This document shows, one piece after another, positions 1 through 64,000 of a stretch of DNA of 64,000 bases (the stretch's first letter is position 1; each line of letters opens with the position of its first letter). The position numbers and the translations under genes were made by a program. The stretch spans positions 4,576,001 through 4,640,000 of the forward strand of contig OZ245838.1 in the NCBI GenBank assembly GCA_965228735.1, read 5' to 3'. The notes beneath the pieces are model-generated. The model searched no databases, was not told where the DNA came from, and saw only the letters and a program-made list of their open reading frames with translations. The DNA comes from Planctomycetota bacterium. Lineage in GTDB: Bacteria; Planctomycetota; UBA1135; UBA2386.

Positions 1-2
1 GC

Positions 3-1436
3 ACGAGCGGCGGCGGCAAGTCGTCGCTGCTCAGGTTGCTCGCCGGGCTGATCGAAGCCCGCGAACCGCCGCCGCGGCTCGCGGGTGACCTCGACGTGCA
101 CGGGGTGTCGATGCGCGGCGAGTATCCCGACGCGCTCCGTCGCACGACGGCGGCGATCCTGCAGGACGAAGGTCTGCTCGACGAGCTCTCACCGCGACAG
201 AACGTCGAACTCGCGCTGCGCGCCGCCGGCCGTTCGACCCGCCTGGCACCGGCGCTGCTCGCCCAGGCCGGGATCGAACATCCACCGGCGCGGGTCGCGA
301 TGCTGTCCGGCGGCATGCGCAAACGCGTTGCGGTCGCGCGCGCGATGGCGTCGGCGCCGCGGCTGTTGCTCTGCGACGAGCCGACGGCCGGTCTCGATCC
401 CGAGTCGGCGCGTGCGATCGCGCAGGTGTTGCGCGACGCGCACGACGGCAGTCCGGATCGCACGACGATCATCGTGACCCACGACCTCGGCGCGTTCGAC
501 GGTCTCGTCGACGGCGTGATCGTGCTCGATGGGCCGACCAGGACGCTGCGCCTCGAAGCAGGTAGCTATCGACCAGCGAACGCCGAACCGTCCGGGCCCG
601 AGCCGGGCGCCGCGCGGGATGGGGCCGCGCGGGATGGGGTCACGCGGGCTGGGGTTCCGGCAACCGCAGCGACTCACGGCGGTGCGGCGTCGCGCTCGAT
701 CCAACGCACGCTGCTGCGCATCACGGCCGTGCTCGAGACCGCACTCGAGGCCCTGCGACGCCTGCCGCCCGTCGAACTGCGCGAGACGGCGCGCACCGTG
801 CTGCGCTTCGTGCTCGATCCGGCGCTGTTCGTCGCCCTGAGCGGTGCGGTGCTCGGCGGCCTCGCGACGTTCTTCGCGCTGCGCAACAACCCGGTCGAGG
901 GCGCGTTCGAGGCGGCGTTGCTCACGGGCACGGGCAAGGTCGCGACCGCGGTGCTCGTGCCGCTGTTCGCCGGGTTCTTCTTCACCGCGCGGGTCGTCGC
1001 CGGGGCGGCGGCGCGGATCGGCACGATGAAGCGCACCAACCAGATCGCCGCGCTCACGATGATGGGTGTGCGACCGGCCGACTACCTGCTGACGCCGCTG
1101 GTCTGGGGGATGACCCTGGCGATGACCGTGGTCACGTTCGTCGGGGTCATCGCGGCGGCCGTCGCAGCCGCGTTCGCGAGCTGGCTCGTCGGCGGGTTCT
1201 CGGCCACGAGCTGGGCCGCGGCGTGGTTCGATGCGGTGACGGCGATTGACCTGATCCGCGTCATGGCCAAGACGGCGCTGTCGGGTTTCGCGACGGCCCT
1301 GTGCTGTTATCACCTTGCCATCGGTCCCAAGCGTTCGGGCGCGGAGGTCGGCGAGGCCGTCAACACGGCGATCGTGGCCGGCATGGGCGTGGTGTTGACC
1401 GTGCACGCGCTGCTGACGTTCTGGGCCTATTCCTGA
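3..1436 (+). CDS. Fused ABC ATPase (MlaF/Ttg2A-like) and MlaE-family permease, 5'-truncated
   Basis: Frame is open from the window start with Walker A TSGGGKS, signature LSGGM, Walker B LLLCDE and H-loop VTHD. The C-terminal hydrophobic half has MlaE-like ARIGTMKRTNQIAALTMMGV and EVGEAVNTAIV. Confidence 0.8.
   Translation, partial: TSGGGKSSLLRLLAGLIEAREPPPRLAGDLDVHGVSMRGEYPDALRRTTAAILQDEGLLDELSPRQNVELALRAAGRSTRLAPALLAQAGIEHPPARVAMLSGGMRKRVAVARAMASAPRLLLCDEPTAGLDPESARAIAQVLRDAHDGSPDRTTIIVTHDLGAFDGLVDGVIVLDGPTRTLRLEAGSYRPANAEPSGPEPGAARDGAARDGVTRAGVPATAATHGGAASRSIQRTLLRITAVLETALEALRRLPPVELRETARTVLRFVLDPALFVALSGAVLGGLATFFALRNNPVEGAFEAALLTGTGKVATAVLVPLFAGFFFTARVVAGAAARIGTMKRTNQIAALTMMGVRPADYLLTPLVWGMTLAMTVVTFVGVIAAAVAAAFASWLVGGFSATSWAAAWFDAVTAIDLIRVMAKTALSGFATALCCYHLAIGPKRSGAEVGEAVNTAIVAGMGVVLTVHALLTFWAYS
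606..650 (+). repeat. Three imperfect 15-bp in-frame tandem repeats (GAARD-GAARD-GVTRA) in the ATPase-permease linker
   Basis: ggcgccgcgcgggat / ggggccgcgcgggat / ggggtcacgcgggct. Confidence 0.7.
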
Positions 1437-1508
1437 GCCGATTCCGAGGTCGGGGCGTTGTCGCCGCGCGCCCTCAAGTGGCGCGCGCCGGACGTCGATG
1501 ATCCCGAT

Positions 1509-2102
1509 GTGAAGGGCATCGAGAAGCTGACATCGGTCCGGCTCGCCGAGATCCTGACGGAACGCGCGATCGTTCCCGGGGAGGCGATCTCGGATGCGCT
1601 CTATGCGCAAGAACGCCACGGCGAACCGTTCGCCGAGGTCCTGATCAACGGCGGTCACATCACCGAGTGGGACCTGTCGAAGATCGTCGCCGAGTCGTTC
1701 AACCTGCCGTTCCTGATGGCCGGCAACTACCAGATCGAGGATGCCGCGAAAGAGCGCCTGCCGCAGGAAGTGCTGTTCCAGCACATGCTCGTGCCGCTCG
1801 ACGTCTTCGACGACATCATCGTCGTGTCCATGCCCGTGATCATGCCGTTCGAGCAGATCATGAAGGTGCAGAAGGCGCACTCGTGCGAGATCTTCCCCTA
1901 CGTCGGGCTGATCTCCGAGAACAAGCGCATCCTCGGCGACATGCACGACGACTACGGCAAGTGGCTCGACGAGGAGACGCAGCGGCGCGCCACTGCGGCG
2001 AAGCAACGTGAGTCCAACCCCGGCAAGGGCGGCGCCGAGAGCGACTGGATGAGCATCTTCGACGCCGGCGACCAGGCCATCAAGGCGACGAAGGACGACT
2101 GA
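1509..2102 (+). CDS. Stand-alone GspE/PilB N-terminal (MshEN/T2SSE_N-like) domain protein
   Basis: RLAEILTERAIV..AISDALYAQ, FAEVLINGGHITEWDL and LPQEVLFQHMLVPL; no ATPase domain. The GTG start is inferred. Confidence 0.65.
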   Translation: MKGIEKLTSVRLAEILTERAIVPGEAISDALYAQERHGEPFAEVLINGGHITEWDLSKIVAESFNLPFLMAGNYQIEDAAKERLPQEVLFQHMLVPLDVFDDIIVVSMPVIMPFEQIMKVQKAHSCEIFPYVGLISENKRILGDMHDDYGKWLDEETQRRATAAKQRESNPGKGGAESDWMSIFDAGDQAIKATKDD

Positions 2103-2105
2103 GCT

Positions 2106-2603
2106 TCAGCGCCGCGGCTGGCTGCCCGGCGGCGAACTACCCGGCGACGCGCTGTCGTTCTGGCCGTCGGCCGGCTCGCTGCCGTTGTCGGCGTGACCGT
2201 TCACGTCGGACGCCCCGTTGCGGCCGGCTTCGCCGTTGGTGCTCCCGTCGCCAGACTCGGCCTCGGGCGGCCCATTCTCCGCGGGCAGGGACGATGACAA
2301 CGCCTCGTTCGTGAGGCCCCGCAGCTCCGACGTCACGGCGGCGCCGGGGTTCTTGATCGTCTGCCGCAGCTTGGTCGTGCGCTTGATCTCGTCCTTCGTC
2401 GACTGCAGCGTCCGCTTCATCTCGCTGAGGTCGGCGTCGCGGTTCATCTGGTCCTTGAACTCGTTGAACCCGCGCCGGAGCTGCGATGTGACCTTCCCCA
2501 GCGTCCGGCCGGCCTCGGGCAGATTGCGCCCGTAGAGCAGCAGGCCGATCACCAGGAGGACGAACATCTCCTGGAAGCCGAGGGAGGGGAGGATCGCGAG
2601 CAC
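2106..2603 (-). CDS. Twin-arginine translocase TatA/TatB-family subunit
   Basis: LGFQEMFVLLVIGLLLYGRNLPEAGRTLGK..LRRGFNEFK (TM, hinge, amphipathic helix) and a disordered tail. Confidence 0.85.
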   Translation of the reverse strand: MLAILPSLGFQEMFVLLVIGLLLYGRNLPEAGRTLGKVTSQLRRGFNEFKDQMNRDADLSEMKRTLQSTKDEIKRTTKLRQTIKNPGAAVTSELRGLTNEALSSSLPAENGPPEAESGDGSTNGEAGRNGASDVNGHADNGSEPADGQNDSASPGSSPPGSQPRR

Positions 2604-2660
2604 GCGGGCAGCATAGCGCGCTGGAACTCGGTTTGGCGGGTCTCTAACGTGTTTGCCCCG

Positions 2661-4253
2661 ATGAGTGACAAGCCCATTTTCGCGCTGGAACGGCTCACCA
2701 AGAGCTATCAGGGCAAGAAGCCCGTTCTGAACGACATCAGCCTCGTGTTCCTCGAGAACGCCAAGATCGGCGTGATCGGCCAGAACGGCGCCGGCAAGTC
2801 CACGCTGCTGCGCATCATGGCGGGCGTGGACAAGGAGTACGAGGGCACGGCCCGGCTCGCGGACGGCAAGACCGTCGGCTACGTGCCGCAGGAGCCGAAG
2901 CTCATCGAGGACCTGTCGGTGCGCGACAACGTCGAGAAAGCCGTCGAGCCGATCCGCAACCTCCTGAAGCAGCACGAGGAGGTCAGCATGAAGCTCGGCG
3001 AGGACCTCGACGACAAGGCGATGGCCAGGGTCATGGAGGAGTTCGAACGCCTGCAGCACGAGATCGACAGCAAAGACGCGTGGGAGATCGACCGCCACGT
3101 CGAGACCGCGATGACCAAGCTGCACCTGCCGGCCGGCGACAAGATGGTCAGCGAGTGTTCGGGTGGTGAGCGCCGTCGTGTGGCGCTGTGCCGCACGCTG
3201 CTCGAGCATCCCGACCTGCTGCTGCTCGACGAACCGACCAACCACCTCGACGTCGAGACGGTGAGCTGGCTCGAGGACACGCTCGCGGAATACAAGGGCA
3301 CCGTCGTGGTCATCACCCACGATCGCTTCTTCCTCGACAACGTCGTCGGTTGGATGCTCGAGATCTGGCACGGCCGCGCGGTCCCGTACCAGGGCAACTA
3401 CTCCGAGTACCTGATCCAGCGCAGCAAGCGCATGCAGCAACAGGAACAGCAGGAGCAGAAGCGCGGCAAGTTCCTGGAGCGTGAGCTCGAGTGGATCCGC
3501 ATGAACCCGAAGGCGCGGTCCACGAAGAACAAGTCACGTCTGAAGAACTACGACAAGATGATGGAGCAGGAGGTCGAGGAGAAGGACGACACGGTCGAGC
3601 TCCACATCCCGGCCGGCAAGCGCCTCGGCGACACCGTCATTCGCTTCGAGAAGGTCGACTTCTCCTACGACGGCGAGCGCAACGTGCTCGAGAACTTCTC
3701 GTTCGACATGCAGCCGGGCGACATCCTCGGCATCGTCGGCCCCAACGGCACGGGCAAGACCACGTGCCTCAAGCTCATCACGGGCCGGATCGAGCCGACC
3801 GCCGGCAAGGTGACGATCGGCAAGACCGTCGATCTCTGCCACGTCGATCAGGAACGCGAGACGCTCGACCCCGAGAAGTCGGTCTGGGAGGAGATCTCCG
3901 AGGGTCAGGACATCATCCGCCTCGGGAAGCACGAGCTGAACAGCCGCAGCTACGTCGCCAAGTTCAACTTCACGGGCAGCGACCAGCAGCAGAAGGTCGG
4001 CTCCCTGTCGGGTGGTCAGCGCAACCGCGTCCAGCTCGCCAAGATGCTCCGCCGCGGCGGCAACGTGATCCTGCTCGACGAACCGACCAACGACCTCGAC
4101 CTCGACACGCTGCGCGTCCTCGAAGAAGGCATCCAAGAGTTCCCGGGCTGCATGGTGATCGTCTCCCACGATCGCTACTTCCTCGACCGCGTCTGCACCA
4201 AGATCCTCGACCTCGGCAACTACGAGCCGGGCAAGTACCTGGACAGTCTGTAG
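2661..4253 (+). CDS. ettA: ABC-F energy-dependent translational throttle protein EttA
   Basis: Tandem ABC domains (GQNGAGKS, GPNGTGKT), linker LERELEWIRMNPKARSTKNKSRL, no TM segments. Confidence 0.9.
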   Translation: MSDKPIFALERLTKSYQGKKPVLNDISLVFLENAKIGVIGQNGAGKSTLLRIMAGVDKEYEGTARLADGKTVGYVPQEPKLIEDLSVRDNVEKAVEPIRNLLKQHEEVSMKLGEDLDDKAMARVMEEFERLQHEIDSKDAWEIDRHVETAMTKLHLPAGDKMVSECSGGERRRVALCRTLLEHPDLLLLDEPTNHLDVETVSWLEDTLAEYKGTVVVITHDRFFLDNVVGWMLEIWHGRAVPYQGNYSEYLIQRSKRMQQQEQQEQKRGKFLERELEWIRMNPKARSTKNKSRLKNYDKMMEQEVEEKDDTVELHIPAGKRLGDTVIRFEKVDFSYDGERNVLENFSFDMQPGDILGIVGPNGTGKTTCLKLITGRIEPTAGKVTIGKTVDLCHVDQERETLDPEKSVWEEISEGQDIIRLGKHELNSRSYVAKFNFTGSDQQQKVGSLSGGQRNRVQLAKMLRRGGNVILLDEPTNDLDLDTLRVLEEGIQEFPGCMVIVSHDRYFLDRVCTKILDLGNYEPGKYLDSL

Positions 4254-4275
4254 CTCGTGGCGGCTCGCGGACGCG

Positions 4276-4902
4276 TCAGCGCTTGAAGCCGACGAAGAAG
4301 CCCGTCGCGACGAGCGCGGCTGCGGGCAGGCTGCCGGTCACGAACGACTGGAAGCTCTGCCACTCGCTCTCGATCGCCGTCATGAAGTGCGTCCACAGGT
4401 CGTCGATGCCCTGCCAGTTGACGACCAGCAGATCGTAGTAGGCCAGCACGAGAGTGGCCGCGAGCCAGAAGCCGAACGCGATCGCCGCGAAGCGGATCGT
4501 CGTGCGCAGGAAGCTGCCGAGCGCGAAGCCGACGACGAAGCTGAAGCCGAGGCGGAAGATGCCCTTGGCGGTCGGCTCCTCCGCGGGCGCCGGGGTGCCG
4601 GTGCCGCCGGTGCCGCCGCCGCCTTCCGGCATCAGACCCGACTGCAGTGCGCTGCCGGCGCCGCTCGTGCCGCCCGGGGTCGCGGACGACGCGGGGGCCG
4701 TCGCGCCGCCCGGGTCGACCAGCATGAGCACGCCGCCGGTCACGATCACGGCGCCCGCCGCGAGCAGCGAGATCTTCTTCCAGCGCGGCAGATCCGTGAC
4801 CCACTGCTTGGGGTTCAGGCTCGGCCCGTCGGTGCCGGCCGTCGCCTTCGCGCCTCTGGTCGATTCGCTGGCGGGCTGCTCGTAGTCGGAATCGTCGGTC
4901 AT
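4276..4902 (-). CDS. FUN14-domain membrane protein
   Basis: LGFSFVVGFALGSFLR...LAYYDLLVVNW...SLPAAALVATGFFVGFKR. Confidence 0.75.
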   Translation of the reverse strand: MTDDSDYEQPASESTRGAKATAGTDGPSLNPKQWVTDLPRWKKISLLAAGAVIVTGGVLMLVDPGGATAPASSATPGGTSGAGSALQSGLMPEGGGGTGGTGTPAPAEEPTAKGIFRLGFSFVVGFALGSFLRTTIRFAAIAFGFWLAATLVLAYYDLLVVNWQGIDDLWTHFMTAIESEWQSFQSFVTGSLPAAALVATGFFVGFKR

Positions 4903-5036
4903 CGTGCGCTGTTCTAACCAGAAACCGCCCTGCTGGGCCAGCGGGCGCATCCGGTGGGGCCGCATAACGGGTTTGTGCTTGAGCGACAGCGCCGGCCCGG
5001 GTTTCGTGTTCGGCCCGATTCCCACAGGAGACGACC

Positions 5037-6071
5037 ATGCAATTCACTCGCACGATCGTTGCCGGACTCGCGACTGCTGCCCTCGCCATGGCACAGGACC
5101 GCGTGACCCTGAGCAACGGAGATGTCCTCACCGGCCGCGTCAAGACCATGGCCGACGGCTATGTCACGATCGCTTCCCCCGTCCTCGGCGACGTGAAGGT
5201 GAAGCTGATCGAGATCGACAACATGGTGACCGAAGCCGAGATCGAGCTTCGCACCGTCAATGGCGAAACGTTCAAACGCCGCGTCGCCGGCATCGAGAAC
5301 GACAACTTCCGCCTCGAGGGCGACATTCCGGCGCTCGCCGTGAAGAGCGTCGAAGCGATCAACCCGCCGCCGAAGGCGCCGCCGCAGTGGACCGGCTCGG
5401 TGTCGCTCAACGGCCTGTGGATCGACGGCAACACGCGCCGGCGCACGGTGGGCCTCGTCGGTGAGGCGCAGCGCGAGAGCGAGATCGATCGCTTCCTGCT
5501 CGACGTCTACTGGGACTATGCCGAGGACAACCCGCAGGCGCCGACCAACAACGGCGTGCCGCAGGCCGAATGGGACCTGCAGCAGCGGCGCGTCGGTGGT
5601 GGTCTCAAGTACGACTACTTCCTCGGCGATCGCTGGTATGCGCTCGCGACGACCCGCGTGCTCGGTGACACGTTCGCCGACATCGAGTTGCGTTACACCG
5701 CCGGCCTCGGTGTCGGCTACACGGTGGTCGACACCAAGACGACATCGCTGACGACGGAAGCCGGCCTGTCGTACTTCAACGAGAGCTACCGCTCGGCGAC
5801 TCCGACGCAGGACTACCTCGCGGCGCGCATCGCGTACCGGCTGCGGCGCCAGGTCAGCGATCGCACGGCGTTCAAGCACAGCGTCGAGGCGTTCCCGTCC
5901 CTCGAGGACTCGGACGACATTTACCTCCAGCTGCGCGCCGAACTGATCAACAACCTGACCGACAACATGATCGCGACGCTGTCATGGGTCATGGACTACG
6001 ACAACACGCCGTCGCCGGGCTTCAAGCGCGCCGACCATCGCGTGATGCTGTCGGTCGGCTGGGCCTTCTGA
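5037..6071 (+). CDS. DUF481/YdiY-family outer-membrane beta-barrel
   Basis: Signal peptide, DRVTLSNGDVLTG N-domain, alternating beta strands, C-terminal VGWAF; RBS AGGAG. Confidence 0.8.
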   Translation: MQFTRTIVAGLATAALAMAQDRVTLSNGDVLTGRVKTMADGYVTIASPVLGDVKVKLIEIDNMVTEAEIELRTVNGETFKRRVAGIENDNFRLEGDIPALAVKSVEAINPPPKAPPQWTGSVSLNGLWIDGNTRRRTVGLVGEAQRESEIDRFLLDVYWDYAEDNPQAPTNNGVPQAEWDLQQRRVGGGLKYDYFLGDRWYALATTRVLGDTFADIELRYTAGLGVGYTVVDTKTTSLTTEAGLSYFNESYRSATPTQDYLAARIAYRLRRQVSDRTAFKHSVEAFPSLEDSDDIYLQLRAELINNLTDNMIATLSWVMDYDNTPSPGFKRADHRVMLSVGWAF

Positions 6072-6263
6072 GCGCGGTTGCTCGCGGAGCGAGCAAACGC
6101 GCTCAGGACCTCGCCGCGCTCCTTCGGAGCGCCGCTCCGGTTCTGAGCACGGCTCGTTGGTCGCGGAGCGGGTGAATTCGCTCAGGACCTCGCCGTGCTC
6201 CTTCGGAGCGGCGCTTCGGTTCTGAGCGTCGCTTTGGTCTGAGCGCGGCTTCGGTTGTGAGCT
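6066..6263. repeat. REP/BIME-like palindromic tandem repeat between convergent genes
   Basis: Two ~48-bp copies (6101-6148, 6180-6227) gctcaggacc...ggttctgagc with internal hairpin gctcc-ttc-ggagc, period 79 bp, followed by decaying gcttcggttctgagc sub-repeats. Confidence 0.75.
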
Positions 6264-6325
6264 GGGCCTCCTGGCCGGCTATTCGGAGCTGATCTCTCAG
6301 CTCTGGGTCCCCGATCCTGAGGGTC

Positions 6326-8836
6326 TCAGTATTGGGTCGCGAAGTTCGCGTCGTGCAGATGCGAACCGCCGAACCGCTGGTTGCGTGACCGGGCGAAGCC
6401 CGGCAGGGTCGGCACGAACTCGAACCGGACCGTCGTCTGGTCCTGGAACGGGTCGTAGTTGGCCGTGAGCGCGATCGACCAGTCGAGGTCGTTGCGCCGG
6501 ATGCCGAACGAATAGGTCAGCCAGTCGTCGCGGTCGAGGTCGTAGAGACTGCCCGCGACGAGATCCCAGCGGTCGAACGCGCGGGTCATGGCCGACAGAC
6601 CGACCGCGCCGTCGACCATCGCGTCGGTGCGGTACTCGAGTGTCCACGTGAGCCCCGCGATGCGACCGAACTGCAGTTCGGTGTCGAGCGTGCGACGCCC
6701 GTCGTCCCAGTCGTGATCGCCGTAGAGCGCGAGCGTCAGGGTGTCGAGCGGCGTCCACCCCGGGTCCGGCCGGTAGATGAGGTCGTAGTAAAACAGGCCC
6801 AGCTCGTCGCCGCCGTTGTCGCGCGACGCATCGGGCCAGAAGTCCTGCGCGAGGTCGAGCAGCAGGAAGTCCCGGCTCGCGGTCGTGCCGTCCGGTTGGT
6901 TCTTCTGCAGCAGGTTGCGCAGCTCGAAGCGGACGAGCGTCTGCTCTGCGAGCGCGTCCGTGCCGTCGAACTGGAACAGCTCCGAGGCGTTGTCGTCGAC
7001 GTGAAAGCGATCGATGAGGAACACGCGCGGCGCGATGACGTGGCGGATCGACGTTGGCCCGTCGCTGCCGACCCACGAAAAATCGCGCGACAACCGGGTG
7101 CCGGCCTCGATGCCGGCCGTGAGCGCGACCCGCGACTCGTTGTCGCCGGCGATCGTGTTGTCGTAGAACGTGCCGCGCGTGGCGACGAACGGCCGCACGT
7201 TGATCGGTCCGAGCGCGAAGGGCGCCGAGATCTCGATGTCCTGATCCGCGCGGAACGTCCGGTCGCTGACGCGCGAGCCGAAGCGGTCGTCGAAGTTGCT
7301 GCGGCGCTGGCCGAGCTCGGTCGCGGCGTCGAGGATGATCGGCGTCTCCCACGGCGTCTCGCCGATCGGCTGCGCGAGCCAGTTCCAGGTGACGACGGGC
7401 AGCTCCTCGACGAACCGCGGCGCGAGCCCGCGGTCGCTGCGGTACGAGAAGTCGTCGAGCGTCGACCGCGTCCCGAAGGTGATGATGTGGTTGTCGGTCT
7501 GGTGATAGAGGAACGCGCTCGTCTCGGGGCGTTCGTTCTCGCGGTAGTCGACGGCGAAGAACTCGGACAGCACCGCCGCGTCGGTCGCCGAGAACGCCTG
7601 CAGATCGAGGTGCGTGGACTCACCGATCTGGAAGCGGTTCTCGCTGCGGATCAGCCCGCGGCTCTCCGTCGCGATGAGGCTGCCGTCGATGTTGCGCTGG
7701 ATCTCGCGGATGTTGGGGCCGCGATCGTCCATGTAGTAGGCCTCGGTGCGACCGCTGTAGAGCCCGGGCACCGAGTACATCAGACGCGGGTTGACCGGCG
7801 TGCCGCGCGTCTCCCAGTAGCCGAGTCCGAGTTCCCAGTCGCCGCGGAACTCGCTCGCCGGCCGCCCGGTCAGGAACTCGTGGATCGCGCCGCCCGTCGT
7901 GTTCCACGGCAGCCCGAGCACGACCTCGGCGCGCACGCCCTCGCGCCGCGAGTAGGTCCCGCTCATGCGCTTGATCGGGAACTGGCTCTGGCTGCCGGTG
8001 AAGAAGTGCGCGTCGGGCAGTGGCAGCACGTTCACGCTGCTGAGCTGCAGCGCGAGGTCGCGGCCGAAGATTTCGAGCTCGGTCGCGCGTTCGATGATCT
8101 CGGCCTCGCCGATCGCAAAGGCGACCTGCGGCTCTGCCGCCGGGCACGTCGTGACCGTCAGATCGCGCCCCGTCCAGCGAATGCCGGACTTCTGCAGGCG
8201 CGGGCCACGGATCGTGACCGTCATCGCTTCACCGCCGGACTCGCCGGCGTAGCGGAGCTCGACCTCCTCGGCGACGACGCGGTCTTCGAGCGGCGCCATC
8301 CAGAGCCGGCTGCAGCGGACGACTTCGAGGCCGCCCCGAAGCACCGTGATGCCGCCTTCGAAATAGAGGAAGCGCAGGACGTCGAGGGCACCCGCGATGT
8401 TGCCGGAGGTCTGGATCGGGGTGTCCTGGCCGAAGGTCCGCATCGTCCGTTCGATCCGGGCGACCATCTGGTCGCTGCCGAGCTTGCGCCGCGGCTCGGG
8501 TGGCGCGACCCCGCGTCGCGGCAGCCCACCGGACCGCCGGTTCATGAACTCGCGGGCGTCGATGTCGGTCAGAAGGACGGCGGTGCGGCCGCGAACCTCG
8601 AGGCCGAGGTGCGGCACCCGAAAGACGAAGCCGCCCGTGGCGCGCCACTCTTCGTGATCACCCGTCGTGGTCTTGTCGAAGCCCGCGTAGGTCAGGTCGT
8701 AGGAGAACCGCTGTCGCGCCGGCGCGGCCTGCTGGTCGGTCGCCTCGTCCTCGGTGCGAGCGACGTCTTGTGCCGGCACGGTGCCCGCGACGCCCGCGAT
8801 CGCCCACGCCATCACCAACGCGCGGGCTGCCGTCAC
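6326..8836 (-). CDS. lptD: LPS-assembly outer-membrane protein LptD-like
   Basis: Signal peptide, TTCPAAEP..VLPLP motif, RHVIAPRV, long beta-barrel; GTGA overlap with the upstream gene in the kds operon. Confidence 0.7.
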   Translation of the reverse strand: MTAARALVMAWAIAGVAGTVPAQDVARTEDEATDQQAAPARQRFSYDLTYAGFDKTTTGDHEEWRATGGFVFRVPHLGLEVRGRTAVLLTDIDAREFMNRRSGGLPRRGVAPPEPRRKLGSDQMVARIERTMRTFGQDTPIQTSGNIAGALDVLRFLYFEGGITVLRGGLEVVRCSRLWMAPLEDRVVAEEVELRYAGESGGEAMTVTIRGPRLQKSGIRWTGRDLTVTTCPAAEPQVAFAIGEAEIIERATELEIFGRDLALQLSSVNVLPLPDAHFFTGSQSQFPIKRMSGTYSRREGVRAEVVLGLPWNTTGGAIHEFLTGRPASEFRGDWELGLGYWETRGTPVNPRLMYSVPGLYSGRTEAYYMDDRGPNIREIQRNIDGSLIATESRGLIRSENRFQIGESTHLDLQAFSATDAAVLSEFFAVDYRENERPETSAFLYHQTDNHIITFGTRSTLDDFSYRSDRGLAPRFVEELPVVTWNWLAQPIGETPWETPIILDAATELGQRRSNFDDRFGSRVSDRTFRADQDIEISAPFALGPINVRPFVATRGTFYDNTIAGDNESRVALTAGIEAGTRLSRDFSWVGSDGPTSIRHVIAPRVFLIDRFHVDDNASELFQFDGTDALAEQTLVRFELRNLLQKNQPDGTTASRDFLLLDLAQDFWPDASRDNGGDELGLFYYDLIYRPDPGWTPLDTLTLALYGDHDWDDGRRTLDTELQFGRIAGLTWTLEYRTDAMVDGAVGLSAMTRAFDRWDLVAGSLYDLDRDDWLTYSFGIRRNDLDWSIALTANYDPFQDQTTVRFEFVPTLPGFARSRNQRFGGSHLHDANFATQY

Positions 8837-11784
8837 CGGTTGACGTGCCCGTCGAACGCTCGGACGGCGAGGGTGTGGTAGTCGATCATGACGCTCCTGC
8901 CACCGACCCTGGTGCCGTCGGCGAGCACTGCGGACACGCCGTCGGGGTCGCGCGCGATGAGGCGCTTCCGCTTCGGCGTGAGCTCGATCTCGGCGGCGTG
9001 GCCGCGCACGCGCGACCAGTCGAGGTCGACGTCCTGGCCGATCACGCTGAGTATCTCGCCGGTCTTGCTGTGCAGGTTCATCGTCAGGGTCTGCGCCACA
9101 ATGCCGGGACCGTCGGGTGAAGTCGAGCCATCCGCGTTGATGCTCGACGCGATCACCGGACCGTGGAACTCGACCGCGTCGGGCACGAGTTCGATGTCGC
9201 CACGGCACTGCGCGAGGATGTGCGAGAACGCGTCGGACCGGCCTTCCTGATGCAACTCGATCTCCGGCAGCAGCTGCGCCGAACGGCCGGGGAACGCGCG
9301 GAACGCCTGCATCCGCGCCGTGTCGCGCCGCAGGATGCGGACCTGGGCGCCGCGCGCGGTGACGATTCGGCCGGGCACCGTGCGGGTCGCGGTCGCGGGC
9401 GTGAGCGTGGCCGGGTCGCCGAGCAACAGCGCGGCCTCGGCGGCAACCGACATGACGAGGGCGTGAGCCTTGCCTTCGAAGCGCCCTTCGACGGGATCCT
9501 CGACCTCGACCGAACGCACGCCGTCGCCGAGGATCCACGGCCCGTTCTCCGCGAAGAACGGCAGCATCCCGACATGGTCGCGGCGACCGCCGAGATGCGC
9601 GCGCTTGACGGCCTCGGTGAGCAACCCGGGCAGCGCCCGCAGCCGTTCGGCCGTGAACTCGATCGCGACCGGCTCGGCGCCGGGCTGGCGCGCGACGGTC
9701 GCCGTCGCGTGGGCGAGCTGGTCAGCGACCGCGCGGGCGTCGACGAGCACGCGCTCCGTGCCGACGTAGTGCAGGTCGATGCGCGGCGCAGTCGCAACGA
9801 GTTCTTCGCGGCCGGTCGACGGTCCCGCAGTGACGGTGCGCGTCAAGGTCGGCAGCCGCGCCGAGTCGGGCAGGTCGGGCCAGAGTTCGGTGTCCTCCGG
9901 GTCCGGCGGCAGCAGGCGCATCGACCACGCGCTGGTCTGCTCGATGCGCGGCGCGCGGATGGAGAACTCCTCGTTGCCGCGCACGAACGTGGCGCGCGCG
10001 GGCATGCCGGCGAGCGCGAAAGTCCGGATCGTCTCACCTTCGAACTCCGCCCGCAGCCAGCGCACGTCGGTCAGGTCGGCGTCGCGACCGGCGATCTGCG
10101 CCCGGATGTCACGGTCCGGCGATCGCAGCTCGACGACGGCGAATTCGCCTTCGCGTTCGAGTCGACACGAGCCCGTGCCCGTGGCGGTGAGTTCGCCGTG
10201 GCGGATCTCGTAGCGGTGGCCGCGCCAGCGGTCGCCGCCGGAGCCGTCGCGCCGTCGCGGCGGACCGAGGTCGAGCTCCTTGCGCTCGGCGGTCGCCGTG
10301 AGCAGGAACCCGTCGTTGCCGATCGCGTGCAGCGCCTCGCTCGTCGCGGTCGCCTTCTCGGTCATCGTCACCTTGCCGAAGCCGCGCGCCGCGACCCCGT
10401 CCTGGTTCCGATCCGTCTGGAAGACGTGCAGTCCGTCCTTCGAGTCGACCACGCGCTGGCTGTCCTCGAGGTGCGACTCGCCTTCGAACAAGACCCCGTG
10501 GAAGCCGTCGAGCGGGGCGGTCGCCCACTGCGGGAAGCCGAACGCGCGGTGGATCGCGCCCGTCTGCTCGCGGCCACGCAGCAGGTGGATGCGGCGCGGT
10601 GACGAACCGCGCAGGAGGTTGCCGTCGCCCGCGCTCGTCCCGTCCTGGGCCACCGCGGTCGGGCCACGCTGTTCGATGTTCGAGATGCCGCCCGACGCGG
10701 TCACCCAGAACGGCATCCCGAAGATGCCGGGCAGGACCGTGAGCTGCGGCGTCGTGACGAGGACCTCCGGCAGCTCGACCTGGGCCGGGCCGCCGCTCAG
10801 CTGCAGCATGCGCCAGGAAGTGGTCTCACGCACCGTTCCGTCCGGTTGCCGCGCGCTGCCGCGCGCGAGCCAGCCGAGCATCTGGTCGGCGCGGATCGTC
10901 ATGCGGCCGCGCGCGGCGCGATCGCCGACACCATCCGCCGTCGCAGCCGACTTCGGTGCCCCGGCGTCGAAGCCGCCGTCGAGTTCGACGACGACGGCCT
11001 CGGTCAGCGACAGCTCCGCGACCTCACGCGCCGTGTTCTCGGCGTAGTGGAGCAGACCCTTGGCGCGCGCCACGACGCCGGCCGTGCGCAGTTCGGGTTC
11101 GCTGAGGATGTTGACGTCGACCCGCTGCAACGCACCTTCGCGATCGCGCGGCAGCCGCGCGGACAGCCCCTTGCCGACGAGCGTGGCCGCGCGTTCGCCG
11201 ACGAACGTGATCGTGACGGGCACGTCCGCGCTCGGCGTGTAGAGGTGGACCTCATGGTCGTCGATCAGGGCCTGCGCGCGCTCGACCTGCAGCGACAGGC
11301 CCTCGAGCTTGCTGCCGGGCAGGGCCGCGAAGTCGACTTCGTGCAGCTCGATCTCCTTGTGGGCATCGATCGTCAGCTTGCCGTTCTGGTCGCGACCGAG
11401 CTCCACGAACGCCTGCCGCGCGCGGATCTCCGCGGCGCGTTCGCCGTCCTCGAACATCGTCGCGGTGACGTCGTCGAGCTGCTGCCGGCCGTCGCGCACG
11501 GGCCGGCTGTCGAGCGCGTGCAGCGTGAACACCGTCTGCTTTCGGATGCTGCCGTCCGGCTGGCGGATCTCGCGGGTGCGCGGCAGTCGCAACTCGCCGC
11601 GCTGCTCGGCCGTCGCCGCGAACGAGCCCTCGCTGATCTCGACCTGCACGCCGCGGTCCGTGTCGTCCGGCAGGTTCTCGTCGTCGGACTCTCCGCTCGC
11701 GATGATGAAGTCGTCGCCGACGAGCTCGTAGAGCAGCCAGAAGCCGGCGCCGGCGAGCACCAGGAACGCGAGCAGGCGCTTCAC
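8833..11784 (-). CDS. 983-aa membrane-anchored, beta-rich protein; putative LptC/LptA-like multi-jellyroll bridge
   Basis: N-terminal TM helix, LptC-like segment (DVPVTITFVGERAATLVGKGL), LptA-like C-terminus; sits at the lptC-lptA position between kdsC and lptD. Confidence 0.55.
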   Translation of the reverse strand: MKRLLAFLVLAGAGFWLLYELVGDDFIIASGESDDENLPDDTDRGVQVEISEGSFAATAEQRGELRLPRTREIRQPDGSIRKQTVFTLHALDSRPVRDGRQQLDDVTATMFEDGERAAEIRARQAFVELGRDQNGKLTIDAHKEIELHEVDFAALPGSKLEGLSLQVERAQALIDDHEVHLYTPSADVPVTITFVGERAATLVGKGLSARLPRDREGALQRVDVNILSEPELRTAGVVARAKGLLHYAENTAREVAELSLTEAVVVELDGGFDAGAPKSAATADGVGDRAARGRMTIRADQMLGWLARGSARQPDGTVRETTSWRMLQLSGGPAQVELPEVLVTTPQLTVLPGIFGMPFWVTASGGISNIEQRGPTAVAQDGTSAGDGNLLRGSSPRRIHLLRGREQTGAIHRAFGFPQWATAPLDGFHGVLFEGESHLEDSQRVVDSKDGLHVFQTDRNQDGVAARGFGKVTMTEKATATSEALHAIGNDGFLLTATAERKELDLGPPRRRDGSGGDRWRGHRYEIRHGELTATGTGSCRLEREGEFAVVELRSPDRDIRAQIAGRDADLTDVRWLRAEFEGETIRTFALAGMPARATFVRGNEEFSIRAPRIEQTSAWSMRLLPPDPEDTELWPDLPDSARLPTLTRTVTAGPSTGREELVATAPRIDLHYVGTERVLVDARAVADQLAHATATVARQPGAEPVAIEFTAERLRALPGLLTEAVKRAHLGGRRDHVGMLPFFAENGPWILGDGVRSVEVEDPVEGRFEGKAHALVMSVAAEAALLLGDPATLTPATATRTVPGRIVTARGAQVRILRRDTARMQAFRAFPGRSAQLLPEIELHQEGRSDAFSHILAQCRGDIELVPDAVEFHGPVIASSINADGSTSPDGPGIVAQTLTMNLHSKTGEILSVIGQDVDLDWSRVRGHAAEIELTPKRKRLIARDPDGVSAVLADGTRVGGRSVMIDYHTLAVRAFDGHVNR

Positions 11785-12359
11785 TTCGGCAGTGTCCCGG
11801 TAGCGATCGCGGCCCACTCGCCGCGGGCCTTCAGGAGTTCTTCGATCACGTCGCGCACCGCGCCGCAACCGGCGGAGCGGGCCGTGACGAAGTGCGCCGC
11901 CGCGAGGACTTCATCGCGCGCCTCGGGCACGGTGGCCGCGAACCCGACGCGCTGCAGCACCGGCAGGTCGAGCACGTCGTCGCCGACGTAGGCGACCTGT
12001 GCCGGGTCGAGCTCGCGCCGCGCGAGCAGCTCGTCGAACGCCGCATCCTTGTCGACGCGGTTGAGGATGACCTCGTCGACGTGCAGTTCGCGGGCGCGCC
12101 ACTCGACCGCGTGGCCGCCGCGGCCCGACAGAAAGCCCGAGAGCCCGCCGCTGCGCCGCCAGTAGTAGAGCCCCGCCGCGTCGTGCACGTGGAACGACTT
12201 GTACTCGCGGTGCTCCGCGTCGATCCAGATCCGCCCGTCGGTGAGCACGCCGTCGACGTCGAGCAGCAGCATGCGGATCTGGCGCAGCACGCCGTCATCC
12301 GGCCGGGTTCGCCCGGTCGCCGGTGCGTCTGTCGCTTGTTTGTCCGTCGGTCGAGTCAT
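11781..12359 (-). CDS. kdsC: KDO 8-phosphate phosphatase
   Basis: LLLDVDGVLTDG, KSFHVHD, YVGDDVLD, GCGAVRD. Confidence 0.92.
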   Translation of the reverse strand: MTRPTDKQATDAPATGRTRPDDGVLRQIRMLLLDVDGVLTDGRIWIDAEHREYKSFHVHDAAGLYYWRRSGGLSGFLSGRGGHAVEWRARELHVDEVILNRVDKDAAFDELLARRELDPAQVAYVGDDVLDLPVLQRVGFAATVPEARDEVLAAAHFVTARSAGCGAVRDVIEELLKARGEWAAIATGTLPK

Positions 12360-13327
12360 CCGATCTTGAGGTTGAGGAGGTCCTGCACGTCGAGCAGGCC
12401 GAGCAGCCGGTTGTCGTCGTCGACGACCGGCAGCTGGTCGATCTTGAGCTGGTGCAGCAACGCGAGGGCTTCGAGCGCGAACATCTCGGTCGTGATCGAG
12501 CGCGGGTTCTTCGTCATCACGTCGTCGATGCGGCGCTCGCGCGGGTTCTCGATCCCGATCTCGATGAGCCGGCGCAGGTCGCCGTCCGTGAAGAAGCCCT
12601 GCAGGCAGCCGGCGTCGTCGACGACGCTCGTGGCGCCCGGCCGACCCGGAGTGCCCGTCATCGCCTCGATCGCCTCGAGCACCGTCGCGCCGCAGTGCAC
12701 GGTCGGGTTGCGGTCACCCTGCCGCATGAGCTCGGCGACGCGCATGAGCCGCCGACCGAGGTCGCCGCCCGGGTGGAATCGCGCGAACTGCTCGGGGCCG
12801 AAGTTGCGACCTTCCTGCACCACGAGCGCGAGCGCGTCGCCGAGCGCGAGCATCGCCGTCGTCGAGGCGCTCGGGGCGAGCCCGAACGGCCCGGCCTCGT
12901 CGATCTTGCCGATCTCCAGCACGAGGTCGCAGTGCTTGCCGAGCGTCGACGTCCGTTCTTGCGTGATCCCGATGACCGGCACGGACGCCATTTTCACGTG
13001 CGGCAGCATCTCGAGGACTTCGCCGGTCTCGCCCGACTTGCTGAACGCGAGCAACAGGTCGCCCTCCTCCACGCGCCCGAGGTCGCCGTGAATCGCCTCG
13101 GCCGGGTGCAGGTAGATCGACGGCGTGCCCGTCGACGCGAGCGTCGCCGAGACCTTCTGGGCGATGAAGCCGGCCTTGCCCATGCCGCTCGTGACGACGC
13201 GGCCAGGCAGTTCGAGGATCATGTCCAGGGCCTGCGAGAACGGCTTGCCGAGCCGTTCGGCGACCTGGCGCACGGCCATCGCCTCGCGCTCCACGACCTC
13301 GCGTGCGCGTTCGATGCGGGGGTCCAT
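12356..13327 (-). CDS. kdsD: Arabinose 5-phosphate isomerase, KpsF/GutQ family (SIS plus two CBS)
   Basis: GMGKAG, SATLASTGTPS, HPAEAIHGDLG, SKSGET, FHPGGDLG, FTDGDLRR. Confidence 0.93.
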   Translation of the reverse strand: MDPRIERAREVVEREAMAVRQVAERLGKPFSQALDMILELPGRVVTSGMGKAGFIAQKVSATLASTGTPSIYLHPAEAIHGDLGRVEEGDLLLAFSKSGETGEVLEMLPHVKMASVPVIGITQERTSTLGKHCDLVLEIGKIDEAGPFGLAPSASTTAMLALGDALALVVQEGRNFGPEQFARFHPGGDLGRRLMRVAELMRQGDRNPTVHCGATVLEAIEAMTGTPGRPGATSVVDDAGCLQGFFTDGDLRRLIEIGIENPRERRIDDVMTKNPRSITTEMFALEALALLHQLKIDQLPVVDDDNRLLGLLDVQDLLNLKIG

Positions 13328-13424
13328 TTGGGGCCAGAGAGTAGCACAGCGACCGGTGGCCGGGCACTGCTTCGCGCGCCTTCGGCCTCGGCGCGATCCG
13401 GCGGGCGGGGTATGCTCGCTGCCA

Positions 13425-14312
13425 GTGTCGTATCGCGTTCAGCTGCCGGTCTTCTCGGGTCCGATGGATCTCCTGTTGCACCTGGTTCGGCAGCAGGAGG
13501 TCGACATCCACGAGGTTTCGTTGGCGCGGATCCTCGAGGACTACCTCGGCCACCTGAAGATCCTCCAGGAGCTCGATCTCGCGGACATCGGCGACTTCGT
13601 CGTGATGGCGAGCACGCTGATGGAGATCAAGTCCCGCGAGCTGCTGCCGAACGAGACCGTCGAGATCGAGGAGGAGCTCGACCCGCGCGACGACCTGATC
13701 CGCCGTCTGCTCGAGTACAAGCGCTACCGCGATCTCGCGCGCCAGCTCGAGAACCGCGCCGAACGCCGGGCGAAGATGACGCCGCTCGTGCTCACGAAGC
13801 CGCCGCAGATCGAGAAGGAGCCGGACGACGACGATGGCCTCGACCTCGGCGATGTCGGGATCTGGGACCTGACGTCCGCGTTCGCCCGGCTGCTCGAGGA
13901 GATCGGCCAGCAGGGCACGATGGAGGTCGCCGTCGAGAAGCGCGACGTCGGCTTCTACATCGACCAGATGCTCGTGAAGTTCCGCGAGCAGCGCGAGGTG
14001 CCGTTCTCCGTGATCTTCGACAAGAAGGCCGGGCGGTACGGTCTGATCGGCGCGCTGCAGGCGTGCCTCGAGATGATGAAGCAGGGCTACCTGCGCGCCG
14101 TCCAGGAGCAGTGCTTCGACGAGATCCAGCTCGCGTTCAAGGGTGACCCGAACGTGTCCGCGGATCAGATCATGGCCGGCATCGAGGCGGACGAAGCGGC
14201 CGCGGAAGAACGCCGCGAGCTCGCGGCCGAGGCCGAGAGCGGCGACGTGGAGGACGATCGCGACGCCGGGGTCGAGAGCGTCGAATCGGCGGACGCGGAA
14301 TCGGTGGACTGA
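13425..14312 (+). CDS. scpA: Segregation/condensation protein A (kleisin)
   Basis: FSGPMDLLLHLV, FVVMASTLMEIKSRELLP, DPRDDLIRRLLEYKRY, QEQCFDEI. Confidence 0.9.
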   Translation: MSYRVQLPVFSGPMDLLLHLVRQQEVDIHEVSLARILEDYLGHLKILQELDLADIGDFVVMASTLMEIKSRELLPNETVEIEEELDPRDDLIRRLLEYKRYRDLARQLENRAERRAKMTPLVLTKPPQIEKEPDDDDGLDLGDVGIWDLTSAFARLLEEIGQQGTMEVAVEKRDVGFYIDQMLVKFREQREVPFSVIFDKKAGRYGLIGALQACLEMMKQGYLRAVQEQCFDEIQLAFKGDPNVSADQIMAGIEADEAAAEERRELAAEAESGDVEDDRDAGVESVESADAESVD

Positions 14313-14316
14313 CCCG

Positions 14317-15435
14317 CTATCGCGCGTCGACCGCCAGCGCCATCACCTCGGCCTCCTCCTCCATCCGCTCCACCATGCGGAACTGCACCCGCGCGCGGTC
14401 GAGGTTGTGCCCGTCGCGGTGCACCTTGAAGTAGACGTCGCCCGCGAGGTGGTCGGCGAGGAACCGCAGGCCGATCGTGTAGGTCACGAGTCGGGCCGAG
14501 AACGGCATGAGCTCGATCTCGCGCCTGTTCAGCGTGCCGCCGGTGCCCGCGAGGTAGCCCGCGACGAGCGCCTTGTAGAGCTCCTGGTCCGTGCCCACCT
14601 TGTCGAGGTCGCGTTCGTCCTCGTCGCTCGTCGCGGCGGCGAAGCGCACCAGGTCGCCGAAGTCGTAGAGCGCGTAGCCGGGCATGCACGTGTCGAGATC
14701 GACGATGCAGCGGGCCTGGCCGGTCGCGCGGCAGAACAGCACGTTGTTGAGCTTGGTGTCGCCGTGGACCGTGCGACGCGGGATCTCGCCGCGCTCGAGC
14801 GCCCGTTCCATGACGAACGCCATCTCCCGGCGCGTCTGCGCGAACCGGATCTCGGGCAGGCAGTCGATCGCGCGATTGCGCGGGTCCTCGGCGAGCGCGT
14901 CCTCGAACTGCTGCAAACGATGCGGCGTGCTGAAGAACTTCGGCAGCGTCTCGCGCAGGCAGCTCGCGTCGAGGTCGCTGAGCTGGGCCTGGAACCAGCC
15001 GAAGGCCTTGGCGGCCTGGTAGGCCTGCGACTCGTCGTCGCAATGGTCCTGACTCTTGGTGTCCTCGATGAACCGGTAGGTTCGCCACTGCCCCGAGTCG
15101 GCCACGAGGTAGGAGCGATCCTCGCGCGTCGGCACGAGGTCGAGCACCTGGAAGCCGTCGAGGGTCGACGCGCCGTCCATCTTGCGTCGCAGGTGCCCGC
15201 TCACGGTCTCGATGTTGTGCATGACGGCCGGGATGTCGTGGAACACCTTGTCGTTCATGCGCTGGTGCAGGTAGCGCACGGGCCCGTCGTGCTGCGACCA
15301 CGTCGACACGAACGTGTCGTGGATGTGGCCGCGCTGCAGCGGTTCGACGCCGAGCAGGCGGCCCTCGATCGCGAACTGCGTCGCCGCGGCGCGGATCGCG
15401 GTCGGGTGAGGTTGCTGACTCGGGCCCGGGGTCAT
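14317..15435 (-). CDS. APH-fold phosphotransferase, N-acetylhexosamine 1-kinase-like
   Basis: GHIHDTF, HGDTKLNNVLF, IVDLDTCMPG, DFGDLVR, RFLADHLAGDVYFK. Confidence 0.8.
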   Translation of the reverse strand: MTPGPSQQPHPTAIRAAATQFAIEGRLLGVEPLQRGHIHDTFVSTWSQHDGPVRYLHQRMNDKVFHDIPAVMHNIETVSGHLRRKMDGASTLDGFQVLDLVPTREDRSYLVADSGQWRTYRFIEDTKSQDHCDDESQAYQAAKAFGWFQAQLSDLDASCLRETLPKFFSTPHRLQQFEDALAEDPRNRAIDCLPEIRFAQTRREMAFVMERALERGEIPRRTVHGDTKLNNVLFCRATGQARCIVDLDTCMPGYALYDFGDLVRFAAATSDEDERDLDKVGTDQELYKALVAGYLAGTGGTLNRREIELMPFSARLVTYTIGLRFLADHLAGDVYFKVHRDGHNLDRARVQFRMVERMEEEAEVMALAVDAR

Positions 15436-15785
15436 CGCAGCGGGTCTCCCGAGTTGACGTGGAAGTGCAGATGCTTGCTGTCCTGGTAGTGCCCGAGGTT
15501 GGTGAGCACGCGCGCTCGGCCGTGTTCGCGTTCCACGTCGGTGGCGACCGCGCGCACGACGGCGAGCACCCGGTGCAGCAGCGATTCGTCCGCCGAGCCG
15601 AGGTCGGTCAGCGACGGCACGTGCAGCTTCGGCACGACGACGATGTGCACGGGCCAGAACGGTCGCGTGTGGTGGTAGGCGAGCACGTCGTCCGTTTCGC
15701 GCACGACGTCCACCGCGGTGCGGCCGTTCAGCACCTCATCGCAGTAGAAGTCGGAGACGGCGGGCGAGCCCGAGGGCGAGGACAT
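15432..15785 (-). CDS. HIT-family protein
   Basis: DFYCDEVL, HIVVVPKLH, SKHLHFHV histidine triad; ATGA overlap with the kinase gene. Confidence 0.88.
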   Translation of the reverse strand: MSSPSGSPAVSDFYCDEVLNGRTAVDVVRETDDVLAYHHTRPFWPVHIVVVPKLHVPSLTDLGSADESLLHRVLAVVRAVATDVEREHGRARVLTNLGHYQDSKHLHFHVNSGDPLR

Positions 15786-15865
15786 GGAGTTGCATCGAAC
15801 GCGCATTTCCCAGCCGTGACAAGCGGGTAGGTGACGTCAGCACAACGACATACGGTCGGCGCGAA

Positions 15866-16657
15866 TCAGAGGGCCGCGGTGCCCGCGAGCGTGAGCGCGG
15901 CCTCGAGCTGCGCGCCATCCGCCGCGTGGAAGGGCGGCTCCTCGAGGTAGCACCAGCGGCCCCAGACCTCGGATGCGCCGAGGGCGTACGGGAAGTGCGG
16001 CGCCGGCGTCTCGGTGCGGCGCGGGAACGACCACGCGGTGCCGTCGACGATGCAGACGTTGTTGGCGGCGACGAGGCGGCCCATCGCGAGCTCCGCGAGC
16101 GCCTGGCCGAGGGCGTCGAAATCGTTGCCGCGCAGTCCAACGAGTGCGCACGGCACGTCCTTCACGACGACTTCGACCTCGCGCGGCAGGGTCGGCAGCG
16201 GGCTGCGCGGGGCGCGTTCGGGCAGTTGCGGCAGGAAATCGAGGCGTTCGGGCGTCAGGTGGACGTGGGCCCACGCGATCGTCGCGGCAGCGCCGACGTT
16301 GTTCGCGAGGGCCGTGCCGCCCGTGGCCGCGCACCAGGCAGCCGCGGCGCTCCAGAGCCTGGCGTCCGGCTCGCGGCGCGGCGTGCGCGGCCAGACCAGG
16401 CGGTGTTCTCTGGCGGATGGATACTTGTTCGGCGTGACGACGAACTCGTCGTCCTGCCACAGACATTCCTCGGCCTGGATCCGACGGGCCGGGCTCGGCC
16501 CGAACGCGGGGCGCTCGGGCGTGACGCGGTTGCCGCGCTTGCGGCGATCGGGCAGGCAGACCAGCTCGACCGGGGCGCCGAAAACGGTGAGCGACCGCCG
16601 CCCCGCGGGCGAAAATGCCGGCAAATCGGGATCCGCGGCCGTCGGGAGCAGGCTCAC
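15866..16657 (-). CDS. Putative HIT-related nucleotide-sugar/Ap4A phosphorylase-like protein
   Basis: TPNKYPSAREHRLV and ANNVGAAATIAWAHVH resemble the NPFP..EH and N..GAS..HxH motifs of GDPGP1/DUF4922-like proteins; start uncertain. Confidence 0.45.
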   Translation of the reverse strand: MSLLPTAADPDLPAFSPAGRRSLTVFGAPVELVCLPDRRKRGNRVTPERPAFGPSPARRIQAEECLWQDDEFVVTPNKYPSAREHRLVWPRTPRREPDARLWSAAAAWCAATGGTALANNVGAAATIAWAHVHLTPERLDFLPQLPERAPRSPLPTLPREVEVVVKDVPCALVGLRGNDFDALGQALAELAMGRLVAANNVCIVDGTAWSFPRRTETPAPHFPYALGASEVWGRWCYLEEPPFHAADGAQLEAALTLAGTAAL

Positions 16658-16797
16658 GTTCGGGATCGTCCGCCGCAACCCCAGCGATGGCAACGATCAA
16701 GATGCGCCTTTGCGACCTCGGGCGCGGCTGGCTACCCTGCTGCGCCGGGACTTCCCTCGGGCCATCGTCCAGATCGAACCCCGACAGGTCAGGAACC

Positions 16798-17730
16798 TTG
16801 CGCATCGTCTTCTTCGGTAGCAGCGACTTCGCCATTCCGTCGCTGAAAGCCCTCAAAGAGGGTGGCTTCGCGCCCGAACTCGTCGTCACCAAGCCCGACG
16901 CTCCGCGCGGCCGGGGTCGGAAGATCTACCCGGCCGAGGTTCGCCTCGCGGCCGAGGACCTCGAGCTGCCGTGCGAACAGCCCGCGGATCCGCACGACGA
17001 GGAGTTCCTGCAGAAGCTGCGCGACCTGAAGCCCGACCTCGGCGTGGTCGTGAGCTACGGCGTGATCCTCAAGGCGGACCTCCTCGACCTGCCGCAGAAG
17101 GGCCACATCAACGCGCACGCCTCGCTGCTGCCGCTCTACCGCGGCGCTGCGCCGATCCAGCACGCGATCCGCGACGGTCAGGCGGAGACGGGCATCACGG
17201 TGATGAAGATCGGCGAGGAGCTCGACGCCGGAGACGTCCTCTTGATGAAGAAGACCGCGATCGAGAAGACCGAGAACAGCGGGCAGCTGCGCACGCGGCT
17301 CGCCGAGCTGTCGGGCACGGCCCTCGTCGAGGCGCTCGAGGCGATCAAGCAGGGCGGTGAGACCTACACGCCGCAGAATCACAAGAAGAGCTCGCACGCG
17401 CCCAAGGTCGAGAAGGAACACGGCGTCATCGACTGGAGCCTGCCGGCCGTCGAGATCGATCTGCTCGTGCGCGCGATGACGCCGAAGCCCGGCGCGCAGA
17501 CCCGGCTCGGCGCCAAGCGCTTCATCGTCATGGAGGGCACCGTCGAGCAGGACCTCTACGGCATGGGCATTCCGGGTGCGCTGCAGTCGGCGGGCGAGGA
17601 AGGCATCCGGGTCTGCACTGGCAAGGACCTCTACCGCATCACGCGCATCAAGCCGGACAACGGCCGCAACATGACGGCGGGCGAGTTCGTGCGCGGTCAC
17701 CAGATCGCGCCCGACGCGCGGTTCGGTTAG
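16798..17730 (+). CDS. fmt: Methionyl-tRNA formyltransferase
   Basis: RIVFFGSSDFA, VVTKPDAPRGRG, INAHASLLPLYRGAAPIQ, LDAGD; TTG start after AGGAA. Confidence 0.93.
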   Translation: MRIVFFGSSDFAIPSLKALKEGGFAPELVVTKPDAPRGRGRKIYPAEVRLAAEDLELPCEQPADPHDEEFLQKLRDLKPDLGVVVSYGVILKADLLDLPQKGHINAHASLLPLYRGAAPIQHAIRDGQAETGITVMKIGEELDAGDVLLMKKTAIEKTENSGQLRTRLAELSGTALVEALEAIKQGGETYTPQNHKKSSHAPKVEKEHGVIDWSLPAVEIDLLVRAMTPKPGAQTRLGAKRFIVMEGTVEQDLYGMGIPGALQSAGEEGIRVCTGKDLYRITRIKPDNGRNMTAGEFVRGHQIAPDARFG

Positions 17731-17748
17731 GGCGCGGCTCGCACCGCG

Positions 17749-19080
17749 ATGGTGAAGTCCCCGTCGGCGCGCGCGGCCGCGCTGCATGCCCTCACCGCGC
17801 TGCAGAAGGGCAAGGCCGAGCGCCTGCGTGACGCGCTCGATCGGGCGCGGCTCCAGGGTCGGGAGCAGGCGCTCGCGTTCGAGCTCGGCCACGGCGTCTG
17901 TCGGCGCGAGCGCCTGCTCGACCACGTGCTCGCGGGTCTCGCGCATCGCGGCCTGCCGACCGCGCCGGCCGTGCGCGCGGTGCTGCGGCTCGGCGCGTAT
18001 CAGCTCCTGTTCATGGCCGGCATGCCGCGGCACGCGGCGGTCGGCGAGACGGTCGCGCTCGTGCGCAGCAACCGCGGATTCGTGAACGCGATCCTGCGGA
18101 AGCTCGCGGACTGCGTCGTCGACGAACCGCTGCCGGCGTCGGACGTGGATGCGACGACGATGCTCGCGCTCGGCGCGGGTCGGCACGTTCGCCTGCCGCA
18201 GCCGCTGCCCGATGATCTCGCCGCGCGCCTCGCGGTCGTACATTCGTTGCCGGACTTCCTCGTCGAGCGTTGGCGCACCGCCCACGGTCTCGACGCGCTG
18301 CCGGGCATCGCGGCCGCGGCGACCGCGGTGCCACCGGTGTGGTTGCGGCCGACGATCGGCGATGTCGCGGCGCTCGCCCGCAGGCTGCAGCATCAGAACG
18401 TCGAAACCGCGGTCGGCGCGGCGGACGACCTGCGCTGGATCGGCGGTGCGAGCCCGTTCGACACGAGTGCGTTCGCGGCCGGCGAGTTCGTCGTGCAGGA
18501 TCCGACGGCGTATCGGGCCGCGCAGGCGGTGCCGTGCGAGCCGGGTGCGACCGTTCTGGATCTGTGCGCCGCGCCGGGCACCAAGACCGTGCAGCTCGCG
18601 CGCCGGGTGCGACCCGGTGGTCGCGTCCTGGCCCACGACCCCGACCCCGGGCGGCGTGGTCGCATCACGGAGAACGTCGCGCGGCTGCAGCTCGAGGACA
18701 CGGTCGAGCTCGTGGACGACCCCACGGAGCTGGCCTTTCCCGTCGACGCGACGCTCGCGGATGTGCCGTGCTCGAACACGGGCGTGCTGGGCCGCCGGGT
18801 CGAGGTCCGTCAGCGCCTGACGCCGGCGGCGATCACGGAGCTGGAGGCCTTGCAGCGCGAGCTGCTCACCCGCGCGATCGCATGCACCAGAGCCGGCGGC
18901 CACGTCGTGTACTCGACGTGCTCGATCGAGCCCGAGGAGAACGGCGAGGTCGTCGCGCGCGTCGTGGCCGACTTGGCCGCTGCGGCGGAGCCGCGGGTCG
19001 TCGAGCGGCTGCGGGCCGAACTCACGCTGCCGCGGGCCGGTGAGTGTGACGGCGGCTATTTCGCCGTCCTGCGCGTCTGA
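17749..19080 (+). CDS. rsmB: 16S rRNA m5C967 methyltransferase RsmB/Sun
   Basis: NusB-like N-domain (GFVNAILR), DLCAAPGTKT, DVPCSNTG, YSTCS; follows fmt. Confidence 0.85.
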   Translation: MVKSPSARAAALHALTALQKGKAERLRDALDRARLQGREQALAFELGHGVCRRERLLDHVLAGLAHRGLPTAPAVRAVLRLGAYQLLFMAGMPRHAAVGETVALVRSNRGFVNAILRKLADCVVDEPLPASDVDATTMLALGAGRHVRLPQPLPDDLAARLAVVHSLPDFLVERWRTAHGLDALPGIAAAATAVPPVWLRPTIGDVAALARRLQHQNVETAVGAADDLRWIGGASPFDTSAFAAGEFVVQDPTAYRAAQAVPCEPGATVLDLCAAPGTKTVQLARRVRPGGRVLAHDPDPGRRGRITENVARLQLEDTVELVDDPTELAFPVDATLADVPCSNTGVLGRRVEVRQRLTPAAITELEALQRELLTRAIACTRAGGHVVYSTCSIEPEENGEVVARVVADLAAAAEPRVVERLRAELTLPRAGECDGGYFAVLRV

Positions 19081-19158
19081 CGGGGTCCAGCCCCCGGATT
19101 CCGGGGCTTTCGACCGCCCGGCGCCGCGGGTACAACGTTCCGCCCCCTCTCCCACGCC

Positions 19159-19749
19159 ATGGCTACCTCCCGACGCTCGTCCTCCTCGTCCGCCCGTTCC
19201 CGCCGTTCGTCGAGTTCGGGCTCCGACTCGACCCAGGTCATGCTCATGGTGGGTGGCGGCGCGATCGCGATCGTGATCCTGCTCGTCTTGATGACCGGTG
19301 GCGGCGGTGAGAACGCGGATGCGAGCGGCAAGACCGGCAGCGGCTCCCAGAACGCCGATTCGAGCCAGAACGCCAAGTCCCCGGCGCGGCCCGCGCGCAC
19401 GCCCGCGAGCGGCACGGCCAAGGCGGGCAAGACGCCCGATCGGCCGGCGCCCGCGCTGTCGCACGACACGCTCGACAAGCTCGACGATCTCCTGGCCGAG
19501 GCCAAGACGTTCTACAACGAGGGCGTCCGCGCCCGGAACGCGACCGAGCACCAGAAGGCCCGCGAGGCGCAGTCCAAGGCCAAGGCCAAGCTCGACGCGT
19601 GGGAGAAGCTCGTCGAGCCGCAGCTGCGCTGGCAGGAGGAGGCGGAGATGGAGGACTGGGCGCAGCCCGCGGAGTACGACCTGCTGACGCGGCGGTATCC
19701 GACCTTCTCCAAGCTGCAGAAGATGGTCCGCATGGGCGGCGGCAAGTAG
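19159..19749 (+). CDS. Hypothetical single-TM protein with helical C-terminal domain
   Basis: Strong codon bias, hydrophobic segment VMLMVGGGAIAIVILLVLM, low-complexity linker. Confidence 0.7.
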   Translation: MATSRRSSSSSARSRRSSSSGSDSTQVMLMVGGGAIAIVILLVLMTGGGGENADASGKTGSGSQNADSSQNAKSPARPARTPASGTAKAGKTPDRPAPALSHDTLDKLDDLLAEAKTFYNEGVRARNATEHQKAREAQSKAKAKLDAWEKLVEPQLRWQEEAEMEDWAQPAEYDLLTRRYPTFSKLQKMVRMGGGK

Positions 19750-19771
19750 TCCGGCGCCGCGGCAGGTCGCG

Positions 19772-20605
19772 ATGCGTCTCGGCTATCACACCAACAGCCT
19801 GCAGAACCACCGGCTCGCGGACGCGCTGACGCTGCTGCAGGAGCACGGTTACGGCGCGATTGCGATCACGCCCGACACGTGTCACGTCGATCCGTTCGCG
19901 GTGACCGACGGCGAGCTCGACGAGCTCGCCCGGCGGCTGCGCGACCTCGACCTCGTGCCCGTGATCGAGACCGGGGCGCGGTTCCTGCTCGACCCGCGGC
20001 ACAAGCACGAGCCGACGCTGATGACCCGCGACGCCGCGGCGCGACGACGGCGGCTCGACTTCTACGAGCGCTGCGGCGTGATCGGCGCTCGCCTGGGGGC
20101 TGCGGTCGTGTCGTTCTGGGCCGGGATCGACCGGGCACCGGGCGACGACAGCGACGACCTGTTGCTCGAGGGCGTCGCGGCGACCTGCCGACGCATCCGG
20201 GCGAGCGGGCTCGAGCCGGCGCTCGAACCGGAGCCCGACATGGCCGTCGAGACCGTCGCGGACTGGCACCGCGTGCGGGACGCCCTCGGCGCCGACGCCC
20301 CGCGCCTCACGCTCGACATCGGCCATCTTTACGCCGTATGGGAAGGCGAGCCGGCGACGATCGTGCGGAACAATTCGGCCTTTCTGTCCCAGGTTCATCT
20401 CGAAGATATGCGCCGTGGCGTACACGAACATCTGCTTCCCGGGACCGGTGAAGTCGCGTTCGAAGCGGTCCTAGGTGCTTTGCAGGAAGGCGGCTACGGC
20501 GGCCCGGTGTGCTTCGAGCTGGCCCGGTCGAGCCATTGTGCGCCGACAGCCCTGGCGACGTGTCGGCAACTGTGGGACCGCTGCGTCAGGCCTTCCGAGC
20601 GTTGA
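19772..20605 (+). CDS. Sugar phosphate isomerase/epimerase, xylose-isomerase-like TIM barrel
   Basis: LEPEP, TLDIGH, VHLED, HEHLLPGTGE. Confidence 0.85.
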   Translation: MRLGYHTNSLQNHRLADALTLLQEHGYGAIAITPDTCHVDPFAVTDGELDELARRLRDLDLVPVIETGARFLLDPRHKHEPTLMTRDAAARRRRLDFYERCGVIGARLGAAVVSFWAGIDRAPGDDSDDLLLEGVAATCRRIRASGLEPALEPEPDMAVETVADWHRVRDALGADAPRLTLDIGHLYAVWEGEPATIVRNNSAFLSQVHLEDMRRGVHEHLLPGTGEVAFEAVLGALQEGGYGGPVCFELARSSHCAPTALATCRQLWDRCVRPSER

Positions 20606-20680
20606 CCCTGGCAGATTCCGCGTCCTACACTCCTGCCCTTCGCGCCCCTGGAGCGCATTTCTCGAAGCTAACCGAAGCCC

Positions 20681-20935
20681 ATGAGACTTTGCCCCACGGT
20701 CGAGGGTTCGCCCTCCCCGCTCATCACGCACCGCATCGCGGCCGGCGTGTGCCTCGCACGGCAGCGCACCAACTTCCACAAGTGCCACAAGTGCGTCTAT
20801 CGCGGCAAGGCGGCCGATTGGGTCGCCGAGGGCGAGCTGGAGCTGGCCGTGAACGGCCACGCCGGCAGCAGCAACGGCGTGGCGCACCATGGCGGGACCG
20901 CCAGGAAGGCCAAGGTCCTCGAGGCCGACGCCTGA
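20681..20935 (+). CDS. Small Cys-rich hypothetical protein, possible metal binder
   Basis: 84 aa with C4, C24 and CHKC; genome-like codon usage; upstream TACACT -10-like box. Confidence 0.6.
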   Translation: MRLCPTVEGSPSPLITHRIAAGVCLARQRTNFHKCHKCVYRGKAADWVAEGELELAVNGHAGSSNGVAHHGGTARKAKVLEADA

Positions 20936-21483
20936 GTCTGCCCGCCGGCATCCTGCTCGATCTGACGCGGCGCTACTCCGAGCCGCACCGGCGCTACCAC
21001 ACGATCGAGCACGTCGCCGACATGCTGTGGCGCGGGCGCGAGCTCGGTCTCGACGACAACCAGGTGCTCGCGATCTGGTACCACGACGCGGTCTACGACG
21101 TGCCGGGTCCCGAGAACGAGGTCAGGAGCGCCGCGCTCGCCCGCGAGCAGCTCGGCGCGGCCGGCTGGGCCGCGGCGGACATCGACGTGGTCGAACGCAT
21201 CGTGCTCGACACGATCGAACACCGCCCGTCGCTGCCGGCGGCCGAGCTCGTGATCGACCTCGATCTCGCGTCGCTCGGCGCCGAGCCGGCTGGTTTCGCG
21301 CAGAACACGGCCAACCTGCGGGTGGAATACGGCCACCTCGACGACGACGCGTTCCGCGCCGCCCAGCGCGCGGTCTGCGAGCGCTTCCTCGCGCGCGACC
21401 GGATCTACTGCACCGAGTGGGGCCGACGGTTCGAGGCGCCGGCGCGGCGCAACCTCGAGGACTGTCTGAGTAACCTGCCCTGA
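20932..21483 (+). CDS. Predicted HD-superfamily phosphohydrolase
   Basis: RRYHTIEHV, IWYHDAVYD, NEVRSA, IDLDLASLG; start codon unclear (CTG proposed). Confidence 0.75.
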   Translation: MSLPAGILLDLTRRYSEPHRRYHTIEHVADMLWRGRELGLDDNQVLAIWYHDAVYDVPGPENEVRSAALAREQLGAAGWAAADIDVVERIVLDTIEHRPSLPAAELVIDLDLASLGAEPAGFAQNTANLRVEYGHLDDDAFRAAQRAVCERFLARDRIYCTEWGRRFEAPARRNLEDCLSNLP

Positions 21484-21492
21484 CGCGCAGGG

Positions 21493-21852
21493 TCAGCTGT
21501 AGCTCGCGAGCAGTTTCTGCAGCGCGGCTTCGGCGTCGGCGTAGTGCGAGACGATCTGCGGCGTGAGATCGCGCACCGTGTCCGACTCGTTCTGGCGCGA
21601 CGCGACCTGCATGGCCTCGCACGAGTCCTGCAGAAACTTCGCGCCGAGGTTGCCCGACGTGCCCTTCAACGAGTGCGCCGCGCGCTCGACCTTCTCGAAG
21701 TCCCCTTCCTCGAGCCCCTCGGTGATGGCGCGGACCTTGGCCGGGCCGTCCTCGAGGAACATCTGGATCAGGTCGACCAGCAGTTCGGGGTCGCCGTCGT
21801 CCGCAAACGACAGCAGTTCCTCGACGATCGCCATGTCCAGCACGTTGTCCAT
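21493..21852 (-). CDS. Stand-alone Hpt phosphotransfer protein
   Basis: RAAHSLKGTSGNLGA; RBS GGAGG. Confidence 0.9.
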   Translation of the reverse strand: MDNVLDMAIVEELLSFADDGDPELLVDLIQMFLEDGPAKVRAITEGLEEGDFEKVERAAHSLKGTSGNLGAKFLQDSCEAMQVASRQNESDTVRDLTPQIVSHYADAEAALQKLLASYS

Positions 21853-21984
21853 CAGTCCTCCCGTAGCGGCCCCCCCGCGTTCCGGTCAGATCGGCGCTCA
21901 GCGTGTCGGACTTGATCCCGGGTCGGGAACCCCTCTCGCGACGGGATTCCCGGACTCGACGGCAACGTGCCGGCGGACTCGGGA

Positions 21985-23205
21985 TCAGCTTTCGGCGGCA
22001 GCGCGGACTTCGTTCTCGGTCAGCAGTCGTTTGCTCGACTTGCCCGCCGCAAGGACCTTTTCGACCGCCTCGTCGGTCGGCTCGATGCCGAGCTTCTCGA
22101 GCACGAACGCCGCGTTGGACTTCCCTGCCATCGGGCCGACGGCGATCTTCTGTTCGCGCCCGATCAGGTGGGCCGGCACACCCGAGTAGACCGAGTCGGC
22201 GAGCGCGACGTCGCCCTTCTTGAACGCCTTGATCACGGCCGCGGCGTGCACGCCCGTGCCGGTCTCGAACGCGTCCGTCCCGAGCGCCGGGTAGTTGTGC
22301 GGGATCTCGACCTCGAGTGCCTGCGCCGCTGCGGTCACGTAGTCGGGCAGCGTCGACAGGTCGTTGTCGATCCAGCCCATGAGCTTGCAGTTGATCAGCA
22401 GCAGGTCCATCGGCGCGTTGCCCGCGCGTTCGCCGACCCCGAGCGCCGTGCCGTGGATGCGGTCGGCGCCGGCCTCGATCGCGGCGAGGTCGTTGGCGAT
22501 GCCGAGGTCACGGTCGCGGTGACCGTGCCAGTCGACACCGAGGGTCTTGTCGTGCTCGTCGGCGAGGTCGCGGACGAACTTCACGACGGCGCGGGCGCCC
22601 TGCGGCGTCGCGTGGCCGACCGTGTCACAGACGCAGAGGCGCCGCGCGCCGAGCTCGATCGCCTCGCTGTAGAGCGCCCGCAGGGTCTCGGGGCGTGCGC
22701 GCGTCGTGTCCTCGGTCACGTACATGACGGGCAGGTCGTGCTTCTGCGCGAACGCCAGCGCGTCGCGGGTGTTCTGCAGCATGCGCTCGAGTGTCCAGTC
22801 CTCGGCGAATTGGCGGATGTAGCTGCTGCCGATGAACGCGCAGACCTCGATCGGGATGCCGGCCCGCTGCGTCATCTCGACGACGGGTTCGATGTCGCTG
22901 ACGACGGTGCGACACGCGACGTTCACGCCGATCGACAGCTTCTGGTCCGCGATGTGCCGCGCGAGCTTGAAGATGTCCTCGCGCGGGCGGCCGCCAGCAC
23001 CGGGCAGGCCGACGTTGGCGGTGTGGATGCCGAGCCGGTCCATGCGCTCGACGAGGTCGATCTTCTGCTCGAGGTTCGGATCACTGACTGCCGGGGATTG
23101 CAGACCGTCGCGCAGGGTCTCGTCGTCGAACTGCAGTGGGCGGCTCGGCGCGAACGCGCCGTCCGTGCGGTTCCAGTCATGGATCAGGTCCTCGATATTC
23201 GTCAT
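21985..23205 (-). CDS. DRE-TIM synthase, 2-isopropylmalate synthase-like, lacking the regulatory domain
   Basis: DETLRDGLQ, CDTVG, HGHRD, GERAGNA; 406 aa. Confidence 0.85.
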   Translation of the reverse strand: MTNIEDLIHDWNRTDGAFAPSRPLQFDDETLRDGLQSPAVSDPNLEQKIDLVERMDRLGIHTANVGLPGAGGRPREDIFKLARHIADQKLSIGVNVACRTVVSDIEPVVEMTQRAGIPIEVCAFIGSSYIRQFAEDWTLERMLQNTRDALAFAQKHDLPVMYVTEDTTRARPETLRALYSEAIELGARRLCVCDTVGHATPQGARAVVKFVRDLADEHDKTLGVDWHGHRDRDLGIANDLAAIEAGADRIHGTALGVGERAGNAPMDLLLINCKLMGWIDNDLSTLPDYVTAAAQALEVEIPHNYPALGTDAFETGTGVHAAAVIKAFKKGDVALADSVYSGVPAHLIGREQKIAVGPMAGKSNAAFVLEKLGIEPTDEAVEKVLAAGKSSKRLLTENEVRAAAES

Positions 23206-23279
23206 GGCAGTAGGTTAGCCCGCGACGCGGCGACTCCGAAGATCCCGCCTGCGTCTTCTCGGTCGGGGTCGCTGGCTGC

Positions 23280-24626
23280 ATGATCGCCGAGGTGATCGTT
23301 CTCAAGTTCGGCGGCACGTCGGTGGGTTCTGCCGACCGCATCCGCGCTGTCGTCGACATCGTGCGGCAGCAGCGGGATCGCCGGCCGGTCGTCGTCGTGT
23401 CGGCGCACGCCGGCGTGACGGACCGCCTCGTGCAACTCGTCGAGGCCGCGCCGCGTGGCGACGCGCTGGCCATCGTCCAGGAGCTCGATGCACGACACCG
23501 CGAGATCCTCGCGGAGCTCGAAATCGATCCGGCGCTGCTGCGGCCGTTCTTCACGGAGCTGGCTGACCTCGCGCGTGGCCTGCGGCTCGTCGGCATCGCG
23601 AGCAAGAAGGCCGCCGATCGCGTGCTGAGCCTCGGCGAACGGTGCAGCGCCCGCACGGTCGCCGCGGCGCTGACGAAGGCCGGGCTGCCGAGCCGGGCGC
23701 TCGACGCGTTCGACGCCGGCCTCGTGACCGACAGCGATCACGGTCGGGCCCGGCCGCTGCCCGACAACGGCGAGATCGCGCGCGCGGTCGGCGCCGTGGC
23801 GAGCGTTGGCATCCCGGTGATCACGGGCTTCATCGGCGCGGACGTGGACGGCAACATCACGACGCTCGGTCGCGACGGCAGCGACTATTCCGCGGCGCTG
23901 TTCGGCGCCGCGCTCGCGGCGACCGAGATCCAGATCTGGAAGGACGTCGACGGCGTGCGCACGGCGGACCCGCGGCTCGTGCCCGCAGCGCGGCCGATCC
24001 GCGCGATGAGCTATCGCGAGCTGCGCGAGCTCAGCTCGTTCGGCAGCCGGGTCGTGCATCCGGGCGCGATGCTGCCGGCGATGGCGCGCGGCATTCCGAT
24101 CTTCGTGAAGAACACCGGCGCGCCCGAGCTGCCCGGCACGAAGATCCACGGCGGCGAGGGCGGGGATGACGCCGACCGGGTCACCGCGATCGCGCACCGG
24201 CGTGGTATCGCGCTCGTCACGCTCACCGCGGCCGGACCGCGGCAGCAACACGCGTTCCTCGGGGCGGTGTTCGGGGCCCTGGCGGAGACGCGGATCGACG
24301 TCGGGCCGCTGACCGTTTCCGAGGGTGCGGTGACGTTCGTGTTGGATGCGGGCGATGTGTCGGCCGCCAGCGAGCGCCTCGCGGCGATCGGCGCGGTCGA
24401 AGTCGTGCATGGCCGCGCGCTGCTCGGCGTCGTCGGGCGCTCGCGCGCGATCGGGCAACGGCACGTCGTCACCGTGCTGTCGACGCTGCGCGACCTCGGG
24501 ATCGAAGTGGCGTGTGCCGGCCAGGGCGCGACGGGCGCCACGGTGGCGGCGGTGATCGCCGCGGCCGAGCTGCCGCGCGCCGTCGCGGCCTTGCACGAAC
24601 GCTGCTTCCAGGAGGCGCCCGCGTGA
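23280..24626 (+). CDS. lysC: Aspartate kinase
   Basis: KFGGTSV, TTLGRDGSDYSA, WKDVDGVRTADPR, ACT-like C-terminus. Confidence 0.9.
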   Translation: MIAEVIVLKFGGTSVGSADRIRAVVDIVRQQRDRRPVVVVSAHAGVTDRLVQLVEAAPRGDALAIVQELDARHREILAELEIDPALLRPFFTELADLARGLRLVGIASKKAADRVLSLGERCSARTVAAALTKAGLPSRALDAFDAGLVTDSDHGRARPLPDNGEIARAVGAVASVGIPVITGFIGADVDGNITTLGRDGSDYSAALFGAALAATEIQIWKDVDGVRTADPRLVPAARPIRAMSYRELRELSSFGSRVVHPGAMLPAMARGIPIFVKNTGAPELPGTKIHGGEGGDDADRVTAIAHRRGIALVTLTAAGPRQQHAFLGAVFGALAETRIDVGPLTVSEGAVTFVLDAGDVSAASERLAAIGAVEVVHGRALLGVVGRSRAIGQRHVVTVLSTLRDLGIEVACAGQGATGATVAAVIAAAELPRAVAALHERCFQEAPA

Positions 24627-25873
24627 GCCCGACCGGTCGTCGTGGCTTCGAGATCCTGCGCGATGCGGTCATCGTGGCGGGGGTTGCGCTGGTCGTCTTC
24701 CAGGTGATGCGACGCTACGTCGGTGACTACTACCGCGTGCCGAGCGGCAGCATGGAGCCGATGCTGTATGGCCACCCGAACGATGGCGACGTCGTCTGGG
24801 TCGATGCGTGGTCTTCGGCCGCGGACTGCGGGCGCGGTGATGTCGTCGTCGTGCAGCATCCCGAGGACTCCGGCGGCCAGCTCGTGAAGCGGGTCCTCGC
24901 GAACGGCGACGACGAGCTGTGCTGGATCGACTTCAGCGGCGGCGACGTGTTCCTCGGTGCGGATCGTCAACGGCTCGCGCGCGCGGTGAAGGAGCCGAGT
25001 GCCGCACGCCGCATGCGCGTGCGGTGGGGCGGTTGGCCGGGCAGCGCGGCGGCGCGGCGTCCGCTCGCGTGGACCGACCGGGCCAAGGTGCTCGACCACG
25101 CTACCGTGCCGGCGCTAACGATCGATGCGGCGACGTTGCGGCGGCGGTGCAGCCGGCGCGGCGGTGCTCGGCGGCAGAATGGTTCGCCGCTGCTGGCCGG
25201 GTTCGTCGGCACGCAGGACCCGGTCGATGCGAGCTACGTCGATGCCCGCGGCCAGCGCAGCCCGGAAGGCGCGGACGTGCAGGTCTTCGACGCCGGCATC
25301 GACCTGCGACTCGCTGGCGGCGTCGACACGCTCGCGCTCGTGCTCGAAACACGTTACGAGACGATCACCTGGCTGCTGCAGCAGGGCGGCGGGCTCGACT
25401 TTCTGCGCAACGGTGAGGAGGTCGTGACGGTCGACCTCGAGATCGGCTCGGACGCGGCGCGGCGCGTCGAGTTCGGGCGGCTCGACGACCGCTACTTCCT
25501 GCTGCTCGACGACGGGCAGAACATCGCGGACTTCGTGTTCGCCCGCCCGGTTGAGTGGCAGCGACCGCCCGAGCAACTGCCACGCGGGCCGCGCACGCGG
25601 TTGTGCTTCGCAGCGCTCGGAGAGCGCCCGCTCGTGATCGAACGTTTCGATGTCTTTCGCGACGTCTATCACTTCCGGAATCGCGTGCCCGGCAGTCGCG
25701 ACAACTCGCGATGGCCGATGCACGTGCCGCCCGGCCATTGGTTCCTCGCCGGGGACAACTCGTACGACAGCCACGACAGCCGGCAGTTCGGCCCGCGCCC
25801 CGCGACCGACTATCGCGGCCGCCCGCGGTTCGTGCTCGGGCCGTGGTCGCGGCGCCGGTGGTTATCGCCGTGA
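24623..25873 (+). CDS. lepB: Signal peptidase I (S26) with a large internal insertion
   Basis: VPSGSMEPML (Ser), LVKRV (Lys), GDNSYDSHDSRQFG; GTGA overlap. Confidence 0.8.
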   Translation: MSPTGRRGFEILRDAVIVAGVALVVFQVMRRYVGDYYRVPSGSMEPMLYGHPNDGDVVWVDAWSSAADCGRGDVVVVQHPEDSGGQLVKRVLANGDDELCWIDFSGGDVFLGADRQRLARAVKEPSAARRMRVRWGGWPGSAAARRPLAWTDRAKVLDHATVPALTIDAATLRRRCSRRGGARRQNGSPLLAGFVGTQDPVDASYVDARGQRSPEGADVQVFDAGIDLRLAGGVDTLALVLETRYETITWLLQQGGGLDFLRNGEEVVTVDLEIGSDAARRVEFGRLDDRYFLLLDDGQNIADFVFARPVEWQRPPEQLPRGPRTRLCFAALGERPLVIERFDVFRDVYHFRNRVPGSRDNSRWPMHVPPGHWFLAGDNSYDSHDSRQFGPRPATDYRGRPRFVLGPWSRRRWLSP

Positions 25874-26466
25874 ACGACGGGTCCCCGCCAGAGCCGCCGA
25901 ACGGGTCGCGCGAACCGGATCCCGAGTCCGATCCCGATCCGCGCAGCGTCTCGATCGCCGGTGGCTGTCTCTATCTCGCGTTGCTGATCGCCGGCCTCGG
26001 TTGGCTGTGGGCGCGCGATCGTCTCGGGCTGCTGTCCGACCTTGCCATCGGCGACTTCGGCGCGCCGGCGGCCGTCGGGGTCGGTCTCGGGATCGGTCTC
26101 CTGGGGGCGCTGGTTTTCGTCCTCGTCGTGCATCGCACCAAGGCCGGCGCGGAATTGACGGAGCAGGCGCGCCGGATGTTCGTCCCGATGGGGGACGCGG
26201 CGCTCGCGCTCTTGGTCTGGCTCGGCGCCGTGGCCGAAGAAATCTTCTTCCGACTCGCCGTGCAGGACCAATTTGGTCTGCCTGGATCTGTTGCCGCCTA
26301 CGGCGTGCTGAGTATGTGTGGCCTGGGGGTGCGGTGGCTGCCGTTCGCGCTGCTGCACGCTCTCGTGCTCGGCGGCCTCGTGCAGCTCGGGTTCGGACTC
26401 CTGGCCTCGGCCGCTGCCAATGCGGTCATGAACTACCTGGCTCTACGAAGGATACTGACGCTTTGA
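25870..26466 (+). CDS. CPBP/Abi (CAAX-like) intramembrane glutamic peptidase family
   Basis: Multi-TM with AVAEEIFFR; the downstream His motifs look degenerate. Confidence 0.65.
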   Translation: MNDGSPPEPPNGSREPDPESDPDPRSVSIAGGCLYLALLIAGLGWLWARDRLGLLSDLAIGDFGAPAAVGVGLGIGLLGALVFVLVVHRTKAGAELTEQARRMFVPMGDAALALLVWLGAVAEEIFFRLAVQDQFGLPGSVAAYGVLSMCGLGVRWLPFALLHALVLGGLVQLGFGLLASAAANAVMNYLALRRILTL

Positions 26467-28292
26467 CCTCCCTGACTGCCCTCCTCTGCAGCGTTACCTG
26501 CGGCGCGGCCGCGCTCCTCGCGCAGGGGCAGCCACCGGCGCCGCGGCCGCCGCAGGGTCAGGCTGAGCCGCGGGCGCCCATGCTGCTGCCGCAGCTCGTC
26601 GTGCTGCCGCGCGGCGACGCCAGTATCCAGGTCGACGGTACGCTCACGGACTGGCCCGAACTGCCGGCGGTGCGGCTCGACGATTCGCGACAGCTGTCCG
26701 GCACGGGCCTCAAGGCGTGGAACGGGCAGCGCGACGTGAGCGCGATCGCGTTCCTGCTCTGGGACGAGAAGGCGCTCTACTTCGCGGCCGCAGTGCGCGA
26801 CGAATGGCACCGGCCGCTCGATGCGACGTCGCTGCGGCTGTCGGAGATCCCGCTCGCCGATTCGATCGTCCTCACGTTCGACCCCGCGCGCGACACGCGC
26901 TCGATCGGCCCGGACCCGGGGCGCGCCGACGATCGCGAGTTCTGGCTCGCGGACGAGGCCGGGCGCGAGGTCGTGCAGTGGGATCGACTGCGCGGCTCGG
27001 CGCGCGTGCTCAAGCAGCCGGCGCGCGCCGTCGTGCTGCACGACAAGGAACAGGGCCTGACGACCTACGAGGTCCGCATTCCGTGGCGCGAGATCCTGCC
27101 CGCCGGCAAGCCGCCGGAGGCTGGCCGTGTCGTCGACGCGCAGATCGTGATCAACGACTTCGACGAGCCGACGGACACGGTGCCGCAGACGCGCATCGGC
27201 CTGACGTTCGGCTGCAGCCCGATCGTCGACCCGGGCCTGTTCGCGAGTCTCATGCTCGTCGCGGACAGCCAGGCGCTGCAGGGCCGCGTGCCGCAGTTCC
27301 CGCCGAAGCCGCCGACGGACGGCCCGCCGCTCGGCAGCGAGGACGACTGGCACGACCTCACCGCGCGCCTCCTGCGCCATCCGCCGGCGGTGCACGACGG
27401 CAGCGTCGCGCCGGAGCAGGCCGGCGGGCTCGCGCGCTTTGCGATCCTCGAGGAGATCGAGGCCGCGCACGAGCGCTTCCCGCGCGTCGACTACCTCGAA
27501 TACAACGCCCGGATCCAGCGCCGCATGGCGCGAGAGGTCGCGGGGATCCGGTCGCGCGGGCTGCCGTTCTGGTGGTACTCGCGGCTGCAGGGGGTGTCCA
27601 AGGCCGGCGAGGATCCCGTGCCCGAGGGCACGGCCCGTTTCTTCCGGCTGCCGATGGGCGGCTGGCTCGTCGCCACGGCGGACGGCGGGTTCCTCATCGA
27701 CGCGGCCGGGCCGGACCTCGCGCGCTGGCTCTGGGGCCGGAACGGGTTCTGCCTGCTGACGCAGCCGCTCGACATCACGCGGCGCAACGACCAGCTGCTG
27801 CTGCGGATGCTCCTCGGCAAGGCGCCGCGACCCGTGCTGTCCCACATCGCGTTCCACCTGCCGATCCTGCCGATGGACAAGATGCCGCTGGTGCAGCCGG
27901 GCCAGCCGTGCGGCAAGTTCGCCGGCGTGACCATCCGCGCGCTCGGCCAAAAGCTGCCGGACGGCTCCGTGCCGGGCAGCTGCGGCTACTACCTCGAAGT
28001 CGACGACGGCCCCCGGATCCTCGTCGTCGCACCGGGCACCCAGCCCGAGGAGATCGGCGACGACCCCGTCGACGTCATGCTGCTGTCGCCGCGCAACCCG
28101 CTCGTTCCCCAGGTCATCGAGCGCGCCGATCCGGGGCTCGTGATCCTCGATGAGGGCTTCCTCTGCCAATCGACCCCAGGCATCGGCCGCGCCAAACTGA
28201 GCGAGCTGCACACGATCCAGAAGGCGCTGCAGCCATTGCCGACCCTCCTGCTCGCCCCGGGCGAGTCCTGGGACGTGCAGCGCAAACAATGA
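26463..28292 (+). CDS. Secreted protein with CBM9-like sugar-binding domain and degenerate metallo-beta-lactamase-like domain
   Basis: VDGTLTDW, LWDEKALYF, TYEVRIPW; C-terminal GWLVATADGGFLID...GYYLEVDDG...LAPGESW without HxHxDH; TTGA overlap. Confidence 0.55.
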   Translation: MTSLTALLCSVTCGAAALLAQGQPPAPRPPQGQAEPRAPMLLPQLVVLPRGDASIQVDGTLTDWPELPAVRLDDSRQLSGTGLKAWNGQRDVSAIAFLLWDEKALYFAAAVRDEWHRPLDATSLRLSEIPLADSIVLTFDPARDTRSIGPDPGRADDREFWLADEAGREVVQWDRLRGSARVLKQPARAVVLHDKEQGLTTYEVRIPWREILPAGKPPEAGRVVDAQIVINDFDEPTDTVPQTRIGLTFGCSPIVDPGLFASLMLVADSQALQGRVPQFPPKPPTDGPPLGSEDDWHDLTARLLRHPPAVHDGSVAPEQAGGLARFAILEEIEAAHERFPRVDYLEYNARIQRRMAREVAGIRSRGLPFWWYSRLQGVSKAGEDPVPEGTARFFRLPMGGWLVATADGGFLIDAAGPDLARWLWGRNGFCLLTQPLDITRRNDQLLLRMLLGKAPRPVLSHIAFHLPILPMDKMPLVQPGQPCGKFAGVTIRALGQKLPDGSVPGSCGYYLEVDDGPRILVVAPGTQPEEIGDDPVDVMLLSPRNPLVPQVIERADPGLVILDEGFLCQSTPGIGRAKLSELHTIQKALQPLPTLLLAPGESWDVQRKQ

Positions 28293-28311
28293 TCAGACAG
28301 CGATTCGCTGA

Positions 28312-28340
28312 TTGAGCTTTCGCTGTTTGCTCATTAGCCT
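28312..28340 (+). promoter_or_regulatory. Sigma70-type promoter
   Basis: TTGAGC-N17-TAGCCT ending 48 nt before the ATG at 28389. Confidence 0.6.
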
Positions 28341-28388
28341 CGTCCGCTGATTCGCGACCGCCGCACCGGCGGAGCGCCCGGAAACGAC

Positions 28389-28757
28389 ATGGCTGCAAAG
28401 AAGAACACCAAGCCCGGCTACGATTTCATCGTCGCCAGCCTCAAGAAGGACAAGAAGGTCTCCTACGCCGACATTGCCGCGGCGGCAAAGAAGAAGGGCC
28501 TGGCGGTCTATCCGATCATGTATGGCCGCGCCAAGGCCGCGCTCGGCCTCGTCCCGTCGAAGCCACGCGGCAGCAAGAAGAAGAAGGTCGGCCGACCCGC
28601 TGGCCGCCGCGGCCCGGGCCGCCCGCGCAAGAACCCGGCGCCGAGTTCCCTCGAGGGCATTCTCGCCGCGGTCAAGTCGAGCGAGGTCGACAAGGCCCGT
28701 TACCGCGAAGCGCTGGAGCAGGTCCAGGACATCATCGCCGACGCGCTGGCCGATTGA
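28389..28757 (+). CDS. Small Lys/Arg-rich protein with AT-hook-like motif; putative DNA-binding protein
   Basis: KKKKVGRPAGRRGPGRPRK, basic N-domain, amphipathic C-terminal helix. Confidence 0.7.
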   Translation: MAAKKNTKPGYDFIVASLKKDKKVSYADIAAAAKKKGLAVYPIMYGRAKAALGLVPSKPRGSKKKKVGRPAGRRGPGRPRKNPAPSSLEGILAAVKSSEVDKARYREALEQVQDIIADALAD

Positions 28758-28770
28758 TCGAGCGATAGCC

Positions 28771-28836
28771 GGGTCTGGATCTTCGGGTCTGGATCTTCGG
28801 GTCTGGTCTTCGGCCGGGTCTTCGGGGCCTGGATCT
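28771..28836. repeat. Decaying 14-bp tandem repeat between convergent genes
   Basis: gggtctggatcttc twice exactly, then gggtctggtcttc, ggccgggtcttc and ggggcctggatct. Confidence 0.8.
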
Positions 28837-29731
28837 ATCCGACGAGTTCACGCCAGGCCGGCGTGTAACGCTGCTCGAATCGTTCGGCGGCGTAAGCCTC
28901 GAAGCGCGCCGCGAGCGCCTGGGCCGCCGCGCCCGGCTCGCCGCCGTGTATCGCATCGCCGTCGAGGTGCGTAACCGCGGCAACGTCGCGCAGCGTGCTC
29001 GTCAGACACAGGTCCTCGGCGCGCCGGACGTCGGCGGGCGTCAGCTGTCGTTCGGCGGCCGGTTCCCCGCTCTGCGCGAGGCAATCGAGCACGAGCCGAC
29101 GGGTGACCCCGGCGAGCAATCCGTCCGCGAGCGGTGGCGTGCACCACTGCCCGTCGAGGAAGGCGAACAGGTTGGCCGTCGACGCCTCCGTGACGAAGCC
29201 CTGGGCGTTCGCCATCAGGCAGTCCGTCGCGCCCGCCGCCTGCGCCTCGGCCAGGCCGAGCACGCTGTTGAGGTAGTTGCCGCTCTTGGTCGCCGGGTCG
29301 AGCGCCCGGCGGTCGTTACGCAGCCGGTCGACGATGTGCAGTCTGGCCGGCAGCCCGCGCCCGGCCGGCAGCTCACGCACCATCACGACCCAGGTCAGCG
29401 GCCCGGTCGCGGTCGCGAGCCCGATGTTGGGCGCCGTCGCCGTGCCGCGCGTCACGATGATCCGCACGTAGGCCTCGGTCAGCTCCGCGGCTGCGAGCGT
29501 GTCGCGCACCCGCCCGGCGATCTCCCGCTCGTCGACGTCGAGCTCCATCAGGAGCCCCGCCGCCGACTCCCGTAGCCGCGCGAAGTGCTCCGGCCACGCG
29601 AACGGGACCGCGCCCGCGGTCCGCACCACCTCGTAGATCGAGTCGCCGAACAGGAACCCCCGGTCGAGCACGGGGACGTGCGCCCTGGCTTCCGGAACGA
29701 TCACGCCATCGAGATTGCAGAGATTGGCCAT
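28835..29731 (-). CDS. Class IV PLP aminotransferase (IlvE/Dat/PabC family)
   Basis: DRGFLFGDSIYE, KSGNYLNS, TEASTANLF, LAGVTR. Confidence 0.9.
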   Translation of the reverse strand: MANLCNLDGVIVPEARAHVPVLDRGFLFGDSIYEVVRTAGAVPFAWPEHFARLRESAAGLLMELDVDEREIAGRVRDTLAAAELTEAYVRIIVTRGTATAPNIGLATATGPLTWVVMVRELPAGRGLPARLHIVDRLRNDRRALDPATKSGNYLNSVLGLAEAQAAGATDCLMANAQGFVTEASTANLFAFLDGQWCTPPLADGLLAGVTRRLVLDCLAQSGEPAAERQLTPADVRRAEDLCLTSTLRDVAAVTHLDGDAIHGGEPGAAAQALAARFEAYAAERFEQRYTPAWRELVG

Positions 29732-29763
29732 GCAGGCGGGGATGGTAAGCTCCATGGAACTGC

Positions 29764-31215
29764 ATGTGCGGCTTCATCTCGATCTTCGGTCCCGACCAGA
29801 CCGACACCATTCACGACGTGCTCCAAGGGCTGCTGGCGATTCAGCACCGGGGGCAGGACGCGGCGGGCGTCGTCACGTTCAAGGATCGCTTCCAGGCCAA
29901 GAAGGGCTTGGGCCTCGTGCGCGAGGTGTTCGAGGACAAACACCTCCAGCGCCTCAAGGGGCCGCTCGCCGTCGGCCACGTGCGCTACCCGACGGTCGGC
30001 ATGGGTGAGGACACCGATGTGCAGCCGTTCTGGCTCGACTATCCGGTCGGCATCGCGATGGCGCACAACGGCAACGTCACCAACTTCCACGAGCTGCGCC
30101 GCGACTACTTCGGCAATCGCCACATCCACCTCGCGAGCAATTGCGACCTCGAGGCCGCGCTCTACGTCTTCGCCGATGCGCTGATGCGCCGCGGCCACGA
30201 CAACGTCGAGCTCGACGATGTGCGCGTGGCGGTCAAGGAAGTGTTCGACCGCGTCAAGGGCGCCTACTCCGTCGCCGGCATCACGGCCGAGGGCATGTAT
30301 GCGTTCCGCGATCCGTTCGGCATCAAGCCGATCATCTTCGGCAAGAAGGTGACGGACGAGGGCACGTGGTACGCGGTCGCGAGCGAGTCCGTCGTGCTCG
30401 ACGTCGCGGGCTACGAGGTCGTGCGCAACCTCGCTGCCGGCGAGATGCTGTGGATCGGCCAGGATCGCGAGCCGCACTTCGTGCAGGTCGGCGATCGCCC
30501 GCACCGGCCGTGCATCTTCGAATACATCTACTTCGCGCGCCCCGACTCCTTCCTCGACGACACCTCGGTCTACGAGGCGCGCATGGAGCTCGGCCGCCGG
30601 CTCGCGCGTTCGTTCCGCGATACGGGCCTGAAGGCCGACGTCGTCATCCCCGTGCCCGAGTCGGCCAAGACCGCCGCCCAGACGATGGCGGAAGAACTCG
30701 GGCTCCCGTGCCGCGAGGGCTTCGTCAAGAACCGCTACGTCGGGCGCACGTTCATCATGCCCAACGACGAGGCCCGCCGCGCCTCGATCCGCGCCAAGCT
30801 CAACCCGATCCGCGCCGAGTTCGAGGGCAAGGACGTGCTGATCCTCGACGACTCGATCGTGCGCGGCAACACGAGCAAGCAGATCATCGCGATCGCCCGC
30901 CAGATGGGCGCGCGCAAGGTCTACTTCGCGTCCTACTCCCCGCCGCTGCTCTACCCGTGCTTCTACGGCATCGACATGTCGACCAAGCGCGAGTTCGTGG
31001 CCCAGGGCCGCACCAACGAAGAACTCGCCAAGGAACTCGGCTGCGATCACGTGCTCTACCAGACCGTCGACGAGATGGTCGACGCCGTGCGCATCGCCGG
31101 CGGCCACGCCGACCGCACGTTCTGCACCGGCTGCTTCGAGGGCGAGTATCCGACCGGTGACATCACCGAGGGCATGATCTCGGACATCGAAGAGGACCGG
31201 ATGGCGGCGCGCTGA
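29764..31215 (+). CDS. purF: Amidophosphoribosyltransferase
   Basis: N-terminal MCG, QHRGQD, CIFEYIYFARPDS, DDSIVRGNTS, Fe-S type Cys (PCFYGID, CTGC). Confidence 0.96.
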   Translation: MCGFISIFGPDQTDTIHDVLQGLLAIQHRGQDAAGVVTFKDRFQAKKGLGLVREVFEDKHLQRLKGPLAVGHVRYPTVGMGEDTDVQPFWLDYPVGIAMAHNGNVTNFHELRRDYFGNRHIHLASNCDLEAALYVFADALMRRGHDNVELDDVRVAVKEVFDRVKGAYSVAGITAEGMYAFRDPFGIKPIIFGKKVTDEGTWYAVASESVVLDVAGYEVVRNLAAGEMLWIGQDREPHFVQVGDRPHRPCIFEYIYFARPDSFLDDTSVYEARMELGRRLARSFRDTGLKADVVIPVPESAKTAAQTMAEELGLPCREGFVKNRYVGRTFIMPNDEARRASIRAKLNPIRAEFEGKDVLILDDSIVRGNTSKQIIAIARQMGARKVYFASYSPPLLYPCFYGIDMSTKREFVAQGRTNEELAKELGCDHVLYQTVDEMVDAVRIAGGHADRTFCTGCFEGEYPTGDITEGMISDIEEDRMAAR

Positions 31216-31234
31216 GCCGGCCGTCGGGAATGCG

Positions 31235-31960
31235 ATGACCCGCCCGACCGACGGGCCTGGGGAAGCGGCTCCGCTGACGCCGTTGTCCGAGTGGCTGCCC
31301 CCGGCGGTTCGCGCGGCTGTCGCCCCGATCGACCCGCGCATCGACGATCTGCACGCCGAAGAGGCGGCGCTGATCGAGCGGGCCGTCCCGGTGCGCCAGC
31401 GCGAGTTCGCGGCCGGGCGGCGACTCGCGCGGCGGTTGCTCGCCGAGCTCGGGTGCTCGCCGACGCCGCTACTGCGGCTATCGGATCGCAGTCCACGCTG
31501 GCCGGATCAGGTCGTCGGCACGATCGCGCACTCTCGCGAACTCTGCGCGGTCGCGGTCGCGTCGCGGGGTCATGGCATCGTCGGAGTCGGTCTCGACCTC
31601 GAACCCGATGCCGCGATGGCGCCGGAGCTCGCGAACCGGATCCTCACGGCGCGCGAGCAGGCCGCGGCGGCGGCGTTGACGCCGGCGGAACGCGGCCGGT
31701 ACGCCACCCTCGCTTTCGCGGTCAAGGAAGCGGTGTTCAAGTGCGTCCACCCGGTAGGCAACGACGGCCTCGAATTCTCGGCGGTCGAGGTCGAGCCAGA
31801 TCTCGTGAGCCTGGCCAGCGACCACTCGATGCTTCGAACTCGGCCCGCGGTGGATCTGTTGCGCCGTATCGGTTCCGCAACCCTGGAATGCGGCGCGGAG
31901 CGGCGCGCCGGGCATTGGCTCGTAGCTGCCTTGCTATCGACCGTGCCGGCGCGGCGCTGA
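31235..31960 (+). CDS. 4'-phosphopantetheinyl transferase (EntD/Sfp-type)
   Basis: RQREFAAGR, PRWP..VVGTIAHS, VGLDLE, FAVKEAVFK. Confidence 0.9.
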   Translation: MTRPTDGPGEAAPLTPLSEWLPPAVRAAVAPIDPRIDDLHAEEAALIERAVPVRQREFAAGRRLARRLLAELGCSPTPLLRLSDRSPRWPDQVVGTIAHSRELCAVAVASRGHGIVGVGLDLEPDAAMAPELANRILTAREQAAAAALTPAERGRYATLAFAVKEAVFKCVHPVGNDGLEFSAVEVEPDLVSLASDHSMLRTRPAVDLLRRIGSATLECGAERRAGHWLVAALLSTVPARR

Positions 31961-32190
31961 TTCGAATCCCACTCTCTTCAAGGTGAGAGGGGCCGTTTCT
32001 CGAAACGACTGGTGAGTCTTGGCGTTCTCGAAACGGGCCGCTATTCCATTCGACCGACAAGGCTGCACGGCATCGGGATATGCTGTATTGGAAAGGGTCT
32101 TGCCGCCACTTCTCGCCCCATCGGAATCGTGCGCCCGGCATGGCCTCACCAAGGATGAGCCCGCTCTAGAGTAACGTAAGGACTACACCG

Positions 32191-32451
32191 TTGGACCGCG
32201 ATACGACCAGCCAGATCGTCTCGATCCTGCTCGAACACGGCCGGCTCAGCCGCGACGCGGCGGAGTTGGAGCCGGAAGACAGCCTGTACGATGCCGGCAT
32301 GACGTCCCACGCCAGTGTCAGCGTCATGTTGGCGTTGGAGGAGGCGTTCGACGTGGAGTTCCCTGATAGCATGCTCAGCCGGCGGGTCTTCGAGAGCATC
32401 GGTTCCATCAGGGACGCTGTCGAGCAACTGATGACCAGTGCCCAGGGCTGA
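32191..32451 (+). CDS. Carrier protein of the aminoacyl-carrier type
   Basis: LYDAGMTSHASVSVMLALEEAFDVEFPD with the Ppant Ser; TTG start after AAGGA. Confidence 0.88.
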   Translation: MDRDTTSQIVSILLEHGRLSRDAAELEPEDSLYDAGMTSHASVSVMLALEEAFDVEFPDSMLSRRVFESIGSIRDAVEQLMTSAQG

Positions 32452-32475
32452 GGTGCCAAGGACCCGCGCCGTGCG

Positions 32476-33639
32476 ATGACCGCAACTTCGACATCGACTT
32501 CCCTCGCCGGATCGGTTTCCAGGATCGCCCGGGACGTGGCAGCAAAGCACGCCGACTCCGTCGACGCGGAGGCGCGGTTCCCGCAGGAGACGATCGATGC
32601 CCTGAAGGCCGCGGGCGCCCTCGGCGCTGCCGTTCCGAAGGAGTTCGGGGGCGCCGGCAGCAGCGTCGAAGACGTCACGCAGATGGCGCAGTCGCTCGGT
32701 GAGAACTGCGCGGCGAGCGCGATGGTGTTCGCCATGCACCACATCCAGGTGGCGAGCATCGCGAATCACTGCGGTGAGAGCACCGAGCTGCGCGACTACC
32801 TGCGCCGCGTCGCGAGCGAGCAACGCCTCATCGCGTCGGCGACGTCCGAGGTCGGACCGAGCGGCGACATGCGGCGCAGTGAGTGCGCCGTGGTTCGAAG
32901 CGGCGACGGGTTCGAGGTCACGAAGCAGGCGACGACGATCAGCTACGGCAAGTTCGCCGATGATCTGCTCCTCACGGCGCGCCGCGATTCCGAAGCCGCG
33001 AGCAACGATCAGGTCGCGGTTCTCTGCGTCGACGGTGACTACACGATCGACACCAAGGGATCGTGGGACACGCTCGGCATGCGTGGGACCTGCTCCCCGG
33101 GCGGCGAGATCAAGGTGCGCGGCAAGGCCTGGCAGGTGATGCCCGCGTTCGGCGACATGGCCACCGAGACGATGGTGCCCTACTCGCACATCACCTGGGC
33201 CGGCCTCTGGCTCGGGATCGCGGTCGACGCGGTCAATCGGGCCCGCAAGGCCGTGCGTGGTGCCGCCCGCAAGAACGCCGGTGAAGTGCCGCTCGCGGCG
33301 ACCAACCTCGCCGACACGATGGAGAAGCTGAATCGGCTGAAGGCCGAGGTCTACATGGCCGCGCAGGAGCACGATCGGCTCATCGCGAACGACCGCGAGG
33401 CGCTTTCGAGCCTCGGGTACGCGCTCCGGATCAACACGCTCAAGCTGTCGGCATCGAAGCAGGTGCCCGAGATCGTGACCGAGGCGCTGCGCATCTGCGG
33501 CATCCGCGGCTACAAGAACGACTCGGAGTTCGCGCTCGGCCGTCACCTGCGCGATTCGCTGTCGGCGGCGTTGATGGTCAACAACGATCGATTGCGCGCC
33601 ACGAACGCCTCGCTCCTCTGCATCCACAAGGGCAGCTGA
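32476..33639 (+). CDS. Acyl-CoA/acyl-ACP dehydrogenase family protein
   Basis: VDAEARFP, ASATSE, WDTLGMRGTCS, ICGIRGY, RHLRD. Confidence 0.9.
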   Translation: MTATSTSTSLAGSVSRIARDVAAKHADSVDAEARFPQETIDALKAAGALGAAVPKEFGGAGSSVEDVTQMAQSLGENCAASAMVFAMHHIQVASIANHCGESTELRDYLRRVASEQRLIASATSEVGPSGDMRRSECAVVRSGDGFEVTKQATTISYGKFADDLLLTARRDSEAASNDQVAVLCVDGDYTIDTKGSWDTLGMRGTCSPGGEIKVRGKAWQVMPAFGDMATETMVPYSHITWAGLWLGIAVDAVNRARKAVRGAARKNAGEVPLAATNLADTMEKLNRLKAEVYMAAQEHDRLIANDREALSSLGYALRINTLKLSASKQVPEIVTEALRICGIRGYKNDSEFALGRHLRDSLSAALMVNNDRLRATNASLLCIHKGS

Positions 33640-33675
33640 GGCGCTGCCCCCCTCTCGCGCACACTCCCTTCGGCC

Positions 33676-34689
33676 GTGACTGAGAGTTCGGGCAACGTGA
33701 GTTCGGCTGCCGCCAGTGCGTCGGTCTGGTCGCTCGATGCAGCGACCTACGAGAACCACGCGCTGCACAAGAACGACCGCGATTGGCAGGAATCCAACTG
33801 CTACATCGATGTCTGGATCGAGGTGCTGCACGCGCTCGGGCTCGACGTCTACGCGAGCCTGCCGTTCACCCTCGCGAGCGACTTCGAGGACGATCAGTGG
33901 ACGTTCTACAAGCCGCCGCATACCGAGCTCGAGGAGCTCTACGGTCTCGATGTCCAGGAGCTGACACTCTGGCGTGATCTCGTGTCACACTGCGTGGAGC
34001 AGACGGCCGCGAAGAAGCTGGTCTTCGTCGAGATGGACGCGTTCCACCTCCCCGACGCCGAGGGCACGGACTACCACCAGCAGCACACGAAGTCGACGAT
34101 CGCCGTCGCGAGGATCGACGCCGAGAAGCGCACACTCGGCTACTTCCACAACACGAGCTACTACGAACTCGGCGGCGCCGACTTCGAAGGCGTCTTCAAC
34201 ACCGGCGAGCGGCCGGAGGGCTACCTGCCGCCGTACGCCGAGTGGGTTCGCATCGACAAGATGGTGCGCCGACCGGACGCGGAGCTCGTCCCGTTGTCGC
34301 TCGACCTCGCCCGCAAGCACCTCCGCCGCGCACCGACCGAGAACCCGCTCGAGAAGTTCGCGGAACGCTTTCCGCGCGATCTCGACTGGCTGCTCGAACG
34401 TGATCTCGCCGCGTATCACATGTACGTCTTCGCGGGCGTGCGGCAGTGCGGTTCGTCGTTCGACTTCGCGGCCCACTACCTGCGCTGGCTCGCCGCGCGC
34501 GGGCACCCGACGCTCGCCGAGCCGGCGGAGGAGCTCGCCATGATCTCGACCGGCTGCAAGGCGCTCATCCTCAAGCTCGCGCGCATCGTCAATCGCAAGA
34601 GGCCCAAGGACCTGACCCCGGACATCCGGGAACTGGCCGGTAACTGGGATCGGGCGATGAGCGCGCTGCGGACCCAGCTCGCGCAGTGA
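33676..34689 (+). CDS. DUF1839-family protein
   Basis: WQESNCYIDVWIE, DFEDDQWTFYKPP, DAFHLPD..GTDY..QHTKS, YFHN; typical neighbour of this carrier/ACAD pair. Confidence 0.75.
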   Translation: MTESSGNVSSAAASASVWSLDAATYENHALHKNDRDWQESNCYIDVWIEVLHALGLDVYASLPFTLASDFEDDQWTFYKPPHTELEELYGLDVQELTLWRDLVSHCVEQTAAKKLVFVEMDAFHLPDAEGTDYHQQHTKSTIAVARIDAEKRTLGYFHNTSYYELGGADFEGVFNTGERPEGYLPPYAEWVRIDKMVRRPDAELVPLSLDLARKHLRRAPTENPLEKFAERFPRDLDWLLERDLAAYHMYVFAGVRQCGSSFDFAAHYLRWLAARGHPTLAEPAEELAMISTGCKALILKLARIVNRKRPKDLTPDIRELAGNWDRAMSALRTQLAQ

Positions 34690-34720
34690 TCCGAGGCTGC
34701 GCGTCGGCTAGCGTTTTGGA

Positions 34721-37231
34721 ATGCGAGTCTCGCTGACCGAGGGTTGGATGTTCGCGGCGAGCGACGCCGGCATCGACGACCCGGCCGCGCCGGCGCTTGC
34801 GGACCTCGATTGGCGCGATGTGAGCGTGCCGGGAACCGTCGCATCGGCCCTGCGCGACCTCGGAGCCGGCGCCGATGACCGCGCAGCCATCGGCCGACGT
34901 GACCACTGGTTCCGGTGCCACTTCGCGCGACCCACGGAAAGCGCAGACGCGAGCATGAAGCTCGAGCTCGCCGGCCTCGCGTCGATCGCCGACGTCTGGC
35001 TCAACGGTGAGCACGTGCTGCACAGCGACTCGATGTTCGTCGCGCACGCCCTCGACGTCACGGATCGGCTGCAGGGCGACAACGAGCTCGTGCTGCGCTT
35101 CCATGCCCTGCTGCCGGCGCTCGGCAAGCGCCGACCGCGACCGCGGTGGCGCACGGCGCTCGTGAAGCCGCAGACGCTGCGCTACTTCCGCCAGACCCTG
35201 CTCGGGCACGTCACGGCGTGGTGTCCGGACACGATCGCGGTGGGTCCGTGGCGTGGCATCGATCTCGTCGTCGACGATGCCGTTGTCGTGCAGCGCCGCT
35301 CGGTGCGCACGAGCGTCGTCAACGGCACCGGTGTGGTCACCGTCATGCTCCAGCTGCAGCCGTGCGCGGGAACGGACCTGGACGGCGGCAGGCTCGTGGT
35401 CGGTGACCACACGGCCGAACTGGAGATCGCTCCCGGCGAGAACGGCGCGTCCGTCGCGGTCGCGCAGCTCGAGATCGCCGATGTGGAGCTGTGGTGGCCG
35501 CACACGCACGGCGGCCAGCCCCTCTATCCGGCAGCCGCCGAACTGCGCGCGGGCGGCGAGACGCTCGAGGTTCGACTCGGCAGTCTCGGCTTTCGAACGA
35601 TCGGCGAGCCGACGCTCGACCGCCCCGGCCTCGCCATCAACGGCGTCGAGATCCACGCGCGCGGCGCGTGTTGGACGACCCTCGACCTCGATCGCCTGTC
35701 TGCGGACCCCGAGGCCTACCGCGAAGCGCTCACGACGGCGCGCTATGGCGGTCTCAACATGCTGCGCGTCGGCGGCACGATGGTCTACGAGCACGACGCG
35801 TTCTATCGACTGTGCGACGAGCTCGGGATCCTCGTGTGGCAGGACTTCATGTTCGCCAACATGGACTATCCGATCGACGACCCGGAGTTTCGCGCGGCGA
35901 TCGAGCTCGAGAGCAAGCAGTTCCTCGAACGCACGCAGACCAGCTGCAGCCTCACGGTGCTGTGCGGCGGCAGCGAGGTCGAGCAGCAGGCCGCGATGCT
36001 CGGGCTGCCGCAGGAGGCCTGGTCCAACGAGTGGTTCGCGGCAGGCCTGCCGGCAATCTGCCGTGAGCTCCGGCCCGATCTGCCCTACTGGCCCTCGTCG
36101 CCGACCGGCGGCGAGCTGCCGTTCCACGTCGGGACCGGCATCGCGCACTACTTCGGCGTCGGCGCCTATCAGCGCCCGCTGGCCGACGCCCGGCTCAACG
36201 CGCCGCGGTTTGCGTCCGAGTGCCTCGCGTTCTCCAACGTGCCCGAACCCGAGAGCCTGCTCGAGCTCGGCGGCGGCGCCCTGCTCGGCCCGCACCACCC
36301 GGACTTCAAACGCGCGGTCGCGCGCGACCCCGGCACGGGCTGGGACTTCACCGACGTCACGGATCACTACGTCGAACGGCTGTTCGGCATCGATTCGCGT
36401 GACCTCCGATACGCCGACTGCGAGCGCTACTACCAGCACTGCCGGGTCGCGATCGGCGAGGTCCTCGCGACCACTGCCGGCCACTGGCGCGCCGCCGATT
36501 GCCGCAATCAGGGTGCCTTGATCTGGTTCTATCGCGACCTCGTGCTCGGCGCGGGCTGGGGCATCGTCGATGCCGCGGGGCGGCCCAAGAGCGCGTATCA
36601 CTACCTCCGACGCGCGTGGGCTCCGCGGGCCGTGTGGTTCGTCGACGATGGCCTCGATGGTCTGATCGCCCACGTCGCCAACGATGGCCCCGCACCGTTG
36701 ACCGCGAAACTGCAGGTTCGCGTCCTCGGACCGCGCGATGTGGTCACCGCCGAAGCCGAAACCGAGGTCGAGGTCGGGCCACACGCGCAGGCCGCGTTCG
36801 GCGTCGATCGACTCCTCGGCCGCTTCTGCGACACGACCTACTCCTATCGCTTCGGCCCGCGTGGTCACCACGTCATCGCCGTTCGCCTCGTGGAGGACGG
36901 CGCCGACGAGGCGATCGCGGAGGCGTGCTACTTCCCGAGCGAACTCCCGAGCGTGATGGACCCGGACGTTCGCGTGGAGGCCGAGGTCAGCGCGCAGCCC
37001 GCGGATGGTGACATCGAGATCTTCGACGTGACGTTCCGGTCGTCGCGGCTCTGCCAGGCCGTTGCGATCGATGCGCCGGGGTATCGCCCGAGCGACAACT
37101 ACTTCCACGTGCTGCCGGGCGCGCCGCGGACCGTTCGGCTCCGCGGCCGCGCCCCGCGCGGTCTGCGTGGGTTCGCGCAGCCGTTCAACTCGCCACACAC
37201 GGTTCGTCTGGTCGTTGCGCCAGACGCGTGA
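34721..37231 (+). CDS. GH2 beta-mannosidase-like glycoside hydrolase
   Basis: LWWPHTHG, NMLRVGG, CDELGILVWQDFMFA, GGSE (acid/base), FASE (nucleophile); no signal peptide seen. Confidence 0.85.
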   Translation: MRVSLTEGWMFAASDAGIDDPAAPALADLDWRDVSVPGTVASALRDLGAGADDRAAIGRRDHWFRCHFARPTESADASMKLELAGLASIADVWLNGEHVLHSDSMFVAHALDVTDRLQGDNELVLRFHALLPALGKRRPRPRWRTALVKPQTLRYFRQTLLGHVTAWCPDTIAVGPWRGIDLVVDDAVVVQRRSVRTSVVNGTGVVTVMLQLQPCAGTDLDGGRLVVGDHTAELEIAPGENGASVAVAQLEIADVELWWPHTHGGQPLYPAAAELRAGGETLEVRLGSLGFRTIGEPTLDRPGLAINGVEIHARGACWTTLDLDRLSADPEAYREALTTARYGGLNMLRVGGTMVYEHDAFYRLCDELGILVWQDFMFANMDYPIDDPEFRAAIELESKQFLERTQTSCSLTVLCGGSEVEQQAAMLGLPQEAWSNEWFAAGLPAICRELRPDLPYWPSSPTGGELPFHVGTGIAHYFGVGAYQRPLADARLNAPRFASECLAFSNVPEPESLLELGGGALLGPHHPDFKRAVARDPGTGWDFTDVTDHYVERLFGIDSRDLRYADCERYYQHCRVAIGEVLATTAGHWRAADCRNQGALIWFYRDLVLGAGWGIVDAAGRPKSAYHYLRRAWAPRAVWFVDDGLDGLIAHVANDGPAPLTAKLQVRVLGPRDVVTAEAETEVEVGPHAQAAFGVDRLLGRFCDTTYSYRFGPRGHHVIAVRLVEDGADEAIAEACYFPSELPSVMDPDVRVEAEVSAQPADGDIEIFDVTFRSSRLCQAVAIDAPGYRPSDNYFHVLPGAPRTVRLRGRAPRGLRGFAQPFNSPHTVRLVVAPDA

Positions 37232-37336
37232 TTCGTGCCTGGCCGGCCCCGCGCCGGGCCCGCCTGCCTTTCTCGGGTGGAACTTCGAAGGCCCGCGTCT
37301 AGAGTCCCGGGCCTGGCTCGCTCGCCAGGACCATCG

Positions 37337-38113
37337 ATGATCACCTCCGAGGAACTCGAGCGAATCGTCCGCCGGCACCTGGAGACCGGGAAAGGGGGCG
37401 AGGAAGAACTACTGCATCAGCGCGACCGCGATCGCGGCGGTCTGGCCCGGCTCCGGACCGACTCCGGTGATCAGATCATCGTCAAGATCTGGCATACGCG
37501 CGGCTTCAAGGCCCGGCTGAAGCGAGCCCTCAAGCTGAGCAACGGGTGGCGGGAATGGCGGGTCCACAGCTCGGTGTTCGCCGCCGGGGTACCGACGCCT
37601 CGGCCGTTGGGCTACTGCCGATTCGATTCGTCTGCCGGGCGATTCGAAGCGATGGGCATCGAGGATCTCGGGTCCACGACCCGCGCGCTGTTCCACCTCA
37701 AGAACCTGATCGCCGAAGGTGCCGAGGATCAGGTCACGAGGCTCGAGGAGACCCTGATCCAGTTCACCGGCAAGATGGTCAACATGGGGCTCGTCGACGT
37801 GGATCACCAGCTCAACAACTTCCTGATCGACTCGCAGGGGGCCACGTACAGGGTCGATTTCGAATGCGCGCGACCCCGGCCCGCCAGCCGCGGGACCCGC
37901 TTGTTCGCTGAGATGTTGGCGCGCCTCATCGCCAGTCACGTGTATGCCGTGCAACCGGATACCCGTCGAACGGTTGAATTCGCGCGTAGGCTCTACGCCG
38001 CGCTGCAGATCGACGCGCCAATCCGGGCCATGATCGCCGCGAGCGTGCAGTTGAAGATGGACCATCAGCGGGCCGAGCACGGCGTGAATTCGGAAGTCTC
38101 GTTGCCTCTTTGA
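37337..38113 (+). CDS. Lipopolysaccharide kinase-like protein (Kdo/WaaP/InaA family)
   Basis: IVKIW, EWRV, VPTPRPLG, DHQLNNFLI, VDFE. Confidence 0.65.
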   Translation: MITSEELERIVRRHLETGKGGEEELLHQRDRDRGGLARLRTDSGDQIIVKIWHTRGFKARLKRALKLSNGWREWRVHSSVFAAGVPTPRPLGYCRFDSSAGRFEAMGIEDLGSTTRALFHLKNLIAEGAEDQVTRLEETLIQFTGKMVNMGLVDVDHQLNNFLIDSQGATYRVDFECARPRPASRGTRLFAEMLARLIASHVYAVQPDTRRTVEFARRLYAALQIDAPIRAMIAASVQLKMDHQRAEHGVNSEVSLPL

Positions 38114-38610
38114 AGTTTTCGTGGCCGAGTCTGCGAATCGGTGCGTAGCGCCGCCGAGCGCTGGCCCGAATCCAGCTTCGGATCAGCAACTCGCCTCACG
38201 GATGGCGTCCCATGCGCGTGCTGAGGCGACTTGTCTCGTTTTCGCTCCTTCACAATCGCTTGGCGGACTTCCAATCATTGCGGCGTGGCGTTCACTTCGA
38301 CGCCATTGGGCGAGCTCTCGAGGTCCAGTCGTCGGGCTCGCGCCCTAGCGGCCTCGGGTGCCAACGTGATCGAGTCCGATCGCGGTGCTATGGTCCGCCT
38401 CCCTGCCGAGGGCCCCTTTCGGCTGCCGGAGGATCCGATGCTGTCGATTGCCTCACCGCTAGTCCCTGGCGGTGCTGTCTTGGAATGCGACAGCGCGTGT
38501 CTCGAACCGAGGCACTGTCGAACAAGCGAGCGAATGAGATTCAAGTCGGCCCAGCCTGCTCTCGATGACCAGCCAGCATCGCCGCGTTCGCAACTCGGAG
38601 AATCCTGAAC

Positions 38611-40920
38611 ATGACTACCTCATCGCAGCGCTGGACGACCGTCGCCGTCTTGTCGCTCTCGTTGCTCGTTTCTTGCGCCTCGGGTGAGCAGGACGGAACC
38701 GGCGCCGGCAACGAGCTTCAAGTCCTCACCGATGGACTCCCAGACGCGCTGGTCGGCTCCAGTTACTCCGCTGCGATCGAGGTTACCGGCGGTACTCCGG
38801 GCTACACGTTCACGGTGGTCGATGGCAGTCTGCCCACCGGTCTCGATTGGAACGACACGAGCGGCGCGATCTCGGGCGTGCCGTCGACTGCTGGTTCGTA
38901 TCAGTGCACGATCCAGGTCGAGGATAGCAGCGTTCCTCCACTGATCGCGCAGCAGGCCGTTTCGGTCAACGTCTACACGCCGGCTACCGCGCTGACCGTG
39001 CATTCGACCTCTCTTCCGGGAGCAACGCAGGGGGCCAACTACTTCTCGAGCGTATTGGTCTCGGGGGGCACTCCGCCCTACGGATTCTCGGTCTCGGCGG
39101 GCTCGCTTTCGCCTGGCCTCAACCTCGATACAGCAACCGGGGACGTGCTCGGCACGCCAACGTTGAGTGGCAGTTTCGCGTTCACTGTCACGGTGACGGA
39201 CAGTGCCAGTCCGGCTCAAGTCACCCACAGTGGCCTGTCTCTGGTGGTCGCGTCGAATGGCTCCAATCCGACGGCAACGTTCACCGCCAGCCGAACGACC
39301 GGTGTAGCGCCGCTGTCGATCTTCTTCGACGCGACGACGATCGCGAGTCCTCAGTACCCGCGGAAGTTCCATCACGTTCAATACAACTGGGACTTCTCCG
39401 ATCCGGGGTCGAGGCGTCCGACGGCAACGGGCCCGATGGCGGTGCACGTGTTCGAGGATCCGGGCACGTACGTGGTGACGTGTGTCGCCCTCGAGCCGGA
39501 TGGCACGCAGATCAACGAAGCGATGCTGATTCAGGTACAGGACCCGGACGTCGTGTTTGCCGGGACCGATACCATTTGCTTCTCCAACACCGCCAACTTT
39601 CCTGGGGCTCCGGTCGGCGCGAACCTGGTGACGACTAGTTCCTTCGACACAGCCCTCGCATACGCCGGCACAGGTAAGCGGTTGCTGTTCCGTCGCGGCC
39701 ACACGTTCTACAACTCGAGCACGCTCACGATCGATTCGCAGGGTCCGATGCTCGTCGGCGCGTTCGGGACCGGCACGAACCCAGACGTTCGTGGCATCTT
39801 CGGTAACAACCCGGTGATCGACGTGACTCACACGAGCGATGTGCTCGAGCTCGGTGACAACGGTTCGGAGTGCACGGACCTGCGCCTGATGGACCTGGAC
39901 TTCGATCCGCCCTCGGGCACCCCGCAGAAGCTCATCGGTGCCGCGTACCGCGTCGTGAACACGCTCGTGTATCGCATCAAAGCGGGCGAGTTCCGCCAGA
40001 TGGTGAGCTTGTCGGACGGGATCCCGAACTTTTATTCCATCGCGAATCACGATCTGACGACGATTGCCGACTGCCACTTCTGGGAAACCAGCGAGTACGG
40101 CGCTTACGTCTCCTCGAACCGTTCCGCGATTCTGGGGAGCCACTTCTTCTCGATCCCGACGGGCAGTGATCAGCACTTGATCCGGTTGCCCTGGGTCAAG
40201 AAGGGCATTATCGCCGGCAACTACATGCGGGGTGCTGCTCCGAACAAGAACTGCATCAAGCTGCATGCCCTGCCCTACACGGGTTCGGCGGCCCAGATTT
40301 CCGAAGACCTGATCATCGCGGACAACGAGATCCACACGACGACGGACTGGGGCGTCACGATCGGAACCGCGAGTTCATCTCGCGACGAACGGGTTCGTAA
40401 CGTCGTCGTCGAGCGAAACCAGTTCGTTTCCCACAACGGCAGTCAGGTCGACCTGGTCGTCAACTGTCCAGAGGTCACCGCTCGCAACAACGTGTTCGTG
40501 AACGACATCACCAATTCGCTCGGGCACTACTGCATCCGAGTCGCGCAGCGCGGACCCGGCCCGTCCCCGGCCAGCGTGGAGATCCTTCACAACACCGCCT
40601 ACACGACGAACAGCTCAATGCCGTCGATCGACCTCGTCAACGTCGGAACCCACGTGGGCGGCGCGGCCAAGGTTTGGAACAACTTGCTCTACGCTCCGAA
40701 TCTCCCGTCGTCGGCGATCGCTTCCGGGTCGGCGCCGATCGATTCGCAGGGCAACCTGCTGAACATCAACCCGCTGTTCGTCAACCCGTCGGCTTGGGAC
40801 CTCTCGTTGCAGGCGTCGTCGCCGGCGATCGGCATCGGCATCGTAGCTCCCGTGTTGGTGGACTACATGAACGATCCGCGCTCCGGAGCGGCGCCCGATG
40901 CCGGCGCCTACGAGTTCTAG
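38611..40920 (+). CDS. Lipoprotein with two Ig-like (He_PIG) domains, PKD and right-handed beta-helix
   Basis: Lipobox LLVSC, two GGTP.Y.F.V..GSL..GL...G..SG.P repeats, TGVAPLSIFFDA/YNWDF, Asn-rich repeats, LQASSPAIG..APDAGAYE tail. Confidence 0.8.
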   Translation: MTTSSQRWTTVAVLSLSLLVSCASGEQDGTGAGNELQVLTDGLPDALVGSSYSAAIEVTGGTPGYTFTVVDGSLPTGLDWNDTSGAISGVPSTAGSYQCTIQVEDSSVPPLIAQQAVSVNVYTPATALTVHSTSLPGATQGANYFSSVLVSGGTPPYGFSVSAGSLSPGLNLDTATGDVLGTPTLSGSFAFTVTVTDSASPAQVTHSGLSLVVASNGSNPTATFTASRTTGVAPLSIFFDATTIASPQYPRKFHHVQYNWDFSDPGSRRPTATGPMAVHVFEDPGTYVVTCVALEPDGTQINEAMLIQVQDPDVVFAGTDTICFSNTANFPGAPVGANLVTTSSFDTALAYAGTGKRLLFRRGHTFYNSSTLTIDSQGPMLVGAFGTGTNPDVRGIFGNNPVIDVTHTSDVLELGDNGSECTDLRLMDLDFDPPSGTPQKLIGAAYRVVNTLVYRIKAGEFRQMVSLSDGIPNFYSIANHDLTTIADCHFWETSEYGAYVSSNRSAILGSHFFSIPTGSDQHLIRLPWVKKGIIAGNYMRGAAPNKNCIKLHALPYTGSAAQISEDLIIADNEIHTTTDWGVTIGTASSSRDERVRNVVVERNQFVSHNGSQVDLVVNCPEVTARNNVFVNDITNSLGHYCIRVAQRGPGPSPASVEILHNTAYTTNSSMPSIDLVNVGTHVGGAAKVWNNLLYAPNLPSSAIASGSAPIDSQGNLLNINPLFVNPSAWDLSLQASSPAIGIGIVAPVLVDYMNDPRSGAAPDAGAYEF

Positions 40921-40998
40921 AAGCTGGGCCGACAAAGGGCGGCGGTCGAGCTTCTGGTCTATGCGCTGCCGCTGGTCGGGCTTGTGGCCACCGGACTC

Positions 40999-41829
40999 TC
41001 AGTTGGTCTTGATTCCGAGGATTGCGCGAGCGCGGTCTCGAAACTCGGTTCGCCTCTCCCGTGGAACCGCGAAGTAGTTCGTCGTTCTGCGCGGGTAGAT
41101 GTGGCTTTCGAGGAAGCCGTCCAGGCCGAGTCCGTCATCCTCATGCGCAACCCGGTTGGGTACCTGAATCGCGTAGTCGTGGCGTTCGAACTCTTCCCAG
41201 AGTCCGTTCTTTGTGAAGCCTAGAACTTCCGAGCTCGTCGGGCCGCTCTCGAACATGACGAGAGGGCGGCGGTTCCGAAGTAGTTCGGGAGCCCCTCTGA
41301 GGACACCGAGCTCGGCTCCTTCCACGTCGATCTTCACGACGTCGACGGCCTCGTTGCCGACCAGGTCGTCCAGTCGCTTCACGCCTACCTGGATCTCGGT
41401 AACGTCCGTGCCGGACTTGGAAGGCCGTCTCAACGAGTTGTAACCCGACCGGCGCCGATCGAGATGGAACGACGCGGTGCCGTCTTGTTCGCCGACCGCA
41501 CAGTCGTGGACCGTCGCGCGCGGAAAGCGCAAGCGCAGGCGCTTGGCCTTGTCGGGGGTGGCTTCGATCGCGATGACCCGAACGTCTGGACAGTGTGCCA
41601 AAACGGCCGCCGTGATCGACCCGATGTGAGCCCCCACGTCGACGAACACGCTCCCTGGCTTCGGCAGACGAACTACGAGCGAAGTGGAGATCTCGTCGTT
41701 AGCGTGGGTGCCAACGGCTTCTCGGTTCCGGATCGCGGCATGCGTAAGCTCCAGTATCCCTCTCGCCGTGCTCAGCCACCGACCGAACGGTGTCGTCAAG
41801 ATGCGCTGCTTCAGGCCTTGGACGATCAC
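40999..41829 (-). CDS. FkbM-family methyltransferase
   Basis: FVDVGAHIG, KIDVEGAE. Confidence 0.88.
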   Translation of the reverse strand: MIVQGLKQRILTTPFGRWLSTARGILELTHAAIRNREAVGTHANDEISTSLVVRLPKPGSVFVDVGAHIGSITAAVLAHCPDVRVIAIEATPDKAKRLRLRFPRATVHDCAVGEQDGTASFHLDRRRSGYNSLRRPSKSGTDVTEIQVGVKRLDDLVGNEAVDVVKIDVEGAELGVLRGAPELLRNRRPLVMFESGPTSSEVLGFTKNGLWEEFERHDYAIQVPNRVAHEDDGLGLDGFLESHIYPRRTTNYFAVPRERRTEFRDRARAILGIKTN

Positions 41830-42049
41830 GGCACGTTCGGGTGGGGTGGATGCTGGCCCGACACGAAGGAGGTTACTTCATGCCGGGAGGCTGGGCTGGC
41901 GAAACCTACGTTCCTCAGATCAGGGGGTCCAGAATCCTCTGGTCGAAGCTGCGCGTTAGGTGGCGCGATCGGAGTCGGACGACGTCGCGGGGTCCGCATC
42001 GTCTGATTTCGGGATTGACTTGCACGATGAAGTGGGAGGATGACGCGAC

Positions 42050-42904
42050 GTGACCGATTCCTTGTTGAGCGACGTGACCACCGACCGGGGCGAGACCTTT
42101 CCGGTCCGCCGGTGGGGAATGCGGGGTCTGCCCATGATTCTGCACCATGCGACCGGCTTCTGTAAGGAAGTATGGGACCCGGTGGCGCGGGAGCTCGCCG
42201 CGGCCCACGTCGTCTACGCGTTCGACGCCCGGGGCCATGGTGACGGGCCGCCCGTCGACGGTGAACTCTCGTGGGAGCGATACTCGGCGGATTTGGCGGA
42301 TGTCTCGCGCGCCATCGCGCGTTGCGCCGGGTTCGAGTCGTTCGCGGGCCTGATCGGCCATTCACTGGGCGGCGTCGCTGGCCTCACGGCGGCTGTCGCT
42401 GAGCCGCAGCTATTCCGCCGACTGCTCCTCGTCGAGCCTGTGCTCATACCCGGTGCTGGTTGCAACGCACGTCAGCGCGGGCGTAGTCCTTTTTCGGTCA
42501 TGACCCGCATGCGACGCGCCAGATTCGATTCCCGTCGCCATGCCCGCGAGGTCTTGTCCGAGACCCCGCCCTACAGCCGGTTCTCCCCGGAGGTCTTCGA
42601 TGCGTATCTAGAGACGTGTTGGCGAGATCTCGACGGCGGTGAAGTCGGACTCAAGTGTTCGCCCGAACTGGAGGCGGCGATCTACGAGTTCGGCCCTACG
42701 AAGGTGCTCGACGGTCTCGATGGGTTTCACGTGCCGACCAGAATCGTGGCGGCTAATAGGGGCGACTTTCTTGCCGCCTATACATCCTTGCGAATTCACC
42801 GTTGGCTCGAGGTCGTCGAGGTCGATAGCAGCCACCTCGTGCCCATGGAGGATCCTCACACGATCGTCGATCTGGCGCGAAGTTGGTTCAAAGCGGGTGG
42901 CTAA
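42050..42904 (+). CDS. Alpha/beta hydrolase
   Basis: HATGF, DARGHG, GHSLGG, HLVPME; RBS GGAGG. Confidence 0.88.
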   Translation: MTDSLLSDVTTDRGETFPVRRWGMRGLPMILHHATGFCKEVWDPVARELAAAHVVYAFDARGHGDGPPVDGELSWERYSADLADVSRAIARCAGFESFAGLIGHSLGGVAGLTAAVAEPQLFRRLLLVEPVLIPGAGCNARQRGRSPFSVMTRMRRARFDSRRHAREVLSETPPYSRFSPEVFDAYLETCWRDLDGGEVGLKCSPELEAAIYEFGPTKVLDGLDGFHVPTRIVAANRGDFLAAYTSLRIHRWLEVVEVDSSHLVPMEDPHTIVDLARSWFKAGG

Positions 42905-42957
42905 CCCCTCGCCGGCGGGCGTTGGTGCTGCAGGGCCCCGTTCGTCGAGCGCTGTCA

Positions 42958-43551
42958 CTAACTCGTCTTTGCTGGCGACTTGAGCACCGGGCTCCCTGGC
43001 ATGCGTCGGGCCGGGTTGCCGATCATCGTTACCCCTGGCTCCACGTCCGTGACGATGACGGAGTTGGCGCCGATCACCGCATCGTGCCCCACCGTTACTG
43101 GCCCCGCGATGCAAGCACCCGCATAGATGTCGACCCGATCGCCGATGACCGGTAGGCCGTCGGACTCGGCGTTGCGGCGAGCGATACCGCAGGCGAAGTT
43201 CTGGCGCATCTGAACGTCGTCACCGATCGACTCTGCCATGATGTAGATCCCGCCGTGGTGCCAGATTCGGACTCGGCGGCCCAGCTTGACCGCGTACGGC
43301 ACGTGGGTCGCGAACGCCATGATCATGAAGCGGTTGAGGACCCGGTAGAGGACCGTGAACGGGAATCGCACGAGCTTCGGCAAGCCCATGCGCCAGTTGC
43401 CGAATCGGTGGATCCAGATCGCCCACAGTCCGGGTTGAAGCAGGCCCCGGTCATGGGCGCAGTAGTCCTCCCAGAGCAACCGGAACAACCCGATGCCAGC
43501 CGGGTTCTGGTTGGTCGAGCCGCGGCGCGGTTGAGGATTCGGGGAGTTCAT
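42958..43551 (-). CDS. CysE/WcaB-like hexapeptide acetyltransferase
   Basis: IHRFGNW, PVIGDRVDIYAGA, IGANSVIVTDV, GNPAR. Confidence 0.85.
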   Translation of the reverse strand: MNSPNPQPRRGSTNQNPAGIGLFRLLWEDYCAHDRGLLQPGLWAIWIHRFGNWRMGLPKLVRFPFTVLYRVLNRFMIMAFATHVPYAVKLGRRVRIWHHGGIYIMAESIGDDVQMRQNFACGIARRNAESDGLPVIGDRVDIYAGACIAGPVTVGHDAVIGANSVIVTDVEPGVTMIGNPARRMPGSPVLKSPAKTS

Positions 43552-43758
43552 GGGGCCAGGGAACAGTACCTCAGCGGGCGTCAGCGGCCGAGCGGATTGG
43601 CCTTGCCGGGGGATGGCTCGGTCGCCTCGGCATCGGCCAGGTGTCAGATGGCTCCGAGCGGGCCTACCCGTTTTCGAGGCGATGTGCGGGCTTGGATCCT
43701 GTCCCGGCTCATGGTCAGGTTGCGGGTCGAGACCGGGCCTTCGCTTGGTCCCCTACCG

Positions 43759-44721
43759 ATGTCAACCAGATCGAGGAACCCGGAGCCACGGTACTGTCTG
43801 ATTTCGCCGTGCAGAGACGAGGTGGAGTACGTCCGTAAGACGCTGGACTCGGTATTGAACCAGACCTTGCTACCGGCCTGTTGGGTCATCGTGGACGATG
43901 GCTCCACGGACGGCACGGAGAAGATCCTCGCAGAGTACGCGCAACGACATCCGTACATCAGGATTGTCCGGCGAGCGGATCGCGGTCGTCGCCGCGTCGG
44001 ACCTGGAGTCGTCGACGCATTTTACGCGGGCTACGAGACCGTGGACATGAACGACTTCGACTACGTCTGCAAACTGGACGTCGACCTCGACCTGCCGGAA
44101 CGCTACTTCGAGACGCTGATCGCGAAGATGGAGGCCGATCCGAGGATCGGTACCTGCAGCGGCAAGCCCTACTTCCGGTTGGGAGACCGGCTCGTCAGTG
44201 AGGCGTGCGGCGACGAGAATTCAGTCGGGATGACCAAGCTCTTTCGCGTCGAGTGCTTCCGCGACATCGGCGGATTCGTGCGAGAGGTCATGTGGGACGG
44301 CATCGATGGACATCGTTGCCGCATGCTTGGTTGGATCGCGGTCAGCTGGGACGAGCCCGAGCTGCGTTTCGAGCACCTACGCGTCATGGGCTCGAGCGAG
44401 AAGGGCATCTGGACCGGCCGAAAGCGCCACGGCTACGGGCAGTGGTTCATGGGAACGGGGTTGCCGTACATGGTGGCCACGGCGCTGTTCCGCATGAGTC
44501 GGCACCCGTATGTGATCGGCGGACTGGCCATGCTCGCCGGCTACATCGGGGCCATGCTGCGACGATCAGCCCGGTATCCAGATCTCGCGTTTCGGGCATT
44601 CCTTCGCCGATACCAGTGGTCTTGCCTGCTTCGCGGCAAGGGTGCGGCGACCAGGCGCCTCAACGAAGCCAGCGAGCAGGTGTGGCGCGAACGGCAGGCG
44701 AATTCCGTTGCCGATCGATGA
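43759..44721 (+). CDS. Glycosyltransferase family 2
   Basis: ISPCRDE, VDDGSTDGT, KLDVD. Confidence 0.9.
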   Translation: MSTRSRNPEPRYCLISPCRDEVEYVRKTLDSVLNQTLLPACWVIVDDGSTDGTEKILAEYAQRHPYIRIVRRADRGRRRVGPGVVDAFYAGYETVDMNDFDYVCKLDVDLDLPERYFETLIAKMEADPRIGTCSGKPYFRLGDRLVSEACGDENSVGMTKLFRVECFRDIGGFVREVMWDGIDGHRCRMLGWIAVSWDEPELRFEHLRVMGSSEKGIWTGRKRHGYGQWFMGTGLPYMVATALFRMSRHPYVIGGLAMLAGYIGAMLRRSARYPDLAFRAFLRRYQWSCLLRGKGAATRRLNEASEQVWRERQANSVADR

Positions 44722-44743
44722 GCCGGTTGGCCGGTGACACGGG

Positions 44744-45319
44744 TCAGTTCCCCCGCGCGACGGCCAGTGCACGCTTGCGCGATAGCGGCTTCTTGTCGGC
44801 GATCCACTCGAACCCGGCTCGCAGGATCGATCGAATCGATGGCACATTGCGGCGACTGCAGTCGACGTAGGCCGTTCCGCGGTTCGCGAGCTCCGCGTGC
44901 ATGGCGAAGCGATAGAGCTTCGGAGCCACACCGCGGCCGCGGAACGCTGGATACGTCCGGACACGAAAGAACACGATGTCTTCGGGTTCGAGCGGAAGGA
45001 ACCACTCCGCGAAGTACCGCCCCTTCCGGGTGAGCAGCAGTCCGGCCGTTCGGTTGTTGATCGACGCGACGTACAGCGTCGAGTTCTCGCGCAGCTCGCG
45101 CCTGTCTTCGGCCAACGTGGATTCGCCGCCTTCCGCGATGATGGCGCGGCAGACTTCGGCCGGGAGCTCGTCCGCGTTCTCGTACGCACGAAACGAGAGC
45201 TCGGTATCCGTCACCGCCGAGTAGGGGCCCCGATGCGCGAACACGTGGTGCTTGTTGGGCCAAAGGACCCACCAGTAGCCCCGCAGGCGTCGAAGGCCTT
45301 TACCGACCAGGCCGGGCAT
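44744..45319 (-). CDS. GNAT N-acetyltransferase
   Basis: RTYPAFRGRGVA, NVPSIRSILRAGF; start uncertain. Confidence 0.8.
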   Translation of the reverse strand: MPGLVGKGLRRLRGYWWVLWPNKHHVFAHRGPYSAVTDTELSFRAYENADELPAEVCRAIIAEGGESTLAEDRRELRENSTLYVASINNRTAGLLLTRKGRYFAEWFLPLEPEDIVFFRVRTYPAFRGRGVAPKLYRFAMHAELANRGTAYVDCSRRNVPSIRSILRAGFEWIADKKPLSRKRALAVARGN

Positions 45320-45665
45320 GCGGTCCAGGCGAGACGGTTCGGGTACGCGCATCGAGCTGGCGGGGGAGACGGAGAGCGAAGTCATGCGGCCGGTCGTGAG
45401 CTGCCAGCGGTAGTCTGGCACGTTCTCGGCGCACGGCCAGCCGATTGTACGAATGGTTCTCTTCTCGAGCACGGGAGACTTGGAGCCGACCTTGCAACAG
45501 TCGAGACGGCAGGGCGTCGGCATCCGTTCGGATGCGTGATCCGCTGATGGCATCGGTGCCTGCCGGCGGCGACCGGAGCGTTTTGGCTGGACTGGGTATC
45601 GTGACCGCTATTGAATCCGGATGGGCTTCGAGTGCCTCGTGGCCGAGGTTGCCGCAAGCCACCAC

Positions 45666-46919
45666 ATGAAGATCAACATCCCGTACGGCCGATCCGCCGT
45701 TCATCCTCTCGAGCTTGACGCGCGGACTCGCATTCAGGTTCTCGAGGCGAACGAAGCGCCGGAGGTCGACGAGGAGCAGGTCATTCAGCACGCGGTTCGG
45801 AATCCGATCGACAGCGAGCCGCTCGAGACCTTTCTCGCGGGGGCGCGGGATGTGCTCGTGATCGTGAACGACGCGACGCGCCCGACCCCGACTGCTCGAA
45901 TCCTCGACTACATCGACAGCTCGCTGCAGCGCGTCGAGCATCGCTTCATCGTGGCGACGGGCGCCCATCGGGCCCCGACCGAGGCGGAGTACCAACGAAT
46001 CTTCGGCGATCGTTACCCGACGATTCGTGGCCGCGTCACTTCGCACGACTCGAAGCGCCGGGAGGACATGGTCGATCTCGGGCACTCATCGAACGGGACT
46101 CCGATCCTCATCAACCGGGCAGCGATCGATGCCGATCGACTCGTGATCATCGGCGGAGTCGTGCCGCACTATTTCGCGGGCTACACCGGCGGCCGCAAGT
46201 CGCTGCTGCCGGGCATCGCGGGGTTCGAGACCATCGAAGCGAACCACCGCCTCGCCTTGCAGTCCTCGGCTCGGGCGCTGGCGCTGCGCGGGAATCCGGT
46301 TCACGAGGACATGGAGGATGCGATTCGCTCGGTCGAGAAACCCGTGTTCTCGATCATGGTCGTGCCGGACAAGAACCACCGGGTGGCTGCTGCAACGGCT
46401 GGCCACATCCATGGATCGTTCGAGCGTGCGGTCGAGAAGAGCAATCGGATCTTCGTCGCGCCGCTGGCCAGGAAAGCCGACATCGTCGTATCCGTCGTCA
46501 AACCGCCGCAGGACATCGACCTCTATCAGGCTCAGAAGGGGATCGAGAACGCGAAGCTCGCATTGAAGGATGGTGGCATCATCATCCTCGTCGCGGAGTG
46601 TGACAACGGCGTTGGTTCGAGCACGTTCGCTGACCTCCTCCGTAGTCGCGAGACGTCCCAAGAGGTCCTCGCAGAGATCGACCGTTCGTTCCGGCTGGGG
46701 TACCAGAAGGCCGGGATGATGGCCGAGATCGATACCTGGGCGAAGATGTGGATCGTGACGGACATCGATCGTGACGAGTTGCAGGGGTTGTTCCTCACCC
46801 CGTTCGGGAGCGTTCAGGAGGCCGTCGACCGCGCTCTCGAGGACAAGGGCCCGGACGCCGAGCTGCTGGTCCTGATGGATGGCGGAATGACGGTTCCGAG
46901 CGTCGGGTCGGGTGCTTGA
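45666..46919 (+). CDS. larA: LarA-family nickel-pincer-dependent racemase/epimerase
   Basis: NDATRPTP, ATGAHR, PHYFAGYTGGRKSLLPGI, EANH, GNPVHEDM, DLYQAQKG. Confidence 0.9.
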   Translation: MKINIPYGRSAVHPLELDARTRIQVLEANEAPEVDEEQVIQHAVRNPIDSEPLETFLAGARDVLVIVNDATRPTPTARILDYIDSSLQRVEHRFIVATGAHRAPTEAEYQRIFGDRYPTIRGRVTSHDSKRREDMVDLGHSSNGTPILINRAAIDADRLVIIGGVVPHYFAGYTGGRKSLLPGIAGFETIEANHRLALQSSARALALRGNPVHEDMEDAIRSVEKPVFSIMVVPDKNHRVAAATAGHIHGSFERAVEKSNRIFVAPLARKADIVVSVVKPPQDIDLYQAQKGIENAKLALKDGGIIILVAECDNGVGSSTFADLLRSRETSQEVLAEIDRSFRLGYQKAGMMAEIDTWAKMWIVTDIDRDELQGLFLTPFGSVQEAVDRALEDKGPDAELLVLMDGGMTVPSVGSGA

Positions 46920-47092
46920 CCGCGCGAGCGCAAGCTGTTGTCGCGCCCCTGTTCCGCGCGGTTGCTCCCGGCAAGGGTCGGTTCAAGGCCGCGATGGGAG
47001 GGGGTCGATAGTGGCTCGCGGGTTGCAGGAGGCGGATGCGGCTGCCGGGACCGGTGCGCCGTTGCCGCGGCAAGTGGAATGAGGCACACGAA

Positions 47093-48325
47093 ATGACGAC
47101 GGCCGCTGTCCGAGAACTGCTGCGGTCGAGCAAGGCGGCTGCCGTTGTGTTCCCGCTGAGCTACAACGGCGTCCTCTTCACGCGGGCGTTGCATGCCGAG
47201 GGCGTCCCCGTCGTGGGCGTCGTGCAGCCGCCCAGGGACTGCTTCTGGTGGACGTGGAGTTGCAGGAAGGTCGTCGTCGACGATCTCTACGGCGAGGACA
47301 CGGTGGCGACCCTGATCGCCCTCGGTGAGATCGCCGACATCAAACCCGTGCTGATCGCTACGTCCGATGAGGGGTTGCTCTTCATCACGAGGCACCGGGA
47401 GCGGCTGGCGCCTTTCTTCCGCATCAACGTTCCACGTGCGGATACCGCGGCACTCCTGATGGACAAGCTGAGTCTGTACGGCTGGGGCAGCGACCGGTTC
47501 GACTTTCCGAAGACGCTCGCGATCCACTCGGACGACGAGCTGGCCCGGGCGGTGAGCGAGGTGACGATGCCGGCGATCATCAAGCCGACCTATCGCGACG
47601 CGAACTGGCCGCCAGAGCTCGACAAGGCAGTGCTGTGCGAAGACACAGCTACGATGGAGGCCTACTATCGCGAGGCCAAGGACCACGCGCCGACCTTCCT
47701 GGTTTCGGAGTACGTCCCGGGCGGTGACGCGAACATCGAAACTTGCCACGTCTACTACGATCGGGGGCGGATGTTGGCGTCGTACACGGACCAGAAGATC
47801 CGGCAGTCGCCGCCACTGACGGGAACCGGCGCGTTCATCTCGTCGTGCCACAACCCCGAGATCCGCGACATCACGAAGCGGTTCTTCGACGCCCACGGGG
47901 ACTACTCGGGCGTCGGCGGGATCGAGTTCAAGAAGGACGAGCGGACGGGCAGCTTCAAGATCATCGAGCCGTTCGTCGGCCGACCGAGCAGTCACTTCTA
48001 CACCGGCCTGGGCGAGGGGTTCAACTTCCCCTATCTCGTCTACTGCCACATCGCCGGGCTCGACGTTCCGGAGTATCAGCAGTCCCGCCGGATCGTCAGT
48101 CAGTTGGACGAAGAGTTCGAGCTGCGCTCGTTCCGGTGGTACCTGCGCCAGGGTGAGATGACGATCTGGGGCTACATCAGAGCCGTTTGCAGCACCCGGG
48201 TCTTCGTGCGCTATTCGCTGCGTGATCCGATCGTCGGGCTGGTGTACACGGCGCAGGTCTTGCGGCGGATCGTCGGGAAGGCGTTCGCGCGCTTGATCGG
48301 CAAACGCGGCAAGGACCCGGCGTGA
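47093..48325 (+). CDS. ATP-grasp carboxylate-amine ligase, D-aspartate-ligase-like
   Basis: VLIATSDE, LLMDK, PKT, IIKP, SEYVPGGD, KIRQSP, IEFKKDERTGSFKIIE. Confidence 0.8.
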   Translation: MTTAAVRELLRSSKAAAVVFPLSYNGVLFTRALHAEGVPVVGVVQPPRDCFWWTWSCRKVVVDDLYGEDTVATLIALGEIADIKPVLIATSDEGLLFITRHRERLAPFFRINVPRADTAALLMDKLSLYGWGSDRFDFPKTLAIHSDDELARAVSEVTMPAIIKPTYRDANWPPELDKAVLCEDTATMEAYYREAKDHAPTFLVSEYVPGGDANIETCHVYYDRGRMLASYTDQKIRQSPPLTGTGAFISSCHNPEIRDITKRFFDAHGDYSGVGGIEFKKDERTGSFKIIEPFVGRPSSHFYTGLGEGFNFPYLVYCHIAGLDVPEYQQSRRIVSQLDEEFELRSFRWYLRQGEMTIWGYIRAVCSTRVFVRYSLRDPIVGLVYTAQVLRRIVGKAFARLIGKRGKDPA

Positions 48326-49323
48326 CACTCGGCGTCGTGGTGATCGGGCGCAACGAAGGTGAGCGCCTGCGTCGCGCGATCGAGTCGTGTCGTGGTCGAG
48401 GCGCACACGTGCTCTACGTTGATTCCGGATCCACGGACGGCAGCGTGAAGTTGGCGCGAGAGCTGGGCGTTGCCGTACTCGGATTGTGCCCCTCCCGTCC
48501 GTTCTCCGCGGCGCGCGGCCGCAAGGAGGGCTTCGAGTGGTTCGCGGCGAACGGCGTCGATGTCGACCACGTCCAGTTCGTGGACGGCGACTGCTGTCTC
48601 GATCGGGCGTGGCTCGAGTGCGCGACGGGTCATCTGGCCGCCAATGCCGATGTCGGCATAGTCTGCGGCGGCCTCGAGGAAGAGCATCCGGAAGCTTCGG
48701 TGTTCAACCGGATGAACTCGATCCGCTGGCAGGCTGCCGCGCCGGGCGACATCGAGTCGTGTGGTGGAATCTTCATGGTGCGGCGCGCGGTCTACGAGGC
48801 CGCAGGCGGCTTCGACGACCGGTTGATCACGGGGGAAGAGGCGGAGTTCTGTGTTCGCGTGCGGGCGTCCGGAGCACGTATCGTTCGGCTGCCGGCGCCG
48901 ATGGCATCCCACGATTCGAACATGGTGCGCTTCGGGGATTGGTGGAAGCGCGCGGTCTGGGGCGGCTATGGCGATGCCCACAAGCTGCGGGCGCAAGTGG
49001 ACATGGGCGGGGCGAGCGAGGGCTCCGAGTTGCGGAGTGCGCTGCTCTGGGGGGCGGTCGTGCCGGCGGTGGCCGTGCTCGGTGCGGTCGTTGCGCTTTG
49101 GGTGCCCTGGCTCTGGCTGGTACCGCTGTCATGCGTGGCCGGGTACCTGCTGCTCTTCGCCAAGATCGCGGCGCATCGGTTGCGGCAAGGGGACGGATTC
49201 GGGGATGCCGCGGTCTATTCCGCGCTTTGCGTCGTCCGAAAGACGCCGTTCGCGGTCGGTGTCCTGAGGTTCTTCGCCAGTCGTGGCGGGCAGGCGCGGC
49301 CGGACCCCCATGCCCGGGCGTAG
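48322..49323 (+). CDS. Glycosyltransferase family 2 with C-terminal TM segments
   Basis: VVVIGRNEG, YVDSGSTDGS, QFVDGD, GEEAEFC; GTGA overlap with the ATP-grasp gene. Confidence 0.9.
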   Translation: MTLGVVVIGRNEGERLRRAIESCRGRGAHVLYVDSGSTDGSVKLARELGVAVLGLCPSRPFSAARGRKEGFEWFAANGVDVDHVQFVDGDCCLDRAWLECATGHLAANADVGIVCGGLEEEHPEASVFNRMNSIRWQAAAPGDIESCGGIFMVRRAVYEAAGGFDDRLITGEEAEFCVRVRASGARIVRLPAPMASHDSNMVRFGDWWKRAVWGGYGDAHKLRAQVDMGGASEGSELRSALLWGAVVPAVAVLGAVVALWVPWLWLVPLSCVAGYLLLFAKIAAHRLRQGDGFGDAAVYSALCVVRKTPFAVGVLRFFASRGGQARPDPHARA

Positions 49324-49426
49324 CGGCCATGGCAACGGGCGAACCGGGCCGGCCCAGCTCGGCGCCGGGCCCGCGAGAAGCCCGGCATGGCGGGGAGGCC
49401 CGGTCGCCGATCGGTCCGCGTGAAGC

Positions 49427-49432
49427 TATACT
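49427..49432 (+). promoter_or_regulatory. Candidate -10 box for the wzc-wzy-wzx unit
   Basis: TATACT in a GC-rich intergenic gap about 125 nt before the ATG at 49556. Confidence 0.4.
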
Positions 49433-49555
49433 GCTCAGCGTCTTGGGCGCCGCGGCCCGATAACCGCATGGACTGCTCACTTCGACCGGCAGCTTCGTTG
49501 CCAGTGCACGTTCGCTGGAGTCACGCGGTCGCTGACAGCTTGGAAGACTGACTGA

Positions 49556-51775
49556 ATGAACTCGCACACGCGGCATCTCGGGCAGGTCGAGCTCGGTGGG
49601 CTCGAGGCCCCGGGCTCGGGCGAACCACCACGGCGCAAGGGCCTGCTCCGGTTTGCCGTCATCCGGTATCGCGGGACCATCGCGATCGGCATGTTCATCG
49701 GTGCCTTGCTCGGATTCCTATACGGGGCCGGCCAGCCCAACACCTACGAGGCGGCTGGCAAGATGTTGTTCCAGACCGGCATGCGTGAGGCCGCGAACGC
49801 CGAGCTTGTCGTGGGGGAGTCGGTGAGTGCGTCCCGCACCGATGCGCAGTCGATCGCGACGGAGATGCAGATCCTCGAGAGCCCGGAGATCTATCAGAAG
49901 GTCCTCGAGACGGTCGGGGTGGAGCGGCTCATCGCGACGCCGGACCCACGGCGAGTCGACACGGAATCGACGCCGTTGCCGGTCGTGTTGTTGCACGAGT
50001 TCCAGGCGTGGCTGCTCGGGATGGGTCAAGGCGACGAAGCCGGCAGGCCCCGGGTCTCGACCAGCGCGGTGCTCTCTGGACTGCAGCGGGCGCTGCGCCC
50101 CGACGCGCTGACGCCGTCGAGTGTCATCGAGGTGTCGTTCGTCGCGGCGGACCCCGTTGTCGCACGCGACGTGGTCAATGCCTACCTCGAGGCTGCCGAG
50201 TCGCACCACCGCAAGGTGTTCAGCTCGAAGGAGCGACTCGAACTCAGTCGCTCGGAGGAACAGACCGCGAGGCGCGAGGTCGATGAGGCCGTGAGCGCCC
50301 TCGAGGAGTTCAATCAGAAGAACGGGATCTACGACCTGGCCGCGCAACGGACCGCGCTGGTCGTTCGCATCAACGAGCAGGAGCGCCTGATACAAGATGC
50401 TCGCACGCAGATGCGCCAGCTCGAGGTTCAGATCGCGTATCTCAAGCTTGCGATTGCTGTGGTCCAGAAGGAGCCGGCGCTGCTGGACAGCGCTCAGCCG
50501 AACCCGGACTACACCCGGATCCAGACCAGCTTGTCCGCGCTCGTGCTGCGCAAGCTGGACATGGAGCGTCGGGTCGCCGAGACGGCGGAGCAGTTCGCCG
50601 CGCGTCAGAAGACCCTCGATGAGAGGATCGCCATCCTCGAGCAGGAGGTGGCGAAGACCTCACCGACCGCGATGCAGCCGAACTTCGCGCGCGCGGAGCG
50701 GCTCGCGGCGTTGCAGGGAAAGCTCGTGGATGCCGAGGGATCGGCCGCCGGCCTCGACAAGGTCGTGGAGGGCAGGACGACGCAGCTCGAGGGACTCCGC
50801 AAGCGTCTGCAAGCCCTGAACGAGAGTGGACCACGCTCGGAGGCCTTGGCGGCCGAAGTGGCGCGCCAACGACAGGTCGCACAGAACCTCGCGGAGCGGC
50901 GGGAGCGCCTCGAGATGATGGGACTGCTGGACGACCAGCGCCTCGGCAACCTGAAGACGGTGGAAGCCGCGGTGACACCGCTAGCGAAGCTGGGGCCGGC
51001 TCGCGGGAAATTCCTGCTGTTCGGTTGCGTGCTGGGCGCGTGTGCTGGCCTGTCGATCGCGTTGTGGCGCAGTCTCACCGACCCCCTCCTCCGCCGGCCG
51101 GGTGAGCTGGCCCAGTTCGGAGGCGAACCCGTCCTGGCGGTCGTTCCGAAGTCGAAGGTCGTCGTTGACCTGGCTGGCATCGTGGCCGGGTCCGTGGGCG
51201 AGGAGTCGCACATCCCCGCACTCATCCACGAGATGCGCGAGAACTTCGCCGGCGGTCAGGGTGTGTCACGCCCACATCGGGTCGCGTTCGTCGGCGGCGG
51301 CGTCGATGTCGAGTGCTCGATGGTGACGCTTGCTGCCGCTCGTGGGCTGGTGGAGAGCGGAGCCAGGGTTCTCGTGGTGGGGGGGGAACGCCTCGTCGAG
51401 GATCTGGGCTCGGAGTCCTCGTCGCCACCTCGGAACGAGGTGGTCGCGACGGCGGAGCCACGCCTCTCGGTCCTGGCGGTCGATCGTGTCGTCGCGCCGG
51501 CCCACGCGCTCGATCGCGTCGAGGCGGAGTTCGACTACGTGTTGCTCGACGTCGGCGATTTCGAGACCAACCCGGCGTTCTCGGCACAGTTGACGAGCGC
51601 GCACTCGCATGTCCTCGTTGTTGCAGGCGGCCGCCTGACGCGACATCAGGTCGAGAAACGACTGCGGACGGTCAAGCGCGTCGGGGGTGAGTACCGGGGC
51701 GCGGTTTTCACTTCCTATGACAGCAGCTACCCGCGGTGGTTGCCCGGTCAGGATCCCGAACTGCAGGCGACGTGA
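49556..51775 (+). CDS. Polysaccharide co-polymerase, Wzc/GumC-like, with degenerate kinase domain
   Basis: Two TM segments flanking a long coiled coil, TEMQILES, VLAVVP, FDYVLLD; no Walker A GK[ST]. Confidence 0.82.
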   Translation: MNSHTRHLGQVELGGLEAPGSGEPPRRKGLLRFAVIRYRGTIAIGMFIGALLGFLYGAGQPNTYEAAGKMLFQTGMREAANAELVVGESVSASRTDAQSIATEMQILESPEIYQKVLETVGVERLIATPDPRRVDTESTPLPVVLLHEFQAWLLGMGQGDEAGRPRVSTSAVLSGLQRALRPDALTPSSVIEVSFVAADPVVARDVVNAYLEAAESHHRKVFSSKERLELSRSEEQTARREVDEAVSALEEFNQKNGIYDLAAQRTALVVRINEQERLIQDARTQMRQLEVQIAYLKLAIAVVQKEPALLDSAQPNPDYTRIQTSLSALVLRKLDMERRVAETAEQFAARQKTLDERIAILEQEVAKTSPTAMQPNFARAERLAALQGKLVDAEGSAAGLDKVVEGRTTQLEGLRKRLQALNESGPRSEALAAEVARQRQVAQNLAERRERLEMMGLLDDQRLGNLKTVEAAVTPLAKLGPARGKFLLFGCVLGACAGLSIALWRSLTDPLLRRPGELAQFGGEPVLAVVPKSKVVVDLAGIVAGSVGEESHIPALIHEMRENFAGGQGVSRPHRVAFVGGGVDVECSMVTLAAARGLVESGARVLVVGGERLVEDLGSESSSPPRNEVVATAEPRLSVLAVDRVVAPAHALDRVEAEFDYVLLDVGDFETNPAFSAQLTSAHSHVLVVAGGRLTRHQVEKRLRTVKRVGGEYRGAVFTSYDSSYPRWLPGQDPELQAT

Positions 51776-51811
51776 TGCGGGTCGTGCACCGATGACGACC
51801 GGTGGTGCGCG

Positions 51812-53125
51812 ATGCCGGCGCTAGTACCCATTGCCCTGTTCGGCTGGCTGCCGCTGTCGTTGGTCTTGTTCTCCATGCTCCAACCGGCGCGCGCCGTGTT
51901 GGCGACCCTCCTCGGGGGGTGGTTGTTCCTGCCGAACAGTGAGATCGACCTGCCGGGGTTCCCGCCCTACACGAAGTCGACGGCCATCGCCCTGGGGCTG
52001 ATGCTCGGTGCCGTGACCACGGGTTCGAAGGGGCGAGCGCCGTTTGCCCTGCGTTGGTTCGACTATCCCGTCCTCGTCTTCTGCGTCGGGTCAGCGGCCA
52101 CTTCCCTGAGCAATGACCTCGGTCTCTACGATGGCGCCTCGACAGCACTCGAGAAGCTGATGTTCTGGGCGGTGCCGTACTTCTTCGGGCGCCTCTACTT
52201 CACCAATCTGGCAGCGCTTCGCGACATGGCGATTGCCTTCGCGATCGGCGGGATCGTCTATGGGGTTCTGTGCCTCTACGAGATCCGGATGAGTCCTCGG
52301 CTGAACCTCAACGTCTACGGCTTCCTGCAGCACAGTTGGCGGCAGCACATCCGGTACGGCGGGTGGCGGCCGATGGTCTTCATGGAACACGGACTGATGG
52401 TGGCCCTCTGGATGGCGGCGACCACGACGGTGTCGTTCTGGTTGTGGCGAGGTCGGGTGCTGACCCGGGTCGCGGGCATGCCATTGGCGTGGGTCACTCC
52501 TGCTCTGGCAGTCGTGACCGTGCTCTGCAAGTCGGCCGGTGGGTGGCTCGCGCTGTCGATCGGTGTTGGCACCTACTACCTCTACCAAGGTCTGCGGATG
52601 CGCTGGGTGCTGGTAGCGGCGCTGCTCGTCTTCCCGGCCTACGTATTCTCGCGTATCACCGGGCTCGTTGCGGCGGATCAGGTTCAAGCCATCGCGGAGA
52701 CCGTTTTCGATCGGGAGCGCGTCGGCTCGCTCGTCGTGAGGTTGTCGCAGGAGGATCCCTTCGTCTCGCGAGCCCTGATCCGTCCGATACTCGGTTGGGG
52801 GGGGTACGGCCGGGGCTGGCCGGTCGATCCGTTCTCCGGCTCCAATGCCGTGCGGCAGGTCGATGCGCTGTGGCTGGTCGTCTTCAGCAAGTTCGGGTTG
52901 CTCGGCCTGATCTCGCTGTGCATGACCTTAGTGCTCGGGCCGTTGATCGCGCTCCGGTCGGTGGCCAGGGCCCGGCATGCCGGCTATCTTCAGAGGTTCC
53001 TACCGGCAGTCCTGTGCGTGCCGGTCGCGTTGTTTCTTGCCGATAGTCTGTTCAACGGCATGGCGAACCCCGCATACACGTTGGCCGCTGGTGCGCTCGC
53101 CGGCTTCGGCTCGGCGCGAGCGTGA
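51812..53125 (+). CDS. Wzy/O-antigen ligase-like polymerase
   Basis: About ten TM segments, YEIRMSP, RPMVFMEHGL, RPILGWGG. Confidence 0.75.
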   Translation: MPALVPIALFGWLPLSLVLFSMLQPARAVLATLLGGWLFLPNSEIDLPGFPPYTKSTAIALGLMLGAVTTGSKGRAPFALRWFDYPVLVFCVGSAATSLSNDLGLYDGASTALEKLMFWAVPYFFGRLYFTNLAALRDMAIAFAIGGIVYGVLCLYEIRMSPRLNLNVYGFLQHSWRQHIRYGGWRPMVFMEHGLMVALWMAATTTVSFWLWRGRVLTRVAGMPLAWVTPALAVVTVLCKSAGGWLALSIGVGTYYLYQGLRMRWVLVAALLVFPAYVFSRITGLVAADQVQAIAETVFDRERVGSLVVRLSQEDPFVSRALIRPILGWGGYGRGWPVDPFSGSNAVRQVDALWLVVFSKFGLLGLISLCMTLVLGPLIALRSVARARHAGYLQRFLPAVLCVPVALFLADSLFNGMANPAYTLAAGALAGFGSARA

Positions 53126-54585
53126 CGATGGACGGTCGTTCCCTGCGATCGCGGGCACTCGCAGGGTCGTTCTGGACCCTCGGCGGATACACGACGAGCC
53201 AGCTCATTCGGCTCGGCAGCCACCTCGTCCTGGCCTGGTTGCTGGCGCCGGAGATCTTCGGGTTGATGGCACTCGTGAAGGTCGTTCAGCAGGGCCTCAC
53301 GATGTTCTCCGACATTGGCATCGCGCCGAGCATCGTACAGAGCAAGCGTGGGGACGATCCCGAGTTCCTGAACACCGCGTGGACGATTCAGATCATCCGC
53401 GGCGTGATCCTGTGGCTCGTGGCCTGTGTGCTCGCGTGGCCGTTGGCCGCGCTGTTCGCACGCAATGACCTGGCGGCCTGGCAGCTGCTCTACCTGTTGC
53501 CGGTGGCGGGATTCGGCGCCGTGTTCGACGGCTTCGCCTCGACTTCGCTCGGGACCCTGAATCGCAAGCTCTGGCTCGGGCGGGTGACATTGCTCGAGGT
53601 CGGCACGCAAGTGGCTACCGTCGCGGTGATGGTCGCCTGGGGCGCGGTATCGGCGACCGCCTGGGCCCTCGTGTTCGGGGGGTTGGCCGGCTCGCTCGTG
53701 CGCTGCGTCGTGAGCCACTACCTGGTTCCGGGTTACCGCGTGCGGATCGTCTACAATCGCGATTGCGCGCGCGAGATCCTGCACTTCGGGAAGTGGATCT
53801 TCTCGAGCACCGCCTTCACGTTCCTCGCGCTCAACCTCGACCGCCTGATCCTGGGCAACATCCTGTCTCTCGATGAGCTGGGGCTCTACTCGATCGCCCT
53901 GGTGTTCGCCAAGGTGCCGCAGCACGTGGGCTCGCGGCTGTCCTCGACCGTGCTCTTTCCGGTGTATTCGTCGTTTCGCGACCAACCGGATCGCATGGTC
54001 AGCGTGGCGTTGAAGGCGCGAGGCCTCGTGCTGCTGGTCGGGGTGGCGGTTTGCACCTGCCTCGTCGTCGTGAGCCCGATCTTCTTCTACACGTTGTGGG
54101 ACGAGCGCTATCACGAAGCGGGGACCATCGCGCAGTGGATGGCGCTCTACATCTGGGCGATGCTCGTGCAGCTGACGATGAGCCGAATCCCCCTCGCGCT
54201 CGGGAACTCCCGGGCGCTGTTCTTCGCGAACGTGTGGATGTGCGCCGGCAACCTCCTGGCGCTCGTGGGCTACGTCTACTTCGCCCTGCCCGGGTTCATT
54301 GCGGGGCTGGCCCTCGGCCCGATCGTGTCACACCTCTACCTGCTCCGGCACGTTCCCTCGGGAGCCAGAGCGCTCTTGCGACAGAGTGTGGGGTTCACGT
54401 TCGTCGCGGGCTCGTACGGCGGCCTCGCCGTTGCGGTGACCTCATACGTGCGCGCTACGTGCAGCGAGACCGCTTGGGCCTTCGCGGTCGGCGGAATGGC
54501 GCTGATACCCCTGACGATCGCGGGCGCGGTCGGAGCCGCGCAGTTGAAGAACCGCTCGGGGGCCGTTGCGGCCGCGTCTCGCTGA
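53122..54585 (+). CDS. Wzx oligosaccharide flippase
   Basis: LLAPEIFGL, FSDIGI, FLNTAWT, DRLILG, LGLYSIA; multi-TM. Confidence 0.88.
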   Translation: MTMDGRSLRSRALAGSFWTLGGYTTSQLIRLGSHLVLAWLLAPEIFGLMALVKVVQQGLTMFSDIGIAPSIVQSKRGDDPEFLNTAWTIQIIRGVILWLVACVLAWPLAALFARNDLAAWQLLYLLPVAGFGAVFDGFASTSLGTLNRKLWLGRVTLLEVGTQVATVAVMVAWGAVSATAWALVFGGLAGSLVRCVVSHYLVPGYRVRIVYNRDCAREILHFGKWIFSSTAFTFLALNLDRLILGNILSLDELGLYSIALVFAKVPQHVGSRLSSTVLFPVYSSFRDQPDRMVSVALKARGLVLLVGVAVCTCLVVVSPIFFYTLWDERYHEAGTIAQWMALYIWAMLVQLTMSRIPLALGNSRALFFANVWMCAGNLLALVGYVYFALPGFIAGLALGPIVSHLYLLRHVPSGARALLRQSVGFTFVAGSYGGLAVAVTSYVRATCSETAWAFAVGGMALIPLTIAGAVGAAQLKNRSGAVAAASR

Positions 54586-54617
54586 TCGCCGCGTCCTGCT
54601 CGGCGGTATTCGGGGCG

Positions 54618-55691
54618 TCAACGATAGCGCCGCCGCCGCTCCAGCCGTCCACGGACTCGGGTGGGGAGTTGACGCAGGCCCTTGAACGGGAGCCCGACCG
54701 TGTATCGCTCCCAGGTAGCGATGGCTCTCCGGCAAGTGCGAAGAACCGACGGGGTCTCGACCGTGCCCTCGAGCAGGCCGATCTCGCTCGTCATCAGCCG
54801 CTGTTTGTAGAGCGCTTCGCCCTTGCCGAGATCGATTCGTCGGATCCCACGCTCGGCGACCGCTTCTGCAATCCTGAGCAGCAGAATGAGCCCGGGGCTG
54901 AACCTCGAGTATTCCGCCGTGTAGCCGGGGAACCAGTAGTGCAGGACATCCGTCGAGCGAATGCCGAAGTGCAAAGCGATCGGTTCGTCACCGAGATAGA
55001 GCGCCGAGAGGATTCCCGAGAACTGTTCCTCTCGGGTGGCGTGCGCTGCCCGGAGAAGATCTCTGGTCCAGGCATGGGCGAACGCGTCCGCGGTTCCCGA
55101 CTCGCGGTACTGGCTCGACTTGATCGCCATGAGCCGGTCCAGAAGGCGATCGTCGGTTGCCTCCAACTCGAACCGCAGCGGCCCGTGCTCGCGTTCGAGC
55201 TTCCGGCACGCGGCATCGACCTTGTTCACCTGCTTGGATCCGCTGGCGCGAACCCGAGCGCCGTAGTCCGCGAAACCGGCTTCCAGATCCATGCAGGGCG
55301 ACGCTGCCGACGCCGTAGCGTGTGGCGCGAACGCTTCGTTGCCCGACGACAGGTGATCGAAATCCCAGACCGCGACCCCACAGTTGGCGACCAACTCCTG
55401 GGCGTCGAATCGTGTGTCCGCGGCCATGATCGGCCCGTGGTGATCCGAGAGCGGTCCGCCGACCGGGCGTCCACGGCGCCATGGTCCGACCTGGAACGGG
55501 AAGAAGCCGGTCGGGTTCGAGTCGCCGCCGAGGATGGCGACGCGCACGTCGTTGCGCACCGTCGCGACCAACCGCGTGAATTCGTGGCAGAAGTAGGGAC
55601 TGGCCAGCAGCGGGTTCGCGCTCCGGATCTCGTTCCAGGCCGCCACGTCCCGGGCGGTGAGATCCATGCCATCGATGACCCTGACTTTCAC
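54618..55691 (-). CDS. GNAT acyltransferase, CelD/BcsL type
   Basis: SPYFCHEF, GGPLSDHHG, YSRFSPGLILL, IDLGKGEALYK. Confidence 0.85.
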   Translation of the reverse strand: MKVRVIDGMDLTARDVAAWNEIRSANPLLASPYFCHEFTRLVATVRNDVRVAILGGDSNPTGFFPFQVGPWRRGRPVGGPLSDHHGPIMAADTRFDAQELVANCGVAVWDFDHLSSGNEAFAPHATASAASPCMDLEAGFADYGARVRASGSKQVNKVDAACRKLEREHGPLRFELEATDDRLLDRLMAIKSSQYRESGTADAFAHAWTRDLLRAAHATREEQFSGILSALYLGDEPIALHFGIRSTDVLHYWFPGYTAEYSRFSPGLILLLRIAEAVAERGIRRIDLGKGEALYKQRLMTSEIGLLEGTVETPSVLRTCRRAIATWERYTVGLPFKGLRQLPTRVRGRLERRRRYR

Positions 55692-55854
55692 GGTGCTGCA
55701 ACGCGCTGTCTGGCGCGATCATCGCGAACCGCGACTGGGAGCGAGCGCCAGGTCGGTGTGCGTTTCGGGATTGCTTTCTACTGTCCACCTGCAGCCGACT
55801 CACGAGCGAAAGAGGCGAAAGCTGTCGGCTTCCGGGCCGCGCGAGGTGCGTGTC

Positions 55855-57792
55855 CTACAAGGTGACGCGATAGCGGCGCGTCCAATGCAGCAGGACGAAT
55901 ATCGCCCAGATGCGTGACCAGTAGATGCCGGGTGCGCCGGCCTGGTGGGCTTCCCACAGACGAAGCACCGCGTCGGGATTCAGACCGCTGGCCTCGCAGA
56001 GCCCGCGGTCACGGAGCGTGGCATCGATGTCGCCCTTGAGTGCATTCCGGCTCCAGACCTCGAGTGGCAAGACGAAGCCCGATTTGGGGCGGTCGAACAA
56101 CTCGGTCGGTAGGCCGCGCAGACCGTTTCTTCGGAGGGCATCCTTGCGGCCCAGCGGCTCGTATCGGCGCGGGATGCTCATGCCCGCAGCGGCTTCGATG
56201 ACCTCGTGATCGAGCAGCGGCACCCGCACCTCGAGTGCGACTGCCATGCTGGCCGTATCCGTGTCGCGCAGCAGTCGCTCACCGATGAAGTTCATGAGTT
56301 CGAGATTCGAGATGCCGTGCAGCGTCGGAGCGTCACGCCAGAATCGATCCCGAGCGGTCGAGTCGGCCGCTGCCAGACCGTGGGACGTCGGGGCGGAGCG
56401 AAGACGACTCAGCTGGGCCAGGAAGGCGGACGAAAAGAGCCCGTACGACACCTGGTAGAGCTCCGCGATGTCGCCCTTCGTCGCCAACGCATCGGCGAGT
56501 TTGCCCCAGCGTGTTTGCGGCGGCACGACTCCTGCCGGACCGGTCTTGAGGCGGGTGACGAGGCCCGCGAGTCGTCGCCGGACCGGATCCGGCAGCACGC
56601 CGAGGCGGCGGGCCCACGTCGCTGCCTTCGGGATGTCGCGGAAACTCCGGTAGCCGCCGAAGAGCTCATCGCCACCCGCGCCCGAAACGGCGACCGTGAT
56701 GCCGGCCTCGCGAACTGCCCGACTCACGAAGTACGTGTTGATTCCGTCGAATGTCGGCTGATCCAGGCCGCCGAGCGCGCTTTCGAGCTGGCTCGCAAAG
56801 CGCGCTTCGCCGAGGTGGATCTCGTGGTGCTCGGTACCGATGTGTTCCGCGACTGCCCGCGCGTAGGAGCTCTCGTCGAACTCGGACTCGTCGAACGCGA
56901 TGTTGAACGTGCGGATGCCCTGGCTGCAGCGGCTCGCGAGGTTGGCCATGGCGCTCGAATCGATGCCCCCCGACAAGAAGACACCGAGCGGCACATCGGC
57001 GATCAGGCGATCCCGGACCGCCTGCTGGAGCTTGTCGGCGAGGTGCTCTTCCCGGTCCTCGTCCGAGCCGCTCCCGGTCGAGCTCGTCGGCAGGCTCCAG
57101 AAGCGCTCTGGCTCCTGCATCGTGCCGTCGGCATCGATCCAGCCGGTATGTCCCGCCGGGAAGCTGCGGATGCCGTCGACGATGGTGGCGCTCCCGTTCA
57201 CGAACCCGTTCCACAGGTAGGTGGAGAGGGCGGTCTCCGAGAGCCGTCGGTCCACCAGGCCGCTCTCGAGCAGGGCCCGGACCTCGGAGGCGAATATCGC
57301 GATCCGCTTGCCGGCCGGCCGCTGAACTTCACTGATGTAGAGCGGCTTGATGCCCACCCGGTCGCGAGCGATCAGCACGCGTCGGGACGTCGCGTCCCAC
57401 AGCGCGAACGCGAACATCCCGCGAAAGTGTCGGACGCAGTCGCGGCCCCATTGGGCGTAGGACTTGAGGATTACCTCCGAGTCGGTCTGCGTACGGAACT
57501 CGTGACCGAGGCTTTCCAGTTCCCCGCGGACGATTCCGAAGTTGTAGATTTCTCCGTTGAAGCAAAGTACGTTGCCCGTCGACGGGTCGTGCATGGGCTG
57601 ACGCCCGGCGTCGCTCAAGTCGATGATGGCGAGTCGCCGATGCGCGAAATACGCGCCGAACTCGGGCTCGGAATCGCTTCGCCAAGTGCCCTTCGCATCG
57701 GGCCCTCGGTGGGCCTGGAAGTCAGAGCAGCGCGCGATGGCGTCCGTCACTTCGCCATCAATTGCTCCAACCCCGCCTGCGATTCCGCACAT
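55855..57792 (-). CDS. asnB: Asparagine synthase (glutamine-hydrolysing) family amidotransferase
   Basis: MCGIAG, HRGPD, RRLAIID, FNGEIYN, FLSGGIDS, SGAGGDELFGGY, EVRVPLLD. Confidence 0.93.
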   Translation of the reverse strand: MCGIAGGVGAIDGEVTDAIARCSDFQAHRGPDAKGTWRSDSEPEFGAYFAHRRLAIIDLSDAGRQPMHDPSTGNVLCFNGEIYNFGIVRGELESLGHEFRTQTDSEVILKSYAQWGRDCVRHFRGMFAFALWDATSRRVLIARDRVGIKPLYISEVQRPAGKRIAIFASEVRALLESGLVDRRLSETALSTYLWNGFVNGSATIVDGIRSFPAGHTGWIDADGTMQEPERFWSLPTSSTGSGSDEDREEHLADKLQQAVRDRLIADVPLGVFLSGGIDSSAMANLASRCSQGIRTFNIAFDESEFDESSYARAVAEHIGTEHHEIHLGEARFASQLESALGGLDQPTFDGINTYFVSRAVREAGITVAVSGAGGDELFGGYRSFRDIPKAATWARRLGVLPDPVRRRLAGLVTRLKTGPAGVVPPQTRWGKLADALATKGDIAELYQVSYGLFSSAFLAQLSRLRSAPTSHGLAAADSTARDRFWRDAPTLHGISNLELMNFIGERLLRDTDTASMAVALEVRVPLLDHEVIEAAAGMSIPRRYEPLGRKDALRRNGLRGLPTELFDRPKSGFVLPLEVWSRNALKGDIDATLRDRGLCEASGLNPDAVLRLWEAHQAGAPGIYWSRIWAIFVLLHWTRRYRVTL

Positions 57793-57973
57793 GACGAAAG
57801 CATCTCACTTTCCGGGAGAGAAAAAACCGCAAGCCGATCCCGGTTCGGTTACGGATTCGGACACACCGCGCCTCGTGGCCGGCGCGTGATTCGGGGCCGC
57901 GTTCTCGGGCGGTGATGCGTCGGTTGCAGGTCGAATTGTCGGTTTCAGTTCCAAGGCAGTTGGGGGTTCAGTC

Positions 57974-59020
57974 GTGAAAGCAGCCATCATCGGAGCGGGT
58001 CATATTGCTCGTGCCCACATGGCTTGTCTGCGCGACTTGCCGGGGGTGGAGACCGCGGCGGTCTGCGATCTCTCCCGCACGCTGGCGGAGTCCGCGGCGG
58101 ATCAGTTCGGGATTCCCAACTGGTATACGGACTACAAGAGGATGTTGGAGGTCGAGCGGCCGGACGTCGTGCATATCGCGACGCCGCCGCGGAGCCACTA
58201 CGCGATGGCCGTAGATGCGCTCGAAGCGGGCGCGCACGTCTTCATCGAGAAGCCCATCGTCACCGAGTTCGACGATCTGAAGTCGCTCGTCGAGCTCGCC
58301 GATGCAAAGGAACGGATCCTGATCGAGGATCACAACTATCTCTTCAATCGGTCGGTCCAGAAAGTGCTGGGGTGGGTCGAATCGGGAGAGTTCGGCGAGG
58401 TGGCTCACATCGACGCGGTCATCGGCCTGGGGATCCTCGGCGAGGGCAGCCGGATGGCCGATCCGAACGTGCCGCATCCGAGCCTCGATCTGCCGGGTGG
58501 AGTGATCGCCGAATTCCTGACCCACCTCGCGTACATGAGCTGGGCGTTCGTCGGGCCAGCGCGTTCCGTCGCGACCAACTGGCGCAAACGGCAGGCGGAC
58601 TCGCCTCTCCCATCCGATGATTTCCGGGCTTTGATCGATGCCGAGCGTGGGACCGCGAGTCTCGTGTTCAGCGCGCACATCCAGCCGGATGCGTTCTTCA
58701 TCCGGGTTCACGGCAGCAAGATGCGGGCCGAAGCCCACCTGTTCGAACCGAAGTTGGTGAGCGAGCGGGTTCGCGGGGCGGGGCCGCTGACGCCGATCCT
58801 CAACGGGGTGGCGCTTGCACGAAAGGAGCTGCGTTCGGCCTGCGCCAGCTTGTGGCGCAAATTGAGCGGTGGCCCCGGGAGCTACGAGGGGCAAACGGAA
58901 CTCCTGCGGCGAAGCTACGAGAGCTTCGCGAAGGGCACACCGCCGCCGATCTCGATCGCCCAGATCGAAGACGTCAACCGCCTCGTCGCCGAGGTCGTGA
59001 ACGAGGCCAATCAGATATGA
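57974..59020 (+). CDS. Gfo/Idh/MocA oxidoreductase
   Basis: IIGAGHIA, HIATPPRSH, VFIEKP. Confidence 0.88.
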   Translation: MKAAIIGAGHIARAHMACLRDLPGVETAAVCDLSRTLAESAADQFGIPNWYTDYKRMLEVERPDVVHIATPPRSHYAMAVDALEAGAHVFIEKPIVTEFDDLKSLVELADAKERILIEDHNYLFNRSVQKVLGWVESGEFGEVAHIDAVIGLGILGEGSRMADPNVPHPSLDLPGGVIAEFLTHLAYMSWAFVGPARSVATNWRKRQADSPLPSDDFRALIDAERGTASLVFSAHIQPDAFFIRVHGSKMRAEAHLFEPKLVSERVRGAGPLTPILNGVALARKELRSACASLWRKLSGGPGSYEGQTELLRRSYESFAKGTPPPISIAQIEDVNRLVAEVVNEANQI

Positions 59021-60024
59021 AAGTCCTGATCACCGGCGCCAGCGGCTTCCTCGGCCGTCGAGTCGTGGCGGCGTTCCTCGCGAAGGGCGTCGACGTCCGG
59101 GTCATGGTTCGGCCCGCGACTCGAGTCGAGCGGTTCGGCTGGCCTGACAGCGTCGAGATCGTCAGGCACGACCTTCGGGCGCGAGGTTCACTGCAAGCGG
59201 CGTTCGACGGCGTGGACACGTTGGTCCACCTCGCCGCGTGCGTCGGTGGGGACGACGACGAGCGCTTCGCCTCGACGGTGGTCGGAACGGAGCACCTGCT
59301 CAGCGCGATGGCGCAATCGCAGGCTCGCCGCCTCGTGCTCGCCAGCACCTTTTCGGTCTACGACTGGTCCGCGATCCGCGGCACCCTCGACGAGTCTTCG
59401 CCTCTCGAGGCCGATCTCTACACCCGGGACAGCTATGCGGTGACCAAGTTTTGGCAAGAACGCATGGTGATTCGCATGAGCGAGGAGAACGGTTGGGATC
59501 TGCGGGTCCTGCGCCCGGGTTTCATCTGGGGCGAGGGCAACTCCGACCTCGCGGGGATCGGGCAGCGCTTCGGGCGGTTCAGCTTCGTGTTCGGGCTCCC
59601 CAATCGCCGCATGCCGCTGACCCACGTCGACAACTGTGCCGATTGTTTCGTCGCGGTGACCCTCGCCGAGGGGCTCGAGGGGCAGATCTTCAACGTCGTC
59701 GACGACGCGGGGGTCTCGGCCTGGCGTTACGACCGCGTGTACCTTCGTCGCAGCGGTCGCAAGGGTATCCGAATTCCGGTCCCGTACCGTTTGGCCTACT
59801 GGGGCACGCGGGTTGCTCAGCGGATCAGCAAGTGGGTCTTCCGCGGTAAGGGGAAGTTGCCGAGCATCCTCGTGCCCTGTCGATTCGAGGCCCGGTTCAA
59901 GCCGTTGCGATTCTCGAACCAGAAGCTCGCGGACCAAGTCGGTTGGACTCCGCCGCTGAGCTACGAAGAGTGTCTCGAGCGGACGTTCCGGTCAGAGGAG
60001 ACCGATCCGCTCGTGACCCAATAG
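59017..60024 (+). CDS. NAD-dependent epimerase/dehydratase (extended SDR)
   Basis: ITGASGFLG, VHLAA, YAVTK, LRPGFIWG; ATGA overlap. Confidence 0.9.
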   Translation: MKVLITGASGFLGRRVVAAFLAKGVDVRVMVRPATRVERFGWPDSVEIVRHDLRARGSLQAAFDGVDTLVHLAACVGGDDDERFASTVVGTEHLLSAMAQSQARRLVLASTFSVYDWSAIRGTLDESSPLEADLYTRDSYAVTKFWQERMVIRMSEENGWDLRVLRPGFIWGEGNSDLAGIGQRFGRFSFVFGLPNRRMPLTHVDNCADCFVAVTLAEGLEGQIFNVVDDAGVSAWRYDRVYLRRSGRKGIRIPVPYRLAYWGTRVAQRISKWVFRGKGKLPSILVPCRFEARFKPLRFSNQKLADQVGWTPPLSYEECLERTFRSEETDPLVTQ

Positions 60025-60038
60025 AGTCGACCCACCGA

Positions 60039-61349
60039 GTGTCCAAGCCCAGCTCACCCGATACGCAGCTTCCCGATCCGGCCAGCGCCGGCGATCGGCC
60101 ATCGATTGCCTACTTGACCAGCGTCTATCCGCGCGCGACCGACACGTTCGTGCGAGCGGAGATCGTCGCCCTCGAGGAGCTCGGGTTCGACATCCATCGC
60201 TTCGGCGTGCGACGCCCTGACGCATCGCAGCTCGTCAGCGCAGCAGTCGAGGACGAGGCGAAGCGCACGACCTACCTGCTCGGCCGAGACCGCCTGTTGG
60301 CGCTCATGCTGGCCGCAGTCGCTGCGGCGCTCGGGTCGCCGGTGCGGACCATCCGTGCCGTGCCGCTGACGTTCTCGACGGGCGGCCGCGGCCTCGCGGC
60401 CCGGATCCGGCAGGTCGCCTATTTGTTCGAGGCGATGCTGCTCGCTCGTGAGCTGCGGCGTCGTCGGGTAGACCACCTGCACAACCACATCTCCGAGAAC
60501 TCGGCGCACGTCGCGATGCTGGCCTCCCAGCTGACCGGCATTCCGTTCAGCACCACCGTCCACGGGATGGAGTTGCTGTCCGCGGCCGAACTCGGGCTTG
60601 GCGAGAAGATCGAGCGCTCGGCGTTCACGGTGTGCATCAGCGGATTCACGCGCAGCCAGTGCATGATGCACCTGTCGCGCTCGACGTGGGCGAAGCTCGT
60701 TGTCGTTCGCTGTGGCGTCGGGGCGGAGTTTCTCGAAGCCGCTGCGGCGCCGTTCCCCGAGCGCCACCGGTTCGTGTGTGTCGGCCGGCTGAGCCCGGAG
60801 AAAGGGCATCTGCAGCTCATCGAGGCAGCGCGACTGCTGGCCGAGGCCGGCCTGGACTTCGAACTGGTGATCGTGGGCGATGGTGAGCTGCGCCCAGAGC
60901 TCGAGATCCAGATCGCGAGCAGTGGGTTGGACGAGCGGGTGAGGATCGCGGGGTGGCTCGACAGTGGTGCCGTTCGTCGCGCGATCGAGTCGTCGAGCGT
61001 TCTCGTCGTGCCGAGCTTCAGCGAGGGTATTCCTGTCGCGATCATGGAAGCGCTGGCGCTCGGTCGACCGGTCGTGAGCTCACGGGTCGGTGGGATTCCG
61101 GAACTCGTCGAGCACGGGAAGAGCGGATGGCTCGTGACCCCGGGCTCCGTCGAGTCTCTGGTGGCAGGCATGACGGCAGCCATCCAGGCCGGGCCGGAAG
61201 AACTTGCCGAGAAGGGCGGCAGCGGTGCTGAGCGGGTGCGCCAGTTGCACGATGTGACGGTCGAGGCCGCGAAGCTCGCTGCGCGGTTTCGAGCGGTGAT
61301 CGCTGGTCAGGCCGTCAGCTCGGGTAAGGGGCCGACTGTCCGTGCGTAA
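60039..61349 (+). CDS. Glycosyltransferase family 4, WcaL-like
   Basis: YPRATDTFV..EI, VGRLSPEKG, SEGIPVAIMEA. Confidence 0.9.
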   Translation: MSKPSSPDTQLPDPASAGDRPSIAYLTSVYPRATDTFVRAEIVALEELGFDIHRFGVRRPDASQLVSAAVEDEAKRTTYLLGRDRLLALMLAAVAAALGSPVRTIRAVPLTFSTGGRGLAARIRQVAYLFEAMLLARELRRRRVDHLHNHISENSAHVAMLASQLTGIPFSTTVHGMELLSAAELGLGEKIERSAFTVCISGFTRSQCMMHLSRSTWAKLVVVRCGVGAEFLEAAAAPFPERHRFVCVGRLSPEKGHLQLIEAARLLAEAGLDFELVIVGDGELRPELEIQIASSGLDERVRIAGWLDSGAVRRAIESSSVLVVPSFSEGIPVAIMEALALGRPVVSSRVGGIPELVEHGKSGWLVTPGSVESLVAGMTAAIQAGPEELAEKGGSGAERVRQLHDVTVEAAKLAARFRAVIAGQAVSSGKGPTVRA

Positions 61350-61414
61350 GGGCGGGTGTGTTCTTGTGGCGGTCTCGTGCGCCGGAACAATGGCGTCGCC
61401 CCTTCCCGAGGCCG

Positions 61415-62242
61415 ATGAGCGTCATTCCGGATATTCCCGCCATGGTGGCTGACCCACTTCCGGAGGTCGTGCTGACTGGCGTGCGCATTCACGCGATCGA
61501 CCAGCCACGGTGCGTTGCCCGTGTCATGGAGAGCCTCGACGCCGAGCGGGGTGGATGGATCGCGACGGCGAACCTCGACCATCTGCGCCGGTTGCGAAGC
61601 GACGCCGAGTTCCGCCGCGTCTACGACGACGCGGCGCTCGTCGTCGCCGATGGCATGCCGTTGGTTTGGGCGGCGAGACTCCAGGGCACGCCGCTACCGG
61701 AGCGCGTGGCAGGGTCCGATCTGATCCACAGTCTGTCGGCCGCTGCAGCAGAACGAGGGCGTCGTATCTTCCTGGTCGGCGGAGACCCTGGTACGGCGGA
61801 AGCCGCCGCGGCCAAGTTGGCGGCCGACAATCCGGGCCTGCAGGTCGCCGGTACCGACTGTCCGCCGTTCGGTTTCGAGCGTGATCCGGACCAGATGGCC
61901 GACCTGCGGCGCAAGCTGGCCGCGAGCGGCGCCGACCTCGTTTTCGTTGGGCTGGGCTCGCCCAAACAGGAGTTCCTGATCGACGCGATTCATGAAGTGC
62001 TGCCGGCCGCATGGTGGGTGGGCATCGGCATCAGTTTCAGCTTCGTCTGCGGTGAAGTCCGACGGGCCCCGGTCTGGGTACGGCGGGTCGGACTGGAATG
62101 GGCTCATCGCTTGCTGCAAGAACCCCGCCGACTCGGAGCGCGGTACCTCTGGCACGGGCCGCCCTTCGTCATGCGCCTGTTTGCGTCCGCGCTGTTCAGG
62201 CGCTTTCGGCCATCATCGGGCCGAACCCCGAGGAACCGGTAG
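61415..62242 (+). CDS. WecB/TagA/CpsF (GT26) glycosyltransferase
   Basis: TANLDH, VADGMP, ERVAGSD, GLGSPKQE, LEWAHRLLQEPRRL. Confidence 0.92.
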   Translation: MSVIPDIPAMVADPLPEVVLTGVRIHAIDQPRCVARVMESLDAERGGWIATANLDHLRRLRSDAEFRRVYDDAALVVADGMPLVWAARLQGTPLPERVAGSDLIHSLSAAAAERGRRIFLVGGDPGTAEAAAAKLAADNPGLQVAGTDCPPFGFERDPDQMADLRRKLAASGADLVFVGLGSPKQEFLIDAIHEVLPAAWWVGIGISFSFVCGEVRRAPVWVRRVGLEWAHRLLQEPRRLGARYLWHGPPFVMRLFASALFRRFRPSSGRTPRNR

Positions 62243-62351
62243 TCCGGACTGCGATGCGAATTCTCTGCAATCATCCTCGCGCAGGTCACTCGCCCCGGCG
62301 GCTTCGGCTGCAGGCGCGCTCTGCTCCACGTTCGGGCATGACAGCTCGGGG

Positions 62352-63260
62352 ATGGCAATCGTGACCCTTCCGACCTTCCTCGTGATCGGCGCCGAGAAGG
62401 CCGGGACCACCGCGCTGCACGCGGCTCTCGATCGCCATCCGCGGGTGTTCATGAGCAACCCGAAGGAACCCTCCTTCTTCCTCTCCGAGGATTCGCGTTA
62501 TCTCGAGCAGGATCTGATGGGGCAGCCCCACGGCGACATCCGGACCCTCGCGGAGTACGAGGCTCTCTTCGCGGCCGCCGCGCCGGGGCAGGCGATCGGA
62601 GAATCCTCGCCCTGCTACCTCTACAGCCCCGACGCCGCCCGCTTCATCAAGAGCCTGATCCCCGACGTGCGCATCGTCGTGATGCTGCGTGATCCGGCGG
62701 AGCGGGCTTTCTCGCAGTTCACGTTCAATCAGCAGCGTGGTTGGGAGCCGCTATCCAGGACCTTCCAGGAAGCGCTCGCGCTCGAGGACGAGAGGGTGCG
62801 GGCGAACTCGATGTGGGCGTTCCACTACGTCAATCGTGGCATGTACGCGCGTCAGCTCGCGCCATACGTGGAGACGTTCGGTGACCAATTGCGGGCCTGG
62901 GCCTACGACGAGTTCGTCAAGGATCCTGCGAAGGTGCTGGGCGAGATCCACGATTTCCTGGGCGTGGAACGTGTCGATCTGGAAGAGCCCGCCCAGAGGA
63001 AGAACGTCACCTCGCTGCCACGGCTCGGGATCATCCGCCAGTTGCTCGATCGCCCGAATCCCGTGAAGGCCCTGGTCGGCCGTCTGATTCCGACGCACTT
63101 TCGGCGAGCCATGGGCGCGAGACTGCGGCAGTGGAACTCCCGCCGCCCGGAGCGCGACGACAGTTCGATCGCGTCGCTGAGGCCACGCTTCGTGGACGAC
63201 ATCGAGGCGCTGGCGTCCGGGTTGCTACCTGGAGCGCGGCGGTGGTTGGAGCGCGACTGA
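62352..63260 (+). CDS. Sulfotransferase
   Basis: IGAEKAGTT (5'-PSB), KEPSFF, GESSPCY, LRDPAERAFS (3'-PB). Confidence 0.9.
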   Translation: MAIVTLPTFLVIGAEKAGTTALHAALDRHPRVFMSNPKEPSFFLSEDSRYLEQDLMGQPHGDIRTLAEYEALFAAAAPGQAIGESSPCYLYSPDAARFIKSLIPDVRIVVMLRDPAERAFSQFTFNQQRGWEPLSRTFQEALALEDERVRANSMWAFHYVNRGMYARQLAPYVETFGDQLRAWAYDEFVKDPAKVLGEIHDFLGVERVDLEEPAQRKNVTSLPRLGIIRQLLDRPNPVKALVGRLIPTHFRRAMGARLRQWNSRRPERDDSSIASLRPRFVDDIEALASGLLPGARRWLERD

Positions 63261-63264
63261 GCCG

Positions 63265-63999
63265 TTACGCGGAGCGTTCGTGACCCGCAGTCTCTTCGCG
63301 GATGGCGGCCGCGAGGAGTGCGGCGTGGTCGAGCATGGTGTTGTGGTTCCCGGGTACCCACTCGACGCGCAAAGTACGGAAGCTCTTGCCCCAGCCGTTG
63401 TCTGGATCCATGACCCGGACGCCCGAGCCGTTGACCGACGTCGCTCTCGTGCCGGGGCCCAGCCAGACCTTCCGTTCGTCTCGGGGGCGGAAGAGCAGAA
63501 CGGGGATATCCAGACTCGGCGGCGAGAACGCGGCCGCGGCAACCTTGAATGCGTCTCGAATCCGGATCGAGCGGATCTGGCTCGGTGTGAGTCTCTCGGC
63601 GGGCTCTCGGTTGGCCGGGTTGCTCGGCGAAGCGTCGTCGTTCCGCCCCAGGCTGTGGCGGGCCTTCGTCAGCACTGCCTTGGAGATGCCACCCTCGTGC
63701 AGCAGCCGGCGGATCTGGAACATCCGGCGTTGCCAACCCTGCAGACGGCTCGTGGGGTGGCGGGTGTCGATGAGAAACAGCCCGGAAACGGTTTCGCCGG
63801 CGTCAATGAGTTGTTGCGCCATTGCCATCGCTATCAACCCGCCTCCGGAGTAGCCGCCGAGGTGATACGGCCCGTTGGGTTTCACCTGGCGGATCTCGCG
63901 GAGGAAGTCGCGAGCGGCGTCCTCGATCGTCTCGTGTGGCCCGTCATCTCCGAGAACGCCGCGGTACTGCAGCCCGAACACCGGCCGGTCCTCGAACTC
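63265..63999 (-). CDS. Type I thioesterase domain, 3' part of a probable PKS/NRPS gene (5'-truncated)
   Basis: Frame is open to the window edge; PVFGLQ, GPYHLGGYSGGG, LIDT, PGNHNTML. Confidence 0.8.
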   Translation of the reverse strand, partial: EFEDRPVFGLQYRGVLGDDGPHETIEDAARDFLREIRQVKPNGPYHLGGYSGGGLIAMAMAQQLIDAGETVSGLFLIDTRHPTSRLQGWQRRMFQIRRLLHEGGISKAVLTKARHSLGRNDDASPSNPANREPAERLTPSQIRSIRIRDAFKVAAAAFSPPSLDIPVLLFRPRDERKVWLGPGTRATSVNGSGVRVMDPDNGWGKSFRTLRVEWVPGNHNTMLDHAALLAAAIREETAGHERSA

Positions 64000-64000
64000 G

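What the first reader, a model, noticed from the sequence alone, without database searches (positions are those of the whole stretch)
31235..64000. Wzx/Wzy polysaccharide locus wired to carrier-protein and PKS/NRPS chemistry
Seen: one ~33-kb block joins a Wzc-like/Wzy/Wzx core and four glycosyltransferases with a PPTase, a free carrier protein, ACAD, DUF1839, LarA, an ATP-grasp ligase, AsnB, two GNATs, FkbM, a hexapeptide acetyltransferase, a kinase, a sulfotransferase and a type I TE tail. Known: PKS-like genes occur in capsule loci (rkpA, wcbR). Inference: the product is a heavily acylated/amidated/sulfated and possibly lipid-anchored glycan, with secondary-metabolism enzymes building the substituents. 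I do not know this combination as a described pathway.
Basis: partly seen in the sequence, partly recalled or inferred. Interest (0 to 1): 0.8.

Follow-up and report, generated by a model that had tools for sequence, protein, structure and literature searches.

The report
Polysaccharide island with carrier-protein modules
A 46-kb stretch that is missing from this bacterium's two closest relatives joins surface-sugar polymer genes with several known carrier-protein and peptide-making gene sets; these sets recur beside such genes in relatives and likely add small acyl groups to the sugar coat, although one set lacks its usual loading enzyme here and none of the chemistry is tested.

Summary
The named genes are real, but the unit is a 45.6-kb island (31,235-76,863) absent from both congeners, and it is a mosaic of known modules. 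(1) A Wzx/Wzy core like Myxococcus EPS, common in this family. DUF1839 folds like CcbD/CtaG carrier-dependent transacylases (Z 19.6). Its SerRS-like loading ligase is missing from this genome; an orphan adenylation enzyme of the cassette's alternative loader lineage lies 3.2 Mb away. (3) The 'TE tail' ends an intact FkbH-T-TE protein, a common architecture. (4) A kinase-type lasso-peptide cluster just past the window edge. No PKS or NRPS lies in the window; an NRPS/PKS pair 16 kb beyond the island sits inside this EPS locus in 5 of 12 relatives read. One family member (G433) has homologues of 27 of 39 island genes, reshuffled, plus the ligase. LarA, ATP-grasp, FkbM, kinase and GNATs are not co-conserved; a lipid anchor has no support. 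Glycan acylation is likely but untested. The scan noted this cassette and lasso-type cassettes in EPS loci before, on other DNA. New variant of known kinds; interest 0.5.

The parts
31235..31960 (+). EntD/Npt-type 4'-phosphopantetheinyl transferase; left end of island, 19 bp after purF
   Evidence: PF17837 + PF01648; three best relatives sit beside a PKS T-TE end; no BLAST hit in 21 DUF1839 loci
32191..32451 (+). Aminoacyl carrier protein of the amino acid:[carrier protein] ligase cassette (Ser39)
   Evidence: NF005480 94.1 bits, cut-off 72; best PDB hits are the Atu2571 carrier, E 5e-15
32476..33639 (+). Acyl-CoA/acyl-ACP dehydrogenase of the cassette
   Evidence: PF02771, PF00441; in 20 of 21 DUF1839 loci
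33640..33675 (.). 36-bp gap where 19 of 21 homologous loci carry the SerRS-like ligase; no remnant found
   Evidence: junction bridged in 4 of 4 runs
33676..34689 (+). DUF1839, predicted CcbD/CtaG-fold carrier-dependent transacylase (Cys42, His137, Thr141, His158, Asp169 conserved)
34721..37231 (+).
   Evidence: 16 of 21 loci; PMC10318531 supplement
37337..38113 (+). Possible Kdo/WaaP-like kinase (weak)
   Evidence: PF06293 E 0.015, below cut-off
38611..40920 (+). Ig/PKD/beta-helix protein with signal-like N-terminus; homologues in EPS loci of G007 and G011
40999..41829 (-). FkbM-family methyltransferase
   Evidence: TIGR01444 100.8 bits, cut-off 37.7
42050..42904 (+). alpha/beta hydrolase; 49% homologue beside the acetyltransferase and GH2 in G433
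42958..43551 (-). Hexapeptide acetyltransferase (EpsC/CysE-like)
43756..44721 (+). GT2 glycosyltransferase
   Evidence: 57-69% to EPS loci of relatives
44744..45319 (-). GNAT acetyltransferase
   Evidence: PF00583 24.3 bits
45621..46919 (+). LarA-family nickel-pincer 2-hydroxyacid racemase; motifs intact; no close family homologue
   Evidence: (best 33%); LarC-type gene elsewhere in genome
47093..48325 (+). ATP-grasp-like ligase
   Evidence: Atlas 0.98 to ATP-grasp clusters; no Pfam or PDB hit
48322..49323 (+). GT2 glycosyltransferase
49556..51775 (+). Wzc-like polysaccharide co-polymerase without Walker A
51812..53125 (+). Wzy-like polymerase
   Evidence: Atlas 0.99, Wzy_C cluster; homologues next to Wzx in G011, G028, G036, G007, G039
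53122..54585 (+). Wzx flippase
   Evidence: PF13440 153.9 bits
54618..55691 (-). GNAT, Acetyltransf_6 type
   Evidence: PF13480 131.5 bits
55855..57792 (-). AsnB-type amidotransferase
   Evidence: TIGR01536 421 bits; 54% homologues in G028 and G033 EPS loci
57974..59020 (+). Gfo/Idh/MocA oxidoreductase
59017..60024 (+). NAD-dependent epimerase/dehydratase
59943..61349 (+). GT4 glycosyltransferase (EpsE-like; true start probably later)
61415..62242 (+). WecG/TagA glycosyltransferase (EpsA-like)
62352..63260 (+). Sulfotransferase; 66% homologue in G433 with two small genes between it and DUF1839
63265..64000 (-). TE end of a 958-aa FkbH(HAD-IIIC)-T-TE protein that starts at 66,141 on the window scale (genome position minus 4,576,000). 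The island goes on beyond the edge: two unknown proteins, two polysaccharide deacetylases and a third GT2 (66,355-70,245, -), Wza (70,303-71,025, -), HPr-kinase-like enzyme (71,087-71,992, -), 56-aa lasso precursor (72,067-72,237, -), lasso cyclase (72,344-74,209, -), RRE, B2 peptidase and ABC-2 exporter (74,300-76,863, +). Outside the island: PF14907 nucleotidyltransferase (80,264-81,358, +) and NRPS/PKS pair (92,827-103,917, +)
   Evidence: TIGR01686 266 bits, PF00550, PF00975; catalytic residues conserved; genes beyond the edge:

Best explanation
This is a 45.6-kb island, absent from both congeners, in which a Wzx/Wzy polysaccharide core sits with a carrier-protein cassette, an FkbH-T-TE gene and a lasso-peptide cluster, and the carrier modules likely supply small acyl groups for the polymer's repeat unit rather than forming one new pathway. 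Shown: gene content, island ends, co-occurrence in G433, absence of the ligase. Inferred steps: (a) a priming transferase encoded elsewhere would start the lipid-linked repeat, five GTs extend it, Wzx flips, Wzy/Wzc polymerise, Wza exports; acetyl, amide, sulfate and methyl groups would come from the usual tailoring genes. (b) In the complete cassette (as in G433) the SerRS-like ligase would load a small amino acid on the ACP, ACAD would oxidise it, and DUF1839 would pass the acyl group through Cys42 to an amine, likely an amino sugar. In this genome step (b) is likely stalled, or rescued by the orphan adenylation enzyme at genome 1,366,195-1,367,751, which belongs to the cassette's other loader lineage. 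(c) FkbH would load glyceryl from 1,3-bisphosphoglycerate on its own T domain and the TE would release or transfer it. (d) The PPTase likely primes these carriers and the NRPS/PKS pair 16 kb past the island. (e) The lasso cluster is predicted to make a Trp1-Glu8 lasso peptide phosphorylated on its last Ser.
For: Island ends: purF abuts the O-methyltransferase in G001 and G002 and lies 1.3 kb from it in G007. Co-travel: G433 has homologues of 27 of 39 island genes on seven contigs, with ACP-ACAD next to a GT2, DUF1839 close to the sulfotransferase, and GH2 between FkbH-T-TE and the acetyltransferase, while DUF1839 is found in only 1 of 90 other family genomes and the close full-length FkbH-T-TE only in that same genome. 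DUF1839 model pLDDT 91.5; CcbD Z 19.6 (rmsd 3.6, 288 aligned), AziU3 18.0, CtaG 17.8, next 8.7; CcbD acylates an amino sugar from a carrier protein. A published context analysis also guessed glycan processing. DUF1839 cassettes lie beside GT or sugar-pathway genes in at least 5 of 21 loci. EPS core interleaved with the NRPS/PKS in G028, G033, G036, G037, G039 and G462. Lasso B2 above cut-off in 6 of 91 family genomes, and all 5 others lie beside Wza, Wzc or GT homologues.
Against: The ligase is absent, and ACP, ACAD and DUF1839 all fall on the ligase-type side of their trees (100/100, 100, 100/100), so the orphan A domain is not the cognate loader. The cassette also lacks the adjacent AcpS and the double hydrolase seen in 12 of 21 loci each. 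Up to 16 of 21 DUF1839 loci show no GT in their (often short) flanks. The same fold is used by AziU3, which is not a sugar acylase (recalled), and by CtaG, whose acceptor is a peptide. DUF1839's triad is non-canonical. The NRPS-LLM/PKS has no EPS gene nearby in 7 of 12 relatives read, and the KS tree does not sort by EPS linkage. The genome has two other PPTases. Full co-occurrence rests on one other genome, assembled in about 750 contigs. LarA, FkbM, kinase, GNATs, AsnB, Gfo, epimerase, PPTase and the beta-helix protein were not found in the G433 contigs read.
Confidence: 0.5

Rival explanations
1. Passengers: the carrier cassette, FkbH-T-TE, lasso cluster and NRPS/PKS make separate small molecules and only accumulate in polysaccharide loci because these are hot spots for gene gain; the polymer is an ordinary acetylated/sulfated EPS and the ligase-less cassette here is decaying.
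For: Each module often stands without EPS genes (up to 16 of 21 DUF1839 loci; 7 of 12 NRPS/PKS loci; FkbH homologues in G023 and G022 show no island homologues nearby). FkbH-T-TE is common (2,529 hits at E 1e-80 among 7,995 scored). Loss of the ligase suggests the cassette is dispensable. G433 has an ISL3 transposase beside the cassette.
Against: The two rarest modules (DUF1839 cassette, close full FkbH-T-TE) meet in the same 2 of 91 family genomes and are interleaved with glycan genes in different orders; no frameshift in the window's cassette, no lost invariant residue and no long terminal branch for DUF1839 or ACP; lasso loci are EPS-linked in 6 of 6 cases. Shared descent from one island could explain these without shared function.
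Confidence: 0.3
2. Conjugate: the modules converge on a glycoconjugate in which the phospho-Ser lasso peptide (through the nucleotidyltransferase) and/or the NRPS/PKS product is joined to Wzy-made sugar chains, giving a peptide- or lipid-capped surface polymer.
For: 8 of 8 precursors found end in Ser; kinase and PF14907 homologues accompany all 6 lasso clusters, all in EPS context; pseudomycoidin shows kinase plus nucleotidyltransferase adding hexoses to the phospho-Ser; the Roseobacter NRPS/PKS/GT/PPTase cluster had no known product in the paper read.
Against: Known enzymes add one or two hexoses only; the lasso cluster has its own ABC exporter; 32 of 90 family genomes match the EPS core at DNA level but only 5 of 90 have B2 above cut-off, so the polymer does not need the peptide; the nucleotidyltransferase and NRPS/PKS lie outside the island here.
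Confidence: 0.13
3. Trans-rescue is the normal state here: the orphan stand-alone A domain has replaced the lost ligase, so the cassette works with a changed amino acid.
For: The orphan is 57% identical to the A domains that stand in place of the ligase in L017 and L023; 11 of 34 loci of its close homologues carry DUF1839 and 0 of 34 carry the ligase, against 0 of 41 more distant A-domain loci with DUF1839; no relative among 40 has a close copy (best rows 33-38% over the full length), matching the rarity of the cassette.
Against: It is 3.2 Mb away; the window's ACP is of the other lineage; 23 of the 34 loci show no DUF1839 in their flanks; G433 has no close copy (best 36%) but has the ligase. 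This rival differs from the best explanation only at step (b).
Confidence: 0.2
4. Assembly artefact: the island or the missing ligase is a mis-join.
For: Genome is 93% complete by markers.
Against: 30,500-38,500 lies in one contig without differences in two runs and the ligase-less junction is bridged in 4 of 4 runs.
Confidence: 0.02

Closest known systems
Amino acid:[carrier protein] ligase cassette of Bradyrhizobium (Bll0957) and Agrobacterium (carrier Atu2571), with ACAD, DUF1839 and GH2 (context in PMC10318531 supplement; original biochemistry recalled, paper not held)
   Same: ACP passes NF005480; ACAD, DUF1839, GH2 in the published order; G433's ligase passes NF005479 and matches Bll0957 at E 1e-73.
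   Different: No ligase in this genome; no adjacent AcpS or double hydrolase; sits in an EPS island. A second lineage that uses a stand-alone NRPS A domain instead of the ligase was found here.
CcbD/LmbD (lincosamides), CtaG (closthioamide), BtrH (butirosin): papain-like carrier-dependent amide-forming enzymes
   Same: Bipartite papain-like plus helical fold over the whole length (Z 17.8-19.6 for CtaG and CcbD; BtrH not among the hits, linked through); conserved N-terminal Cys.
   Different: 11-17% identity; non-canonical triad; donor and acceptor unknown.
Myxococcus xanthus EPS pathway (EpsA, C, D, E, V, Y, Wzx, Wzy; PMC7484181)
   Same: Best or high NCBIfam hits of WecG, acetyltransferase, GT2, GT4 and Wza are EpsA, EpsC, EpsD, EpsE, EpsY; same Wzx/Wzy layout with five GTs.
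   Different: All below the equivalog cut-offs; no EpsZ-type priming gene in the island; extra carrier and lasso modules.
Roseobacter four-gene NRPS/PKS/glycosyltransferase/PPTase cluster (PMC4337385)
   Same: In G028 and G033 an NRPS, a PKS, a WecG GT and a PPTase lie together in the EPS locus.
   Different: Likeness is by gene content only, no Roseobacter sequence was compared; here the PPTase and WecG are in the island and the NRPS/PKS 16 kb beyond it.
Phosphorylated and phosphoglycosylated lasso peptides (paeninodin, pseudomycoidin; PMC8498205)
   Same: Precursor, cyclase, RRE, B2, kinase, nucleotidyltransferase, exporter, C-terminal Ser, nearby sulfotransferase.
   Different: Trp1 core; embedded in polysaccharide loci in 6 of 6 family cases; nucleotidyltransferase displaced 3.4 kb outside the island.
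rkpA/wcbR capsule clusters (PMC3908369)
   Same: PKS-type chemistry beside surface-polysaccharide genes.
   Different: No PKS in the window or island; export is Wzx/Wzy/Wza; the outlying PKS ends in T-TE and pairs with an LLM-containing NRPS.

Membership tests
Wzx/Wzy-dependent polysaccharide locus | Wzx flippase | tested here: met
   PF13440 153.9 bits
Wzx/Wzy-dependent polysaccharide locus | Wzy polymerase | tested here: inconclusive
   No Pfam hit; Atlas 0.99 with a Wzy_C cluster; adjacent to Wzx in 5 relatives; O-antigen ligase not excluded
Wzx/Wzy-dependent polysaccharide locus | Co-polymerase and OPX export protein | tested here: met
   Wzc-like 49,556-51,775 (TIGR03007 below cut-off, no Walker A) and Wza PF02563 32.6 bits above cut-off
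Wzx/Wzy-dependent polysaccharide locus | Priming phosphoglycosyl transferase | tested here: inconclusive
   None in the island; three PF02397 genes elsewhere in the genome; G028's locus has one
Amino acid:[carrier protein] ligase cassette | Dedicated aminoacyl carrier protein | tested here: met
   NF005480 94.1, cut-off 72
Amino acid:[carrier protein] ligase cassette | ACAD, DUF1839 and GH2 neighbours | tested here: met
Amino acid:[carrier protein] ligase cassette | SerRS-like ligase | tested here: not met
   NF005479 0 matches, tblastn with three ligases 0 matches in the genome; filed as a ligase-less derivative, not a full member
CcbD/CtaG/BtrH carrier-dependent transacylases | Papain-like plus helical bipartite fold | tested here: met
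   (predicted model)
CcbD/CtaG/BtrH carrier-dependent transacylases | Cys-His-Asp/Glu triad | tested here: inconclusive
   Cys42 in at least 90% and His137, Thr141, His158, Asp169 in all 28 rows; geometry not inspected; published model gives a C(T/S)H site
CcbD/CtaG/BtrH carrier-dependent transacylases | Acyl transfer from a carrier protein to an amine | not testable with these tools
   needs an assay
FkbH glyceryl-loading module | HAD DxDxT motif, conserved Cys, T-domain Ser, TE Ser/His | tested here: met
   TIGR01686 266, cut-off 146.65; residues conserved against 60 homologues; motif roles recalled
Class II lasso peptide cluster, kinase type | Precursor with Thr at -2, acidic residue at 7-9 and C-terminal Ser | tested here: met
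   C-terminal Ser rule from PMC8498205; Thr and ring rules recalled
Class II lasso peptide cluster, kinase type | Cyclase, RRE and B2 peptidase | tested here: met
   PF05402 59.6 and NF033537 78.3 above cut-off; cyclase 499.6 just under the 525 cut-off of NF033535
Class II lasso peptide cluster, kinase type | Threaded, phosphorylated product | not testable with these tools
   needs expression and MS/NMR
Myxococcus EPS (Eps equivalogs) | EpsA, C, D, E, Y above NCBIfam cut-offs; EpsZ in locus | tested here: not met
   180.7/500, 82.2/150, 76.7/370, 241/400, 34.7/320; works like it, not a member
XrtA/PEP-CTERM exosortase EPS system | Exosortase in the locus and system-specific models above cut-off | tested here: not met
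   Exosortase lies in another locus near genome 1.004 Mb; TIGR03007, 03027, 03108 below cut-off
rkpA/wcbR capsule cluster | Type I PKS inside the polysaccharide cluster | tested here: not met
   No KS domain among the island genes scanned; the outlying PKS was not compared with RkpA/WcbR
Roseobacter NRPS/PKS/GT/PPTase cluster | Sequence orthology to the Roseobacter genes | not tested
   Gene-content likeness only

The most novel reading that the evidence does not exclude
These islands build a surface polymer that is decorated by thiotemplated chemistry: DUF1839 is the long-missing output enzyme of the amino acid:carrier-protein cassette and amidates an amino sugar with an oxidised small amino acid, the cassette runs with either of two interchangeable loaders (SerRS-like ligase or stand-alone A domain, here swapped in trans after loss of the ligase), FkbH-T-TE adds glyceryl groups, and a phospho-Ser lasso peptide is joined to the glycan, giving a lasso-peptide-bearing polysaccharide.
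Probability: 0.1. Interest if true: 0.85.

Novelty: new variant of a known kind. Interest (0 to 1): 0.5.

Why it matters
The product of the amino acid:carrier-protein cassette is unknown (recalled; the only paper found that names DUF1839 with a carrier protein offers a context-based guess). The fold match to CcbD/CtaG gives a specific assay, and this genome and G433 form a natural pair, without and with the ligase. The split of the cassette into a ligase lineage and an A-domain lineage, with congruent trees, was not met in the ten literature searches run, which miss most subscription journals. The lasso peptide is a concrete new member with a conserved core and a consistent link to polysaccharide loci. 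If the modules prove to be passengers, this is an ordinary variable EPS island.

Tried and rejected
Exosortase/PEP-CTERM, rkpA/wcbR and strict Myxococcus Eps membership: rejected (see Membership tests). Window PPTase as a native part of the DUF1839 cassette: rejected, no hit in 21 loci, which use a short AcpS type in 12. LarA as a conserved part: no close homologue in 90 family genomes. Remnant of the ligase in the genome: none found. Trees asking whether the outlying NRPS/PKS groups with EPS-linked copies: KS tree no clustering (500 of 500 shuffles as low), LLM tree places it with G037 and G039 at unstarred support; inconclusive. PDB sequence searches for the ATP-grasp protein and ACAD found nothing useful. 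No tRNA in 52 kb from window position 62,001 onward, no Rfam match in 29,000-64,000, promoter and terminator counts at or below chance in 29,600-42,000; no integrase or transposase among the island genes scanned. Expression: no RNA holder listed. Whether more distant strains keep the ligase at this spot remains open. The original aa:CP ligase paper was not held. The host lineage was not determined; the Atlas neighbour of Wzy is mostly Planctomycetota, a lead only. Look-ups of earlier findings near this place, in look-alike DNA and for FkbH/NRPS words returned nothing.

Full report
Observation. No KS, C or A domain was found in the stretch.

Real extent. The window is genome position 4,576,001-4,640,000 of a 7.19-Mb contig; positions above 64,000 are given on the same scale. 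In both congeners purF is followed directly by the O-methyltransferase that lies at 76,875 here, and in G007 the two are 1.3 kb apart. So 31,235-76,863 (39 genes) is an island, most simply a gain. It continues past the window with the rest of the TE-bearing gene, two deacetylases, a fifth GT, Wza and a lasso cluster. A nucleotidyltransferase (80,264) is absent at its spot in both congeners, and an NRPS/PKS pair (92,827-103,917) is absent at its spot in G001 and G433. The stretch 30,500-38,500 lies in one contig without differences in 2 of 4 runs laid and the ACAD-DUF1839 junction is bridged in 4 of 4.

Module 1, the polysaccharide core. Wzx, Wzy-like, Wzc-like, Wza, WecG, three GT2 and one GT4 resemble the Myxococcus EPS set but score below every Eps cut-off (PMC7484181, passages read). 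Pieces of 44,700-62,300 match DNA in 32 of 90 other family genomes, so the core is ordinary for this family. No priming transferase is in the island; three are elsewhere. The exosortase belongs to another locus.

Module 2, the carrier cassette. The ACP passes NF005480 and is closest to Atu2571. ACP, ACAD, ligase, DUF1839 and GH2 are a published conserved cluster (PMC10318531, passages and part 1 of 3 of supplement 3 read). Of 21 loci found with the window's DUF1839, 19 have the SerRS-like ligase, 20 ACAD, 19 ACP, 16 GH2, 12 an AcpS, 12 a double hydrolase; the search was seeded by this protein, so these are not frequencies for the family. This genome has no ligase, no double hydrolase and only a 36-bp gap at the ligase position. 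The two loci without ligase have a stand-alone A domain just before the ACP, and this genome holds a 57% identical orphan at 1,366,195-1,367,751. Among 75 metagenome loci of that A domain, 11 of the 34 close ones (48% or more) carry DUF1839 and none the ligase; 0 of the 41 more distant or short ones carry DUF1839 (the 34 include one copy of this genome's own gene, two duplicates and many short contigs). Trees split the cassettes into a ligase lineage and an A-domain lineage for DUF1839 (29 rows, 100/100), ACAD (28 rows, quick method, 100) and ACP (24 rows, 100/100), and this genome's genes fall in the ligase lineage, DUF1839 and ACP as sister to G433 (three duplicate loci and short hits left out; midpoint root only). 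The ligase was therefore most likely lost, and the orphan is a non-cognate candidate loader. DUF1839 modelled from 28 sequences (pLDDT 91.5) matches CcbD (Z 19.6, rmsd 3.6, 288 aligned), AziU3 (18.0) and CtaG (17.8), the next row being 8.7. CcbD transfers a carrier-bound amino acid through a Cys to an amino sugar, and CtaG and BtrH use carrier-bound donors (PMC12945683 and PMC12865890, passages read). A shared fold does not fix the chemistry. At least 5 of the 21 loci (L011, L015, L019, L022, L024) have GT or sugar-pathway genes in the flank; only 85 chosen proteins from these loci were scanned. DUF1839 is in 0 of 40 sampled relatives, 1 of 400 phylum genomes and 1 of 90 family genomes.

Module 3, the TE. 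It ends a 958-aa FkbH-T-TE protein with HAD, Cys, T-Ser, TE-Ser and His residues conserved against 60 homologues. The architecture is common: 2,529 proteins at E 1e-80 among 7,995 scored, many of about 1,000 aa with T and TE domains among the 120 listed. Glyceryl loading by FkbH is established knowledge (recalled; search listing only). In the family 4 of 90 genomes match the FkbH part and only G433 has the close full-length form.

Module 4, the lasso cluster. Kinase, a 56-aa precursor (Thr at -2, Trp1, Glu8, last residue Ser), cyclase, RRE, B2 and exporter fill 71,087-76,863. This is the paeninodin/pseudomycoidin type (PMC8498205, passages read). B2 is above cut-off in 6 of 91 family genomes; all 5 others were read and lie beside Wza, Wzc or GT homologues, with kinase and nucleotidyltransferase homologues (in G433 on a second contig); all 7 precursors found there end in Ser, and those of G433 and G462 share most of the core.

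The PPTase and the megasynthases. The window PPTase hits 10 of 40 relatives; the three best lie directly beside a PKS T-TE end, two weak ones near the LLM-NRPS, five contexts were not read. The LLM-NRPS family is above cut-off in 19 of 40 relatives. Flanks were read for 12 (for G036 the PKS contig only): EPS-core genes are interleaved in 5 (G028, G033, G036, G037, G039) and not seen in 7; G462 adds a sixth with the lasso cluster in the same 60 kb. This echoes the uncharacterised Roseobacter NRPS/PKS/GT/PPTase cluster (PMC4337385, passages read), by gene content only. Trees did not show whether this genome's pair belongs with the EPS-linked copies. Two other PPTases exist in the genome.

Co-occurrence of the whole. 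G433 (the genome of locus L005; the same genome appears as G460, same family, about 750 contigs, GyrA 78%) has homologues of 27 of the 39 island genes on seven contigs chosen by similarity, 2 more weak, 10 not seen. On single contigs: precursor-kinase-nucleotidyltransferase-GT2-ACP-ACAD; ligase-DUF1839-two unknowns-sulfotransferase; NRPS-hydrolase-acetyltransferase-GH2-FkbH-T-TE; GT2-GT4-MBOAT-Wzc-Wza-Wzx-deacetylase-GT2-cyclase-RRE-B2-ABC (some genes between left out). The first contig ends inside ACAD and the second starts inside the ligase, so their join is inferred. Identities (ACP 71, ACAD 74, DUF1839 75, GH2 62, FkbH-T-TE 54%) and a different order show that the modules have stayed together through rearrangement, but one shared ancestral island can explain this without shared function.

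Mechanism and odds. Best reading (0.5): an EPS island whose carrier modules likely furnish amide- or ester-linked small acyl groups, with the amino-acid branch stalled or rescued in this genome. Rivals: independent passengers (0.3); peptide- or polyketide-glycan conjugate (0.13); artefact (0.02); rescue by the orphan A domain (0.2) is a variant of step (b), not exclusive of the best reading. Sugar composition, acceptor, amino acid and expression are unknown.

What is known and new. All four modules are described; PKS genes in capsule loci are too (PMC3908369, passages read). Ten searches found no paper on this combination or on the two loader lineages, but the library lacks most subscription papers, the original ligase paper was not held, and supplements other than the one named were not read. 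Verdict: new variant of known kinds, interest 0.5; the most novel reading has about 0.1 probability and would deserve 0.85.

Noticed in passing
71,087-76,863 on the window scale (L001), beyond the window edge: Complete kinase-type lasso-peptide cluster with a short precursor ORF; Trp1 core largely shared with G433 and G462; all six family clusters lie in polysaccharide loci.
   Followed up: yes
L026:10195-11751 (genome 1,366,195-1,367,751): Orphan stand-alone amino-acid adenylation enzyme of the lineage that replaces the SerRS-like ligase in DUF1839 cassettes; flanked by apparently unrelated proteins.
   Followed up: yes
L002:10827 onward (92,827-103,917 on the window scale): NRPS with a luciferase-like monooxygenase inserted in its A domain, followed by a PKS ending in T-TE; no canonical HHxxxDG motif found in the C domain.
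   Followed up: partly
L050, L063, L065: FkbH protein, small carrier-sized ORF and double alpha/beta hydrolase lie near the A-domain gene, beside priming-transferase, sulfotransferase or nucleotide-sugar genes: a second setting where FkbH meets glycan genes.
   Followed up: partly
FkbH-T-TE homologues: The TE nucleophile position is Ser in 31 and Cys in 30 of 61 aligned proteins.
   Followed up: no
window 32,476-33,639: The ACAD ends in a conserved motif without the C-terminal catalytic Glu of MCAD-type enzymes (motif seen in six homologues; the Glu rule is recalled).
   Followed up: no
genome about 996,000-1,007,000: A separate exosortase-linked EPS locus with its own AsnB, GT4-like genes and deacetylase-like gene.
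   Followed up: no
window 38,611-40,920: Ig/PKD/beta-helix protein with two paralogues near genome 1.89 and 1.95 Mb and homologues in EPS loci of G007 and G011.
   Followed up: no
L024: The DUF1839 cassette there is broken into many pieces, probably by sequencing errors.
   Followed up: no
P0001: A 94% identical FkbH-T-TE on a 36-kb contig shows a close second strain with at least this gene.
   Followed up: no

Follow-up and report, generated by a model that had tools for sequence, protein, structure and literature searches.

The window analysed here, a 64,000-nucleotide stretch of a Planctomycetota genome, holds four intact genes on the + strand, encoding a carrier protein, an ACAD-fold enzyme, a DUF1839 protein and a GH2 enzyme. 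The genes are separated by 24, 36 and 31 bp, which bears out the tight spacing (24–36 bp) in the original prediction. The first gene (positions 32191–32451) encodes an Atu2571-type aminoacyl carrier protein (94 bits on NF005480/PRK07081, whose cut-off is 72), with a TTG start, an upstream AAGGA and its Ppant serine within the motif DAGMTSHAS. Its nearest solved structures, the best PDB matches, are 4h2w/2jq4 (Atu2571), and it is 69–71% identical to the carriers of the ligase-bearing relatives L024 and G457. Atu2571 is the carrier, and Atu2573 (Agrobacterium) and Bll0957 (Bradyrhizobium) are ligases, of the clusters to which this cassette is compared below.

The second gene (32476–33639, +) encodes a divergent ACAD-fold flavoprotein with ACAD Pfam domains. 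Its family profile scored 5gj7 (a type-2 ACAD), butyryl-CoA dehydrogenase, DnmZ and KijD3 alike, and the predicted model matched ACADs with a TM of ~0.8. Glutamate is absent from the family consensus at the two regions that we presume to be the usual catalytic ones (MCAD or LCAD/IVD), and the chemistry may be that of a dehydrogenase or of an N-oxygenase. The fourth gene (34721–37231, +) encodes a beta-mannosidase-like enzyme of the cassette's own GH2 subfamily (GH2 domains; beta-mannosidases as the best PDB matches, E = 2e-51), in which the acid/base and nucleophile glutamates are both retained. The consensus ahead of the acid/base glutamate in beta-mannosidases is an NNE-type motif. The window enzyme instead reads GGSE, and the cassette subfamily G(N/G/D)SE, so the substrate may differ; 29 cassette GH2 sequences typically show the motifs G(G/N)SE and F(A)xEC. 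The cassette genes showed no decay, with catalytic residues kept and dN/dS of ~0.16–0.25 against L024 and G457, a ratio in which a recent ligase loss would give no signal because dS is near saturation. Tree tips for the cassette genes were 0.14 and 0.13 long, compared with 0.30 and 0.22 for L024.

The third gene (33676–34689, +; PF08893, E = 1e-108), with a GTG start at 33676 or 33697, encodes the papain-like DUF1839 protein. C42, H137 and H158 were invariant and T141 was conserved in at least 90% of 63 DUF1839 sequences; a permuted C(T/S)H triad is reported for DUF1839 in PMC10318531. The predicted model (pLDDT 93) gave AziU3, CtaG and CcbD as the best folds in Foldseek, on which all fold claims here are based (E values of 1e-9 to 1e-4). 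DUF1839 shares with CcbD, CtaG, BtrH and AsbE a bipartite papain and helical fold with an invariant cysteine, whereas its reported C(T/S)H triad differs from their Cys-His-Asp triad and identity to them is ~11–14%. Foldseek E values were 4e-7 to 1e-4 for CtaG and CcbD, which act on carrier-bound donors according to PMC12865890. DUF1839 is a predicted carrier-dependent transacylase; the top fold match, AziU3, is an aziridine-forming enzyme, so other DUF1839 chemistry is possible.

[quoted passage not shown] The gene order is the same in Azospirillum, Rhizobium and Caballeronia plasmids and in the supplement of PMC10318531; the aa:CP ligase/DUF1839 cluster is described in that supplement and is itself already published. 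We compared gene order across DUF1839 loci and found the ligase in 40 of 44 assessable loci and directly upstream of DUF1839 in all 40 that carry it, which, with the supplement, supports the original prediction that the ligase belongs to the canonical set. A plasmid survey returned 65 records with DUF1839 and 66 with the ligase, and the genus counts among the matches listed were equal except in Rhizobium (18 DUF1839, 16 ligase). Two survey exceptions that we checked were a solitary DUF1839 (L119) and a truncated copy (L120, with truncated ligase and GH2), and one Cupriavidus locus carries a second DUF1839 paralogue separate from its ligase. DUF1839 is rare around the host: among 90 genomes of the family one has it, and among 400 of the phylum again one. 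The host is likely to fall outside the taxa named for the aa:CP ligase family, and the cassette is rare in the phylum sample.

Unlike the aa:CP ligase clusters, the window has neither a ligase nor the tandem alpha/beta-hydrolase. The HMM search of the genome (a single 7.19-Mb contig) that the original prediction had proposed gave no match to the class II aaRS-like ligase family NF005479 at E ≤ 10, whereas this family reached 377–394 bits in ligase-carrying relatives. We also built a profile from the ligases of related loci (12 sequences) and searched every one of the six frames under --max, with 0.97 as the lowest E value; this profile also missed the host's own class II synthetases (not significant) and so excludes true family members only. 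The best tblastn hit for the ligase in the genome had E = 0.34, and the hydrolase usual in the cassette was likewise not found there. The ligase site is now a 36-nt spacer (33640–33675, +), across which ACAD and DUF1839 share one frame, with a single TGA and 12 sense codons between them. In L024 the ligase stop overlaps the DUF1839 start, an overlap lost in the window DUF1839. No ligase remnant in the spacer rose above shuffled sequence (as good a score arose in 288 and in 220 of 300 shuffles), and a promoter and terminator scan stayed at chance level.

Public sequencing runs carry the same junction. Against ligase-bearing L024, the nearest relative, contigs from all four runs (X3, X4, X8 and X10, from four studies, any of which may itself be the source of the assembly) skipped 996 letters, the ligase among them, and had 112 instead. 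The entire 8-kb stretch lay within one contig in both X3 and X4 with 0 differences, and an X8 contig spanned the ACAD–DUF1839 junction, again with 0 differences. An assembly deletion at the junction is ruled out by these contigs. When L024 was aligned to the four runs no contig crossed most of the ligase, a weak search because a true copy, ~75% identical, would fall under the 80% floor. A single 30-letter ligase match in the runs came from an unrelated site of the genome. We conclude that the cassette lacks its ligase, as originally predicted, and that the gene lies neither just outside the window nor was lost at the junction in assembly.

The best candidate for a replacement loader is an orphan stand-alone adenylation (A) enzyme of 519 aa encoded 3.2 Mb away (G000:C1:1366195-1367754). 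It was found by a search with the L020 protein and represents one genome and one event. L020 and L014 are ligase-less gammaproteobacterial cassettes in the order A-carrier-ACAD-DUF1839-GH2-hydrolase, and the orphan enzyme is 58–59% identical to their A domains, with the same 10-residue code, DNFFIAMVDK. At >50% identity, the A family was present in both ligase-less gammaproteobacterial genomes, in which no ligase was found by search (G434) or by locus map, and absent from all 20 ligase-bearing DUF1839 genomes (best 38%). In overlapping background samples it occurred at the same threshold in 1 of 90 family genomes and in none of 195 class genomes, 400 phylum genomes (one match at 39%) or 399 other scored Gammaproteobacteria. 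The window locus resembles this A-domain variant (L014/L042, L020) in having no ligase, ACAD directly before DUF1839 and an A enzyme of the same family; it differs in that the A gene is distant and the hydrolase lost, whereas in L014/L042 and L020 the A domain adjoins the carrier and the hydrolase is kept.

The orphan gene is flanked by two kelch-repeat genes with no adjoining carrier, unlike the L020/L014 arrangement, and the other known partners of its family, the ACP and AurF-like oxygenase of G461, had no match in the window genome; both points favour the assignment. Other free carriers of the genome lie at C1:1305508-1305759 and C1:2805613-2805879. Against the assignment, the orphan was not sister to the cassette-linked A domains in a quick tree (72 rows); its closest homologues are 66–71% identical. 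The code occurs in 112 of 125 family members and so is no marker of a role in the cassette. In G461, a genome without DUF1839, the family works in an unrelated A-ACP-AurF module, of which the orphan may be a remnant. A viral-contig scan and a plasmid search returned nothing for the orphan enzyme. The carrier motif reads TSHASV in the window and in a ligase-bearing relative and TSLATV in A-type carriers, and a ligase-bearing Caballeronia carrier reads SSLATV, close to the A-type form.

The cassette shares a single ~45.6-kb island with a phosphopantetheinyl transferase (PPTase) and exopolysaccharide (EPS) genes. The island is absent from a same-genus genome (G001), in which purF is joined directly to the gene found here at window position ~76875. 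Its first gene (31235–31960, +; Pfam 4PPT_N and ACPS) encodes an Sfp/EntD-type 4'-phosphopantetheinyl transferase that is likely to prime the carrier, whereas the PPTase in aa:CP ligase clusters is AcpS-type. Domain searches identified the EPS locus (38611–63260), which encodes GT2, GT4, WecG, a Wzc-like protein, a flippase, an AsnB-type amidotransferase, GNATs, FkbM, a sulfotransferase and a LarA-family racemase, and which may be the source of the acceptor. Several EPS-locus genes have homologues on the flanks of the cassettes in L024 and G457, both of which bear the ligase. The original prediction took the neighbouring polysaccharide locus and PPTase as a hint at function; the three do share one island, but the glycan link is partial, with glycan genes beside 9 of 19 ligase-bearing loci with flanks, beside 0 of 3 annotated plasmid loci and absent from the five L014 flank genes scanned.

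The carrier, ACAD, DUF1839 and GH2 genes are intact on an island with PPTase and EPS genes, no ligase was found in the assembly, and an intact A enzyme stands without a partner. We tentatively favour, at somewhat below even confidence, a clean loss of the ligase from an aa:CP-ligase/DUF1839 cassette whose carrier now receives its amino acid in trans from the orphan A enzyme. The island PPTase would prime the carrier; the orphan A enzyme (DNFFIAMVDK) would activate an alpha-amino acid and load it; the ACAD-fold flavoprotein would oxidize the carrier-bound residue, through either alpha,beta-desaturation or N-oxidation; and DUF1839 would accept the acyl group on Cys42 and hand it on to an amine. 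This acceptor would probably be an amino sugar from the island polysaccharide, or else a sugar that GH2 releases or remodels. We infer every step of this likely route, in which an amino acid is loaded, oxidized and transferred to an amino sugar. In quick trees the window ACAD and DUF1839 fall with those of L024, which has the ligase (SH-aLRT 100 and 99), and common descent with the gammaproteobacterial A-type cassettes was not supported, so the ligase loss looks independent of them. A second, independent loader swap, from a tRNA-synthetase-like ligase to one A-enzyme family acting in trans on a visibly unchanged carrier, is a slightly more tentative proposal.

The main rival, absent from the original prediction, is a recent relic, in which a mobile island shed the ligase and hydrolase, the rest is idle or GH2 alone is useful, and the orphan A enzyme is coincidental. 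This is a real possibility, though the less likely one. The island is patchy, with DUF1839 as rare as given above, broken copies exist elsewhere (L120, L119) and the carrier motif is unchanged; the long run pieces have no listed differences, so these samples give no time depth. Against decay stand four full-length genes with catalytic residues and short tree tips, a spacer with no detectable ligase remnant, unlike ragged L120, and the scarcity of the A family (~1 in 90 family genomes).

Another housekeeping loader (an aminoacyl-tRNA synthetase, another AMP-forming ligase or an NRPS A domain), or the use of a CoA thioester by DUF1839, is improbable. PF00501 matches the genome 10 times, in 9 reading frames, and PMC10318531 suggests acyl-CoA-dependent action of DUF1839, but the remaining AMP-binding enzymes are ≤33% identical to the cassette A domain, and the nearby NRPS is not part of the island and comes with a carrier domain of its own. 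The NRPS A domain in question is ~30 kb past the right edge. The original prediction had proposed loading in trans by a distant ligase or by an NRPS A domain beyond the right edge; loading in trans gained a concrete candidate, but no distant ligase was found and the gene that runs past the right edge has no A domain. The right-edge gene (63265–64000 in the window, –; 63265–66141 and 958 aa in full) encodes an FkbH-ACP-thioesterase protein (266 bits on TIGR01686, whose cut-off is 147; PP-binding and thioesterase domains) with no PF00501/AMP-binding match, which rules out an NRPS A domain there.

This gene raises the very unlikely alternative that FkbH charges the free carrier in trans with glycerate, for oxidation by the ACAD. 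Oxidation of FkbH-loaded glycerate by an ACAD follows the logic of the hydroxymalonyl/methoxymalonyl-ACP pathway, and FkbH scores above its cut-off in the same island as an FkbM-family methyltransferase. However, the protein has an ACP and a thioesterase in cis, and G457 carries the ligase as well as this FkbH gene, which shows that FkbH was not acquired as a replacement. Least probable of all is a true aa:CP ligase in DNA missing from the assembly (a contig-end gap or a plasmid), since, despite a completeness of 93.4% and a lack of overlap between the contig ends, contigs of four studies show an intact junction and the ligase lies directly upstream of DUF1839 in 40 of 40 loci that have one.

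A literature search at title level, covering few subscription journals, found no ligase-less or A-loaded version of the cassette. With its discrete loader, carrier and flavin oxidase, the proposed system resembles DltA/DltC and type II NRPS stand-alone modules. The TIGR01733 and DltA models both hit the cassette A domains of L020 and L014, below the cut-offs in the case of DltA, and neither DltB nor DltD was noted in the scan of island genes.

A cassette that naturally lacks its ligase and has a single named candidate for the loader makes a simple three-protein system of PPTase, carrier and A enzyme. A loading result would name the cargo, supply a donor for DUF1839 as a CcbD-like transferase acting on an EPS amino sugar, and show whether class II synthetase-like and ANL-type loaders interchange on one carrier. 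Failure of the orphan A enzyme to load would make the locus an ordinary island cassette in decay. If the loader swap is true, two unrelated enzyme classes deliver the same cargo, and the A enzyme could name it.

The cassette (window 32191..37231, forward strand) encodes an Atu2571-type carrier scoring over the NCBIfam cut-off, an ACAD-fold protein, DUF1839 (the only copy in the genome) and GH2. The intergenic gaps of 24, 36 and 31 bp agree with the 24–36 bp of the original prediction, and a PPTase gene in the same orientation precedes the cassette by 230 bp. ACAD and DUF1839 share one frame, as neighbouring genes do one time in three by chance, with one TGA and a low-complexity stretch between them (33637–33696); no clear ribosome-binding site was seen before the GTG start of DUF1839 (33676), and weak translation or read-through from ACAD is possible. 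The next ORF after GH2 (37337–38113) had no match in Pfam and NCBIfam scans; by eye, we take it to resemble a Kdo/WaaP-type kinase.

Passages of the PMC10318531 supplement set out DUF1839 clusters in the order carrier–ACAD–ligase–DUF1839–GH2. Three annotated plasmids have this order, whereas the window has it minus the ligase and also lacks the tandem alpha/beta-hydrolase that normally follows. We mapped 49 DUF1839 loci (L002–L050, several of them duplicate records or close kin), of which five begin at the gene itself and are not assessable. The ligase was directly upstream of DUF1839 in 40 of the remaining 44, as expected if the known gene set includes it, and ligase-less forms were uncommon (4/44 records). 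Three of these (L014, L042 and L020; the first two apparently one contig) carry, in the ligase's stead, an adenylation enzyme placed ahead of the carrier, and the fourth has nothing but divergent GH2 and DUF1839 (L028:7382–10966). Other reduced forms were DUF1839 standing alone on a conjugative plasmid (L119:6941–7927), a copy with truncated ligase and GH2 (L120:6498–8444) and, in Cupriavidus, a second DUF1839 paralogue (L121:9004–9852). In quick midpoint-rooted trees (19 ACADs; 19 DUF1839 proteins), the window fell with the closest ligase-bearing locus, L024, apart from the adenylation-type cassettes, which points to an independent loss of the ligase.

The profile NF005479, for the SerRS-like amino acid:carrier-protein ligase, had no match in the assembled genome at E ≤ 10, against 377–394 bits in the ligase-bearing genomes G217 and G457 (G433 agrees with G457 in contig and coordinates, and the two are counted as one genome). 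A 12-ligase profile and tblastn found nothing under E 0.3, bearing out the predicted absence. Public sequencing runs argue against assembly loss at the junction: the 8-kb region is covered without difference by contigs of two short-read runs (X3 and X4), a contig of a third (X8) bridges the ACAD–DUF1839 junction, and all four runs compared have 112 letters in place of the 996 in L024. We conclude that the cassette is a real, rare, ligase-less variant of the published cluster.

Querying the genome with the L020 adenylation domain identified an orphan stand-alone adenylation enzyme of 519 aa (C1:1366195–1367754), which shares 58–59% identity with those of L020 and L014. All three have the pocket code DNFFIAMVDK, its positions assigned by motif numbering. 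Two kelch-repeat genes flank the enzyme and no carrier gene adjoins it. Matches to its family above 50% identity occurred in both ligase-less gammaproteobacterial genomes (2/2) and in none of 20 ligase-bearing DUF1839 genomes; the family was not found in G001 (same genus) or G002. Because background rates are so low (1/90 family, 0/195 class, 0/400 phylum and 0/399 other scored gammaproteobacterial genomes, in overlapping samples with many incomplete genomes and one gammaproteobacterial genome unscored), chance co-occurrence with a ligase-less cassette would be of the order of 1–2%, for a single event. Counting against trans loading, the code runs through the family (112 of 125 members), and the copies linked to cassettes are not the orphan enzyme's sisters. 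In G461, the sole family relative with this enzyme, the gene adjoins a small carrier-like gene, an AurF-type di-iron oxygenase and an FAD monooxygenase (L091:7614–11586), a putative second load-and-oxidise module. These partners have no match here save a weak monooxygenase hit, so the cassette carrier is a plausible partner for the orphan enzyme. The genome has at least one further free carrier without an assigned loader (C1:2805613–2805879, L093:5613–5879), whose noted neighbours are glycosyltransferase and sugar-dehydratase genes and no loader. The predicted trans loading keeps a distant candidate, with neither a ligase nor a right-edge adenylation domain, and loading by the orphan enzyme falls just short of probable.

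The missing partners would also fit a leftover adenylation gene. That the cassette is a relic, the main rival reading, we regard as somewhat doubtful: every catalytic residue checked in the cassette proteins is kept, and the spacer at the lost-ligase site shows no recognisable trace of a ligase. Compared pairwise with L024 or G457, the cassette genes have a dN/dS of about 0.16–0.25 (other island genes, 0.12–0.30), at a dS of 0.9–1.3 and hence averaged over time preceding the loss, and the window sequences have shorter tip branches than L024; none of these four observations fixes the date of loss. Action of another host loader on the carrier is improbable. The distant ligase first proposed for trans loading did not appear in HMM and profile searches of the assembly. 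At the right edge, beyond which an NRPS adenylation domain had been predicted, lies instead a 958-aa FkbH–ACP–thioesterase fusion with no AMP-binding match (L073:3265–6141, window positions 63265–66141), a candidate glycerate donor for the polysaccharide. G457 carries a homologue (53–55% identical, beside its GH2 gene) together with the ligase, so the fusion is no replacement for it; loading of the free carrier by FkbH is very unlikely. A true ligase in unassembled DNA is conceivable, since the single-contig genome is unclosed and 93.4% complete, but scarcely to be expected given the intact junction. The contig opens with a transposase-like frame (L074:1–900), putatively IS256-like, which may be why it is unclosed.

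G001 joins purF directly to the gene found here at window position about 76875, so the intervening DNA, about 45.6 kb, is a single island; it comprises the PPTase, cassette, exopolysaccharide (EPS) genes, FkbH gene, deacetylases and export genes. DUF1839 was found in none of 40 sampled relatives, 1/90 family genomes and 1/400 phylum genomes. The two cassettes nearest to this one, in L024 and G457, lie among homologues of the island's genes. Glycan-synthesis-type neighbours occurred at 9 of the 19 ligase-bearing loci having flanks (locus maps plus Pfam on 63 of 91 called flank proteins), at none of three plasmid loci and in none of five L014 flank genes scanned. The predicted polysaccharide and PPTase setting holds for this island, and the polysaccharide link extends in part to other loci. 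Within the EPS locus, a LarA-family nickel-pincer hydroxy-acid racemase (45621–46919; NF052593, 378 bits, under the cut-off of 500) belongs to the same island as the FkbH glyceryl loader and might determine the configuration of a decorating hydroxy acid. At the island's right end, a lasso-cyclase-like amidotransferase (500 bits on NF033535, cut-off 525) and an HprK-like kinase (L073:11087–14728, window positions 71087–74728) adjoin an ABC transporter.

The DUF1839 structure model (pLDDT 93) matches the folds of AziU3, CtaG and CcbD. According to passages of PMC12865890, the papain-like enzymes CtaG, BtrH and AsbE draw on donors bound to carriers, and CcbD transfers an acyl group to an amino sugar. 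For DUF1839, passages of PMC10318531 report a C(T/S)H triad and propose a part in glycan processing. Dehydrogenases and flavin N-oxygenases resemble the ACAD-fold protein about equally well. What is new here is a ligase-less copy paired with a distant candidate loader. From these folds, likenesses and passages we infer a route in which an amino acid would be loaded onto the carrier, the bound residue oxidised and then transferred to an amine, the likeliest acceptor being an amino sugar of the island.

Follow-up and report, generated by a model that had tools for sequence, protein, structure and literature searches.

Malate racemases (MARs) of the LarA family are treated as carbon-use enzymes in the portions consulted of PMC7583248 and PMC11770544, and passages of the latter describe the residues that tell them apart: MARs carry H or Q followed by K at the signature positions, where LARs carry W and E/Q, and they epimerise tartrate as well as malate. 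Gene context is often a poor predictor of LarAH activity, as stated in excerpts of PMC7583248. The operon logic of a racemase paired with a ligase is known from racD-aslA (described in part of PMC4155827), and N-malyl O-polysaccharides have been reported in Vibrio vulnificus, Shewanella algae, Pseudoalteromonas rubra and Flavobacterium psychrophilum (PMC3210612). In the literature that we searched, where subscription journals were thinly covered, we found no enzymes for N-D-malyl glycans, no malyl ligase and no LarA homologue in a polysaccharide locus. Here we analyze a larA homologue at the head of a polysaccharide gene run in a 64,000-nucleotide stretch of a Planctomycetota genome (the window), and compare it with these systems.

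The locus and its racemase

Six plus-strand genes of the window constitute a Wzx-type polysaccharide run, headed by larA, an ATP-grasp gene and a GT2 gene. The first is a larA homologue of malate-racemase (MAR/LarAH6-like) type (45666..46919, 417 aa), assigned through Pfam, NCBIfam and PDB matches and a YF...QK signature. It is followed, after a gap of 173 bp, by an ATP-grasp carboxylate-amine-ligase-like gene (47093..48325, 410 aa) whose stop is overlapped through GTGA by a GT2 glycosyltransferase (48322..49323; Pfam, synteny), and these coordinates agree with the direct succession and overlap given in a preliminary description of this DNA. The run continues with a Wzc/Wzz-like polysaccharide co-polymerase or chain-length determinant (49556..51775; TIGR03007, 3e-19), a membrane protein (51812..53125) and a Wzx-type flippase (53122..54585; Pfam Polysacc_synt_3, 7e-45), an orthologue of which lies directly upstream of larA in genome G063. 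The membrane protein has no Pfam match at E ≤ 0.001 and no family match; it is a putative Wzy-like polymerase with orthologues of 39-43% identity in genomes G061 and G063. On the minus strand lie a GNAT acetyltransferase divergent from larA (44744..45553; profile and synteny), with its true start probably near 45300, a GNAT that is a conserved member of the cluster (54618..55691; Pfam Acetyltransf_6, synteny) and, in the same glycan region, an asnB-type amidotransferase (55855..57792; TIGR01536, over cut-off). A scan of the locus for promoters and terminators yielded matches at chance level only.

The window's LarA matches Pfam Lar_N (4e-56) and LarA_C (3e-16), both over the Pfam cut-off, and its best PDB match is Mar2 (6d6z, E 6e-60). 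The His/Lys motifs described earlier are indeed intact, and all cofactor and catalytic residues are there: R72 (in NDATRP), H101, H168, K178, H194 and Y287/Q288/K291. In the alignment, R72, H101, H168, K178, H194 and K291 correspond to R75, H108, H174, K184, H200 and K298 of LarA1, following the reference numbering in the consulted parts of PMC11770544 and PMC7583248. Q347/K348 occupy the positions equivalent to W358/T359 and align to H-K of Mar2, and all three cluster LarAs retain the signature Lys. The best NCBIfam model is NF052593 (LarAH6 MAR), and the protein scores under every NCBIfam equivalog cut-off, including those of LarAH5/LarAH6 (378 versus 500 bits for NF052593, and 292 versus 462 bits), as do its close relatives (371-386 bits). 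These scores, together with the long branch on which the protein sits in the tree, mean that its substrate may have shifted.

Fumarase, malate dehydrogenase or malic enzyme is found at 22 of the 80 closest metagenome LarA loci and a GlcD-like dehydrogenase at 42 of them, while malic enzyme occurs at 8 of 28 other spirochaete LarA loci. The signature residues and these neighbours narrow the substrate to malate over lactate or glycerate, and the sequence favours a malate-racemase type for which racemisation is predicted. From the D-hydroxy acids listed at first (lactate, malate, glycerate) we thus retain malate, and the LAR signature given above leads us to set aside lactate and glycerate as first choices. 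Fifteen long LarA homologues comprise 14 Fe-S fusions and one citrate synthase fusion, with no racemase-ligase fusion among them, an absence that is weak evidence.

The window's genome contains two larA genes, and the genome check suggested in the preliminary description located larB, larC and larE by profile search at three unlinked places, each over its family cut-off. These cofactor genes are present in genome G062 as well. G063 has the larA-ligase-GT2 trio with no larB, larC or larE over cut-off in an assembly of completeness not given, and the G061 assembly yielded neither LarA nor larBCE in the profile search.

The ligase and the conserved gene order

The longest reading frame of the ligase starts at 47036; we took 47093 as its start, since a GAGG precedes this position and the resulting protein agrees in length with P0001, a 96%-identical homologue. 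Sequence searches of Pfam, NCBIfam and PDB gave no direct family match, and at E ≤ 1 there was no Pfam match to PF14305 (ATPgrasp_TupA). The ATP-grasp fold is established from the predicted structure: the AlphaFold model (pLDDT 90.6) matches PurK, RizA and Ddl in Foldseek at E about 1e-16, with all top matches being ATP-grasp enzymes, a profile search matches Ddl, and homologues carry PF15632/PF02786, in accord with the identity originally assigned to the gene after larA. The label 'D-aspartate ligase' is only an automatic JGI name on homologues of 28-30% identity, and the searches brought up no AslA sequence or model. The Asp racemase partner and peptidoglycan setting of D-aspartate ligases are not seen here, the neighbours being instead larA, GT2 and Wzx.

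Across 166 homologues, K125, K164, E278, E292 and R297 are nearly invariant; we take the two lysines to be ATP-binding and the two glutamates metal-binding. The Asn of E-x-N in ATP-grasp enzymes forms part of a second-metal motif that is not universal. Position 294 is Phe in the small close clade; among 156 distant homologues it is Thr in 80 cases and Asn in 70. A Phe at this metal-site position could mean altered or reduced ligase activity. Among 36 long homologues, taken from the 150 listed, five are fused to a polysaccharide deacetylase and one each to GT2 and GT4, fusions that mark the wider ligase family as glycan-linked, and none to a racemase, the latter absence being weak evidence. No Asp racemase was found (E ≤ 1e-8) in 84 of the 139 ORFs near 17 distant ligases, a scan that left out near-duplicate loci and some small ORFs, nor in three annotated plasmid loci. 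On the strength of this neighbour scan, racemase pairing is not a trait of the ligase family.

The order larA-ligase-GT2 recurs in two of the three close orthologous ligase loci (L033 and L034, both from spirochaetes), so that the LarA/ATP-grasp adjacency, whose conservation had been put forward for checking, is kept in these two. GT2 lies directly downstream of the ligase in all four close-clade loci, a sample of which two come from one class. In L034 the ligase is within a few bases of larA, and other shared cluster genes are reshuffled between loci while the trio order is kept. The remaining orthologous locus, L032 (contig C225 of G061, 35 kb, end to end), has ligase-GT2 without larA, and there an orthologue of the GNAT at 44744..45553 directly precedes the ligase. 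No close ligase orthologue was found beyond the window's genome (G000) and G061-G063 in 339 genomes from the same class as the window, 401 from the class of G063 and 251 from the phylum of G061; relatives at 44-47% identity (P0005-P0008, P0141) stand outside the context counts. LarA is present at 0 of 53 distant-ligase loci, and the ligase at 0 of 108 other LarA loci (0/80 closest metagenome, 0/28 other spirochaete). Given its recurrence in two spirochaete genomes, the gene order is more than chance.

In the tree, the window's LarA nests among relatives of 57-59% identity, several of them labelled Desulfobacterales, and the spirochaete cluster LarAs nest among spirochaete metabolic LarAs. A single clade of cluster LarAs was rejected in three tests (AU p 0.0027, 0.00046 and 1.5e-6). 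Two racemase lineages therefore fill the same slot, which gives comparative support of a strength seldom available for a gene pair this rare.

Proposed role of the trio and alternative readings

The reading that we tentatively prefer, at somewhat under an even chance, is that LarA makes D-malate and that the ATP-grasp enzyme activates its C4 and amide-links it to an amino sugar of a surface polysaccharide. A supply of D-malate to the sugar coat is likely in view of a trio order shared with two spirochaetes whose racemase is of different ancestry. LarA, with cofactor from the unlinked larB, larE and larC, would interconvert L- and D-malate. Since cells already contain L-malate, a racemase placed first among biosynthetic genes is of use chiefly where D-malate is required. 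By analogy with D-aspartate ligase, and given the modelled fold, the ligase would form the C4 acyl-phosphate of D-malate and pass the malyl group to a free amine. Two polysaccharide deacetylases conserved in the cluster suggest a de-N-acetylated sugar as the acceptor. The overlapping GT2 might then incorporate the malylated sugar or glycosylate malate at its 2-OH, with export and extension of the unit falling to Wzx and the polymerase; AsnB is not needed in this model. Several caveats attach to it: the absence of larA from L032, the absence of detectable larBCE from G063, the presence of Phe294 in the ligase and, in the window, the 173-bp gap that parts larA from the ligase.

In its wider form, the proposal is of a D-malylation cassette in which a nickel-pincer malate racemase, twice recruited from central metabolism, feeds a clade of D-malate:amino-sugar ligases, and GT2 builds malyl into the polymer, a scheme that we regard as possible and place below even. 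If true, it would locate a nickel-pincer enzyme in a polysaccharide operon. The locus puts forward a specific racemase, ligase and substrate, and is testable with two purified proteins; its interest is limited in that it is rare (four loci), comes from hosts that are uncultured and faces two counter-examples.

It is unlikely that LarA is instead a passenger, in the sense of a malate racemase of metabolism that was carried into a mobile glycan island without any link to the polysaccharide. Consistent with such an origin, the close relatives of LarA are metabolic genes, L192 (closely related to the LarAs of the spirochaete clusters) lies outside any glycan cluster, one orthologous cluster lacks larA and one host lacks detectable cofactor genes. 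LarA could also be there for metabolism, since G000, G062 and G063 yielded no further close copy of malate type. A passenger would, however, require two LarA lineages to arrive beside the same rare ligase in matching position and orientation; with two larA among the several thousand genes of the window's genome, we estimate the probability of this at roughly one in a thousand or less. Moreover, the GlcD-FeS partners that flank L055, the nearest relative of the window's LarA with known context, did not come along and are absent from the window locus.

Coupling of LarA and ligase through other chemistry would also fit the synteny and tree evidence. The ligase might activate a uronic or amino acid and the hydroxyl of the D-hydroxy acid attack it to yield an ester, a linkage that Ddl-type ATP-grasp enzymes form with D-lactate (as stated in part of PMC8807649); or the acid might be tartrate, on which malate racemases also act, 2-hydroxysuccinamate or another malate relative. 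Changed specificity is hinted at by the clade-specific Phe294 and the long branches. We deem this reading rather improbable: the deacetylase fusions point to an amine acceptor, known glycan malyl groups are C4 amides, and the three cluster LarAs retain the malate signature Lys.

The persistence of ligase-GT2 without larA in L032 also accords with a LarA that serves the cluster and not the ligase, delivering D-malate or a similar acid to GT2, a GNAT or a nearby acyl-carrier/NRPS-PKS route. The ATP-grasp enzyme would then join an amine to a uronic acid like Cj1438, which forms amides on glucuronate (according to excerpts of PMC11800379). Both G062 and G063 do have NRPS/PKS genes close to the trio, and some 20 kb downstream of larA the window's genome carries an FkbH-ACP-thioesterase. 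Yet in all three loci larA directly precedes the ligase, and is not beside GNAT-6, FkbH or NRPS; the spirochaete NRPS/PKS match those of the window's genome at just 27-36%, about 47 kb away; and Cj1438 is TupA-like, whereas in G063 it is a separate gene that matches PF14305. This makes such a division of labour improbable.

The preliminary description had combined LarA, the ligase and AsnB in a triad, and its distance of about 6.5 kb to asnB holds (6,532 bp from the end of GT2); larBCE and the conserved order speak for that interpretation, and its AsnB leg falls away. That AsnB amidates the carboxyl left free on the D-acid after ligation, in the way AsnH acts on D-Asp, is very improbable, and we rejected AsnB as a member of the unit: although it shares the glycan region and an AsnB occurs some 22 kb from the G063 ligase, the window's asnB lies on the minus strand and cannot share the larA transcript, the G063 protein is merely 33% identical and closer to another of the four AsnB-like proteins of the window's genome, G061 has no match, and the usual role of the AsnB type is amidation of uronic acid.

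Comparison with known systems

In L. plantarum, lactate racemisation reportedly supplies D-lactate to cell-wall synthesis (Goffin 2005), so that a LarA role that is biosynthetic rather than catabolic, as first suggested for this locus, has precedent. There, as proposed here, an ATP-grasp enzyme draws on the product of a LarA in building the envelope; that system is a rescue route with unlinked racemase and ATP-grasp genes and with the hydroxy acid as nucleophile, whereas here a malate-type racemase gene directly precedes the ligase.

The window's LarA shares with Mar1/Mar2 (LarAH5, LarAH6, LarAH62; PMC7583248, PMC11770544) all cofactor-binding and catalytic residues as well as the H/Q-K signature, has its best profile and PDB matches in this group, and comes from a genome with larBCE. 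It differs in scoring below the NCBIfam cut-offs, in having Gln where most close relatives have His, and in its place in a polysaccharide operon, not beside malic enzyme, fumarase or GlcD. As in the RacD-AslA-AsnH system of the D-Asp/D-Asn crossbridge in Lactococcus and Enterococcus (described in part of PMC4155827), a racemase gene lies beside that of an ATP-grasp carboxylate-amine ligase, and D-malate, the predicted substrate, is the hydroxy analogue of D-Asp. Here, though, the racemase is a nickel-pincer hydroxy-acid enzyme and not an Asp racemase, the locus is of Wzx glycan type and not peptidoglycan, orthology of the ligase to AslA is not established and AsnB is not conserved. Campylobacter jejuni Cj1438 (in excerpts of PMC11800379) offers another case of ATP-grasp and GT2 tailoring a surface polysaccharide through an amide, but it activates the glucuronate of the glycan and adds an amine, while the window's ligase has no TupA domain (PF14305) and has a racemase neighbour.

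In the N-malyl O-polysaccharides (PMC3210612), an amino sugar carries malate as a C4-amide, and in some of them the malate is D/R and O-glycosylated; this is the type of product predicted here. They are known as structures only, and our searches found no enzymes assigned to them; with D-malyl amides known on several bacterial polysaccharides, the locus offers, if our reading is true, candidate enzymes for N-D-malyl glycans.

The larA-ligase-GT2 unit and its surroundings

The host genome (G000), a single contig of 7.19 Mb and 69% GC, harbors a glycan region that spans from the ~37 kb position of the window to a few kb beyond its end. Three intact plus-strand ORFs lie within it: a LarA-family racemase gene (larA, 45666-46919), an ATP-grasp gene (hereafter, ligase; 47093-48325) and a GT2 gene (48322-49323) overlapping the latter through GTGA. 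Farther along the run come a chain-length determinant, a membrane protein lacking any family match and a Wzx flippase, and a divergently oriented GNAT gene lies upstream of larA.

A scan of GTDB genomes yielded 20 ligase loci, 3 close (56-58% identity) and 17 distant. The larA-ligase adjacency noted in the preliminary description is conserved, with the larA-ligase-GT2 order recurring in two of the three close loci, L033 (assembly G062) and L034 (G063), both from spirochaetes. About fifteen genes are common to G000, G061 and G063, and the trio is notable for being retained while the remaining shared genes are shuffled. LarA was absent from all 53 loci of distant ligases (17 read with flanks of up to 10 kb and 36 with ~1.5 kb). 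No further close orthologues emerged from 339, 401 and 251 additional genomes searched, and the pairing evidence comprises four loci. The trio constitutes a genuine, rare and testable gene unit.

The third close locus (L032, in G061) counts against coupling, as it presents a GNAT-ligase-GT2 arrangement and larA is missing from the whole of its 35 kb contig (G061:C225). This contig is labeled Bacteroidetes, but by eye its regulator, export and lipoprotein genes appear to resemble their spirochaete counterparts, which makes its binning uncertain; mis-binning or a recent transfer may be the cause. The nickel-pincer cofactor genes larB, larC and larE are present in the host genome, as the preliminary description required, each over cut-off and in three unlinked places. 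All three were also found in G062; G063 carries the trio, yet none of them scores over cut-off there. The G063 assembly (5.0 Mb) contains five Lar_N matches. Since G061 and G063 are incomplete (completeness unstated) and G063 holds other LarA-family genes, a missing assembly region could possibly explain the absent genes.

Other genes in and near the region were also recorded. A 769-aa lipoprotein-like protein with Ig, PKD and beta-helix domains (38611-40920), encoded inside the glycan region, is possibly a polymer-modifying enzyme. Just past the window end (L173), a fusion of an FkbH domain with acyl-carrier and thioesterase domains (L173:1266-4142) adjoins a sulfotransferase and two polysaccharide deacetylases, with another GT2 also nearby; together with an FkbM methyltransferase (window 40999-41829), this fusion suggests a second acyl-decoration route. 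Consecutive genes at 31235-37231 (phosphopantetheinyl transferase, acyl-CoA dehydrogenase, DUF1839, GH2 glycosidase) are reminiscent of amino acid:carrier-protein ligase clusters, and neither a ligase nor a carrier protein was identified in that row.

Family assignment of the ligase and the racemase

The ligase has no direct family match in Pfam, NCBIfam or PDB sequence searches. Its AlphaFold model, built on an 11-sequence alignment (pLDDT 90.6), matches PurK, the L-amino-acid ligases RizA and YwfE, and Ddl in Foldseek. Homologues carry PF15632 and PF02786, and "D-aspartate ligase" is only an automatic name attached to some of them at 28-30% identity. Residues K125, K164, E278, E292 and R297 are nearly invariant across 166 homologues. 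Position 294 is Phe in the window ligase and in all seven of its homologues P0002-P0008, whereas of 156 distant relatives 80 have Thr there and 70 have Asn; Phe294 marks a distinct clade and could reflect changed specificity or reduced activity. Polysaccharide deacetylase fusions occur in 5 of 36 long homologues, alongside single fusions to GT2, GT4, GNATs or methyltransferase, indicating that the wider family is glycan-linked; none of the 36 is fused to a racemase. In a Chloroflexia assembly, a DUF362 protein lies directly downstream of a distant homologue (L051:3961-5394); DUF362 is the outgroup family of LarA in PMC11770544. Another distant homologue, in a glycan region of assembly G688 (L169:5474-10775), neighbors a PEP mutase and a D-isomer-specific 2-hydroxyacid dehydrogenase, possibly an alternative feed of D-hydroxy acid (phosphonate) to this family.

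The window LarA exceeds cut-off for both Pfam Lar_N and LarA_C, and its cofactor and catalytic residues are complete. Its best solved relative is the malate racemase Mar2 (E 6e-60), and its best NCBIfam model is the LarAH6 malate racemase (378 bits, below the cut-off of 500). Malate racemases, according to PMC11770544, have H/Q and K at positions equal to W358/T359, where the window protein has Q347 and K348. A second host homologue (L002, G000:C1:5357931-5359064), 29-31% identical to the first, best matches a lactate racemase model below cut-off.

Two LarA lineages before one ligase

The closest relatives of the window LarA are 57-59% identical, those named being mostly Desulfobacterales. None of 60 genomes related to the host has a LarA above 34% identity, which suggests that larA was acquired from elsewhere. 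The 80 closest metagenome loci encode a GlcD-like dehydrogenase (42) and fumarase, malate dehydrogenase or malic enzyme (22), and none, many being short contigs, matches the ligase or 17 other tested cluster proteins. These neighborhoods point to a metabolic, malate-linked lineage from whose usual context the window copy has departed. PMC7583248 cautions that genomic context often fails to predict LarAH activity. Among 28 other spirochaete LarAs, none lies beside a ligase and 8 adjoin malic enzyme. Spirochaete malate-type LarAs (L195-L202, L203) often adjoin phosphoglycerate kinase, and at L203:190-2733 both occupy one open frame.

Both a 123-row FastTree tree and three IQ-TREE subsets place the window LarA among Desulfobacterales-like proteins and the L033 and L034 copies among spirochaete metabolic LarAs. 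Grouping the three cluster LarAs, a hypothesis fixed ahead of the first tree (subset selection followed it), was rejected with p 0.0027 (35 rows, LG+G4), 0.00046 (45 rows, 7 of 52 having been omitted to save time) and 1.5e-6 (mixture model, 20 rows). Given its long end branch (0.6-1.1), the exact place of the window LarA is less certain than the split between it and the spirochaete copies. Window and spirochaete proteins share 46-48% identity for LarA and 56-57% for the ligase; it is the tree, and not these pairwise values alone, that supports separate ancestry. This points to two separate recruitments of larA or to the in-place replacement of one copy by a foreign one, and both scenarios imply that a malate-type racemase was kept directly before the ligase. 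That larA is a passenger gene, a reading to which the larA-free G061 cluster lends itself, is set against this repeated placement and appears unlikely.

Proposed chemistry and comparison with known systems

From the genes and their order, the residues and the cofactor genes, all observed, and from the modeled fold, we infer that, most likely, LarA would convert L-malate to D-malate, and the ligase would activate its C4 carboxyl and transfer it to the amine of a sugar deacetylated by an enzyme of the cluster; GT2 would then handle the malylated sugar or glycosylate the malate hydroxyl. Somewhat less probable than a passenger larA is a coupled LarA and ligase with ester-forming or other-acid chemistry, which shares the conserved gene order with the malate reading and is set against the malate-type residues and the deacetylase fusions of the wider ligase family. 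Less probable again, the ligase might amidate a uronate, as Cj1438 does (PMC11800379), with LarA serving another enzyme; the retained trio weighs against this.

The full triad including AsnB, as first described, is very improbable, with asnB (55855-57792) on the minus strand, 6,532 bp from GT2, and without conserved linkage. The only linked counterpart, in G063, is 33% identical, lies ~22 kb from the ligase and better matches another of the four AsnB-like genes in G000; G061 has no AsnB match, and those of G062 lie on other contigs. Gene neighborhoods thus place the window AsnB outside any conserved unit with the trio, though some group of this glycan may be its amidation target. The second AsnB-like gene past the window end (L173:10345-12729) scores best against a lasso-peptide cyclase model (500 bits, cut-off 525). 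With an ABC transporter and a nucleotidyltransferase nearby, it may belong to a separate peptide locus.

In the literature listings searched, we found no report of LarA in a polysaccharide locus. A biosynthetic role for LarA is not new in principle, since LarA is reportedly used in L. plantarum peptidoglycan synthesis (Goffin 2005).

The proposed chemistry is drawn by analogy with D-aspartate ligase, which acts via beta-aspartyl phosphate and is encoded in one operon with its racemase (PMC4155827). The LarA-ligase unit would work like racD-aslA, pairing a racemase with an ATP-grasp enzyme, but it falls outside that system, from which it differs in racemase family, context and amidotransferase link.
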